A DNA stretch of 63,885 nucleotides, the filler included, from Dugesia japonica (lineage: Eukaryota): assembly GCA_001938525.1 (NCBI GenBank). It is 6 parts of 6 records of this genome, joined end to end, with 100 filler letters (N's around TTAATTAATTAA, not from the genome) between each part and the next. Parts side by side here need not be neighbours in the genome. Positions count along the whole stretch, not along the records: positions 1 to 9,118 come from MQRL01630811.1; positions 9,219 to 17,424 come from MQRL01623860.1; positions 17,525 to 26,261 come from MQRL01576387.1; positions 26,362 to 44,834 come from MQRL01630057.1; 2 more parts are not named here. One strand, 5' to 3'. Below are positions 1 to 63,885 of the stretch, piece by piece (the first letter of the stretch is position 1; each line of letters opens with the position of its first letter). The notes beneath the pieces were generated by a model that had not been told where the DNA came from, made no database searches, and saw only the letters and a program-made list of their open reading frames with translations. The translations under genes and the position numbers were made by a program.

Positions 1-99
1 GAGAAGGAAGACGCTAACATAAAAAACAGTCAAATATTTATTACCAAGAGAGGTTATTAACCCTATGAATCAAATCGTGATACATATTGCTTATATAAA

Positions 100-540
100 G
101 GAAATCATAAGCCGTAATCGATATATTATCGTAATAATCGATTAATTTAGCAAGATAATTAGTTTAACACTAACACAAAACAATATGAAAATACTATTCA
201 CCGTGTTATCTTACATCAATGGATTTACAAATTTGGAAAAACTAAAATGGATTGTATCGGAGATAGGTAAAATATTCGAAGGGAGTCAGATCAAGTGTTT
301 GGTTGATAAATTTAATATTGAGTGGATTACTAATTCACCATATGATCATAAATCGAACAGTTTAGCAGAGCAAGCAATTAGAACTGTCTGAGATATTGTT
401 GTAAAATTATCAAATTATGGGCGAACTGGATTGTGCTGGTACGAAATTATACCGAAAATTGAATATTCCATTAACTCAACGATANNNNNNNNNNNNNNNN
501 NNNNNNNGATGGAAATAATATTTGGAAGGAAGATAAATAT
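100..540 (+). mobile_element. Decayed Ty3/gypsy integrase core fragment
   Basis: Translation has IVIID..FSK, WIVSEIGKIFEG (D-x-G region), SPYDHKSNSLAEQAIRTV (SPY..NG.AER motif) and LPKIEYSINST, with stops and frameshifts. Confidence 0.8.
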
Positions 541-1595
541 TTATGGCAAAGATGTAATAAAATAATATTACAAATTTATGAATAATATCAAACACCAAAA
601 TAAAACAAATGAAATACATTAAACCACATTCAATAAATTGAACATGCAAACCAAGTATTATTTGATATGATAAAATTGAAAACAGTCAGTTGAAAATACA
701 TAAATCATGTCTAAATGAATTCTAAACTGTCATTCATGTTTCATAAGTTTTCGATGTATATTATTTCACTCATTACATACATGTATTGGCGACAAAAACA
801 TTATTGATAAATTATATCATTTAAACATTTCTTGTCATAGAAATAATAAATGTAAATATTTGTTGTTTTATAGATTCTGGTAGTAATTAGAATTTTCTCA
901 AATTTGAATTATTGATAACTAAAAGTTAGAAATGATGACTCTAGAGTATATTAGTTACCGTGGCAACCTCATCGTAATAATCACTCAACTACACGTAATC
1001 ATTACATAATTTCTAAAAAATAAATTCGCATACCTTAACAATTATGTAGTCATTTTGCAACCATTCGCGTATTATATAATCATTGTGTATATATAAAGGT
1101 GCTTGCGTTTTAAATATAATTCTTGGATTGTGTTTGTTTTTGGTTTGATTTTTATATATTTTGTATTTGAAAATAGATATTTAGATAGAATTCTATTTGG
1201 ATAACCATTATTTAGAAACTTATTCTTTTGGGTAAACAATTACAAAAACCAAGACAGAATTATTGTGATCCCAAATGCATTTGTGATGGTAAAAATATAA
1301 GAGTAAAGTTTTAATACTAATAAAATACATATTTAAATATTTTAATACTTTAATGCATTCAATTTTTTAAAATAAAATTTAGGAAAAATGTTTAATCAAA
1401 TTTAATTAAAAAGAATTGTTTTAACTTAATTTAAAAAAAAATTATAATTTAATAAACCAGTAAAATTTTGATAAAAGATTAAGAATTTGTAGCAACGATC
1501 CATCGTCAATTTGAATCCATCAGAAAGTTATTATTCCTGAAGAATACTAGGGTCAAAAATTTGAATTTCTTTACACTTGAAAAATTAAAGTTTAG

Positions 1596-1805
1596 AGTAG
1601 ATGATACAGGGCGGAAATAAAAGATAAATTACCTCAGATTCATATTCATTTTAAAGAATTATCGATTTTTCATTTTTTCTTAAATAATTACATCATAGTA
1701 AAAAATCAATAGACTACAGTCTACCCAGGATAGAAAAACAGCAACCACCCACAAAAATGAAGGGTGAGGGGGGTGGTCTTTTATTTTCGCCCTATATCAT
1801 CTACT
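1596..1805. mobile_element. 210-bp miniature element with 29-bp TIRs and AGTAG...CTACT termini
   Basis: AGTAGATGATACAGGGCGGAAATAAAAGA (1596-1624) is the near-perfect reverse complement of TCTTTTATTTTCGCCCTATATCATCTACT (1777-1805). No TSD visible. Confidence 0.75.
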
Positions 1806-2669
1806 GGCAATCTTGATATTTTTTAAGATATTTATGCATGGTGTGGGCAGTCTTGATATTTTTTAAGGTAATATTACAAGACATATATGCATGTTATGAA
1901 CAGTCTTTATATTTTTTAAGATATTATTACAAGATATCGGACAGTCTTGATTGAAGCAATATTGATTATTTTTTATATTTTACTTTAGATGGTTCAGTGT
2001 TGATATTTTTTTGTAAGAGATTGAGGCATTATTGATTTTTTATAAAANNNNNNNNNNNNNNNNNNNNNNNNNNNNNNNNNNNNNNNNNNNNNNNNNNNNN
2101 NNNNNNNNNNNNNNNNNNNNNNNNNNNNNNNNNNNNNNNNNNNNNNNNNNNNNNNNNNNNNNNNNNNNNNNNNNNAAAATTCAAAATGGTGGCTATATTG
2201 AGTTTTAAAAATTCTCAGACTTGTGATTTTCAGTGTATGTGTGTTGCAGCTGAAATGCTTCCAAGTTGCATTTATGAAAATATATCCATCAAAAAAAAGA
2301 TTTCAAAGAGAGGAGTCTTTGTTATATTTAGATATTAAAATATTCAAAAAAAAAGTTCAAAGAGGGGAGTCTTTGTACAAAAAGTAGATATATTACATGA
2401 TAAAAATATAGCTATTAAAAATAATTAAAGAGGGGAGTCTTTGTGATATTTCCATAATAGAATATAACTTTTGAATAAATATTCGAATTAAAACTTTTCA
2501 TTACAAAATGATAAAAAACATAGAACTTTATTCAAAAACATATTACTAGTGCTAATTTTNNNNNNNNNNNNNNNNNNNNNNNNNNNNNNNNNNNNNNNNN
2601 NNNNNNNNNCATTACAAAATGATAAAAAACATAGAACTTTATTCAAAAACATATTACTAGTGCTAATTT

Positions 2670-2830
2670 TCTATAAAAAAAATCTCATTACAGTTCCAGT
2701 TTTTAATAAAAAATCTCATTACCGATGCCATTTTTAATAAAAAATCTTATTACCGATGTAATTTTTAATAAAAAATATCATTACCGATGTAATTTTCCAT
2801 TAAAAAAAACATATTGACAATGCAATTTTC
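2670..2830. repeat. ~24-bp tandem repeat (AATTTTTAATAAAAAATCTCATTACCGATG-like)
   Basis: About six adjacent degenerate copies. Confidence 0.8.
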
Positions 2831-3211
2831 CAAAATAAAACATATGAGTATATTATTTGATAGTTGCCTTACATTATCTACATAGCGACCATGTATTATA
2901 AAGATTCTGAGTGTATTATAGATTTATTATAGATTTATTAAAGAAATTTACTTTTAAGGTTTTGTATTGGTTTTTAACATTATACATTAATTGTAAGTTG
3001 TACACTCAAAATATTTACTTAAATATACTTATAAGGTAATTTTACAGTTATATAATGTTATATAAAATTGATTTTTTTTCATTAAAATTATAATTATTAT
3101 AATAACATGTATTTTTTCTTATGGTGAAAAATGAAAACAAAAAAAACCCATTTTCAATCAGAATTTGTAGCCCTAAAGAGGACTAGTTTATCGTTATCAT
3201 TTCCTTCTTAT

Positions 3212-3573
3212 TCATAATTTTATCCTTGATAGAAGAAATTGAAAGCATTTCTCTTTCAACATAAATTTTCTTTGATCATTTGTGATTTCAACACAACTCG
3301 ACCACTCGCTCATTGAATCCAAAATGATCCTCTCAATGTCCATCTGTAAGAAATTTGGAATGTTCTCCTAGTAGGAAAACTTCCAATGTTCAGCCAGCGC
3401 CTTGAGACATGGAAACGTCTCCTCTAGTATTTCCTTTACTAAAACTAAAAAGAAAAATAAATAAAATTAATAATAAAATAAATTTTACTTTTCTCGTCAT
3501 GGAAGACTTCCTCTTCTTGTTTTATATCTTCCTCTCTGATAAGGCATCCTTTTTCATATTGAAATAGATCCAT
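3212..3573 (-). pseudogene. Two-exon orphan gene (105 codons, one in-frame TAG) inside the foldback element
   Basis: Exon 3573-3489, 44-nt GT..AG intron 3488-3445, exon 3444-3212. Translation MDLFQYEKGCLIREEDIKQEEEVFHDEKILVKEILEETFPCLKALAEHWKFSY*ENIPNFLQMDIERIILDSMSEWSSCVEITNDQRKFMLKEKCFQFLLSRIKL*. Splicing preserves the frame. Confidence 0.6.
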
Positions 3574-4329
3574 TTAGCATTTTTAAAATATATATAATTA
3601 AAAAGAATTAATAATGTTAGCAATATATAATATTTGAAAGTAAAATACCACAAAGTAATATATTTAATTTATTTAAATTTAAATATCTAAATGTAAATTT
3701 TTATTATTTGTACTTGAGTTGTACTTGTATTGCATCTGTGTTGCAAATTTTCCAAGTTTTTTCAATCAAATTTNNNNNNNNNNNNNNNNNNNNNNNNACT
3801 TATACTTGAAAATTCAAATTTTTTAGTTTTAGTATTACTAGCTTTCCTGTTGAGAACTAATTTACAGATAAATAATCATATTTTACAAGTCTAAGAGCAG
3901 GAAATAACTCTGTTTCAAACCAGTAATTATCTAATCTTGTTAATTTATACAAATTAATTGAAACTCGNNNNNNNNNNNNNNNNNNNNNNNNNNNNNNNNN
4001 NNNNNNNNNNNNNNNNNNNNNNNNNNNNNNNNNNNNNNNNNNNNNNNNNNNNNNNNNNNNNNNNNNNNNNNNNNNNNNNNNNNNNNNNNNNNNNNNNNNN
4101 NTAAATTTATCGCTTTTGACTTTAAATTGAAATGGTTTGCCTGTAGGAAAGCTTACTTTCTTTGCGTCATTTCATTAAATATTGATTATCATAATTAATG
4201 AATTAAAGAGAAACATTAGGGTTTTGATGAATTTAATTCCTTCATTAAAATAATGTATTAAATTAGGAATAAATTAAAGAAAATCGAGGAATAAAAATGA
4301 TAATCAAATTATTCTACTTAAAGAAAACC

Positions 4330-5055
4330 ACTCATAAGCCTTATATTACACAGTTATTAGAGAAAAAAATACATAGTTGTTATGTAAATGATGCACTCAT
4401 AAAACCTATATTACATAGCTGCTAAGTAAATAATACAATGTAAATATACAGATATTACACTCATAAATCATATATTACATGTTAACTATGTAAAAATACC
4501 TTCAACAACCTTATATTAGACGTTTGCTATGTAAATAATTTCTTCATAAATCTTATATTTCATAAACTTTATATTTCATGGTTGTTATGTAAAGAAAAAT
4601 ACATTCATAATCCTTATAATACATGGTTGCTATGCAAATAATACACTCATAAGTCTTATATTTCATAAACTTTATATTTCATGGTTAATATGTAAATAAT
4701 GCACTCAATCCTTATAATACATGGTTGTTATGTAAATATTACATGCAAAACCATTAAACAGTTGTTTTGTAAATAATATACGTGTAAAACTTATAATGCA
4801 CGGTTGATATGTAAATAATACAAGGTAACTATGTGAATAATACATGTTTACTATGTAATAATACACTCGGAATTTTTATAATAGATGGTCGCTATGTAGA
4901 TAATGCAAGGTAACTATTAAATAATATACTCATAAACCTTATAATATATGGTTACTATGTATTAATACACACAAACTTCTTATAATACCAGGTAAATATG
5001 TAAACTACAGACTCGTAAACCATATAATACATGGTTGCTATGTAAATAATACACA
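4330..5055. repeat. ~42-bp degenerate tandem repeat (CATAAACCTTATATTACATGGTTGCTATGTAAATAATACACT)
   Basis: More than 12 degenerate copies; the same unit recurs at about 44560-44650. Confidence 0.85.
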
Positions 5056-5942
5056 AAAAAATCATTATTATGCAAATATCACAAAGACTCCCTTCTTTGA
5101 GGTTTTTTTGATAGATATATTTTTTATAAATGCAACTCGGAAACATTACAGCTGTAACACACATACACTGAAAATCACAAGTCTGAGAATTTTTAAAACT
5201 CAATATAGCCACCATTTTGAATTTTTTTAANNNNNNNNNNNNNNNNNNNNNNNNNNNNNNNNNNNNNNNNNNNNNNNNNNNNNNNNNNNNNNNNNNNNNN
5301 NNNNNNNNNNNNNNNNNNNNNNNNNNNNNNNNNNNNNNNNAAGCAAAAATATTTTTATAAAAAATCAATAATGCCTCAATCTCTTACAAAAAAAATATCA
5401 ACACTGAACCATCTAAAGTAAAATATAAAAAATAATCAATAATGCTTCAATCAAGACTGTCCGATATCTTGTAATAATATCTTAAAAAATATAAAGACTG
5501 CTCATAACATGCATAAATTTCTTATAATATTATCTTAAAAAATATCAAGACTGCCCATAACATGCATTAATATCTTGTAATAATATCTTTAAAAATATTA
5601 AGACTGCCCACACCATGCATAAATATCTTAAAAAAATAAATCTTCAAAATCCAAAAAAAAATTATCTCCAAGATCTCCATCTACTCCTCCTCGTTTTTTC
5701 AGTCTCTTACACACACACACAAAAACACACAAACCCATTTTGACCTACTTTTTAAAAAGAACCTTAACAACCCAAACACAACCCAAAAATCTTAGGAAAA
5801 AAATCGATCACAAAAATCAATGTTAAAAAAACGCAGCTTAAAAATAATTGTGCTCGAATTTTGGCTCATTGCCAAATTTTGCCCGTGTGCCACTCTCTAT
5901 CTACTCATTATTATTATTATTTATTAAAATGATTTTTATAAA

Positions 5943-6755
5943 GTGTGAACTTTCCCACATTAATCTTTACAAAATATTTCGTTTAATTCACATGAAATAA
6001 TGTACTATTTTAGTATTTATTATTGGCGTGTGAAATATTGTACTTCAAAAACATTATTATTATTTAAATTTTTCACACCTTAATCTTTATATTGTTTGTT
6101 AGTTTTAGATGGAATTATAAATATAAACTGTGAATTTTCACACCTTGAACATTACAATTTTTGTGTTTAAATGTACATGAAACGCTTATTATTTAATTAT
6201 TTAAATTCTTAAATATACGTGTGTTCTTATACGTGTGAATTTTCACACCTTTGAAGCAAACTTTTACAGATAAATGCAAACAATGATTGCTTATAGGCGT
6301 ACAAAATTTTCACACATCATTATTAAAATCTATTATAATTAAACTGTTTTTTATGACTAAATTTTCAGATATTGTTGTGAACTTTCACATTTTAATCTAA
6401 ACAAAAGAAAACATGTCTTTGATTTTTTTTTATTGGCGTGGGAATATTCAAAAATATGTTATTGTTATTTAAATTTACTTTTTGAGATGTGAACTTTCAC
6501 AATCTTTTCTTTAAAAATTGCCTCTAAAATCTGAAATATGAGTTTCAAATAGCATTTCTTATCTATGAGAGAAATGAATATTTTTTATTATTTTCTATTA
6601 GTCTATGAAATTTCAAACTTCAGAAATATTATTAATGTTATTATTATTTAAAAGTTTATTTATAAGACATGAATTTTCACACCTTAATATAAACAGTAAA
6701 TTTTCACACCTTTGATGTGAACTTTCACATTTTTATGTAAACTGTGAAATCTCAC
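5943..6755. repeat. Array of palindromic TGTGAA(C/T)TTTCACA motifs with variable AT-rich spacers
   Basis: Clear copies at about 5944, 6129, 6234, 6376, 6488, 6716 and 6743, plus several degenerate ones. Confidence 0.7.
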
Positions 6756-6760
6756 AAGTA

Positions 6761-7900
6761 AGTAGATAGTGGCGCATAAGAACAGTACACATTAGGTAAC
6801 CCACCCTTTTACGTAATCGGATTATTACATACGTGTTTTTGTATTTTTCTTATGTAAATAGGTGGTCGCACACATTTGTATGCATTACATAATGAAATTA
6901 ATTTCGTCGCGACATTATTACGGTACTGGTTTTAAATTTAAATGTATTTAGTTGGGAATACATTTGGCACACAAATTATGTCTTCAGATTAATTTCATCG
7001 GTGAAATATTATGTAATATGATTAACTGTTTTTAAATTTCCTGAGTATATAGTTGGGAAATTTTTTTAAGCTGCAAGTGTTTTTAAATTTTCCAATGTAT
7101 TTAGTTGGGAAAGTATTATAGGCTTATTAGGCGGTAACTGTTCTGAAAATTTATATTTTCTTGTGTATTTAGTTGGGAAAATTTTTCAGACTTTTTAATC
7201 AGCAATGTTTTTTAGGTTCTTTAATTAGGAATTTATTCGGTGAGATCGAATGAGGTCAATGTTATATTGGTTTTAGGTGGTTTTTGTCCAGATATTACTC
7301 GATGAGGTCGAATGTGGTCAATTTTTGGTTGTTTCAGAAAAATTTGGTCCAATATTTCCTCGGGATTGGTAATTTTTTGGGTGATTTAGGTGAAATTAGT
7401 TGAAAATTTTCTCGGTCAAAATTTGAATGGTTTAGAGTAAACTTTAGGTGATTTGATCAAATAATTCTTCGGGATTGCTCGGATTGCTCCAAACATTGGG
7501 TAATTTTTGGATGGTTTAGGTGAAATTGGTTGAAAATTTCTAGTTGAGGTTGAATCTGGTCAAACTTGATTTGTTATAGATGAATTCGATAAATGTTTTC
7601 TCGGGAATGGTTAATTATTTGCTCACAATGGTATTTGTTAGACGAATTCGGTCAATTACTTTTTCGAGTTTGTATAATTTGGTCAATTATTTACTCAGTT
7701 TAGATAATATTGGTCAATTATAAACTCATGTTGGTTAGTTTTGGATGGTTATTTTTGTCTAGTTATGGTCAATTACTTACTCACAAGGGATAGATTTAGG
7801 TGAATTTGAGGGATCATTTCCTCGGTTTGGTCAGCTTTGGTTGAATTTTAAGGAAATTCATGATAAAAGTCGAATTTGTTTAAATTTAAAAATTTTTTAA
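6761..7900 (+). mobile_element. Left end of an AGTAGATAGTGGC-terminus element with repeat-rich subterminal region
   Basis: AGTAGATAGTGGCGCA at 6761, followed by repeated GTATTTAGTTGGGA and GGTCAA/TTCTCGG motifs. Right end not found. Confidence 0.55.
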
Positions 7901-8876
7901 AAATTTTTATTGAAGTGTTTTATAGGAATCCGGCAAACCGTTAATGTTAACATACACAATACTCACTATNATCATTTACCTATTAATTGCTCACTTAATG
8001 GTTTAATCTGTTCATCATTTATTTCATATAGTCAACTCTATAATTTACACTAAATATATACTTTAGAACCATTAACCGGTTAATTATTCACATAGTTTCA
8101 CCTTAATATAGAAAATTCCTTTGAAATTAGATTTCTAATGTGTTTATTCACATATTAGTCACCTACTTGGGACATAAATTTATTCTATAATTCAATAAAA
8201 TTCTTACCAATTAAACCTATTATTAGCCGTTAAAATCAATTAATTTATTCATTTTAATACTTTCAAAATTAAAAAGTTAAGTCTATTAAACAATATATTT
8301 CTAATGTATTTATTAATCAATTAATCACCTACTGGAACATAAAGGTTTTCAATCATTAAACCTTTATATAATTAAACCTATTATGAACCTGTTTAAAATG
8401 AATTAATTTATTCATTTGAATATTTTTTAAAATTAATTAGTTAAATCTTCAAAGAAATTTTATTCAAAGTAAAATTATAATCAAATCAATAACTATTTGA
8501 GTAACTAATTTGATTCATTGAATTTAATTTTAAAATTATTCATATTTATTGTAATATCCTAATTGCAAATAAAAAACGATCTTTATTTATTTTAGTATTT
8601 ACTGAATGTGAAGCCATAACTTGTAAAGATTTTTCATATAAATAATTGTAAAAGTTTAAATTTTATAAAGTAGGATCAATAATAAGCANCTATTTGTGAA
8701 AAAGCTTAAATTTTCCTTCTTATTTAAAATGTCTAAAATTATTGTATTTTACACTTAAAATTAACGTTTTAGATAATTTTCTCATAATTATTTGAAAATT
8801 ATTTATTCAATTAATTATTTTAGTCACATTAATAAATATTTAAAATTATTTCAAATTATCTAATGCTTAATAAAAT

Positions 8877-9118
8877 TGTTGGGGTGAAACACCGGATTAA
8901 GGCAAATAGACTGGCGTAAGTAAGCACGAAATTCAAAAAATCTACATAAGAAAGGAAAATGAAGACATCGGACCCAAGAAGGGCATAATCTAGTTGGAGA
9001 GAAGAATGACGAAAGCCAAAATGAGACTAGAAGGCTAAAACTCATGTGAAGGATGAAAGAACTAGAACTACAACAGGAGATAACGAGGAAATAAAAAAGC
9101 TAACAAAGTAAAGAAGCG
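8877..9118 (+). mobile_element. Probable LTR 5' end (TGTTGGGGTGAAACACC family)
   Basis: Same start as 41715 (TGTTGGGGCGAAACACC); abrupt switch to purine-rich sequence. Confidence 0.4.
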
Positions 9119-9218
9119 NNNNNNNNNNNNNNNNNNNNNNNNNNNNNNNNNNNNNNNNNNNNTTAATTAATTAANNNNNNNNNNNNNNNNNNNNNNNNNN
9201 NNNNNNNNNNNNNNNNNN
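9119..9218. other. Artificial scaffold-joining spacer
   Basis: 44N-TTAATTAATTAA-44N (stops in all six frames); five identical copies in the window. Confidence 0.95.
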
Positions 9219-9256
9219 TATTATTATTTTTATTATTATTATCACTATCATTATTA

Positions 9257-9299
<43 letters not shown>

Positions 9300-9625
9300 G
9301 ATATTTATTATTATAATTAGTATTGTTATTAGATGAAACGTCCTCTGGATGAACCGTCCTGGGATGAAACGTCCTAGAATCTATAAACCAATAGTACTTA
9401 TGGAAAATGTAAAAGCGACTTTTAAAGTTTGTTGCAATTTAGATTTATTAGGTTTCAATTTAATCCCATTAATCTATTACAGACTGGCGTTCCTTATAAG
9501 GAACACAACTTTGATGCTTACTAAATGTCGTTGAAATTTAAAATTCGCCATGTAATTAATATTGCAGTCTTAAGTGAATATGTAGTGAAGCGTTGTAACA
9601 GTGTCCAGCAAAGCAACAACTAGTG

Positions 9626-9998
9626 CATGGGTGGCCAACACGAGGCCCGCCTTGAACATTTGTTTGGCCCACGAGATTCGTCACACTTTTACAAAATATA
9701 TAATTCGATATATATTTTTTTATATTTTCAATAATATATATTTTTATATTACATTTTTAGTGTTATATATTTTTTTACAATGTGCGTTTAATCTCATTAT
9801 TATATTATCTATGTTTACATGTAAGAATAATAGTAAACACAATAATAATAACACATTATGTTACAATTAGTCACTCCAAAAAATGTCTTTAGATTTAGAC
9901 TCTAAATCTAATATTTGTTTATAAATTTATTTGCGGCCCGCGGAGTTATGATGCATTACCAAAGTGGCCCTTAAGGTCATTTAAGTTGGCCACCCATG
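9626..9998. mobile_element. hAT (Charlie-like) MITE
   Basis: TIRs CATGGGTGGCCAAC/GTTGGCCACCCATG; perfect 8-bp TSD AACTAGTG (9618-9625, 9999-10006); GGCCCG subterminal motifs. Confidence 0.92.
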
Positions 9999-11133
9999 AA
10001 CTAGTGTTTTGATATAGTTAGATTTCTAGGGAAATAAGTTCAGTCTCTAATGGTTTAAATAATTTTGCAAATCTTTTATAATTCATGTTGATAATCAATT
10101 TTTAATTGTATCAATAAATTATTTTTTAATTACTTTTAATGAAGTTTTTTTAAAGCAAATTATAAAAATTAATCTAACTTAATTTTGCAATTTCTAACAG
10201 TAATTTCTGAAAATATTAATTCACCTGCTTAGAAGATAATTGTTAAAAAATGAGAATGATAAAAATAAATAAAGTTTCCAAGAAAATTCGAGATTTGTGG
10301 GAACGTGTAAATATGAAAACGAAACGTAACATCGTAAAATTTGACAATGATTTAATAATTAGTATAATTCAATATAGAAATAAGCACTTCTACCTTTTCA
10401 CCACAAGCTTAACAAAGAGCTTGTTTTTTTAAATAATACCTGTAGTCAATTATGCATAATATTCAAAATATGTAATATAAAATTAATAAGTAATCATTAC
10501 CAGATAATGATCGAAGCTAGAAAAACAAGAAAGATTAGTCTTATGTATGCTCAACAAAGATTTGAGACATGCAAAAAAGCTTTGATTTTGAAAGAAAAAT
10601 AGATGTCAAAGATTTAGACAGCTTATGTTGAGTATATTGATTGTAAAATCATTACAATGAATTTTTTTAAAAATATTGTACAAATTAAAAATACAATTTC
10701 CTTAAAATATTAAAAAATTTATTGACCGATTAAAAATAACTTTTCCAAGAAGAAATAAGAGACAATAAATGTATTCATATTTTAGCATTATTTTGAAATG
10801 TAGGTCAAATCATAATCTGTAATAATTGATATTATGAAAAGAACTGGTATAATGAAAATTGCAATTCAGAATTGGCATGCGTCAAAATCGAAAATTTTAA
10901 GATTTAATACGCAACGACGTAGAAAACTTTCATAGATAAAAAACAAATATAATATGATTACTGAAAATTACAAATAATATATAATAAATAGGTAGTATGA
11001 AAATAATTGAGAACTTAGTCCACGTGTTTTATTGTAGTGGTGTTAAATAAACTTGTAACTGCGATCAATAAATTATCCCTTAAAGTTTACTAAAATCTTT
11101 GAAAAACTTTATTAAAAATAAAATATAATGAAC

Positions 11134-11143
11134 AAAAGGATAC
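11134..11143 (-). other. U12-type (minor spliceosome) 5' splice site
   Basis: GTATCCTTTT immediately after the GN/Y exon end matches the RTATCCTTT consensus. Confidence 0.75.
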
Positions 11144-11264
11144 AATTTCCAATTATTAAAACTGTGATAAAATACAAAGACGACAATGATCCAATTCCAA
11201 ACGGATTCCCGAGAGACAGTATTCCTTTATACATCTCACTATGCCAAGCTGTTGCTGTCATTAT
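11144..11264 (-). CDS. Voltage-gated Ca2+ channel alpha1 (Cav1-like), domain II pore loop-S6 exon
   Basis: TTTCAG acceptor; IMTATAWHSEMYKGILSLGNPFGIGSLSSLYFITVLIIGN aligns without gaps to Cav1 [40 protein letters not shown]; in phase with exon 13530-13737; donor GTATCCTTT. Confidence 0.85.
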
Positions 11265-11390
11265 CTGAAAGACAATTTGTCGTTATCTACTATAAAAAGA
11301 GAAAATTTAAATCTCATTCTTTGATTTTTTGAAATAAATATTTTATAAAAACTAAAATTCAAGATTTCCATAATTCTTAGACTCATCTAA

Positions 11391-13235
11391 CATGGTGGCA
11401 GCTGGAAACCCTGATGCAATTACAGAAATATTGTTACCGATAACATCAAGCGATGTAAAATTTATTTTGAAACTAGAAGCATCACAAATAAGAAGAAGCA
11501 ACAAATATTGGTCTCATGTATGCTCGACGACATATACAAAGACTTTTACAAGGGATAACGGATTTCATGCACGGTTACAAGTAGTTTTGAAGGTAAAAGA
11601 TATGTTATCAAAGATCTTAAAAACCTGATAAATTATCGACGAGATAGTAAAGACATTGAGGTTTACTTCAAAAAATAGAAGATTTAGTCTAGAAATTCTT
11701 CTAAAATGTAGAGTTGACTAAAGAGAAAGTTATGGCTAAGATTCTCATAGTTCATACAGAAAGCAAAAAATCAGAAGTTGTTTTGCGGCAAGTGGAAAAG
11801 TTGAAGAATTTAAAGAAACTCTATATTTGGTAGATAAATTAGAAAAAAAGAAAGAAAATATTAACCTAATGAAGAGTTACACGGGAGTAACAAGTAAAGA
11901 AGTTGCCATAGACAGACGAAGAAATGTCGAACAATCTACCAAAAGAACAGGACCAGAATATTTTTATGCCCGAGATACACCTACATAAAGAGGGATTGTC
12001 CCAAGAAATTGTAGATATAATGCTGGACTTGCTACAGGAAAAGGAATATAAATATAACATCTCTAGACAAGAAACCACCAATATGTTTTAATTGTGGTAA
12101 TGGTGGTCCCATCAGAAGGTTTTGCACGAAGAATATATGCAGGAAATATAAAAAACCTGGACACAGAGTAGAAGAGTAATTCATAAACATTACCAAGACA
12201 GGAAAATAAAATGGAAAACACAATTTTTAAACAATGCAGCCAACACGAGATCAGATTCGGAATAAAAAAATTATACCATTCGAGGATATGATGAAAATGA
12301 AGGTCTATTTTCTGAAAATAAAATTGAATACGTAAATTTGAGAAGAGAATATCCAAATGATAGAGCTCCGTAAATAGGGGAGTTGGTAGGAACTGTTTAT
12401 TTCATATAGAGCAATTCATAAAAATGTTGATATGTTGTCAAGGAGTAAATGTGATACATTTTTGCATTACCTAATGTCACATGAAGATCCTAAACCAGGT
12501 GGATTAAAGACCAAGATGTTAAATATAGTAGAAACTTGAAAGAAGGAAGATAAAATTCAAGAAAATGAAAAAAAACATTAATTCCTGGCAATAAAATACA
12601 GAAAAATATGCTAGAAATGGACCTTCTATTATGTCACATATGAGNGGAAAGATTGGCAACATACATGAAGAACAACTATAAAAGAAAACATGTGTGGAGC
12701 AAAGTACAAGAGATTGTTCAAAGTTGTGTACCATGTCAGAAAACTAGAGGATTGACAACAACCTAAACAAAAACAACACAGTTAGCACAAGTATTTAAAT
12801 TTTCATTCATATATGTGTGTGGTCCAGTGATGGAAACACGAGGTCGGAAAACATATATCCAACCAATGAAAGAGTTGGCCAACGAGCATGAAATTACATT
12901 CAAATTTTCGAATCTATAACACTAGATCATAATGAACAAGTCGAGAGGCAGTTAGAAACTATGCGAGATTCGATTAATGTTACAATCAAAGAAAGGTAAA
13001 TCTCAGATTGAATGCCACAGTACAGAAGAATACCTAGAAGGACCCAGTTGATATCATATTTTGGAGGAAGATAAGCAAATAAAAATGCTTTAAAGCAAAT
13101 ATACCAAAACTGCACAAAGAATCAGAAAAGCAAATACCTACAAATACAAAATTCAGAAATGGTGATAGGTCTTAATAAAAGTTGAGACAAGGAACAAGAA
13201 CCAAGATCGATTTGAAGGATCATATAAGATAAAAG
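11391..13235 (+). mobile_element. Internally deleted Ty3/gypsy remnant in the Cav intron
   Basis: CA+TGGTGGCAGC PBS, Gag start MVAAG, zinc-knuckle-like CFNCG, RNase H end HKNVDMLSR, integrase pieces (HNEQVERQLETMRD, DRFEGSYKI). Confidence 0.75.
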
Positions 13236-13268
13236 CGAAAGTATTATTATTAAGGAATATTATAAGTA

Positions 13269-13271
<3 letters not shown>

Positions 13272-13337
<66 letters not shown>

Positions 13338-13437
13338 NNNNNNNNNNNNNNNNNNNNNNNNNNNNNNNNNNNNNNNNNNNNNNNNNNNNNNNNNNNNNNN
13401 NNNNNNNNNNNNNNNNNNNNNNNNNNNNNNNNNNNNN

Positions 13438-13495
<58 letters not shown>

Positions 13496-13508
13496 GTTAT
13501 TATTATTA
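13272..13508. repeat. (ATT)n microsatellite spanning a gap
   Basis: Pure TAT/ATT repeats; similar tracts at 9219-9300, 43255-43505 and 53378-53550. Confidence 0.95.
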
Positions 13509-13529
13509 TCCAAATAGTTTGAACTTTAC

Positions 13530-13737
13530 CCGATATACATTCATAATAGATTGGAGCATATCATCAAAATTTGATCGATTAATAACATCAGTTCTAAAAT
13601 TAAATTTTCCACCAAACAATTGCATACCCAATAAAGCTGCGATGACCATAAACAACGCTATCAATAAAATTAAACTTAATATAGACCTTATCGATCTGAC
13701 CATATTATTAACCATTGTTTTTAAACCATCCCAATAT
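13530..13737 (-). CDS. Voltage-gated Ca2+ channel alpha1 (Cav1-like), domain II S4-S5 linker/S5 exon
   Basis: YWDGLKTMVNNMVRSIRSILSLILLIALFMVIAALLGMQLFGGKFNFRTDVINRSNFDDMLQSIMNVYR with AG/GT borders. LLGMQLFGGKFNF is characteristic of Cav domain II. Confidence 0.9.
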
Positions 13738-14432
13738 CTTAATAAAATATAAAATAATGTTAATAATTATCAATGGATTATGATAGACCAGGATTATGGC
13801 ATATGCTAAGACTTATTTGGTAAACTATTCAAAAAATCGTATATTATGACTTAAAACCATCCAAACAACTTTGATGCAATCCATAAAAATATGTTTATAT
13901 TAATGAATTAAGATTTCTAAGAGACACCCCAGTTATGGTAATGATATCATAATTTTATTTTTGTAATATACCTTTTCAAAAGTATTCATATCTTGTTAAA
14001 ACATAAATAGTTGTATTTAATTTATTCATTTTACGATCTTCTGGTAGCTAATACAGCTATTTAAATGAACAGTTCTTAAGACTCTTATTCTAATTTTCAG
14101 ACACACCAGATTGTTACCTTTCCAGACGTTCATTTTGCACTTGGATTATCTCTATTTTATTATGCTCAAATTTTTTTCATTAATTATGAAATATTTCAAT
14201 GAATTGCATAATAAAACTTTTATTCAGACTAATTTTGATTGAATCTAAATTGCAAATAAGTAGATAGATAGTAACGCATGCAGCCAAATTTTTTTCCCCA
14301 GGATTTTATTTTATTAAAGTGAATAAACCCCGATTTTAAGCGTTTTCAAGGTCAACTGTTCAAAATTTTAAGCGATTTAATTTGATTGCGTGTTTTGATG
14401 ACGCAATAGCAACGTGCTAATGAAAAAATCAT

Positions 14433-14616
14433 TTAAAATAAAAGCTTTGATCAATATTTGTTTGTATGGTTTTTGATAACAATTGATTAACAATAGAATT
14501 GTTATCAAAAACCAAAAAAACAAATTTTGATCGAAGCTTTTATTTTATATGAATTCTGAAAAACGATCAATGGTTACGTCCAACAATTGTTCTCACAATA
14601 ATTGCAATTGTAAAAT
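14433..14616. repeat. Dispersed palindromic repeat (~115-bp hairpin plus conserved tail)
   Basis: Arms AAAAGCTTTGATCAA..TTTTTGATAACAATT / AATTGTTATCAAAAA..TTGATCGAAGCTTTT, then AAAACGATCAATGGTTACGTCCAACAATT. Other copies at about 22698-22880, 45940 and 44935. Confidence 0.75.
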
Positions 14617-14863
14617 AACTGATTTCATTAATATTNNNTAATTATTTCACAAAAAAAATTCGTTCCACACTGTTCATAAAATTTTAACACATAAAATACA
14701 TAATGGAAAATGAGTAAAATACAATTGTGACAGAACAAAGAGATTTGTCAAATTTTCAACAATTAAGCACAAAAGTATAAATCACATGAAAAACCAATAA
14801 AATCATGCAGTAATCATACAAAGATTTTAATAAAGTTATTTAAATTTTATGGACTGTATAGAC

Positions 14864-15108
14864 CAGTGATTCTTAACCAGTGCTCCGTGGAGCATTTTTG
14901 TTCCGCAACCTTGTCTCAGGTGCTCCAACAAATAATTACCATTACAATTATTTTATGTATATAATTATTATTTGATTTGAATAAATGAAAAGTTAGATAT
15001 TGAAATCATTATTAATTACTGAAATCAGTAATTATTAGTACTGATGCTCCGGTAAAGTTTTATGTAATTAAATATGCTCCACCACCACTAAAAGGTTAAG
15101 AACCACTG
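14864..15108. mobile_element. hAT (Charlie-like) MITE
   Basis: TIRs CAGTGATTCTTAACC/GGTTAAGAACCACTG; perfect TSD GTATAGAC (14856-14863, 15109-15116). Confidence 0.92.
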
Positions 15109-15119
15109 GTATAGACTGC

Positions 15120-15490
15120 AGGTAGATAGATAGTGGCTATTGTAATCATTCCCTCCAGAGATAGAAAAACCTTCAAGGTCAAAGTGGCTACATATACTCG
15201 ATTCTGATTGGTGGTAAATATTTTCAAGGTCAAAGTGGCTACATATACTCGATTCTGATTCATAGAATATTTCAGGTCGAATAAAGGTAAGTCAAGGTGT
15301 AATGAAAGTAGGTCAAGGTCATTTCCATGACAACTCTTTGTAGTTCAATATCAACTATCATTCTGACAGGCTTAATAATTATCCCCGTGCAGACTTATTA
15401 TGATTAATCCTCGTGCAGACGTAATATTATTAATCCACACACAGACTTAATATCAAAATTCACCGGGCAGACTTAATATTATTAATCATT
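15120..15490 (+). mobile_element. Left end of an (A)GGTAGATAGATAGTGGC-terminus element with internal direct repeats
   Basis: Terminus-like motif, duplicated TTCAAGGTCAAAGTGGCTACATATACTCGATTCTGATT, then ~28-33-bp GCAGACTTAATATTATTAATCC repeats. Confidence 0.5.
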
Positions 15491-15579
15491 TAATAGGTTT
15501 AATATTTTTTTGTTTTAATGCTTTATTTATTTTCTTTTTATTTACTTTACCTTTTTGTTTTTTTTAAAATTTTTTTTAT

Positions 15580-17424
15580 TATTAATATCTGATAACTTTG
15601 TGATTTTAAAATTTATTTCCAATATGCGGCTCAGTATATAAAACTAAATCTGAGCTCGCTTCATATAGCTATCTTCTCCTTTAACTGTTTTATTTTTATT
15701 ATCGTTTATATTGTTCATAACCTGAAATTTTTTAATAATTATTTTCTTATACCCCCCTTCTTCAGAAACTTCTAGGTTTTTTCCACAGTTATTTCTAATT
15801 GCTGTTCAATTTCTCCTTGTACCGCATACCGCCTTTCGTGAATTCTCTCAATTATTCGATAAGGTCCTTCAAATCTGTCTTGACTTTTATTTCTTTTTTC
15901 TATCTTGATGAGTACAAAATCGCCCACTTTGAATTCTCTATGTGTATTCCCATATGGAGTGTTTTCTTTAGTTTTATCTGAAACGTCTGACTCATACCAT
16001 TTTTCTCTGCTAATCTTCTTTCCAGCTGGGCTCTTTCCAGTCGTCTTCTGCTTTTTTGCGTTCATTATAAATACTATTTCTGGTAACAGATCTGCCCAAT
16101 CTGTTGTCTTTTTTTCCTTGAAGTGTTGCATTAATCAAATCTTGAATTGTCCTGAACTGTCTTTAAATTTTTCCGTTTGCATTATGATTATAGGAACTCG
16201 AAAAGCAAAGTTTAATATCTAATTTCAGTGAAAACTCTCTCATAACTCTATATTCAAAAGATTTTCCACAATCGAGTCTTAGTTCTCTTGGAAATCCAAA
16301 TCTCAATATCCACTTTTCAAAAATAGCTTTTCGTATTGTTTCCTCGTCTTGTCTAGGCATTGGTATAAGAACCGAATATTTACTGTAATGGTCTATTATT
16401 CCAAGAATGTATTTTTTTCATCCACTTATTTACCGCAATGGCCTACAGATATTTGTGAATGACTTCATACAAATTGGTAGCTTCAAATCTCTTTGTCTTC
16501 TCTTTAGTTGCTGTCGCCATTACTTTGATCTTCTGACAAATTTCACAACTACAAACTATCTTCTGTATTTGTCTCCACAAATACTTCGCAATGTATTTGT
16601 ATCTCATATATTCGTACATCTTTTCAACTCTTGCATGACATAGTAATTTATGTATTTCTACTATTGTCTTATGTATTTTATCCGAAATTTTTATTTTCTT
16701 GATTAAATCTGTTTCCTCAGAAATGTTTAATTGCTTTTCCTTTTCCTTTTCAATCATGTTCAGTATTCTCGTTTTCATCTTCCCTTTCTTGGCATCTTCT
16801 TGTGACATTTGACATTTTATACATCTCACAAATAACATATCTCTATCTAAAACATCTCTAAATAACATATCTGCATTACTATGTTAAATTTCTTTTCTAT
16901 ATTCCTAAACCATGTCTAGACTACTCAATAATTGATCCATGTCTGGAATTGTGAAGTAATTGGTTACTTTGTTGTCATCATGAAAGTTAGAGCTTTATGA
17001 TCTATTCTAAGAGTAAATCTTCTACCGTACAAATAGTGTTTGAAATGCATGCAGAAATAATAAACAGGCAACAACTCTTTCTCTTCCTTTCTTATCTCTC
17101 TGTGACAATACTGCTCCAATTGTAATAAAACTGGTATCTGTATCTAATATAAATTCTTTGTTTATGTCTGGAAAACACAATATTGGTGCAGTCGTTAGAG
17201 ATTTCTTCAGACCCTCAAAAGTATAGTTTATTTCATCTGTTCATTCTAATTTCTTGTTGCTTGGTCTGCTACACAACTGCTCTAAGATCCTTGATTTTCT
17301 TGCGTAGTTTTCTAAAGACTTTCTGTAATAATTACATATTCCTAAGAAATTACGTAGCTTCATCACACAGTTAGGTTTGCCAAATGTTCTTATTGCCTCT
17401 ATTTTAGACGGGTCAATTCTAACA
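15580..17424 (-). mobile_element. Ty3/gypsy 3' half (RT connection, RNase H, integrase, PPT, 3' LTR start), decayed
   Basis: FILDTD, HFKHYLYGRRFTLR, integrase HHCC (H..LCH..C..CQ), LRLDCGKSF, GPY/F motif DRFEGPYRI, and PPT AAGAAGGGGGG at 15762-15752. Confidence 0.9.
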
Positions 17425-17524
17425 NNNNNNNNNNNNNNNNNNNNNNNNNNNNNNNNNNNNNNNNNNNNTTAATTAATTAANNNNNNNNNNNNNNNNNNNN
17501 NNNNNNNNNNNNNNNNNNNNNNNN
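17425..17524. other. Artificial scaffold-joining spacer
   Basis: 44N-TTAATTAATTAA-44N. Confidence 0.95.
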
Positions 17525-19014
17525 TTTTTATTTTATGTTTTTTTTACAAAAATGAAATTACAAATGAAAAACTTTTAATCAAAAAATTTAAAGTGAAAAG
17601 AAAAAATCTAAAAAAGTAAATTTGTTTAAATAATGTTTTTTATTTATTTATCTTTTTGATTTGAATAAATTTTAATAGATACATTTCGTTATTTTGATTT
17701 AAATATTCAAACGCCAAAGAACACTTANNNNNNNNNNNNNNNNNNNNNNNNNNNNNNNNNNNNNNNNNNNNNNNNNNNNNNNNNNNNNNNNNNNNNNNNN
17801 NNNNNNNNNNNNNNNNNNNNNNNNNNNNNNNNNNNNNNNNNNNNNNNNNNNNNNNNAAGTTTTCAAAAATATTAGCAAGTATAAGATCGTAAAAACACGT
17901 TTAAAATTTGAATCGTAAATAAATTTAATATGAATTAAGTTTCCATTGAAAAATAAAATTTGAAAAGTTGACATTCAATCTCATTCATGAACTCATGTAT
18001 ATAATATTTCTTTCCGTGTGTACATCAATTGTTTGATAATAATTGCACTTTAATCTATCACATATTTTTTGACCACTCAGTGAATATTGACTCTCATTAA
18101 TATAACAATATAAATTGGTGATACTAAGAATAATGAATGAGTCACGGTACAAAAGATGAGTGTTGACAAATTTATTTTATGATATTCAAAATTATTGATA
18201 AGTCAGGATATTTATGGAATCATCAAATATAGGCGTATTAATATATGCAAATAAAGTATAATTCCCTAGTACTATAAGTTAATATTTTTTTTCGGGGAAT
18301 ATATAAATTATAATATATAGTATAAAAATTAATATTTGAATTAATAAGTTTTTTCTGGATATTTCTAATTCACTTAAAAGTTTTTAAATTGGAATTATAA
18401 ATTATAACAATATTTTTAAACTAATAATTCTTAAAAATCATAAAATTTGCGATTTGTTTTTGAAATAACAAAAGTTGAAATATGCTTTAGAAATAATTAT
18501 TCTAAATTCTAAAAGTTGCTGAAATTATACGTATTTGAATTTTCATAATGAATTTTGATATTCCATCATTTAATTTATAAAATTACAGAATATAAAAAAG
18601 TATAAAAATTATTAAAAGTTCTANNNNNNNNNNNNNNNNNNNNNNNNNNNNNNNNNNNNNNNNNNNNNNNNNNNNNNNNNNNNNNNNNNNNNNNNNNNNN
18701 NNNNNNNNNNNNNNNNNNNNNNNNNNNNNNNNNNNNNNNNNGATCAAAATTATTATCATTATATTGTTATTATCATTATCATTAGATTATAAAATTTATA
18801 ATTAAAACATGAAATCGTAAATAACTTAAATAAAAATTCTTTCCTAAAATTTAAGAAAATTAAATTATGAAATATCAAAATTTAAATACATTTAATTTCA
18901 GCCTTTTTATTATTTTCTTTAATAATTAAGTAATAAAAATAATCATATTTATACAAGAATTATAAATTATTTATTTATATTTAGTTTATTCTTGACTTTT
19001 TGTATTTGTAACAG

Positions 19015-22000
19015 TTAGGATTAGAAGCTAAGGCGTCAATTGGTATTCTTGGATTTAATCACCCTTCATGGTTTATTAGTCAGCTTGGTGGAATTTGTGC
19101 TGGTGGGGTTATTTGCGGAATTTATACAACAAACACTGCTGAAATTTGCAAATTTATCATGAATGACTGCAATTGTGAAATTATAGTTGTTGAAAATGAT
19201 GATCAAATGACAAAAATCCTATCTATTCTGCCAAATGTTCCCCAACTAAAAGCTATAATAAAATACACCGGGGAAATTACAAACGAAATGAAAAATAAAT
19301 ATTCCATTCCAATTATTTCTGTAATAATCTCAGAATATTTTTATAGCAATTTATCTATAATATAGTGGTCAGAATTTATGGGCCTTGATTCAAGTGATTG
19401 TGATGAAGAAGTTGAAATACGAATACAAAACATAAATCCAGATGATTGTGCTGTATTAATTTATACTAGTGGTACAACTGGGTTTCCTAAAGGTGTAGTA
19501 TTAACGCATGATAATGTCAGTTTTAATTTTATTTACTTTTTTAACATAAATATCTAGATGATTTATACTGTAAAAATGGCAATGGAACAAGTTGGAGTTA
19601 AACCATTTGAACATTGCATAATTTCATATTTACCTCTAAGCCATATAGCTGCAAATCTTAATGATATAATGACTACAGTCGCTGTTGGGGTCACTGTTTA
19701 TTTTGCTCAGCCCGATGCTTTAAAAGGTTCTTTAGGCAAAACATTGAAAGAAGTAAGTAACATTTATTTCATTCATTTAATTGCTTTGAATTATTTTATT
19801 TGCATATATTGTTTTATATTTTATCTGTTTTATATATAAACAAGATAAATTTATGGTTTAAAAGAGTTTCTTTAAATTCATAAAATATGTTTCAACAATC
19901 ACATCAAAATCGATTAAATCTAGTTTTTTATGTTTGGTATTTCTACTAAACAAAAAAAATTATGGTTCGTTATTAAAAAAAATGGTGTCATTGATTTTAG
20001 ATTTGTGTGTTAATTGATCTATGTGAATACAATATTATATAAATTTAATCTATTAAGCAAATTATAAATAGAGTGATAAATAAATACCTTTAAGAAAATT
20101 GATATTTTATGTATAACAGAAATAGCGTATGTATTATACAACCTTATTAGCAAATTTTATTTTAAGAGAAACTTAGAGATTAGAGTTTCTAATTAAATTT
20201 TTGTCCGCTGACAGCTGAAAAATCATTCATATATATATGGACTAGGCCTTCATGCAATGACCACGTGCTAATCATAAAGTTAAAAATCCCCTTTATATTT
20301 TTACAAAAAACTTTCGTGATAAAAATAAAGTTTTCCATTCTTTACATCTTTTTTATAATAAAATCCAAAATTTTCATTATAATATTATTAAAGTTTTGTG
20401 TACATTTTATTTTTTTCTTAAATTTTTAACATTTCATACAGATAAAGATATAACTGACAATGAATGAATATTGATTAAATTTTTTTACAAATAAAATAAC
20501 AATAAAATTATATCGGTAATGTTATTAGCTAAAATTCACAACAATCTCAATAAGTCTGTGCTATTCAATTAATTCTGATATTGCATATTGATTTGATCTG
20601 CTAACGAATATTTGTTTTAGTTGACTTCTGGTATCGAAGTTCTGTTTGGTTTTAATATTGTTTGAGCTCTTGTATGTATTTCTATGTATGTGTATCTGTT
20701 GTATGTGCATGTGATTGTGTGCTTGTGATGTATGTCTATCGGATCCAAGATCCCAACATTTACATTACGTTACAAAAAAAAGTTTATTTTATTTGATTTA
20801 GGACAATTTTGCACCTGGTAAATTTGAAAATGAAATTTATTTTTTATCTGATGGTCAGGTTTTATGCTAGTTCAATTTTTAAAAATCTAATCTTTTAACT
20901 AAGTCGTTTACATTTTCGTTAATATTGCTTCTTCAAAATATGTTTTATAGTTTAAAAAATCGTTTTCTAATACAATTCATTTATTAAATGTTACAAAAGT
21001 TAATTATTGTAGTAGATATTGATACATATAAATTGGATATTCGGTCATCATTGTTCAAAATTTAGGGCAAAATCTATCGTCTCTTCGAACTTCAAGACTG
21101 CTCAGAGTTAAGGATGTCTCTATTTATAGTCCAACAGTTATCAGCTATGATGACGTCCCTAATACCTGATCTTCATTTCCTTTATGCCATGATGAAATTT
21201 TTCCCCTTGCTCGCCGCTCATTAATCCAAAATTTTCGGGAAACCGATCCACATGTGAGAATAATTAATGCATTTTGAAACTCATGTTGCATCCGAGGTTT
21301 CTGAAATCAGTGAACATATTGGTAAGAATCTCTGCATAGTTCCTTGTTTTTTTATTGCCAAGAAAATTATTCACGACTAGAACAAAAGCTTTCCACGCTT
21401 CTAGATTTACTTTGTTCATTGAGGTTTCAACAACACAGATACTCGATGCATGTCTTGCATACAATGTGTGGCGCTCAAACTTTATCATGATCACCAAGTT
21501 TTGTACCTAAATAAGCATGATAAGCCCACTTTATAAAACCTGTTACAGGATTACTGTTAGGACTAACAGTGTATTCACTGCAGATATTGTAAAATACATT
21601 GGATTTATTTTTGCAAGATCTTCTGACCGAATTTATTTGATAAGATATCAATTAGTCAAAACTTACCACATGGGAACTCTTGCTAATTTGTTTATATAAA
21701 GAAATAAAAATAAATTTTGCATCATGTAAATAGAAAATACCACCTGAACANNNNNNNNNNNNNNNNNNNNGCGACAGATAAAAACGTTGACCTGATTGAG
21801 CAAAACCAGTGTCATTTTCAGGATCTGGCTCTAAAATTGTTCTAATTTCGTTTAAAAAAATTCAGGGAAATTTGATGTTGACTAGTGTTATTTATATCAA
21901 ATAAACTATTATTTAATAATATTTGAAATAATCATTCATTATTAGATTTTTCATATTTTTTTATGTTAATATAACTCATTTAAATAGCCAAAACAAAACC

Positions 22001-25000
22001 GTAACCTCATTTAATGATATATTGATTTTAGTTTAAATCGCAGGTAAAAATAAAGTGCGCAGAATAGAAACTTTTTTTTAATTAATTGCATTAATTAATT
22101 TATTTTTGTTTTATTTATTGACGTCTTTCATTCTTATATTATTCTCCGTCTCATATCGTTTTTGGTTTTGAACACTATGGCTGCATAATTTATTACATTT
22201 ATAAAGTAACTTTTAGTAACAAAATGTTCAATTAAAAATATTTCGTATTAACTTTTGAAATTTATGATTTTCATTTAATATTTATTGTCTATTTTAATTT
22301 AAATAAAAATTCTTTATTAATGCTTTTAAAATTGACGTTCCATTTTTCCATTGGTAATTTTAATTTTCAGGAAATAATTAAAATAAAACCGTGTAAAAAT
22401 TTAATTTTTCTTGCTAAATAATTACTTTTTAATAATTTATTAAATGGGATTCTGTTTCACTCATTAAAAGGGATTTGTGATTAAATTAATTTAAAATTTG
22501 CTCCATTATTATTTATTAAAAAAGGTATTTTTTAACTAATTTTATTAAAACATTTTTAATTCGTAAATTGAGCTGGAAATTATAATGGTTTGAAATTATG
22601 CTATTTATATTTCGATAAATTTTGTTAAATTTTAATTCGTATTTTTAAAGTTTCGAAATGTAAAATAAATATATACAAATAATGTGAATTCATTCAATAT
22701 AAAAGCTTTGATCAAAATTTAGGTTTTATTTATTGATATCGAATTGTTATCCAATATCAATNNNNNNNNNNNNNNNNNNNNNNNNNNNNNNNNNNNNNNN
22801 NNNNNNNNNNNAATGAATTCTATAAAACGATCAATGGTTATGTCCAACAATTATTCTCGCAATAATTGCAATTGTAAAAAATAATGTAAAGTTATTTTTG
22901 AATTATTAATTAACAATGTTGAAAGGTTGAAATGACAAATTCGTTTTAAACAAAAATGATGTTTACTAAACAGAAAATGTTTATTAAATTTATTATAAGT
23001 ATGGTAATAATTTGAACTGTCCATATATTATTCAATCATGATTTTTTACAGTTATTTAAAATTGTGTAACAACTACAGATAAAAATCTTGTTTTTTTGAA
23101 TTAGTTAAGTATCAGGTAAATCTGAAAATTCGTGCGGTTTTCGAATGTCGTATAAATCACAGTATCAAAGTGTACATATAAAAATATATATTTAATAAAA
23201 GTTTATATATAGATTTTATTAATTTTGTTATAATGAACCATTTTCTGTAATGATTTATCTTTTTTAAATTTCAAAACTACTGCCGATTTTGTTTGCTGTT
23301 GAATATGTTTGCTGTATGAATATAAACTGGGGTCAAGTACTTCAGAAGCATGCCACACAATCTGTTTAACATTGGAACCGAATACACGATTCAGTGGAAA
23401 ATGAAAAACGATCCGGAAGACCTACAGTGATTTATAACAATGAATTAAAAAATCTATTGAAAAAATTCAAATTTATGATGTTGGAAAAGTGTTGTTCATT
23501 ATAATGTTGAATTTTTTGATGAATAAAATCTTATTGGTTGATTTTTTACTTTAAATTTTTTTTGACTTTAAATGTTTGATAAACAAAAACGAACTTTCGA
23601 ATTTACCTGATAATTAAAAATACTTTAATTAATTTACAAAAAATATATAGTCATTTTCCAAAAATTCTATGGTAAATGTTTTAAAATTGAAAACCGTTTT
23701 TTGGATTATGAGAAATCTGATAAACTAAATAAGGTGGTACCTCTTTTTATAATCTAGGCGAGTAATGGGGAACGTATGACACACGAGTCAGAGGTGAGAT
23801 TCGATCTCATTTTGGGTGAACCGCATAGACNNNNNNNNNNNNNNNNNNNNNNNNNNNNNNNNNNNNNNNNNNNNNNNNNNNNNNNNNNNNNNNNNNNNNN
23901 NNNNNNNNNNNNNNNNNNNNNNNNNNNNNNNNNNNNNNNNAACCGGATGTTAACATATAAATCGATGTTGCGTAGCAAAGATGCATAGGGAAAAATCCAA
24001 AATACATTGTTCCAATATTGGCATCAATATAGAAATGTTAAGAATTGCACCGTAAAAAGATTAAACTTTAGTCATGGAATTTTATTCTTACTCGAGTGAC
24101 AAAATGGCAAATTCTGGAAACGGTTTCGTTATTATTTCGTAACATTTAATTACTATTGTTTTTATTATTTTTTCATAAATGTACATTGTTTTTCCTTTGC
24201 TCATTTTGTACATTTTTTGGTTGATATACTTTAACGAAGAAAATTATAATGCTTTTAAATATAAATCCTTTTTTTACCATGGTTGCAAATATCAAAAAAT
24301 TATGAATATTTCTGTGACCACACCAGAATTTAGTTAGGGTATTTCAAAATTTTGTCACGTCGAGCTCTAAAGATTCGCCATCACTGATCTAGACAAAACG
24401 TGATAATATTTTTTATAATATTGTCAGTTTATAAATTACAGTAATCAATTCGAAAATAATTAATCATAACCCTATGGTAATTAGTTTGAAATATGAGCCG
24501 CAAGAAGTGGTATCTATAAATTAACACTGCGCAATCATATATGAAAATTATAATGGTGTACTGATCCATGAAAATTAATTTACCTATTTACTCTGTAGCA
24601 GCAAATGTGGTNNNNNNNNNNNNNNNNNNNNNNNNNNNNNNNNNNNNNNNNNNNNNNNNNNNNNNNNNNTAATTGACTCACGTTTATGCATGTTTGGCTA
24701 AGCACACAGTACAAATAAACTCATACGTGGGTTTTTAACTGACTCTTGTAAATTAAACGATATTTTGTCTGTATTTTTGTTTTTATTGAATCGAGTTTCA
24801 GATTCAGCTAATAAATAAATACAATAAAAATAAAAGAAATCAGACCGAAGAAATTTATTTTATCTTATAGTATTTTTATAATTTGTAATCAATTTATATT
24901 TTGAATTCATAAAATATATTTTACAAAATAATATTTTTGAATTAATGTAATTTTACTCTATACATTTCTTCAATTGTACACCAATAATAATATTGATGAC

Positions 25001-26261
25001 TTATATTCAATAGGTGAGACCTACTGTTTTTATTGGCGTTCCACGAGTTTTTGAAAAGATTCAAGAGCAAATGCAAGAAATTGGAGCTAAGGCTGGAGCC
25101 ATAAAAAAAAACATTGCAACTTGGGCAAAAAGGGTGGGTTCAAGAAATTGTATTAATAACTTACATGGTAAATCTGTTGAAAAATCATATTATGTGGCGA
25201 AGTGCCTTGTTTTCAATAAAGTAAAAGAAGCTTTGGGTCTTGATCGATGTTTTTATTTGGCTTCAGCTGCGGCTCCTCTAACCAATCAAACATTGGATTA
25301 CTTTCTAAGTTTAGATATGCCTATCAATCAAGTTTATGGTCTCTCTGAATGTACTGGTCCTCACGCAATGGGCGTATGTNNNNNNNNNNNNNNNNNNNNN
25401 NNNNNNNNNNNNNNNNNNNATAATATACAATGCGATGGTCATCATTATGTTTTATGGTTAGTGGAAAATGGGGTCTGTTGGTACAATATTGAAAGGAGTT
25501 GAATTAAAAATCGCCGATCCAAATGATAACCATGTTGGAGAAATATGCATGCGTGGACGAAATATATTTAAAGGATATTATAATAACGTAGAAAGAACCA
25601 AGGAAGCAATTGATTCTGAAGGTTGGCTTCATACTGGTGATCTGGGAAAAATAGAAGATGGGGAATATTTATTTATCACAGGGAGAATAAAAGGTTCTAT
25701 AACATGATTTCTATTACAAAATACAAGTAATTGTGTTAGAATTGATTATAACGGCTGGTGGGGAAAATGTAGCTCCAGTACCAATTGAAGACAGAATAAA
25801 AGAGAAAATACCATTTATTAGTAATGTTATGCTTGTTGGAGATAAACAGAAATTTGTGTCTTGTCTTTTAACCTTAAAAGTAATATGGTAAATAAATTTC
25901 AGTTTTTGATAAAATTCCAGACTGATATTGATCCTGAAACTCAGCAACCCACTGATATTTTGTCACCAGCTGCGGTTAGAAGCCTTAGGGACATTGGTAT
26001 TGAAGCAAATACAGTTCAAGATGTTCTAGAATGTAAAGAGAATTCATTAAAAATATTTATTGATGATGCTATCAAAAATGTAAACACAAAATCGGTTTCT
26101 CGAGCTGCATATGTGCAAAAATGGTCTTTTCTTCCGACGGATTTTTCTATTCATGGAGGAGAGCTGGGTAATTATTACTTTTACAAAAAATTGTAAATAG
26201 TGCTGATTCTTTAGGTCCAACAATGAAAATGAAACGAATGGTAATCGTGGAAAAGTATTCA
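19015..26261 (+). CDS. ACSBG: Long-chain-fatty-acid--CoA ligase, bubblegum (ACSBG) family; partial, at least 8 exons
   Basis: Exons 19015-19320, 19366-19515, 19558-19752, 25014-~25373, ~25462-25693, 25740-25879, 25921-26167, 26215-26261+. Motifs [80 protein letters not shown]. Both ends missing; one junction lies next to an N gap. Confidence 0.95.
20763..21887 (-). mobile_element. Chapaev3 (CMC) transposon, internally deleted, in the ACSBG intron
   Basis: Transposase C-terminus [49 protein letters not shown]; terminus CACTAGTCAACA at 21887, degenerate CATTACGTTACA at 20763; TTA on both flanks. Confidence 0.8.
23112..23610. mobile_element. Mariner-type MITE
   Basis: TIRs TCAGGTAAATCTGAAAATTCGT / ACGAACTTTCGAATTTACCTGA, flanked by TA on both sides. 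Confidence 0.75.
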
Positions 26262-26361
26262 NNNNNNNNNNNNNNNNNNNNNNNNNNNNNNNNNNNNNNN
26301 NNNNNTTAATTAATTAANNNNNNNNNNNNNNNNNNNNNNNNNNNNNNNNNNNNNNNNNNNN
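26262..26361. other. Artificial scaffold-joining spacer
   Basis: 44N-TTAATTAATTAA-44N. Confidence 0.95.
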
Positions 26362-26925
26362 CACAAGGTTGCATTTAATTTTCGGGTTTGTTGTAATTGC
26401 TCATTTGGTACATCTGAATTTCGCATTACGCTCCTGCAGTGTTCGTCCCAAAAATTCTCCATTGTAAACTAGGGATTTAAAGGTTGATTAAGCATCTGGG
26501 TATAAGTTTGTGCTGGTTCCTCCGTAATTGCTCTGTCGACGTCGTCTAGATCCACATTTACTGTTAGTTGTCCGTTCATTGTCATCTGTTTCTGTTCTAT
26601 TCTTTACTAAATAAATACTACGATAAACGCTGTAGTGATCCATATCAAAATCTAATCCACATTTTAATTTCAATTTAATCAAAACTATGCTCTACTTTAC
26701 ATTTCGAGCTACTCAAAAACTAAATTGTATACCTTACTGTTACATTTCAGGTAATTTACAACTTCACTCTCACTCTTCTCCTCAATAACTTCATAACGAC
26801 TCAGTTCCTCCCTCTGGAACTCCCGATCGCACTAACTCTCTTGGTGGGTGCAAATATTTCGCCTTCAACTCTCTTAATTCCGGTTCTAATCGCAGTCTCG
26901 GATACTGCCCGCGTTTCGCTTTACA
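26362..26925 (-). mobile_element. Possible LTR retroelement 5' end
   Basis: Begins TGTAAAGCGAAACGC (resembles the TGT..GCGAAAC LTR starts), followed by an interrupted ORF (..VDLDDVDRAITEEPAQ..MENFWDEHCRSVM). No diagnostic motif. Confidence 0.3.
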
Positions 26926-27037
26926 GATTAATATTGTTATAATCGTCATCATGATTATCGTTTTATAATGAAAGAAAACAATACATATTTTTCGGTTTAT
27001 TAGAAAACTTCATGATGGATATCACAAATCTAATAAT

Positions 27038-29521
27038 TAGGGTTTCTCATTTCTCAGTAAATATTGATTCCCGGGAAACGGGAATACTAAAATGCCATTC
27101 CTGGGTATTCCGGAAAATTACGTCATAATTTTATCGCAAAAAATTCCTGCTTTTTGTAAAAAAAAAATGTGAAAAATCAAATTTTTTCTAAAAATATTTA
27201 TGTTTAAAAACATTTTTTTACTGTCTGCAAACAAACTTAGTTTAAATATGCAGATTAAATATTTTANNNNNNNNNNNNNNNNNNNNNNNNNNNNNNNNNN
27301 NNNNNNNNNNNNNNNNNNNNNNNNNNNNNNNNNNNNNNNNNNNNNNNNNNNNNNNNNNNNNNNNNNNNNNNNNNNNNNNNNNNNNNNNNNNNNNNNNNNN
27401 NNNNNNNNNNNNNNNNNNNNNNNNNNNNNTTTAATATTATTTAAAACATAACGTTTATTATATCATATTACGTTTAATAATATTTTTATTAGGTTTGCAA
27501 GAAAAATTAAAACTTAATAGTTAAATTAGATTCGCAATTTCTGTGTAGATTTTTTTACTTTTAAACCACTATTTATATCAAAAAAAATATTTTTGATTGC
27601 CAAAATTCATGTCAGTTATTACATTTATAAAAAATGTTAATTTAAGACGTTAAATTTTTTCTAACAAATTTTTTAAAATATTTTCCAAATTTATTAGGTG
27701 GGTGGATTAATTCTAGACCTCTTCAACAACTTTTAATATTTATCTTATAACAAATAGACACGTTAAAATCAATCAAAGTATTTTCCATCGTTAGGAATGA
27801 CTTTCCCCCATAAATCTGGCAACATGGATATTCCGGGATGATAAAATGATTTTTCTTTAGAATCGATTCCGCTAAAAACCCAATTTTGGACATCTTCGTA
27901 CTAATTGAATTGCATATTTTTCAGGGAATGTTCCATTGACCGGAATAAATGAAAATCTGTTGGAGTTATATCTGGAGAGTACGCTGGGTGCGGAAGGCTT
28001 TCTCATTGCAAGTCTAACAATGTTTGCTTGACGATTGAAGAAAGATGTGGTCTCGCATTGTCATGCAAAAGAATGACTTTGCGTCTATTGTCTTCATTTA
28101 ATCTTAGGGGTTGATGTTAATATCGTTCTTCTGTAACTGTTTCCTTTGATTTCAAAAGTTCCTGGTACACGACACCTTCCATATCCCACCAAATACAAAG
28201 CATGACTTTCTTATCATAATTATTGCTCTTTGCGGTGGACGCTGATGCCTGTCATGGATCAAGCAATGATTTTTTCCGTTTGGGGTTATGGAAATAAATC
28301 GATTTTTCATCGCCTGTAACAGTTCGACACAAAAAACTATTTTTTCTCTGTCTGGCAAGAAATGATGTGGATATTCTTAAACGATTACAGATAGCACTTA
28401 CACTCAAATTATAAGAGATCCATTTTCCCTCCTGAATTTTTCCTAGCTCATGTAGCCGTCTGGAAATTGTTGATCGATGTGTGTTTTGTATCTTAGCCAA
28501 CTGTTTCTCTGTTTGAGTGGGGTTGTCTTTCAATAAATCTTGTAATTCACTATCTTCAAACTTTTTTAACTGACCTGGTCTTTCTTTAGCATTTCAAATC
28601 GAAATCGCCTGATTTAAATCTTGCAAACCAGAATTTGCAGTTAGACAACGATGGAACATCATCAGTGTATGTTACCTCAAGCATTTTCTGCGATTCCGCT
28701 ACAGATATCTTTAAGATTAAGTGTTAATTAATTTATTAATCTCTTATTCACCCCAACTATGTTTAAGCCTATTAATGCATCAGTTATTATTTAATAAAGT
28801 CGCGTCTGATTAATTTATCAGTATCTAGTAGATTACAAATTTTCTTGACTGAATTATCATTTATAAAGCCATTAATTCTGTCAATTCTCAACAATATTTC
28901 GCCAGTAGGCGTTGTGCACATCTTTACTCTTNNGTCGAATCCTTCTAAAACTTTAATATTGCTCATTTGGAAGAATATTGGACCACTATTAAATAGGCGT
29001 TCCTATTATTTTACACATTTTTTTACTGTAAAAAAATACTAAAATTTTAAGAATATCTAAGTTAGCTATAAATTACTACTAAAGTCCAAAGATAAATAAA
29101 ATTTATAATAATTATATTTAATATTTATATTTTAATATTATATTAAGCATAACGTTTATTATATCATATTACATTTAATAATATTTTTATGAGGTTTGAT
29201 AAAAGTAAACTTGCAAGAAAAATTAAAACTTTAGAGTTAAATTAGATTCGCAATTCAAATTAAATGAACTATACTTCTGTGTAGATTTTTTTTACTTTTA
29301 AACCACTCTTTATAGCAAAAAATATGTATTTTTGATTGCCAAAATCCATTGGTCAGTTTTTACATAGATAAAAATGTTAATTTAATGTTAAATTTTTTCT
29401 AATACATTTTAAAAAATATTTTTCTTATTTATCTCTAAGATTAAGTGTTAATTAAATTACCCGGGAATGAACTTTTGTTTCCCGGGAAATCGAGAACGGG
29501 AAATCTCGAGGAGAAACCCTA
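27038..29521. mobile_element. Non-autonomous hAT element with internal duplication, nested mariner and an exon-like ORF
   Basis: TIRs TAGGGTTTCTC/GAGAAACCCTA; perfect TSD CTAATAAT (27030-27037, 29522-29529); CCCGGGAA subterminal motifs; 27430-27690 duplicates about 29130-29420. Confidence 0.9.
27692..28710 (-). mobile_element. Decayed mariner transposase nested in the hAT element
   Basis: HTH region, GKWISYNL (WVPHEL equivalent), RTVTGDEKSIYF, LLHDNARPH, HPAYSPDITPTDFHLFRS; TATTAGGTG TIR at 27692. Confidence 0.9.
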
Positions 29522-29559
29522 CTAATAATAGTAAAATTTTGCAAATAGTAAAATAGCAA

Positions 29560-32500
29560 ATTTTTTCCTTTGTGGAAAAATCAAGCCGCTTCTGACTGGC
29601 TAATTCAAGAAACCCATCCATTAATTTATCTTCTTTATTCTATTGTATTAAGTCGGTGTCGGTTTTCGATTTTTGTTAATTTAACCTAATAAAGAAAACA
29701 TTTTCTTTTGCGAGTTCATCCCGTTTTTATTAGTATTTTTTTAAAAATTTTCAATAATAGTATGCTAATTATCTTCCTCAAAATATTGCATGTCTTAGAC
29801 ACTCTTAAGTTTCCAATTGGTTTCGTAAGCTTCTATATTAGAAAAATTTACATTAATATTTTCTGTAATTGCTGTCTTCAACATACCAACTTACCTTAAA
29901 TAGTAATTTATGAGATATATTGATTTTAATTTTTATAATTTATTCATAAAATAATTTTTTAATTAAATTTTTTAAAGGGAAAAAATTACCATTGTCGTAA
30001 TAGCTTCGGTGATAACAACACTTTTATTAATAATACTTCATCACTTGAATTCTCAAATAATTGATAAATATTAAATGAATATTAACAATTGGTAATAAAC
30101 CAGTAGTTACTTGAATAATCTGAATCTGTTAATACTCTTGATCGACATTGTGCCTGCCTGTATTAATATTTTCATTATTTTCCTCTAATATTCCATTCGA
30201 TGGAATGTCCACGAGGTGTATAATTCACATCCATTTTTTGTATTCCTCTGAAACAATCAAATATCATTAACATTAATCACATCGATAAAAAATTTAGTAA
30301 ATACAGTGTTACGAATTTAATATCTAATTCTATTTGATTTAAATAAGACTCATACATACTTCATATATACTTCATACATACTCATTGCTTAAATAAATAA
30401 AAATATTAAGGATCTTCGATAGCAACTGTCATTGTACATAGTTTCTCTGTTAATTTGATACAAATAACTGTTCCATTTAGTACTTTTTATAAATAGTTTA
30501 TTAATAACCGAAACTATAACTTAAAATTAAAATTCTCATTGTGAAATTTGCATTCTCCAGAAACAATATCTTCACTTTTTTCTGGACTTTTTATGTGCGA
30601 TATGAAAATCACGCCCCTTCTCTTATCGTCATGTTTTTAGAACTTCAATACACGCTTATTATTATATCATAATATTATTTGATGTTTAACTCATATAATG
30701 TTTGATGAGTTAGTGTGTTATTGAATAGTTTCTTCATTATCTGTCAGTATATGTTAAACACAGTTTATCGTGATATGGAAAGGTTTGATAAAGTCTCCAA
30801 GTCTTGAAGATTAGTGTAGACTGTTGTTAGTACATACATACCATTTATCACAAATTAATAAAAATAATGAAAATAAATTACTGAAATGACTTTATAGAGA
30901 CTATAACATGTAAAATATTTAAGCATGTGGTTATAAATATAAGCTTTAATGATGATGAAGATTTTGTTGATCCGGTTGCTGATTCAGTTNNNNNNNNNNN
31001 NNNNNNNNNNNNNNNNNNNNNNNNNNNNNNNNNNNNNNNNNNNNNNNNNNNNNNNNNNNNNNNNNNNNNNNNCAGGAAAGAAGAAAAAGCAATTCGCGAT
31101 CAATGGTTACGCTGCTCTTACCAACTGTTTTCTTTATCATCGATTAATGGTATTAAACGATTTTAGAATAAAATAATCATTTGAGCTAAATTTTACAATT
31201 TAAAAATACGTGACAGTTATTCACAATACAAAATATACTTATAAATTTAAATAACATTGCCAAATTCCCCTGATTTTGCGTGTTGCATTCTCAATATTTC
31301 GTTAGGCTGTATTTTAATTTGCACAAATCTAAGTAATTCTTTGGCTTTGCTTACTTTTTTACCGAACTTTTCAATAATAATAATTAGTAAGTATAATAAT
31401 AATAATCGTAATAATAATAATTATAAAATCATGAAATAATGTTAGTAGAAAAATACTGATTAATTTATTATTTATTATCAATATTATGCTTTGGAGCAAT
31501 ATATACATTCCTCATTACTTACTCTGTTTTTGTGGATTTTTAATCAATAAGAAGTTATTCTTTCAAAGTATCTATATTCTTTAAAATAGAAATTTTACTC
31601 ATAACAATCAATCCATTTTTTTGAAAAAATATGGATTATCTGCCNNNNNNTTTAAAATTCCTCATTCAAAATATTTATGATAATTGGAATACAAATACAT
31701 TTTATTCTGAAATAATGTTAGATAATTTTATTTTTTTTACATAATTGAACTTAATATTTCATGAAGATTTATTAATTTCCGGTTTGAGACCTAAATAGGT
31801 GTGCGAATATCTACTTTTCAATGTCACAGTGTACTTTGAGCAATTTCGATCGAAATTGATGAGTTCATTTTTGTGAAAATATTTGATTTGGTTTCCCCAT
31901 ACATTTGTAACAATATTGATGATAATATTTTGTTGTAATAAATGATATCTGTTATTTGTGCTTACTAAATTTGGCAAGTATAATTTGTTATGAACCATTG
32001 GGTCTTAAAATCCCGCAATATGCATGCTTATCGAGTTCGATGAATGGATGGCCAATAATATTATTCGAACACCTGAACAATTAGAATATATGAAGATTCA
32101 TGGATTGATTAAAAGTTTCATGTCTCCATAAAATCTATTGTTCAACATTACCATCTTCACTTTACGTAATTTAATTCATTTCACGCCATTTTCCTTTAAA
32201 ATAGTCAAAATACTTTATATAATACAAATAAATTCTTACTTATTTCATAATTCATAAGTTTTCATATTTCCAATAATTCATAATAATTACCATTAAATCC
32301 ATTCGACAAAATTCATTTCATCAATCTAAAATTAAAATTAAGACTATTAATTTAAAAGTTGTGATGAAATAGTATTTGCATCTTGCTTATATATGCAATC
32401 GATGCACACATGATTTAATAAGGGAAATTTTTTTAGCTCAACTAAAGAAAAATATAATTTTTTATAATAATAAAGTAATTGTCAGTCATATTTTTAATTT

Positions 32501-33471
32501 TAACATGGCTGAACAAAACTTAATTTAAAAAGTCGTTTAGATTGCATTTATTTCTATTTTCATTTGATTTTAGAAAATTGGGATTTTGATTCTTTTTATA
32601 ACAAGTTCCCTAAAATCCTATATTTACTCTATAACTCCTATAGAAACTATTAAAAACCAATAATACTACAAAAAAATTTTTTAATTTATAAAAAACTTAT
32701 AATTACCTATTAAATCATATAGAAAACATGTAAAAAAAATCTAAATCCTATTAAAACCCTATTAAATACTATAATTAACTTATAAAAGCCAATAACCTTA
32801 TAAACCCTTCAAAACCATATTGAAAGATAAAAACCAAATAAAATTCCATTACACTTTATAAAATCATAAAAAAATCATAATTAAATAAAAATCAAAACAA
32901 AATTTTATTATTAGTATATTTGATGTCTATTTCGCATCGCCAATCATTGATACAATCTAATATTTCACATCTTCAATTAATCTATTGGCATCTTTATGTT
33001 CATAGTATTGTATTGTATTTATATTGCATAGTATTTTACATCTAATTATGTTGAGATAGAACCCAATCAATCTATTAATGAGTTGAAAAGAGTCTAATAA
33101 ACTGAATTAAAATTTAATGAATTTCATTTTCTTAACAAAATATATAACCTCATCATTAGAGTTTTGTTAATTGATGAGATGTACATGAATATGGGTAACT
33201 GATTTGTTCATCAAAGTAGATTCTAATGGTTTCTTCAATATCAACTCCGGTATACATTTTGACACGATAACAATATATTTCAGGAACTCAGTATACTGAA
33301 TCCCCTCTTAACTTATCAAATTTTACATCCAGAAAATCTTTAAAGATTTCTGGAAACTAATTTTAATTAATTGAAAAAATTTACCTTGTTTGGGTAATGT
33401 ATATATGTATATATACTGCATTAATATTCATTCATCATTTGAATATTCATCATCATTTAAATCTGTATCCA
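29560..33471 (-). pseudogene. Decayed multi-exon gene with CUB-like extracellular domains
   Basis: A 28-nt GT-AG intron (33384-33357) joins HYPNK|FPEIF..*..YCYRVKMYTGVDIEETIRIYFDEQISYPYSC. Further pieces LIGFYLNIIRC and PFIELDKHAYCG. Several in-frame stops. CUB assignment is by motif spacing only. Confidence 0.35.
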
Positions 33472-33633
33472 TATTTTCGTATTCAATAGTGTAACTCATT
33501 TGTATTAATTTGATTTATGAGCATTTTGTTTATACATTTTTAGCATACACATATGTATGAGTTCTCTATTTTCAATGTCCATGCTTCATGCATCATTAAC
33601 ATGTACTAACTCTAACATTACTAACTCCTAAAT

Positions 33634-35597
33634 TGTTACGGGATCCTTGATTATCTATGATTGTTTATTTGGTTGATTCGCAGATTGATTGGTTTATCTC
33701 GAGTTTTGGAATATTGGAATGTTGATTATTTTGGTTTCTGAAATTAGATAATATGATATGTTCCTACGGCTTCTGCACGCATTCAAATATAATTATTGCA
33801 TTCATTAATTGACTACTTTTATCTACTAATTGTTACTCCTAATTACCAATTACTAAACTACGATGCATTACCATACTTGATTTCTATTACCTTAGCAGCG
33901 CATTTACGTAATTTTTACTATTATTACCTCACAATTTATTATACATAAGCAGCGATTTTATTTGTTTACGTAATACCCATTTCAATATTTACTGTTCTGA
34001 AACAGTTCCACTCAGATCATTAATTCCGATTATAAATCATATAGTTTAACAAATTAAAATACTGTTGTACCCAATTTTTTCGTAATCATTAATCCATAGC
34101 TAATGTAGGTTCTCCAAATGTGCCTTTGACACATTACTCCAACGAGCTCCATTAATTCATTTCGTTTCCTTGTAATTGATTCCTTCGTTGAGCTCATGAC
34201 TCCTTCACTCATTAATAAATTTTATTCATTGCTCCTGTAACATGTCCGTAACATGTAGGTCAATAACAATTTTAATCATTTCAGTCATTAAACGATCATT
34301 ACAGCTGTCCTTTTAAAGTTGATCAGGCTTCTAGTTCGAGCTTACTGATCGCGGGCCCTATTTTCCAAAAATGACATCCACCATTACGACATTTTTTCCT
34401 TGGGTGCCTTCACATATCTATGGTTATGCAATAAAACTCTTCAATAATATTTAAATTTAAATCCAAAATTAATTAACTCATGAAACTCTCAATTAAATCT
34501 CAACTATTAGCAATTAACTCTCGAACATTTAATTCCAAAATTATTCAAACTTCTCGATTATTGTTTCATATGACTCCGTAACCATAGAACACCACTGGTA
34601 CACCTCATCCCCATCTCCTTTCATTTGTCGATCGAATTATCGATTTATTCACTGCTCGTTCTGATTCTCTGCTGTTAAATTCATGTTAACATTTATGTAA
34701 TACTTGCCTCATTGCTAATACGCTTTTGCCGCTGCTCCTTTAGATGCATGAACATCGAATTTCTATTGACTCACATCAAGTTTCTACTACTGTTATTTTC
34801 GTGGACAACTGACCTGTGCGTCAATCTAATTTTCTCCGCTTTTATCTACAATCCATTCCGATTACTCTACAGATATCCCGTTACCAGCTGCAGTAGTCTG
34901 GTTTTGATGTTTTACTGAAACTACCCGCCGTGATTATTGTTTATCTGTAGAGTTATTCAATACATTATGCTCGAATTGAGGCACTCTGAATGAGAAGAGT
35001 TGCGAGATCCTACTTCTAATCCCACCACTATCCTTATTCGAAACCACTCCATTATCATCTCATTGTCAATAATTCATTTATCATTAATAATTATTTAATT
35101 CATTATTTCTAGCCAGACGCTTCGTACAACTTGATCTAGACATGTAGTCCGTGTGAACCCTGATTTCTATCTCTCACCCACCACATAACTACATAACTTC
35201 GTATATTAATCAGTATTATTTATCAATTAAAGTTGATCTCAATACCGCGTGCAAGTTCTCTAACCCACTCTTACTTATCAGGCATTTGACTCTCTAATAC
35301 TCATTACTTGTCGTTTAAACACCATTCAATTCTCATTATTTGTCAAAAAAGTTGTTTCGGATCGCTGTCCTAACAAGGTGAGCAGTTAACGAAGCAATTG
35401 TATTTGTAGTCTCTTGGAATTTATCATTGCTCACTCCCACTTCTGTATTTCATATACTCATTTAATCTTTTAATCATTTCATCTTTTCGTCTGTTCATCG
35501 CTGCGCAAGTTTCTCGTATTATTTTCGTTTGTTTTCTATCAGTGTTTATTTGAATGCGTGCTATGTTCCTACTTCTGTGCATGCTCGTCTCGTAACA
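33634..35597. mobile_element. Highly decayed LTR-like element
   Basis: Bounded by TGTTACG...CGTAACA; TATGTTCCTAC..TTCTG occurs near both ends. No TSD and no recognisable ORF. Confidence 0.3.
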
Positions 35598-36820
35598 TCT
35601 CTTTTATTTTCGCCATCATTAATTATTTGAATGCCTGTTATCTCCTATTTCTCTGCATGTATGTATTAACTAATATTATGTACTAAACTAACTCAATACG
35701 TCTACTTTACTTCTATTTTACTTTTCTAATTATTATTTATATCATAATAAATATAATATAATATCATAATATCATATAAATGAAAGTAAAACTACAAATA
35801 AAACCTTCAAATATTTAAAATTTTACTTTGTTTTAAATAAGTAATTTAATATTTGAATCTATTTTGAAGCATTAATATAATATTCATAATATATAACAAA
35901 TAAAATATACAATATCAAAGTATTCCCAGTATTAAAATCGTTATTATAATATTAATCAAATTATTACCAAGCTCATTACCAAAAATTCATTACCAAAAAT
36001 ACTTTTACTAAAATCGTTTATTAAAATTATTTACGGAATTTATTTACTAAAATTTACTAGAGGATTAAATTATTAATTATACTGCGCATATAAAAAAAGT
36101 ACATTAATAAAATATTAATGCGCAAAGTTAAGAACACTATTAAATAATGCACAAAATTAAATAAAACCTTACATGATCCGAATGCCCTTTTCTCATAAAT
36201 TTGTTAGATCCTAGTGGGCTCAGGTACCTAACAATAAATAATTTGACTCCAATTGATTTAAAAATTATTAGGCGTGTAGGTAAANGTTCGTTTATTTATT
36301 ATAAATAATAATATAATAAATAAGAATAATTCAATAAGATAATACTTTGTTTTTAACACCACTTTATTAACTATAACAACTTTTACAAAAGATATTTCCT
36401 AAATAAAAAATTTTAAAAACTAATCCAAATTTTAAGGAACACCTTTACGAGCAACCTGCTCCTATATAATTTAAATAGAAAGAAAAACTCAGTACTTCGA
36501 CTGACCTTTAAGAAATTCGCACAGTGGCCCAAAAAATCCGTCCTAAAAGATTTTCGTCCCGAAAATTTATAAAATTTTTAAAGAAGACGCAATAAAACAA
36601 TAAAATAAATTAACTAATAAAATACATTATCATGAATTATAATTAAGAGTTCAAATCACTTAACAGAAAATAAAAGTGACGAATAATGTACAATTGGATC
36701 ACTCAAAATAAAATAATTTTTTTTATAGATCAGCTTTGAATATTGGATTTCTCGAACGGGTCACAGCACTACATGCTCGTGTTCGAGATGTTGAGGAGAG
36801 CGGATCGTAGCCTCGACGGA

Positions 36821-38374
36821 CTAGTGCTCATTTGGGGATTTCTTGGATTGAAGCTTATTTTCCTTTGAACTACGCTTCGCGAATAGTTTCTTCCTCTTCT
36901 TAGGAATTTCTACTTCGTTTACTAATTCCTTGACCAGGAATTTATTCTTGTCGAATCTTTGGGTTACTACCAGTGTTTTACCTGAGTGTTCGTGCACATA
37001 TACCAGTGAAGATAACACTTATCTCCAATTTATTTTCGTTAATATTTGATGTTACCAATGCGAATTGTTCAATTTCTTGCCCACAATAATATCTTACTGG
37101 CAATTTAAACTTAGCATCTGGTTTCTGCCAAGTTTTCGGATCTTGATCACTCGCATCTTTGAATGCTTTCTCCATACTGTATCTAGGAGTACCTACTATA
37201 GGGTCGGAACATTTTCTAGCTCCGTATTGGTATGAATGGACATAAGCGTCTCCTGTTTCAGGATCCTCGAATACTTCAGATGATAATACTGCCGTTTTCT
37301 GTTTNNNNNNNNNNNNNNNNNNNNNNNNNNNNNNNNNNNNNNNNNNNNNNNNNNGTTTTCTGTTTAAATACTTGCATTTGATGCGGTTTGGGTTGCCCTC
37401 TGTGAAATACGAAGGTCCCTTTTACATCACGTCCGGCATATTGCGTAATCTTGTTCTCCAACTTGTTCTTTGTTGGATTCTTCCAGTAGGTGTTAATCTT
37501 ATAATCGTCCAAGTCATTAAATTCGCTGTAAAATGAAGTATTATCATTTTCCGGCAAGGCTAATGCCGCCATATGAAGTTTCTTGATCTCGGGATATAAT
37601 TTATCTATGAACGACTCTGAATCTTTTTGTATTTCCTTTTCTGGTACTTTTTCTTTTTCTGGTACCTGGGAAATTTCTATTTCCTGTATAGACTCGTCAA
37701 TTTCCTGTAATGATATGCTGGAGGGTCTCCTAGCTCATCCTCATTTTCCAGAATTTTTGAGTCTTCAGATACTTCCATTTTCTGAACAACTATGTTGCTC
37801 CATCCCTTTGTTCAGGATGTATGTGGTCCACCCACTGATCCATAATCTTTAAATAAATTCTACGTATAGTTCTTGCATCCCGTTCACTTTTTAAATCTGA
37901 TTTGATTAGCGTTTCACATGGGGCTTTCTACTTTCAGATACCCAAGGTGTAAACACCATGGTTTTTTAACAACCTTTTTTCTAAACAAGGCGCGTTTGCC
38001 AAATCTCGAATACCTAGTATTCTATTTGCAGGAAATTCTACTGCATTTNNNAAATCCTTCAAATTCATACCAACTAGAATGCGGCTATCTAAAATCTTCT
38101 TTATTTTCTCTTTAAAATCTTCGCCATCCCAGTTTCCTCTGATTTGAACTTCTTTCAACCCCTGTGCATGCGCTTGGAAATGTTTGACGCATTTACGTGG
38201 AGTAATTATCGAGTTGATTATCAGTTCACCGTCAAAATTAAGCACGGTGGCTGAAACTACAGCTGATTCTAAACTTTCTTTGAGTGTAACATAGTGAAAA
38301 GCCACAAAACATGTTACACGATTTTCCTTTTGTTGGGTGAGCGACAATCGCACAAAAAAAGAGGGGTCCCCCAA
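36821..38374 (-). pseudogene. Frameshifted ~500-codon gene: REX4/ISG20-like DEDDh exonuclease fold, acidic linker, unknown C-terminal domain
   Basis: SAVVSATVLNFDGELIINSIITP..V..F.AHAQGL, KIKKILDSRILVGMNLKD, IRDLAN and ERDARTIRRIYLKIMDQW follow REX4-family motif order. The four listed minus-strand ORFs join via stops and frameshifts. Confidence 0.7.
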
Positions 38375-38401
38375 AATTGTTCTGAAAAAAAATGTTCCGA
38401 T

Positions 38402-38420
38402 GCGCCACTATCTACCTACT
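38402..38420 (-). mobile_element. AGTAGGTAGATAGTGGCGC element terminus
   Basis: Reverse complement matches the terminus at 6761 (GTAGATAGTGGCGCA). Confidence 0.65.
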
Positions 38421-40919
38421 CAACTAGATACATTTATAATCTTGTATTCATTCTATTGAGGTTTCATATAATCTCTAGCAATCTGAATTCACTAAAGACT
38501 ATCTTTTGAGCATCCATCTCCCTCCTCACAACGAATGGTCCTCCAGCATTATCATGATGAATTTCTAATTAAAGTTATCAATTTTATTATATGAAGTAGT
38601 GAACTAAAATACATTTATGATATTAATAATAATAATCTAAAATAACAGAATGAATAAAATGACTCAATTATATTGGACATCAAATTAATATTTTCACTAC
38701 AAATCCAAGATAATTCTGCAATACATTAAGCAATTTATTAAACAATAATAGGAGATTTCAACCACCACCTATCGGTCGATAGAGACGTATTTATTTCTAG
38801 AACTCAACAACCCAATTCGTATTCATCTCATTGCAACTTTTAACCCCATCTCTCATTATCATCTTCGTTCAGTAAAACTTTTATTACCACCACTTTCACC
38901 CACTGCTCTCATCAACTTTCATCATCTTTCATATTCCTTTATTAACATCATTAATTCACAACACCTACGTTTATCCTTAGCCTCTCACATAATATTAACA
39001 TCTGGCTGATCTAACCATCATACACTTTAATAGTCATCTCATATTCCTCATCGTATTTTACAACTCGTCTCAAATAATCACAACCATTTACTATTCATCT
39101 CGCATAGTCATAAACATTTTTAATAACATAATTTCTTTCATAATCAGAAACATTTTAATAACATGATTTTATCAGAGTGGATGATTTCGTAGCATCGGAT
39201 CTCTGAGTTCCGATGATCATCATTGCTAGCTTTACCAGACAATGACGATCACCGTATCAGTCTTCCGTTCACATAATAAATGATAATATTAAAATAAACA
39301 ATCTAAAAATTACTTATCAATTTTTCATTTTTAAATTATACGTGTAATTTTTAGAGTTAAAATGATATCAAAGTTGTGTGTTTATAAATAACTTTATAAA
39401 ATTTTTTGAGTTCTCATCATTTTGATATTTCATGTAGGCACCCACTTCAAATATTTTCATACTTCTCTGAATCGTCAATCGCAGATTCTACATAAATGAC
39501 TAAATTTAGTCATGATTTTTTTTTCATTTGCTTATGCACAATTTCAGTATCACATATGCCTGCCGGTGCTCAATCGGCATCTAAGATTTTTAGATAAAAA
39601 ATTTTATTCAGTAGGCAATGTGCGGTGCTCACCCGACACAATTGCTTGTAAATGCTACTACACATTTTTCTATAACAGCAGTACATGGTGCTCACTCGAT
39701 GTCTGCATGCTCATATCTTTGTGCAGGGCACATATAATTGTAAATGTCAATGAAACTCTGCCTCTAATAATTTCGATTTGACACACAAAGGGTGATTAGT
39801 CTGAATGCTAGTCTGAACTCGAATTCCGAGTCAACGGCTCCGCTCCGAAGATCTGGATTTTTTGGGGACACCAGATTTTAAATTCATCGCGGGGTTTTAC
39901 CAGGTCAATTACCTTAGACTTAATTTTATATAAAGTTCGACCCCCCTAGATTTAATCATATAAGATATCAACTCACCTAGGGTAAAACCCCAACATGAAT
40001 TTTGGGGGCTCAGCCGGGATTTGAATAAAGTTTTCTTAAAAAAATCATCATTGAGAAGCGAAAACTATCAAAATTACATAATAATCCATTAATAGATAAA
40101 TAATAATTAGCCGTCAATTCGGCAAAATGATAAAGGTTCAAAAAAAAATTTTTTTAAATGGATACTAATTCTGATAGAAGGAACGTTGGGTTGGAACAAA
40201 ATGTGTCCNTTATATTAGGTTAAATACTATGAATTAATTCCATCAAAATGACTGTGGTTAAAAAATTATCCCTGCAATACTTCAAAATTATATTGGTAAT
40301 ATCTATGATATAGAGGAGCCTGGATTATGTTGATAGGATAAGCAAATTTTATTTGCAGATTAAGGTCAACCACTTAATTACAAAATTCGATCAAGATTTT
40401 AGGACTTTAATATGGGTTATTTTAAAAGGGTATTATCTGTACCAACTAAAATTGTATTTCTGCGACACGGTATGTGTAGAGATTTTAACAAGGGAACGTT
40501 AGAAAACTTTTAAAGTATCCGAGCGGAATAATTTCATAATTATAACGGGGAAAAGTTTTATAACCCTGCTATAGAACAATCGTTATTACTAAACAACACC
40601 GGCAATCTACCGCCATACTAATTATAGCATAAAATCTATTTAAATTTCGGTGCAATCATTCAAAGTATTAGAACAGGAATGCCCAGTTGAGTATATCAAA
40701 GCTTAATGCCAATTATAAAGTTTGCCGTACATTTCCCGCCTAATCGAATATAACACTTACTCAATCGCTATTTAACCTATATAATTACTACGTATTTTAA
40801 ATGTAAACTATCTATTCGGGAAATTTAATTATTGGTTGATACATATTGGGGATAATTATAAGGTATTTAATACAAAAGAAAAACGTAAAAAAAAGTTAAA
40901 GGTATTAAAGAAAAACAAA

Positions 40920-41158
40920 ANAATTTAACGATAAATTGTCTAATTCTAATTAAAAGAAATAATTTTCTTTTTTAAATAATAACCAATCAAACACTTTTTT
41001 AAAAAGTAATAAATAAAAAAATTAAGACATCTAAGATAAAATAATTTAACGATAAATTGTCTAATTAAATTCTAAATAAAAGAATTAATTTTCTATTTTA
41101 AATAATAACCAAACAAACACTTATTTTAAAAATAATAAATAAAAAGACTAAGACATCT
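40920..41158. repeat. ~120-bp tandem duplication
   Basis: AATTTAACGATAAATTGTCTAATT...AAGACATCT occurs twice (about 40922 and 41043). Confidence 0.85.
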
Positions 41159-41714
41159 GGTCTCTTCGAAAAGGAAAAGGAGAATTATTTTTTCTTTTCA
41201 ATCGTTAATTAAGGCCCTGATGAGGACCGATATTCTTGCTCGATGCATCACATTATAACTGTTAAAGTTAGCTGAAAACGGTTTTCTGTCTTATTATACT
41301 GGTGCGTTGTTGGATTTCATACTTGGCTAAATAATTCAGAAATTATTGAAAATAAACCTGTGTAAAATAATTACCTATAAATGTATCGGCAAGATAGTGG
41401 CCACACTTTGAATTCATTTCGCAAAGGTAAATGCTATCCAGATCTATTTTAAATGAACATAATATTGGTTTTTTTCTTAAAATATTTATATTTATGGCCA
41501 TTTAAAATTTGGCGATTACAATAGAATAAATAAGCAATTAGTTAAATTGAAATTATTAAAATTAAAATTTTCAAAAAGGAAAATTAAGAACGTCATATGG
41601 AAATTAAAATGATTATTATAATTATATTATAGTTGAAAATAAAGCTAAATTAAAATGAATTAAGAAACGAAATATACCCAGAATCACAAAATTAAAATAA
41701 ATAAAATAAAGTAT

Positions 41715-42710
41715 TGTTGGGGCGAAACACCCAGAGGAATAAGAATCAAGGTTGAAGGGGGTCATGAATGGCCCAATATCAAAATAGAAAGGAACATAGT
41801 AATGAAAGCAAGTACGAAAAATCGGGACAATATATTAAGCAAAAATGGAAAATTCAGAAGATCAAATTAAAGGTGATTAATTATAATAATTTCGAAATTA
41901 ATAAAATTAATAAGGAAAATAAGTATCAGAAGATGAAAATAATTACAAAATATTAATTAATTTAAACAGAAAAATCAATTAAAATTGAGCCAAAATTCAA
42001 TTTATATGAATAACTTCGCTCAAGGAAATCAGAATGAATCCTGTTAAGAAAATATGAAAAGAGAACAACAAGATGCATCAGAATTGCTAAATAGAAAAAA
42101 CTTACCACCATCCAGAAGGATGCTACAGGGCTTTGAAGATCAGGCCAATAGGAAATCTAAAAAAACAAATATAACAAAGACACAATTGTCATGTGTCATG
42201 ATAAAAATAGCTGCCAATTACAGCACCAAAATTCGTAGAAAATTTTGGAAAATGGGCGCCGTAACCAATGAAATTGGAAAAACGCTGATCTAAAAATAAT
42301 CAGCAAATCTAGAAGAAGTCGGGGTGTCTCAGAAATTGTATAAAAGGACCCCTGAATTTAGTGAAAAATCTAACAAAAAAACTAAGTTAGAAAATTTTTG
42401 TTTATCACCAAATCTACCATTAAGCAACTTACGTGGAATAACTTGAAAAAGGAAATCGCAATAGAGAAAATTTTTTCAATTAGGATCGAATATTCAACCA
42501 AAAGGAAAATTTCAGAATTGGTAAGATCAAATCAACTGATAAGTTAGTTAATCGGAGTCATTAACAGAATTAGAAAGGAAGTTAGCCGAATACTTTGAAG
42601 CTAAATTTTCCGCAGAACATATTAGTCAGTCAACCGAAGTCTACTCCCGTATCGAAAGAATTAACCGTTGCAAAAATCTTTTAGTTTACTAGCAAAAGTA
42701 AATTATTATT
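41715..42710 (+). mobile_element. Probable decayed LTR element (TGTTGGGGCGAAACACC family)
   Basis: Shares its 5' end with 8877; A-rich with broken ORFs. Confidence 0.35.
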
Positions 42711-43731
42711 TCGNNNNNNNNNNNNNNNNNNNNNNNNNNNNNNNNNNNNNNNNNNNNNNNNNNAAAATGTTATCATGAAAAAATTTGTTTTTTATTTATT
42801 ATAATAAATTTATCTATATGAAAGCCTTAGGTGTTAATTTTTTTTGTTGTTTGTAGGTCAATTGCACTACTTCAGTGACTGTTAATACTTGGATAAGAAA
42901 TTATTTGTTAACTAACAACACAATTTGGTTTATTTTTGTGTAAAGCCAAATAAAATGGAGAGGGTTTTCCTTTCTTCCCTCCGTAATATGGATAATTTAG
43001 TAACACAAATTGTTTATGTAAATAATAATACAAAAATCTGTATCTAAAATGAAAGATAAATCGATTTATTTTTAATAACCATAAGTCGAAATATTACTCG
43101 AATTAAAATCATTTATTTAACAGAAAACAACAAATTACTTGAAATTTCTGTAAAAGGAAAAATCCATATGTCTGTAAAATTTTCTTTTTCAAATTCCATC
43201 AGTCACGGGTAGTGAATTTAATCCAATGGATAGTTGCCTCATTTACAAATTAGTAGTATTATTACTATCATTATTATTATTATTATTATCATTATTATTA
43301 TTATCATTATCGTTATTTATGTCCGTATCATCAACCTTATTACTATTATCATCGTTATCATTATTAGTATTATTGATATTATTATTGTTGTGTTGTTGGT
43401 TATTAAGGTTATTGGTAGGATTATCATTCGCGTTGTCATTANNNNNNNNNNNNNNNNNNNNNNNNNNNNNNNNNNNTATTATAATTATCCGAAACTATTA
43501 TTATGATTATTAGAATCAGAGAATGGTGTGTTCATACGATAAAACCTTTAATAGAAAGAATAGGGATATTAACAAATAGTGACGTGTTTAAATTAAGTTT
43601 AATTTAATGGGTTAGTATCCTGTTTTGGGAACGAGTCCGCTCATTAATAGTGTACGGCAGCAGCAAAACTTTTCGGGTGGATTAAAATAAGAATCATGGT
43701 TTGATTTGTAATTTTATTTTTACTATAGGTA

Positions 43732-43989
43732 ATGCCAGCAATACTACGGGACACCCTTCGCCAAATAAAGAAACAGCGGCGAGCTGCTCGCTTAAAACAA
43801 TTAATAACCCACTATATAACGAGGGGCAAGGTGGAACACCCCGACAAAACAGATCTCCAGGGTTTCGTTGAGATGTTTCCACTCGAGCATAAAGTGGATA
43901 TAGATGAGGAGTATCCGATCTCGTTAAAGTCCTGTGGAATCATTCGCATAAAAATACATTTTGTTTTGACTTACATGCAATTCTTATAA
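43732..43989 (+). CDS. Hypothetical 85-aa protein
   Basis: ATG-initiated ORF in a locally GC-richer island, AATAAA right after the stop; no recognised family. Confidence 0.35.
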   Translation: MPAILRDTLRQIKKQRRAARLKQLITHYITRGKVEHPDKTDLQGFVEMFPLEHKVDIDEEYPISLKSCGIIRIKIHFVLTYMQFL

Positions 43990-44105
43990 AATAAACTCTG
44001 TCTTACTTTATTTTTAAATTACTCTCTAAATAAAATCTAAATAGTAACTAGCTGCATTTTTACTTTAAATAAAACTTCATTGGTTGTTATTGTAGAATCA
44101 GCATT

Positions 44106-44435
44106 ATGGAATATAAATGGGAGGTGAGTTTGGATATTAATACGGGCCGAACGGTATTTAAAAGGTACCAAAACCCGTACAATATCTCCGCTGAACACGC
44201 AGCAGATGAAAGACAGTGGAATGCGACGGAAAGGAGTGCCTACTACAGTTGGTGTGGCCCGAGAAGGGACCGCGTGGCATTCCCCCCAGCTGCACTTTCT
44301 TTTGAAAGATACACCGACGTGCCTCAGGTAGAACGCCGGTGGCATGATGGACCTTCCTTAATCGGTAGAAGGGGGATAGCGGCATACGAGCCTACTTTTG
44401 GCAAGCAACCAAAATTCGAGCCCACCTATATTTAA
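44106..44435 (+). CDS. Hypothetical 109-aa protein abutting a long-TIR-family end
   Basis: Intact ATG-TAA ORF, much GC-richer than host exons; no recognised family. Confidence 0.45.
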   Translation: MEYKWEVSLDINTGRTVFKRYQNPYNISAEHAADERQWNATERSAYYSWCGPRRDRVAFPPAALSFERYTDVPQVERRWHDGPSLIGRRGIAAYEPTFGKQPKFEPTYI

Positions 44436-44479
44436 GCAGTTATCTCGGGACCCGGGGGGCTCGGAAACACATTACGCTT

Positions 44480-44834
44480 GAGCTGCGTTTTTTTAACTAT
44501 GGTTTTTGGGTTGGTTTTATTTTTCTAAGATTTTTGGGATCAAAAAATTTTTGATTTCTATGTAAATAATATAAAGTTGCTATGCAAATAATACAATCAT
44601 AAACCTTATATTTTATGCTTGCTATGTAAATAATATACTCATAAGCCCTATAGATATCAAAATATTTACTTATGTTATTTNNNNNNTAGACTTATAAGTT
44701 ATTTATGGAAAGGTACCATGATTTAATGAATTTTATAATAATGTTCTATGTTTTTTTTATAAATTTGATGATAAAAGTTCTCAGCTAATATGTTTTTATA
44801 AAGAATTGTCACTACTAATATGATATTTATAGAA
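44480..44834. mobile_element. Second copy of the long-TIR family subterminal sequence
   Basis: AGCTGCGTTTTTTTAAC..CTAAGATTTTTGGG is the reverse complement of 5780-5838; has the 42-bp repeat unit; 44740-44830 resembles the reverse complement of 2490-2560. Confidence 0.7.
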
Positions 44835-44934
44835 NNNNNNNNNNNNNNNNNNNNNNNNNNNNNNNNNNNNNNNNNNNNTTAATTAATTAANNNNNNNNNN
44901 NNNNNNNNNNNNNNNNNNNNNNNNNNNNNNNNNN
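44835..44934. other. Artificial scaffold-joining spacer
   Basis: 44N-TTAATTAATTAA-44N. Confidence 0.95.
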
Positions 44935-46089
44935 CGCAATAATTCTAATTGTAAAACTCATATTTATTAATTTGAATTACTTATTTATATAATAAATTAC
45001 ATTTTTTTAAGATTTGTGTTTTTAAAAATTAATATTTAAATTAATATATATATATATATATATACTTCCATACATACTCTAAGGATTAAACAGTAATGTT
45101 TTTGTTTTGATATCTGTATTTTAATGCTTTAAGGTGTGTACTACTATTGAAAATCCAAAAATCTAACATAAATAAAACAAAGAAATTGAAATATTTCTAT
45201 CTATTCCTATTGTTTTTATTCAATTTAATAATTCAATTTAATTTCTTCTACAAATTTAATTATGAAAGTAAAAATTCTGAAATTAACACACAAGATAGTT
45301 TAAATCCAAAACCTTTTACTTAAACGTTGCGCTAAAGAATTGGATTCTAGATAATATATGAGTATTTACGATAATACTGGGTTAATTTGCAAATAATGAT
45401 ACTTTACGTGCGTCAGTTTGCAAGCATCTCTTGTTTATAACTCATGAAGGTTCATTTTTGAATTATTGAATTTCCATTTTGAATATTATGACATTTAAAA
45501 TGATCTTCACAGTGAAAACCTAATTATTTGGATGACTCCACCTTGAAGACAATACAAAAGAAAAACTTTCAANAAATAACTTCATAACCTTATCAAAGAT
45601 TTAATGTTCCACAATTATTAGGTACGTTTATGATCTATATATAATTTCCTTGCTCGACAATTGAGTAACGACCGAATTAACAGCACAAAAGATAATGAAC
45701 CGATACAGTACTTGTGTTTCATTAATTATTGTCAATAATGGATAGCACCATGTATTCAACCTCTGAGTAAAGAGTATATCACCGGGTTGCTGACTTTCTT
45801 TACATTAATATTTTTTTATGAGCTTAAGTAGTTTCATTTAACTGTACGATAAAAGTTTAGTGTAGCAGAAAGTATGGCAATAATGATGAGAATAATTGGT
45901 AGACTTAACAATTGATCGTATTTGAGATTTCATTAAATTAAAAGCTTCGATCAAAATATTGTTTTATATTTTTTATAATTTTTTTAGTTGTTAGTATTTC
46001 AAATTTTCTACTTAATTTGTCTTCAGGGGAAGGTATATAAACTAAATGTAGTCTTGCAGAACTGTATCAATTTATAATAAAAAACAATA

Positions 46090-46498
46090 TTGTGTGCGCA
46101 TTTCCAAATATTGATATTGCCTTTCGAATAGTTACAAATTGTTCAACTAAGAAATCATTTTCACAACTTATATATATATATATATATAAAATAAAAGTCC
46201 ACTGACAAGAAAAATGAAGCAAGATAGGCTGGATGGGTTATCAATGTAAAGTATAGAGGCAGCTGATTTAAGGAAACTCAATTATGAAGATCTGATTAAA
46301 AATCTTGTTAGTAAGAAATATGGAAAAAAAATTCTATAATAATACAAACATGCGAAGGATTTCTTTATGAACTGTCAACGAAATATTTTTATTTTCCTGC
46401 TTGTTTATTTTCCATTAGAATTGTACCCNNNNNNNNNNNNNNNNNNNNNNNNNNNNNNNNNNNNNNNNNNNNNNNNNNCTAAGAAATCATTTTCACAA

Positions 46499-46534
<36 letters not shown>

Positions 46535-46826
46535 ATAAAAGTCCACTGACAAGAAAAATGAAGCAAGATAGGCTGGATGGGTTATCATTGTAAAGTATAG
46601 AGGCAGCTGATTTAAGGAAACTCAATTATGAAGATCTGATTAAAGACCTTGTTAGTAAGAAATATGGAAAAAAAATTCTATAATAATACAAACATGCAAA
46701 GGATTTCTTTATGAACTGTCAACGAAATATTTTTATTTTCCTGCTTGTTTATTTTCCATTAGAATTGTACCCGAGGCACGACATTTTGTAGGTGCTTAGG
46801 GTCTCTCAAGGTCCTAATTCGGCTCT
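46090..46826 (+). mobile_element. hAT transposase dimerisation-domain remnant and 3' end
   Basis: AFPNIDIAFRI..VTNCS..SFSQL..MKQDRLDGLS..SIE..LNYEDLIK; end GCTTAGGG..CCTAATTCGGCTCTG. The segment is duplicated across an N gap. Confidence 0.75.
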
Positions 46827-48174
46827 GTTTCTGTCTGCGGTTAAAACACTTAATTCAAAAAATAAGATATACATTTTGACGATTAGAAATTGAAATAATC
46901 TTTCATCAAAGTATTAATCTTTTCATGTTTCTGTGGCACTCAACAAAGGTTGATGAAGTTCTAACGGTATTATGCAACGTTTACTCCCAGACTTAGTTCC
47001 TTCCAATTTCCATTAATAATTTTGCTTACAAAACCATTAATATTTTGAAATCAATAAACTCTTAAGTGGGAGTAGCATTGACAAATAGGAATAATTTTTT
47101 TTCTTTTTTGGATTTTCTATTGTGTACGTTTTGTTTGAATTATAAAAAAGAAAGTGTATATAAATCACTTCTAGTAATTTTCAGATTGGAAAAATATAAT
47201 CTAACATTCGTTTTAAATATTTTTAAAACTTTCAGTAAATAAATTAAAGTTAAACCTTGCATAGCTTGGTTTTTAAAACAATGTTACATGAAAATGTTGA
47301 TACAGAGACATGAAATTCTGTTTCTTAAGGAAAGGTTCTGCCTTTTTTTTTAGTGTCACTAAACGTATTATTAAAAAATTAAAGAGCCATAAAAATTTAT
47401 GTTCAATTTCTATGTATCTTAATTAAAATTTTATAATATAGAACACTTGACCAATTAAAATGAAATTTTAAAACCAACTTATAGAAAAATAAATTAGCGC
47501 CAAAATAAATTTGAACTTTGATTTCTATTGCACATACTACTGTACTGCATTATGTCATATTTTCAAAATGCGTGTCAAGACCCAAAAGTAAATCGATTAT
47601 ATAGTCATTTACATAAATTTTCTTATTTTAGGTAAAAAGCTTACCCATCAATACTATATCTATTATTGCACAACAAATTAAAATCAACCTACAAAATTAT
47701 TATTATAACCTAAAGATAAAAAACATTTATTTATTTTCTTACCTAGAATAAATTATTTGAAATAGAAACACAAAAACTTTAGATTATACAATGCAGTAAC
47801 AAGCACTTTGAAATTTATCCATTCTGTTGTTGGATAACTGCCTGAGTTACAGACTGGGTTTTATACATTATTCTCGATAGAAAATCCTTAAAAATAATGT
47901 ATTTATATAAAATACATCTATATAAAAAATTAATTTTTAAATAAAAAATAATTTATTAAAACAATTTCTTTCTTGTGATCCAGTTTGATTAGTAAAATTT
48001 GTCAAAGAATTATGCTCAATTCTTTTATTTAAATACTGATATGCACCGTTGTAGGAAACGAATATTAAAACCATATATTTTTGAAAAATTTTATTTGTGA
48101 TGATATTCTAATCTAATTAATACATTTCATTAATAATAAATAAATAAAATAAATAAAAATGTTATTTTATAAAG

Positions 48175-51100
48175 ATTTCTCATTCATTTCTACTGATAAA
48201 TCTGACCAGTCATCAGTTTTTCCCAATTCAAAGGAAAATAAAATTTATGCGGAACCACTTGAACCGATTTCAGATCAAGATCCAAAAGTAAACAAAAATC
48301 TTAAAGAGCCGTCATCTAAAACTGATGATGAAGTTATTGAGAGGTAATTTTTATATTGTAAATAAAATTCTGCAAAAGTCTTATTATAAATATGATAAAT
48401 ATTGTAAAGAAATCTTTGTTAATATTACTACTAATCTACGTTTTATGTTGCGATTAAATAGTTCAGATTAGCCCAGGTCTATTTCTACCAAATCAATAAA
48501 AAAAACGAATAAATGTTCCATTAATATTTTCTAAAGTTCGATAAACTCATTGAATTCTTTTACTTACACTCATGTGTAAAATATGAGTAAAGATAGACCA
48601 TAACCGTAGTTTGGCTCTTCGTGAAAACTGTTATTTCTTCATTAGCCGACCATAGAGGTCAACTCCATTCATATTCTTATTAACCCTTTCGAGAGGACTT
48701 TTAGCATTTTTTGAATTTGATGGTGCATATATGTTTCAGTCGTCTCGGAAGAGTTAGGTAATTTAATTTTTTGGCCTCATATAAGAATAGCGGACGTCAA
48801 TAGGTTACTTGTCAATTAATGTAATTATATGCTAATAAAAATCTGTAGACTAAAATATGGAATATTTCATTAAAATTAATAAGATTAAAAATTAAAAAAA
48901 CCTATAGTGGTCTAATCAGTTATTTGTTTTAATAGTGAAATCGATTATGTGTAAAAATATTAGTTGTAATTTGAAAAATAAATTATCAATCGAAAATTTA
49001 CTTAACATGGTGGCAGCGGTAAATACCGATTCTATTACANAGGATATTGACGAATGTGTTCTTCAGANGAGATGATATTGAGAAATTCATCATGCGGTGT
49101 GAATTATATTTTGAAGCCAAAAACATTATCCAGATGAAACAACAAGAGAGATTAGTCTTTTGTTTGTTAGATAATGATTTGTTGTAAGAGTTTTAAGGAA
49201 AAATTTGAAGGTTTTCAAGTTCGTTTACGTTTGACATTTGATAAAGATGTTATCAAAGATTTGATTAAACACAGAAATGGAAATGAAAAGCTTCAGGTTT
49301 ATTTTAAGAATGTAAGATTTAGTAAAAACATTATTTACAAATAAAGATTTTACTAAGGAAATAATAATAACAAAGATGCTAGTTTATTGTTCAGATAAAA
49401 CAAATTGAAGAAAAGTAACTTTGCGGAAACGACAGAAAATAGAAGAAATAGAAGAAACAATAACGTTAGAAAATTGAGTAGAAAAAACAGAGATCAAGTT
49501 GATGCAGTTAGAAGTTACAGGAGAGTTTATCAGAAAACTGTAAATCCTACAGTGAATAGATATGTAGATCAAAGAAAGAAAAAACGAAAGATTGAATGTT
49601 GGTTATGTCATAAGATCGGTCATACTAAATGTAAATTTTCTGATGAAAAAGTTGTAGAGTGTTGGACTTGTCATAAGTCGAGAGTGTCCAGATAAAAAAT
49701 CAACCAAATGGTTTGGTTGTGGAAAAGAAATATCAAGAAATGAGGTGTAAACGATGTGGAAATGGTAGACATCGGGCAGAAGAGTGCTACACAAATTTGA
49801 AAATGAAAAGAACAAATCAGAAAACAAGTAAAAAACCGATATAATTGATGACATTCGATTGCAGATAAAGATGTTAATACAAACGATGGATATGAACATT
49901 CTATATTGAGAAAGTTACTGAAAAAGTCAACAGGTTCTTAAAGAGNNNNNNNNNNNNNNNNNNNNNNNNNNNNNNNNNNNNNNNNNNNNNNNNNNNNNNN
50001 NNNNNNNNNNNNNNNNNNNNNNNNNNNNNNNNNNNNNNNNGTATCAATTCAAGGAAATAAAGTTGAATGTCTACTAGATAAATGAGCTCAAAATAATGTT
50101 ATGAGTTTGAGTTGTTTTAATAAATTACGAGAAGTACATTTAGAAATGAGTGATGAAAAATTGAGTTATGTAAATAATAGTGAAATTAAAATTGTTGGGA
50201 AATGATAATTGATGAAGTCTGTGAAGAGGTTATCTTCTTAGTTGGATTAGAGAAAGAGATATGCTGAAGTTTTTGGATACCAGCTTTTACGAAAGGTCAA
50301 CTGTTAAACAGATGAAAAAGTTGAAAATTACATTTGTAATATTGAAGCGAAATTTTGGAGACAAATTAAAAAGGGATTGGCAAGAAGATTAAATACGATA
50401 AACGGTTATTAAAAATATTTGGAAGTAAAGAAGACTCTTTTATTGCAGATAAATAGGATGTAGGAGGCCCATATTTGATAAAACACAAAATAATCACAAG
50501 TGGTGAACTAATCAATGTAAAACCGTACAGGTAACAAATGAACTTAGAATCTAAAATTGATGAAACTATCTAAAATCTTTTTGAGAATAGTTTTATCCGG
50601 AGATGCAACTCTCTATTGAATAGCCAACTAATTTGTATTTGAAAAAAGCTAAAGAATGACATAAGAATGTGCTTGGATTTCAGATAATTTGAAAGTAGTA
50701 ACGAAAAGACAAGCCTTTCCAATGTTTAATGTTTATGAAATGCTGGATAAGTTAGATGGAGCAAAATATTTCAATCAATAGATTTGGGAAATGAGTACTA
50801 TCAGATAAAGCTCAAAGAAGAACCACAAGTAAAAACGGCGTTTTCAATGAAGCACAATATTTCTTTAATCGAATGCCACTTGGCATTGCATGAGGTGATT
50901 ACAAAAGTGGCTGGTGGAATCAATGGAGCCATNNNNNNNNNNNNNNNNNNNNNNNNNNNNNNNNNNNNNNNNNNNNNNNNNNNNNNNNNNNNNNNNNNNN
51001 NNNNNNNNNNNNNNNNNAAGGCTGGTTTAAGAATTAATTCAGAAAAGTATCAGTTTCTTCAAAGCGAAATCAAATTTCTTGGACACATAATTAACATGGA

Positions 51101-53376
51101 TGGTGTTAGAACTAATTCATCTAAAATAAAAGCCATAAGAACATTTGGTAAACCTAATCGCGTGAAGAAGTTACGAAGTCTCTTAAGAATTTGTAATTAC
51201 TACACGACGTTTATAGAAAACTATGCTAGAAAATNNNNNNNNNNNNNNNNNNNNNNNNNNNNNNNNNNNNNNNNNNNNNNNNNNNNNNNNNNNNNNNNNN
51301 NNNGAGGATCTAAAGAAAGCTCTAATGATTGCGCCAATATTGTGTTTTCCGACCATAAACAAAGAATTTATATTAAATACAGATGCCAGTTTTAATACAA
51401 TTGGAGCAGTATTGTCACATAAAGATAAAGAAAAAAAATAAAGAGTTGTTGCCCATGGATCACATTCAATGACGGGTCATGAAAAAATTTATTGGTTGCT
51501 TATTATTTCTGCATGCATTTCAAGCATTACTTAAAAAAGCATTACTTATACGATAAAATATTTATCCTTAGAACAAATCATAAAGCTCTAATATTCATGA
51601 TGGCTTCAAAGAAACCAATTACGTCCCAATTCCAGACATGGATTGATTATGCCAAGAAAGAGAAAATTAAAACAAGAGTACTGGACACAATTGAAAAGGA
51701 AAAAGTAGAGCAATTAAAAATTTCTGAGGAAACAGGAGTTGTAAAGGTGTATGAATATATGAGAGACAAATACGTATAGTTGGCTGTAGCATAAATTCCA
51801 GTTAATAATACTAATTTAATAACAATTTGAAACATTTATTTAAAACAATTCTTTTTAGCCAATTTAAAGAAGAAAGCGATATATTGTCCCTGAATTGCTG
51901 TTCATCTTTTTGACCAATCCTCTATATTTTTGATGGTCACCCTTATCAACTAGAACAATTAAATGATCCTAATTGAAATATTTTTTTTATCTACTTGACA
52001 TTGCATTTCCAAAAGCTCTAAGATTTAAATAAAATTTACTGACATAAAACATTACTGATATTTCTAGCATAAAATAGTGATTTCAAATAAATAACTTGTG
52101 ATGTTCGTTTTAAGAGAGACAGAAAAGACAACGTTTATTGCATTGAATAGTTACGAGAGACACAAAATAAATTTATTATGAAAATTCAAAACGCAATGTG
52201 GTTTGGGTGAAGCCAGGTGAATCTGGTATATAAACGTCGACACCGGATATTCATAGTTCAAAGGTTATGTTGTGTATCTGGTGGGATAATAAAATGTAAG
52301 CTATTACAGACTGCTAAGACCATAGAAACTATAACTGGTGAATTTCAATTACAATGAATATCAATTACAATTAATGCGTTTGAAGTGAACTCTGATCAAA
52401 AGAAGACAAGAATACGAGAATAGACATTCCAAGATTACTTTGCAACATGATAACGCTCGGTCACATGTTCATTCGGTTGTTAAGAATTACTTAGAAGGAG
52501 TAAACTGAAATTCCTTACATCACCCGAAGTATTCACCGAATATTTCTCCTATGGATTATCATTTGTTTTGCTCAACGCAATTAGTACTTTCTAAAGAGCG
52601 CTTTAGTTCGAAATTGGGTAGATAGTTGAATTGCTTCAAAGGAGCCAGAATTATTCTTTTGTTAAATTTATTTGTTGCCCGAAAGATGAGCAAAGGTGAC
52701 AGCTTCAAANNNNNNNNNNNNNNNNNNNNNNNNNNNNNNNNNNNNNNNNNNNNNNNNNNNNNNNNNNNNNNNNNNNNNNNNNNNNNNNNNNNNNNNNNNN
52801 NNNNNNNNNNNNNNNNNNNNNNNNNNNNNNNNNNNNNNNNNNNNNNNNNNNNNNNTTTAGTAAAATCTTTTTAGAAATTTATAGTAAAAATTGTGTACTG
52901 AAAATAAATTTAATGATATCATTACATCTGAATACGGGATATTAATAAATAATAAAAATTATAAATAATAATAAACATAAAATAATACTATTTATTTTTT
53001 TAAAAGTTATAACTGTAGAATATTGCAGATACATTTCTATAACTATTCATTTTGTAATATTCAATATTTATTTACTATTTCATGTTTCTTATTATTAATT
53101 TAAATTCTTTTCAAATTTCATGTTAGCAATTTTCAACAAAATAAAAAGTTNTCATAACATTTCATAAAAAATCAACAATCAAAATGTAATAAAAGCTATT
53201 TACTCATCATAATATTAAATCATTATTCAACATAAAAACAGTTACCATGGTAGAAAGTGAATGGGAATTGCTTTTAAGAAATCTAAAAATATTTTAATGC
53301 ATCAATAAAATTAGCACATTAATTTTTTTTGATTAAGAAAAAATTTTATTGAAGCAAAAATTATTATATTTATTAA

Positions 53377-53432
<56 letters not shown>

Positions 53433-53492
53433 NNNNNNNNNNNNNNNNNNNNNNNNNNNNNNNNNNNNNNNNNNNNNNNNNNTTATTATTAC

Positions 53493-53528
<36 letters not shown>

Positions 53529-53717
53529 TATTATTATTATTATTATTAGTATTATTCTTATTAGATTTTTTTTAGAGAGGAAGAAGCTATAAAATTAGAT
53601 GGTTTAAATATAGCTCAATTAAAAGAAATGCGTGAAAAAGCCGAGAAATTTCAATTTCAAGCTGAAGTAGATCGTATGATGCAGTTGATTATAAATTCAC
53701 TTTATACAAACAAAGAA
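48175..53717 (+). CDS. HSP90B1: Endoplasmin/GRP94 (ER Hsp90), two N-terminal exons (48175-48343, 53576-53717)
   Basis: Spliced [11 protein letters not shown]|[47 protein letters not shown] is diagnostic of GRP94; GT/AG borders in phase. Confidence 0.92.
48684..48753. mobile_element. Tiny piggyBac-like MITE
   Basis: TTAA-CCCTTTCGAGAGGACT ... AGTCGTCTCGGAAGAG-TTAG. Confidence 0.4.
49006..51780 (+). mobile_element. Decayed Ty3/gypsy gag-pol in the GRP94 intron
   Basis: PBS TGGTGGCAGCGGT, Gag ([10 protein letters not shown]), knuckles [15 protein letters not shown], protease region, RT ([27 protein letters not shown]), RNase H (ILNTDAS..IGAVL). Same family as 15580-17424. Confidence 0.92.
49008..49020 (+). 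promoter_or_regulatory. Primer-binding site complementary to tRNA-Leu 3' end
   Basis: TGGTGGCAGCGGT is the reverse complement of ..ACCGCTGCCA-CCA of animal tRNA-Leu(AAG/TAG) and directly follows AACA. Confidence 0.75.
52115..52705 (+). mobile_element. Decayed mariner transposase fragment
   Basis: [35 protein letters not shown]. Confidence 0.85.
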
Positions 53718-54277
53718 GTATGTATTTTATCATTGAAATAATTTAATTTTTTGTTTGAATGAGATGAAAATTTAATTACGTTATTAAGATGATTTCTTTT
53801 CTATATTAAAATGGTCATTGAAATTACAGAAATGAATTCTTAAATATTTGATATTTTAATTAATTTTTTTATTCATATATATAATTAAACAAATTTGATA
53901 AGAAGTAATGATTATATAATTGAAAAAACAATTATTTGTTTTTAAATGATATGAAATTNNNNAATGATATGAAATTTTCTTTATTTACAGAATGAAATAA
54001 TTATTATTTTTCTGATAAAATTCTAAAATTAGATTGTTCTTTACTCTTTGTTAATATAATCATTGAAAGAAAACAATTCATTTTCTATATTTCTATTTGG
54101 TTTTATAATATTTTACTAATTAATTGGGTAGAAGTAGGTCTAAGGGTGTTTATTTGATTTTCGTAAAATTCTTTCAGTAATTTCTTAGTTATGACTGACA
54201 TGATAATGGTTAATTTAATAAAATTAAACATGTTCTATTGTGTAATAATACAATTGTTTGCATGCTTAAATAAAATG

Positions 54278-54377
54278 NNNNNNNNNNNNNNNNNNNNNNN
54301 NNNNNNNNNNNNNNNNNNNNNTTAATTAATTAANNNNNNNNNNNNNNNNNNNNNNNNNNNNNNNNNNNNNNNNNNNN
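54278..54377. other. Artificial scaffold-joining spacer
   Basis: 44N-TTAATTAATTAA-44N. Confidence 0.95.
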
Positions 54378-54399
54378 TCATTATATATAAAATCATACA

Positions 54400-57300
54400 T
54401 GTTTTTCGAATATTTTTTTAACTAATTCTGAATATTTATCTTTGATATTTAATTTTATATCTTCTAATAATGCTTTATTTGGAACGTAAGGGTAACTCAA
54501 AATCTCTGTTATAGCAGAGATTATTTTATCCAATCTTTGGGAATTTGAGAATATTTCAGAATTCAATGACTAAAAAAATTTAAAATAAAGTTATTAAAAG
54601 TTATTACTTTTAATTCCAGGAGATCGATTTCTATTAATTTTTGATCTGGAGTCTTACTGCTAATATTCTCTAAACGACTTTCCATTGAATTAATCCAATC
54701 ACATATTTTCTTTGAAATAGTTATTTTTTGAAAAATTATTTAGTATAAATACTTTAATTTCTTCTGACAGAAATTCAACAAAAAATAGTGCTTTATTAAA
54801 TAAAATATCCTTTTCTTCTAAAATATCACCAGTTATATCGATTTCTTCAAGAAGAGTTTCATTAAATTCATTGATTTCTAATTCACAAGATTTTCCTCCA
54901 ATTTTTATAATCTCATTTGCTTTAGGAGCCAATTCTGTTTGAAGTTTTACCACATTCTGCTTAATTTCATTTTCCAAACTCTAAAGAAAAATATGAATTG
55001 ATTCTTCATTTTTACATATTTCTAATATTTTAAATTTTATTAATTAATAATAAAATAAATCAAACATTTTTATTACAATTACAAATTGCAAGTACGAAGT
55101 AATATTAACTTAATATTACGAATGAGTTTCTTAATATATGAAAATACTTTTCTTTATATTTTAATAAGATTTCAGAAAAGATTAAAATCAATGAATAATT
55201 TTAATAAATGAAGTTTGTAATATATTAAAACTTTACATATTAATTAACAATTAATAATTAATATAATATTAAATAATTATATTTTATTATTTAGTAACGA
55301 CTTATAATTACTAATACTAGTTAAAGTCACTTATTTATGTCACATCAAAATTCAATTTAATATATTAAAGCTCGCACAAAAATTTGTAAATATTTCAAAA
55401 ATATTTATTTGGTGCTTGACCAGTAATTTAAAAGAAGAAGCTTTTATTTTCTTAAAATATAATTTAAGGTGAACTACGAAAACTAGTCACAAGCACTNTG
55501 CTTCTTAACTTCGATGTATATAATTATTATTTGTAAATTATTTTATTTATTTCTCTACCAATAACCATAAGAATTTTAATCCTTTTCTGTCGTGTTTTTT
55601 GTATTTTTATTTAAACAGTACCTTATAAAACTATTATAATAGTAAGAGAAACCAAAAATGAAAAAACAAATAAAAAACAGTTAAATTTTGAAAAATTTAT
55701 ATTTCTCTTAAACAATATATTGGTTTTAAATTATTTCAGTAAACATGGTTGTTCAAAATCTATAAATTTTCGGGCCACATTTCACAAGGAAATTAGGTCA
55801 CGGGCCACAGTTCACATTTTCCCATTTTTACACTATCTTACTCTACATCAGACATGACGTATACGCGTACGTGTAAATTTAGCTTTATACTTATTATAAA
55901 AATACATAGAGGTGAAATCTTAAAACTTAAAATTATTAGCAAATATAAATAAGAATAAACCCCTGAACTTGAAAATTTAAATAGATTTTATTTTAATGCC
56001 AGTTGTATATGGAATGAAGGATTAAGTAAAACTGAAAATATATGCATAAGAATTTTTGATTTTCAACTTTATACTTAAAAAAAATTGAGGAAAACATATT
56101 TTCAAAATAACTCAATAGATATATAAATATAAATTTTTCCGGAAAAGACTGTGAGCTGCATGAGGCTCACANCCTAGACTTTGGACAAAAATAAATAAAA
56201 ATAATGATTTTATAATTCAAAAAAGCATGTGTTCATTTCTCGTTTAACATTAATCATATCTCTAAATATTGCTTTAAATTAAATGAATAGACTGATATAA
56301 AAAAATTACATTTACTAGATTTGATTCAATATATTTTCCTAAAGTTATTTTATTCATAGATTTTTCATCATCAGTTAAATTTTGAAAACTTTTTCTATAC
56401 TTTAAAATTTCCATACATCGTACTTAATTGTTACTAAATGTTCTTTTTCTTCCAAAGAAGAAATCAAATCATGAACATCAACTAAATCAAATACATGTTT
56501 AATTGCATTGACTTTTTGTCACGATAAATTACATAAAATAAAAAAGAATTATTTAATTTTAAATTTTATATTGTTTACAAGATTACTTTTGGAATTTAAA
56601 AATCATATGATTTATATCATTATTTTCAGTTCTTATTACAACACGAATTCTAAAAATATCTAAACAGAAAAGAACTGTAAAAACTTTTTTCAAAAATATG
56701 ATCACAGAATTGAAGGTAACCATAAAAGAATCGTACAAAAATAAAAATCATAAAATTTGTTAGAAGAGCAAATTATATAATTTATTTACATGACGATGTA
56801 GCAGAAACTTCAAATTTTATGAATAAATTTTAACANGGGAGCCATTTGCTGTGCGTCGAATGTGAAGCTTGTATTCAATCTCAGTTCATGTGTTTTGCAG
56901 AATTTCCGGAGTGAATGTTGTAATGGTATCCGTAATTTTAGTCTTCAACTTTTCCAAATTTTTTATCTGGCTTGAATACATGCGATTCATTACATAGCTC
57001 TGGAAGAAAAATAAACGATGGGGTTATTTCCAAAAATCGGTGTCGCCAAGCAATGGAGCCGCCTTTTCTTAACCATCTTCTCAGTAACCAATCACTTAAG
57101 AAAATGCAAACTAAAAGACTCCATTGTTGTGGCACACTGTTTTGTTGTAGAATGAAAGTGTTCTTTCCTTGGAGGCTTTTGACGAGATTTTGTTGGATTA
57201 TAGTAAGGTAACTTGCATCTGTTATGATTTTCCAGCATATACATAAGCAACATTAGTGCGGGTAATCTTGTCACTTGGATGCAGCTTATGCAAAGATTGA

Positions 57301-60300
57301 ATTCGTACGGATATAAATGTAGGCTTTTACGAACAACTTTGTGCACTATGGAACGTGTTTATTTTTAATTCTTTGCTTGCACATTAGACTGATTTTGGGG
57401 ATTATTAGAAAAACTTTGACTTAAACGATCAAACGTTTCCTTAGAAATTCTGTCTTCCAGTATATTTTTCTTTTTTAACACTTTCGTTTTCTAGAAACTG
57501 AGCTTTTCATATATAAATTGATTCACGACCTGGGGGTTGTCTTCCGTAAGCATTTCGATATGTTTTTTAGACTTCAGAGAGAGATATATATTTTACTACT
57601 CTAGCAATTTTTATTATTGTACGATACTTTTATGGACACACTTTATTTAAAAAAATCATAAATCTGTCTCTTTTCGAATATATTATTTTGCAATAAAATA
57701 ATTGAGATCTCACCTTAAGTTTGGAATACTGTTGCTGCACCAATTCTTGATTTACAATTTCCGCTTCAAGAGGTTTAACAATATTTAAGTGTGGTGTNNN
57801 NNNNNNNNNNNNNNNNNNNNNNNNNNNNNNNNNNNNNNNNNNNNNNNNNNNNNNNNNNNNNNNNNNNNNNNNNNNNNNNNNNNNNNNNNCACTACTTGCT
57901 GATTTATTATCAGCTTCAGTTAAAATACTAATAGAATCAGAATGAATAATTGCTGGTTCGTGTAATTTATATTGTTTATCATCTTTATTATTAGGAAATG
58001 CTTCAATAGCCATGACACTTTTCTAATAAAATATGTAATTTTACATTACAATAAATAAATTACTTGAATTTGCTTTATGTTTGAATTAATTTCATTGATT
58101 TCAGGCCAATAATTATTGATAACATCTTTAAGCTCATTAAGAATAGACATTCGATAATCTGCCTTGTAATATACCGATTCTAACAATTTTTCAATTTCTT
58201 TCAAACGATCATTCAAATCTTCTGTTTCATTTGATTGTACAGTATCGTAATCTATTTGCATTTCATCAAATTTTTCTTTTATATCACCTAAAAAATAAAC
58301 AAAATAATTTTAATAGTTATTAAATCGATGAATTACAAAAATAATATTAAGCTTCTAGTTGTGTAGAAAATGTTTATATCCATAAAAGTAAAGTAACAAC
58401 AGAAATGAAATAATTCATATTTCTACATAACTATCTATGTACATTATATAAATTATATAAATGATTATCAATAAAGGGTGAAAATTTTGAATCAGAAAAT
58501 TTGAAAATAATATTTTTTTTAAATTTCTGAAATATTACTGATTTTTCTTTTTATAAAGGGGTTTTAGAAAAATAAATGTTCTCATGGGCTTACAACGTTA
58601 ATAAATTCAATAACAATAAAATGATTGACTGAAAAGAACTTTAAATTTTTTTCATTTTTTGTATTAACCATTTAGCACCGACTGTTTCTATTTGAGGACG
58701 GATGGAAATTAAAACGTATACACTTTCATATGACCTGTTTATGATTTTGTTTTGTTATGACCTTATCTATATAAACAAACGAAGCGATATGTAGCTTTTT
58801 TTCATCTCCCTTGAAATATTTTAGTGTTTACAGTCTTTCTGGGAACGCTGTTTGTTAATTGCTCTTAAGTGTTCAGGCGTTAATGGGTTAATGTTAAGAT
58901 TTTTTCTTGCAAACTAGAGATAATATGTAAAACTTCAATAATATGAAGTTTTCTGAACCAGAAGATTAATTTCTGTGTATATTTTTAAAAATATTTTATA
59001 CTTTCATTATTAAATTAATTTTTAATAAATTAAATTTAGATAAAAAGCTAATACAACCTTCAGTAATATTCAGATTGTTATTATCAGAATTCAATTTGTT
59101 AATTGATTCTTTCAGTGGCAAAAATGAAAGTTCTTTCTTTTTAATTTGATCATACAAAAATGATATCTCTTCTAATTGTTTATTCAATTTTTCTGGTAGT
59201 GATTGTATAGGATCAAGTTTAATTAAAACATCGTTCAAAGACCGCCATGATTCATACTCGTTGGCCAATTTCTCAGAAATTTGCTGAACATTAAATAAGA
59301 ATATTAAAATTTTCTCCAAAATTGAAACTTACAGATTTTGAATTAGGAGATAATAACTCAACCAATTTTTCATCAAGTCCAGCCATTTTATTTTTAAGGG
59401 TGTGGAATTTCTGTCGAATTTCTTGTATGTCATTTTTAATTGATTGTAAAAATGAACAGTCAGAACCATAATCAGATGTTAGTTCAATTACTTGTTCTAT
59501 CAAATCAAATCCATATGATTCAACTGCCTCTACTAAAGGCTCAATTTCATATAAAACATTATCAAGCTTCTATAATATGATTCGTAAAGTAATAAGAAAA
59601 TTACTAACAATAAAAATAATTACTTGTAAATTTAATTTGCGATCTTTTACCAAATCCACAACATATGGCGCTTCTTTATCTTTGGCATAAACTGCGTGGT
59701 TATCAAAATCTTTGATATATTCATCTAAATTTTGATTTGTTTCAATGATCAAATTTTCAGCAAGTTGCTTATTGTTTTCATATGTAATCATGGTTGGTAA
59801 ATAGTTATCAGACACTATATTGTAAATTTTCTCAAGATCAGTATACGTCAGCAGTCTTTCTTTTTCACAATATTGGATATTCATTATTGCTTTTTCTAAT
59901 AACTCAAAATTAATTTCTAACTGATCACTGAGATCTTCCGATAAAACTTTATCGATTTCTTGGAGATCTGTTTCCATCATTTGTAAATTATTAAGATATG
60001 ACTAAATAAAATATTTATAAAATTTGATGAATAAAATATTTTACTTTAATTTCTCTTATACGATTTTCAATATCAGCAACATTAGTATCCCAGTTTTTAG
60101 GTAAATCCATAACAAAAATTTGTAATTTCCCCAATTCAATCAGTAATAAGCTGATTTTGGATTCCACCTTATGAAATAAAAGTTTGATTAAAAGTAATAC
60201 AATAATAAGTTATACAATTGTTATACGATCAATCCACTGATAATAAAACTTATTACATATTAAAAAAATATATTTTTCTTTTGAAAATTATAATTTTTTC

Positions 60301-63300
60301 TGCAGTTGAATAAATTTATTTATATTTAATATTAAATTTACAATTAATAATATGAAAAAATAATTAGGCCAAAACTTAGTTAAAAGAATTTTTAGAAAAA
60401 CTAATAAATGAAGAGCTCTACTTCTCGAAGAACGTGTAATGAAATAATAGATGTAATGTATTCCTTTTTCGAATGTAATATGGTTCGAATGAGTCATAAT
60501 TCCAACATCAATGTACAATTTATCAAAAACTACCAACATATCAAAAAAATTGAATAATGAGAATTATAGAAAGAAAAAATAAATATTTTTTTTAAAATTT
60601 AAGACCTGGTAAAATACAATTTTCTAAATTTTAATATGCATTGACTATAAAAATATTATAAATGAAGTTGAAATGGTACCCAGACATATCACATAAAAAA
60701 ATTTTGACATAAAATATTTTTGACATTAAATTTTATGTCATAAAAAATTTATGTCAAATGTCTATGGATCGTTGTAATAACAATTCAATAATTCGTAAAT
60801 AATTAATTACCGAGTTAACTGTTATGAGGAAACGAGTGGGAATCTCTCATATACCAGTTTGTGAAAACACAAATCAACTAACATTATGAAGAGAGATGGA
60901 AGTTTAAGTTTTTGTTTAATTTTTTCACCAAATAAACAATATAAAATTAAAATTAAAAAATTGTTAAAATTGTTTTAAATTGAATTTTTAAAAAAAACTT
61001 TAAATCGCTTAAATAATAGTACTTATGATTGTATTGGAATAAATTTTATGGATTTAATTAAGTAATTTAGACGTTAATTTTCAAGCACCAATGAATAAAA
61101 TAAAATGTTAATAAAAATATTTTAATTAGAAAAATTGTCATTGATAAAGATATTGTCAAACGTATTAGAAATTTATTTGAGACTGAATAAATTTCAGTTA
61201 AATGAAGAATCTATGAAATTAAATATAAAAACGCTCTAAAAATGAGAACTTTCATTTTTAAACGGAAACCTATTCAAGATTGAATAGTTTCTTAAAATGA
61301 TTTTTTTGCAAAAGATTGAATAATTAAAAATAATGTAAGTCTTAATTTATAAAGAAAATTGATGAAAGTACCTGAAAAACAAGTTCTTCGTTTATTTTTA
61401 AATATAAATCCTTCTCTGTGGCAATAGTACTGTTATAAATCTTTATGAGCTTTTCTTTATTTTGAAATAATGAATTATTAATAAAGCTTTCACAAGAATT
61501 TTTCATTCGTTCAAATTCATCCAATTTTAACATAAATGTTTTACGTATATCAATTATTTCTTTAAGAGTTTTATCAGTTTTATTCTGTGATTTGATGTTA
61601 CTAACTTCGTTCTTAGTTTTGTCTAAAATTTCACTAAAATTGTCCAAATTTTTAAATAATTCAAAGAGTCTAGTTTTTGTTTGGATAATCATATTTTCCT
61701 TTATTTCAATACCAATTTTTAAATCAACAATTTTCTTTAAAAATTCTTCACTATCTTTTGTCAATGAAGTGAATAATTTCATCTTTTTAAAATCCGGATG
61801 AAAACTCGCATCGAAAGTTTCAAAGGATTTTTCAATTTCATTTAATTCGTTTTTATCTGTCGTTAATTCATTCAATAACGAATCTAATTTATCATCACTG
61901 ATTTTTATTAATTTTGTTGATTCATTAAATTTTATTTCCAATTCATTGAAATCGAATTTGAAATCTTGAATGGAATTTTCCAAACTTGCAAATTCAGATA
62001 ATACATTTTCAAAAAATATCAACAATAAATCTAATTCAGAATTGAGATTTTCATACAGATTCTTTAAAGATTTTAAATCTTGCTCTATTTCTTCAGACTT
62101 TTTTGATAAATTTGGAACGGCTTGAATACTTGCTAAAGAAACGTTAAATTTATTAATCAATTCACATGAAAGTGATAAATCTGGTTGATAAGATTTCAGT
62201 GCTTCTATTATTTCTAGGATTTTACTTTCTGGAAATTCTTTTATTTCATCTAAAGATTTATAATTTATAAATTTTCTTATTTGACGATTTATGGAATTTA
62301 ATTTAAGTTTTGATTTATTTATAGAATCTTCCAATGAATCAGCAGCCGTAATATCACGACTTGATACTAACATAGTCTTGTTTTTTGAAATGAGATCAAG
62401 TACCTAAATTACAAAAGTAATTGATAATTAATGAATCTTGAATTCTTATTGATATTATTCAATTGAAACTTTGTTCAAATAATAATAAAAATTTAACAGA
62501 ATGCACTAATTAAATCGTAATTATAAAATATTTTTTTCGCGTAGCCTTTAATTTCTTTAATTTTTAAGAAATGCAATACGAAAACAGCCTAGAGAAGAAG
62601 TTTTGTTTAAATTTTGTTTACTAAACAATTGTAAACGTTCGATCATTAAGATATTACGTTTGAAACAAAGTTTTAACATAATTATTCCATATAAAAATCG
62701 ATCTTAATATAATCACAATTAAATTTAAAACAATAAAAAATGACGGTTTTATGAAATCTTTATACCAAATTGAAATGCAAAAATTTAAACTTAATGTAGG
62801 TATGTTTCACATGGTCGCAGCGGTTAATACCGACACCATAGAAGAGAGGTTTTTAACGAGAAACTTTAGTAAAGACGGAGAATTGGACATTTTTATTAAA
62901 CAGAGCGAGTTGTATTTTGCAACTAAAGAGATTAATGCTCAAAAAAACCAGGAAAAGCTAATCACATGTTTATTGGACACGGAATTGATAGTAAAATATT
63001 TGTAAACCACAGATAAGTTTTTCAAGCATGTTTGTGGTTGGCGTTTTACAAGGAAACATATATTTTAGCAAAACTGAAGAGTTTGATAACGTTCAGAGAG
63101 AGGAATATTGAGTTAGACGCTGTATTCTCATTGGTCAATTTTGGTTAAGCGATTTCAATGAACAATTTATTTCACAAAACAAAACGTAAGAAAAATTAAA
63201 AAAAATAAAAGTGGATAAGACGGATAAAAAATTAAACAAGTCAAAATAGTTAAATAGAAAAGTATATATTAATAATTGAATATAAACGATTAAAAAACAT

Positions 63301-63885
63301 CTCACTTCGTTAAAAAACTCTTCTATTTCAGTTTTCTTTGATTTAAGTTTAACAGCATCTCTAGGATAACAAATTACTCCTTTTATCAAAATTTCATCTA
63401 CGTCTTTAAACAATACACTTTTATTTCGTAAAGTAGAAACCATATCTTCAAAGACAACCTTAATAAAAATGAATGGAAATTAATAAAATTTTTAAAAACT
63501 CTACCTCAATGTTATTTGAATCAATATTATTAGCATTAATACATTTACATTGAACATCCTCTAAAAATGATCCTAAATCATTTAAATCCACCATGCATTT
63601 AATATATTCAGGATTAGCAAAAGATAAAATTGTATTAAATTGATTTCCCGAAAGTCGATTAATTAATTTCACAGTAGATTCTAAATCAAGTAAATCATTA
63701 TTCATCGCTTCTCTTAACAGAATAGAAGACATTTTGCAATGTAAAAATTCAATAATATCGCAATCAATATTAATATTGTCATTTTCATCCAAAAGATCTT
63801 TCAGTGGTTTCGGAAGTTTCAATTTCATTTCTTTACTATCGATTATTCTTGAAAATATTCCGTTCTCTACATTCAATGCATCATT
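54400..63885 (-). CDS. Large helical spectrin-repeat/coiled-coil protein (spectraplakin/nesprin-like), partial multi-exon gene
   Basis: GT-AG-bounded exons 63885-63505, 63458-63306, 62403-61372, 60167-60045, 60001-59624, 59569-59333, 59283-59002, then approximately 58287-58064, 58022-57713, 54980-54608 and 54569-54400. E/K/L/I heptads with spectrin-like loops (LDPIQSLPEKLNKQLEEI). Some downstream phases are unresolved. Confidence 0.7.
56810..57600 (-). mobile_element. Decayed Tc1/mariner-superfamily transposase (intronic)
   Basis: HKVVRKSLHLYPY and RRWLRKGGSIAWRHRFLEITP..F (degenerate RWIGRGG..WPPRSPDLTPLDFF). Confidence 0.75.
58668..58887. mobile_element. piggyBac-like MITE
   Basis: TTAA-CCATTTAGCACC ... 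GGCGTTAATGGG-TTAA. Confidence 0.55.
60675..60770. mobile_element. Small palindromic MITE with GACATAAAA/TTTATGTC repeats
   Basis: GGTACCCAGACAT...ATGTCTATGGATC with inverted internal repeats. Confidence 0.5.
62810..63140 (+). mobile_element. Ty3/gypsy 5' fragment (PBS plus Gag N-terminus), intronic and antisense to the host gene
   Basis: CA-TGGTCGCAGCGGT; [32 protein letters not shown] is homologous to the Gag at 49007. Confidence 0.8.

Follow-up and report, generated by a model that had tools for sequence, protein, structure and literature searches.

AGTAG-ended mobile elements with Maverick-like ends are abundant and mostly broken in the genome of Dugesia japonica

The window analysed here is a 63,885-nucleotide stretch of Dugesia japonica DNA made of six scaffolds joined end to end, with N-spacers between them. 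AGTAG-type ends were found on three of the six scaffolds. AGTAG starts six of the seven ends listed, namely 1596(+), 1805(-), 5905(-), 6761(+), 14259(+) and 38420(-), and the seventh, at 15120, begins with AGGTAG instead. The features are collected in Table 1.

Table 1. Coordinates of the AGTAG-ended elements, single ends and open reading frames in the window
Feature	Position	Strand	Remarks
Miniature element, 210 bp	1596..1805		29-bp terminal inverted repeats (27/29 match) starting AGTAG; no target-site duplication
Left arm of the 4.1-kb element	1806..2947	+	53-bp and 31-bp tandem arrays; depth 39k-490k
Orphan gene, ~105 codons	3212..3573	-	44-nt GT-AG intron (3488-3445), inferred from sequence
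High-copy non-coding interior, common to the family, upstream of the orphan gene	3672..4360		Depth 30k-104k
Right arm of the 4.1-kb element	4361..5905	-	41/83/103-bp and 53-bp tandem arrays; terminus AGTAGATAGAGAGTGGC at 5905
Unpaired end AGTAGATAGTGGC, second high-copy subfamily	6761..7728	+	Followed by 52-bp and 31-bp arrays
Unpaired short end AGTAGATAGATAGTAAC	14259..14425	+	Followed by an unrelated palindromic repeat
Unpaired degenerate end AGGTAG...	15120..15580	+	~45-bp and 26-bp repeats; inner limit approximate
DEDDh-exonuclease-like gene, 5'-truncated and broken (stops, frame changes)	36821..38356	-	Depth 560-2000
Terminal stub AGTAGGTAGATAGTGGCGCAT, 64 bp	38357..38420	-	Directly abuts the exonuclease fragment
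Two small orphan ORFs (85 and 109 aa)	43732..44435	+	42% GC; acceptor-like site before each
Arm-related high-copy sequence	44478..44834	+	Depth 109k-157k; reaches the scaffold end; no AGTAG end

The 4.1-kb element is nearly whole and has long arms made of tandem repeats in exchangeable modules. Its left arm is missing 297 bp that the right arm has on its outer side. The arms matched in inverted orientation at 1815-2047/5353-5587 (94%), 2176-2338/5065-5225 (89%) and 2843-2919/4858-4934 (92%). These mirror matches run from 1815/5587 inward to 2919/4858 and show that long terminal inverted repeats (TIRs) are present, in this one element only, each arm measuring at least about 1.05 kb. The TIRs are composite, with internal 53-, 41- and 31-bp arrays. 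The right end of the 210-bp element adjoins the truncated arm of the larger element, and a genomic contig (1518-1835) crosses this junction with 0 differences.

The other ends are single, and no partner end was found for the stub at 38420. At 15120 a nested insertion interrupts the end: a gypsy element, represented by its inferred 3' LTR. A relationship between the repeats at 15120 and those of 53 bp was rejected (score 23; shuffle maximum 32). The long-arm sequence had been said to recur at 44480-44834; a 61-bp piece is indeed in common with the 5905 arm (score 70; shuffle maximum 44) and 41-bp repeats are present (72-79%), whereas the sequence has no AGTAG end and its modules are rearranged relative to the 1806-5905 element, the two standing in opposite relative orientation. 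Tandem-repeat-rich DNA had been described after most ends, and arrays were found behind only 3/7 (5905, 6761 and 15120).

The ends share a terminal motif of ~20 bp built on a simple AG/RTAG repeat whose unit number varies. The preliminary description gave the consensus AGTAG(GTAG/ATAG)ATAGTGGC "in most" ends, and an exact match occurred only at 38420. A looser pattern chosen post hoc matched five of the seven ends and a partial site at 41392, with 0.89 matches expected from local shuffles. With up to one mismatch, GTAGATAGTGGC gave 3 matches against 0.05 expected, and the ends at 6761 and 38420 are identical over 16 bases. The genomic depth changed more than 100-fold between inside and outside at 5905 and 6761, both ends with usable depth. 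Summed genomic-contig depth fell across 5905 from 28-31k (bin 5844-6024) to 128-141 (6025-6205), and rose across 6761 from 200-250 (6387-6567) to 23-30k (6749-6900). The bin between them at 6568-6748 had a depth of 6-7k, so the 6761 boundary is placed inexactly. Depth steps are evidence independent of the motif pattern. As a rough estimate, since contig depth tracks copy number only loosely, the 5905 end has roughly 7,000-15,000 copies and the 6761 end roughly 2,400-4,600.

It is hardly credible that the seven sites are unrelated repeats grouped by a post-hoc motif. Such a mixture would fit the single exact consensus match, the lack of anything shared past ~20 bp between most ends, the 15120 score below its shuffle maximum, and the finding that only 2/28 segment pairs reached z>4, one being the two arms and the other a gappy, non-credible alignment. 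The motif counts far above the shuffles, the 16 identical bases and the depth steps argue against it. The AGTAG ends are genuine ends of very common, mostly broken mobile DNA, and the related termini reported earlier on three scaffolds are real, with an AGGTAG start at 15120.

Three ORF regions had been named as associated coding sequences (3212-3573, 36821-38374 and 43732-44435), and ORF examination confirmed that all three exist. The orphan at 3212-3573 is the only ORF between the arms. It is broken by an in-frame stop at 3370-3368, and its depth of 540-1000, about 1% of the arm depth, corresponds to roughly 60-180 copies. Its RNA depth was 0-0.43, almost no RNA, and no spliced joint was seen among the RNA matches listed. 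No homologue was found in protein, family and structure-database searches, nor for exon 2 in a word-indexed protein search; PDB matches (E 0.17-0.19) and PHROG matches (E 0.005-0.09) were dismissed as noise. A genomic contig of 660 nt (depth 94) has only 3600-3772 in common with the element, a piece upstream of the orphan; in place of the gene it has 485 nt of different sequence. This hints that one upstream region can be followed by different interiors. Most simply, the enclosed orphan is an accessory ORF retained by a small subfamily.

The ORFs at 43732-44435 are multi-copy (depth 1,700-3,700; RNA 0-0.42) and lie outside the following arm fragment, which has no AGTAG terminus. Neither matched a protein family, and the 109-aa ORF had no homologue in a word-indexed protein search. 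A single-sequence fold was uninformative (pLDDT 54.8).

The exonuclease-like copy lacks catalytic residues. Its homology begins at 38356, 64 bp from the AGTAG end at 38420, and ~185 N-terminal residues are missing. Word-indexed protein searches gave nothing for it, and the family was found only by a full HMMER scan, which returned 78 relatives, one of them spurious (P0010, TIG repeats). The exonuclease alignment was confirmed in 0/102 candidate stretches of viral contigs. By tblastn, the fragment was matched by P0081, the protein of locus L006 (E 7e-19), and by P0002 (E 5e-38). At two of the five fetched relatives' loci, the two metagenome loci long enough, the gene lies 3' of a fusion-protein/protease/RT/RNase H/integrase polyprotein, and in loci L006 and L009 env stands before pol. 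The relatives that give this gypsy context are 25-31% identical to the domain in the window, and 4/5 loci come from one metagenome; the closest relatives sit on 2-kb contigs without context. The upstream part of the window's copy is missing, and no env-pol was found upstream of it, the L006 and L009 polyproteins matching only other scaffolds by tblastn. Judged from these sequence relationships, the fragment is probably what remains of an accessory gene carried 3' by a GAG-ENV-POL Ty3/gypsy element, and probably did not originate in the AGTAG family. Because the relatives sit 3' of gypsy polyproteins, an origin as an accessory gene of a Polinton, comparable to insect 'mael', was rejected.

The accessory protein combines an ISG20/REX4-like DEDDh nuclease with an N-terminal domain predicted to be cupin/AlkB-like, and it has active-site-intact and active-site-lost branches. 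We predict that this cupin-plus-DEDDh protein is an accessory gene product of envelope-bearing gypsy elements, and it is a candidate RNA-processing or anti-silencing factor. Rotifer LTR retrotransposons likewise carry a DEDD-family exonuclease ORF 3' of pol (PMC5408684). The rotifer ORF3 is described there as DEDDy, unlike the DEDDh nuclease with its predicted cupin/AlkB-like domain found here, and the words 'cupin' and 'AlkB' have 0 occurrences in the main text of that paper. The env-before-pol order of L006 and L009 is like that of Platyhelminthes errantiviruses, which are GAG-ENV-POL with an HSV gB-type envelope (PMC13524379); the main text of that report has 0 occurrences of 'exonuclease', 'DEDD' or 'accessory'.

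These results bear on the suggestion that the family shuttles cargo, which is mostly unsupported: the exonuclease family is one of gypsy elements, and of the orphans only 3212-3573 is enclosed, the GC-richer ones lying beyond the arm. Gene shuttling is undemonstrated because the best supposed cargo gene probably strayed in as part of an unrelated retrotransposon. It is quite improbable that a single Maverick-derived family serves as a vehicle for the active capture and spread of unrelated genes, a retroelement exonuclease among them. All three ORF regions are multi-copy, one orphan lies between arms, the 660-nt contig has a different sequence behind 3600-3772, and mobile Polintons with transposable-element cargo have been described (bioRxiv 10.1101/2025.02.07.637071). 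Against this vehicle, the truncated exonuclease lacks a second end and belongs to a family resident in gypsy elements; the 43.7-44.4 kb ORFs lie outside an arm without a terminus; the stub-exonuclease junction was unbridged among the 16 contig pieces listed of about 25,700; and RNA depth was below 2 over all three regions in two RNA runs each.

Target-site duplications (TSDs) of 2-12 bp were found at 0/2 testable pairs (1596/1805 and 1596/5905), a weak test because both pairs involve a rearranged junction. The two pairs matched at 2/6 and 3/6 bases for a 6-bp TSD. The absence of a visible TSD noted previously held at both pairs. No Pfam family of the Maverick core genes (pPolB, rve integrase, packaging ATPase, protease and capsid) was found in 139 frame segments of three scaffolds, a search that strongly decayed remnants could escape. 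The sole rve match is part of a gypsy pol, in agreement with the earlier observation that pPolB, integrase, ATPase and capsid genes are missing. Such absence is expected of a non-autonomous form.

We lean towards the reading that the AGTAG elements are non-autonomous Maverick/Polinton derivatives, likely formed by internal deletion. Vertebrate Mavericks are reported to have 5'-(AGT)2 or (AG)3 ends and TIRs of 46-1,447 bp. AGTAG gives five of the six bases of (AGT)2, the commonest vertebrate Maverick end, with A or G rather than T as the sixth base, and an arm of about 1.05 kb or more lies inside that TIR range. Like Mavericks, the elements have 5'-AG...CT-3' simple-repeat ends (AGTAG vs AGTAGT), a TIR length in range and variable small ORFs near the ends (PMC8097293, PMC10748475, PMC6431247); variable accessory ORF regions are described on the flanks of the Maverick core modules. 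Mavericks are also described as an abundant, expanded class in planarians. The earlier claim of an abundant non-autonomous family with Maverick-like ends was supported by the high depth, the long repeat-built arms, the AG(T)-type end and the absent core genes. Its further claim of Polinton descent is likely yet unproven because neither a TSD at the two testable pairs nor a core gene was seen.

Unlike Mavericks, the elements show no core gene and no 6-bp TSD, and they occur in thousands of copies with a 210-bp miniature form. Accounts of lizard Polintons give fewer than 10 copies and no non-autonomous ones. Insect polintons without polB that carry transposable elements similarly keep their ends, lose core genes and contain nested retroelements, although according to the same report they keep most core genes, whereas none is present here and the arms are modular tandem arrays (bioRxiv 10.1101/2025.02.07.637071). 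TIR remnants at rearranged sites are likewise described for C. elegans Polintons (bioRxiv 10.1101/2024.01.15.575659). The family name Polinton-1N1_DR appears in PMC9341505. Outer flanks were TTAA at 0/7 ends and neither TTAA nor TA at any end. Kolobok inserts at TTAA, and TTAA or TA rules apply to Kolobok, piggyBac and mariner; the flanks speak against these rules. In Polinton-1N1_DR, 'N' stands for non-autonomous.

Thousands of copies, tandem-repeat arms and a MITE form are more often characteristic of foldback DDE families. The main alternative, a rather unlikely one, is a foldback kind of cut-and-paste transposon (Mutator/Phantom-like as Tm1, or P-like as Galileo) with its transposase encoded elsewhere and a start that resembles Maverick ends by chance. 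The 210-bp element adjoins a precisely truncated arm without a TSD, and such a junction is the expected footprint of transposase-driven adjacent deletion. P-type transposons make TSDs of 7-8 bp. Neither these nor 8-10-bp (MULE) TSDs were found at the two pairs, each with a rearranged junction; no DDE transposase family was detected among the 139 segments; and the ends consist of a simple AG/RTAG repeat whose number of units varies, as in Mavericks. Tm1 of root-knot nematodes has composite variable-repeat arms, MITE-like forms, captured interiors and truncated TSD-less copies, and like our elements it combines composite tandem-repeat TIRs with MITE-like and interior-carrying non-autonomous forms, as does Galileo; Tm1 also has 8-10-bp TSDs (45/53 complete elements), end motifs that are asymmetric and a transposase that is known, none of which was seen here (PMC3169594).

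The elements encode no transposition enzyme of their own here; if they are Maverick derivatives, intact Mavericks at other places in the genome would move them in trans. A protein-primed polymerase, a type of enzyme that uses slide-back priming, would initiate on the short AG-T-AG repeat. The Maverick integrase would recognise the AG...CT ends and excise and insert the element, following the Maverick model (PMC6431247, PMC8097293). With recognition and initiation both at the ends, only the ends would be required in cis. At 38420, an env-bearing gypsy element may have inserted inside an AGTAG element, and a later deletion may have fused its 3' part, with the exonuclease, to the stub; the 15120 site shows the same nesting without the deletion. 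It is improbable, on present evidence, that intact Mavericks drive a very large population of satellites down to 210-bp MITEs with a 20-bp AGTAG end sufficing, with swapping of tandem-repeat modules (transcription-factor-like sites) and interchangeable small genes behind a shared upstream region, as in Pack-MULE-like gene shuffling under a virus-like driver.

No description of an AGTAG-ended family was found in the literature; Repbase/Dfam and subscription papers were outside this scope, and the family may well be catalogued there. Terminal patterns gave 5, 0 and 23 stretches in viral contigs, all contig-internal and taken as chance. For now, the AGTAG elements count as an abundant, uncurated repeat family whose general kind is known. 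A more distinct by-product of the analysis is the accessory gene that envelope-bearing gypsy elements carry. Mobilisation of Mavericks has so far been modelled only in silico. Should the Maverick link be right, the minimal ends needed in cis for mobilisation would be defined by the thousands of copies without genes and by the MITE form, which would also help explain the large 'Maverick' share of planarian repeat annotations.

The claim that related AGTAG ends recur on three of the six scaffolds was borne out by motif counts above those of shuffles and by separate depth steps at 5905 and 6761. The six scaffolds are AT-rich (GC content 21–33%) and carry spliced host genes of animal type, with matches to Ion_trans and AMP-binding, as well as many decayed transposons. 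Six of the seven ends start with AGTAG, and the 15120 end begins with AGGTAG. The common sequence of about 20 bp is AGTAG-(RTAG)n-TRRC, of which the 210-bp element has a variant; the exact consensus of the preliminary description fits only one of the seven ends. With patterns chosen post hoc, the window contained 3, 12 and 6 matches versus 0.05, 2.56 and 0.89 in shuffles.

Copy number and junctions were assessed from sequence depth and contigs of two sets of public runs. The depth was 28–31k in the bin containing the 5905 end versus 128–141 just outside, and 23–30k inside the 6761 end versus 200–250 two bins outward, which supports these ends independently of the motif. Contigs identical to the locus had a depth of 5–13, and the ratio gives roughly 7,000–15,000 copies of the 5905 end and 2,400–4,600 of the 6761 end, although depth summed over contigs indicates copy number only approximately. 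The spacer between these two outward-facing ends is a series of degenerate repeats whose core is the palindromic TGTGAA-TTTCACA. Another very high-copy repeat reached a depth of 180–200k (bin 39720–40004).

Positions of the features in the window and in metagenome loci
Feature	Location	Positions	Strand
210-bp AGTAG element	window	1596–1805	
Long AGTAG element	window	1806–5905	
Orphan gene in long element	window	3212–3573	
Spacer between ends	window	5906–6760	
Other ends of the AGTAG family	window	6761, 14259, 15120, 38420	
TCAAGGTCA sites	window	14346, 15173, 15224, 15313	
hAT-like miniature element	window	14856–15124	
Dispersed palindromic repeat	window	14426–14608, 22683–22916, 45874–45993	
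Decayed mariner-like element	window	about 27700–28700	
Short frame	window	28790–29002	-
Exonuclease-like gene	window	36821–38356	-
Very high-copy repeat	window	39800–40050	
Orphan ORFs (two)	window	43732–44435	
Arm fragment	window	from 44478	
Exonuclease-family gene	L006	10001–11305	
Exonuclease-family gene	L009	9959–11449	
Exonuclease-family gene	L010	1006–2514	

The only nearly complete long element has arms, composed of 53-, 41- and 31-bp arrays, that mirror one another (89–94% over 1 kb or more). Tandem arrays followed three of the seven ends, not most of them as first described. The outer 297 bp of the left arm are missing, and the arm starts precisely where the 210-bp element ends on its right side; a genomic contig crosses this junction with 0 differences. 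No target site duplication (TSD) of 2–12 bp was found at 1596/1805 or at 1596/5905. One run's contig matches 1575–1835 exactly and diverges further left, and another run's contig matches from 1518; an insertion polymorphism at 1575, 21 bp outside the 210-bp element, is possible. The fragment at 44478 repeats part of the 5905 arm, starting beyond the arm's first 64 bp, and then continues with the 41-bp repeats in reversed relative orientation, indicating that the arms are modular and rearranged.

About 460 bp inward of the 15120 end lie a putative polypurine tract and putative 3′ LTR of a minus-strand gypsy pol; this is an ordinary nested insertion of a gypsy element. A perfect TSD of 8 bp flanks a hAT-like miniature element directly outside the same end. 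The whole window has four TCAAGGTCA sites versus 0.37 expected, all of them no more than 200 bp inward of the 14259 or 15120 end; we take the motif to be a nuclear-receptor (NR5A/ERR)-type site. A dispersed palindromic repeat occurs on three scaffolds.

The orphan gene of the long element is enclosed by arms; it contains an in-frame stop as well as an inferred intron of 44 nt. Homology searches found no homologue. Its depth was 540–1,000, about 1% of that of the arm end. One contig, at depth 94, matches the locus solely in the upstream stretch 3600–3772 and continues into different sequence instead of the gene, which hints at alternative interiors. The two other supposed cargo ORFs are multi-copy (depth 1,700–3,700) and lie outside an arm fragment that lacks a terminus. 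In two RNA runs per region (6–26% sampled), RNA depth was below 2 over these genes and the exonuclease-like gene, with no spliced joints among those listed.

We lean slightly towards the AGTAG family being non-autonomous Maverick derivatives; we class it as working like one, its membership being putative. This reading draws on the simple-repeat end of AG(T) type, on the length of the arms and on reports that Mavericks are abundant in planarians; Polintons that are partial or lack polB are known. An integrase and a protein-primed polymerase would mobilise the elements in trans. A scan of 139 frame segments from the three scaffolds revealed neither a Maverick core gene nor a DDE transposase family. 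The lack of a TSD and of core genes, together with the foldback architecture and a very high copy number, speaks against a Maverick derivative and fits a Tm1/Galileo-like foldback family, to which we give a clearly smaller chance. A short frame beside a decayed mariner-like element resembles a KilA-N domain by motif and had no Pfam match. An abundant non-autonomous family with AG(T)-type ends stands, and the cargo-shuttling part lost its best example, the exonuclease. No description of the family was found in the papers searched; abundant non-autonomous TIR families are already a known kind.

The exonuclease is probably not native cargo: in two of five retrieved loci a relative's gene sits 3′ of a gypsy polyprotein, and the window copy is truncated. 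Its homology begins 64 bp inside the AGTAG end at 38420, and the copy lacks about 185 residues at its N-terminus. Depth was 560–2,000 over the region and 515 in the bin containing 38420, values that give no hint of an adjoining thousand-copy arm. On the simplest reading, a gypsy element would have inserted within an AGTAG element, and a deletion would then have joined the exonuclease to the end.

A search with the translated gene (X at stops; E up to 0.001) found 78 proteins, most of them 400–600 aa long, in which the domain spans roughly residues 190–370. Pfam RNase_T matched 15 of the 33 scanned. All five D-E-D-H-D positions are kept in 21 of 36 aligned rows; the set is incomplete in the window copy, the six top-scoring aligned relatives (through P0006) and P0013, and the family members most similar to the window copy have lost the active site. 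A five-member alignment retrieved five metagenome loci, four from one assembly. Two are 2.5 kb each (L007, L008). Domains in the loci that gave context are only 25–31% identical to that of the window, and the closest relatives lie on 2-kb contigs. A polyprotein of 3,000 aa, containing viral fusion glycoprotein, protease, RT, RNase H and integrase domains, is found 5′ of the gene in L006 and L009; in L010 the end of another ORF lies upstream. Long inverted repeats and the TAGATAGTGGC motif were absent from all five loci. The L006/L009 layout corresponds to the GAG-ENV-POL layout described for flatworms, nematodes and bryozoans (PMC13524379).

The predicted structure of P0002, a relative protein, had a mean pLDDT of 74.4 and best matched ISG20 (E 6e-8). 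Weaker matches to cupin/AlkB folds (E about 1e-3) probably belong to its N-terminal domain. DEDDy ORF3 genes are known from rotifer LTR elements (PMC5408684). The main text of PMC13524379 makes no mention of a two-domain 3′ accessory gene. We predict that GAG-ENV-POL gypsy elements with env carry a separate 3′ gene with cupin/AlkB-like and ISG20-like DEDDh nuclease domains. This accessory gene of envelope-bearing gypsy elements is possibly the most novel item of the analysis.
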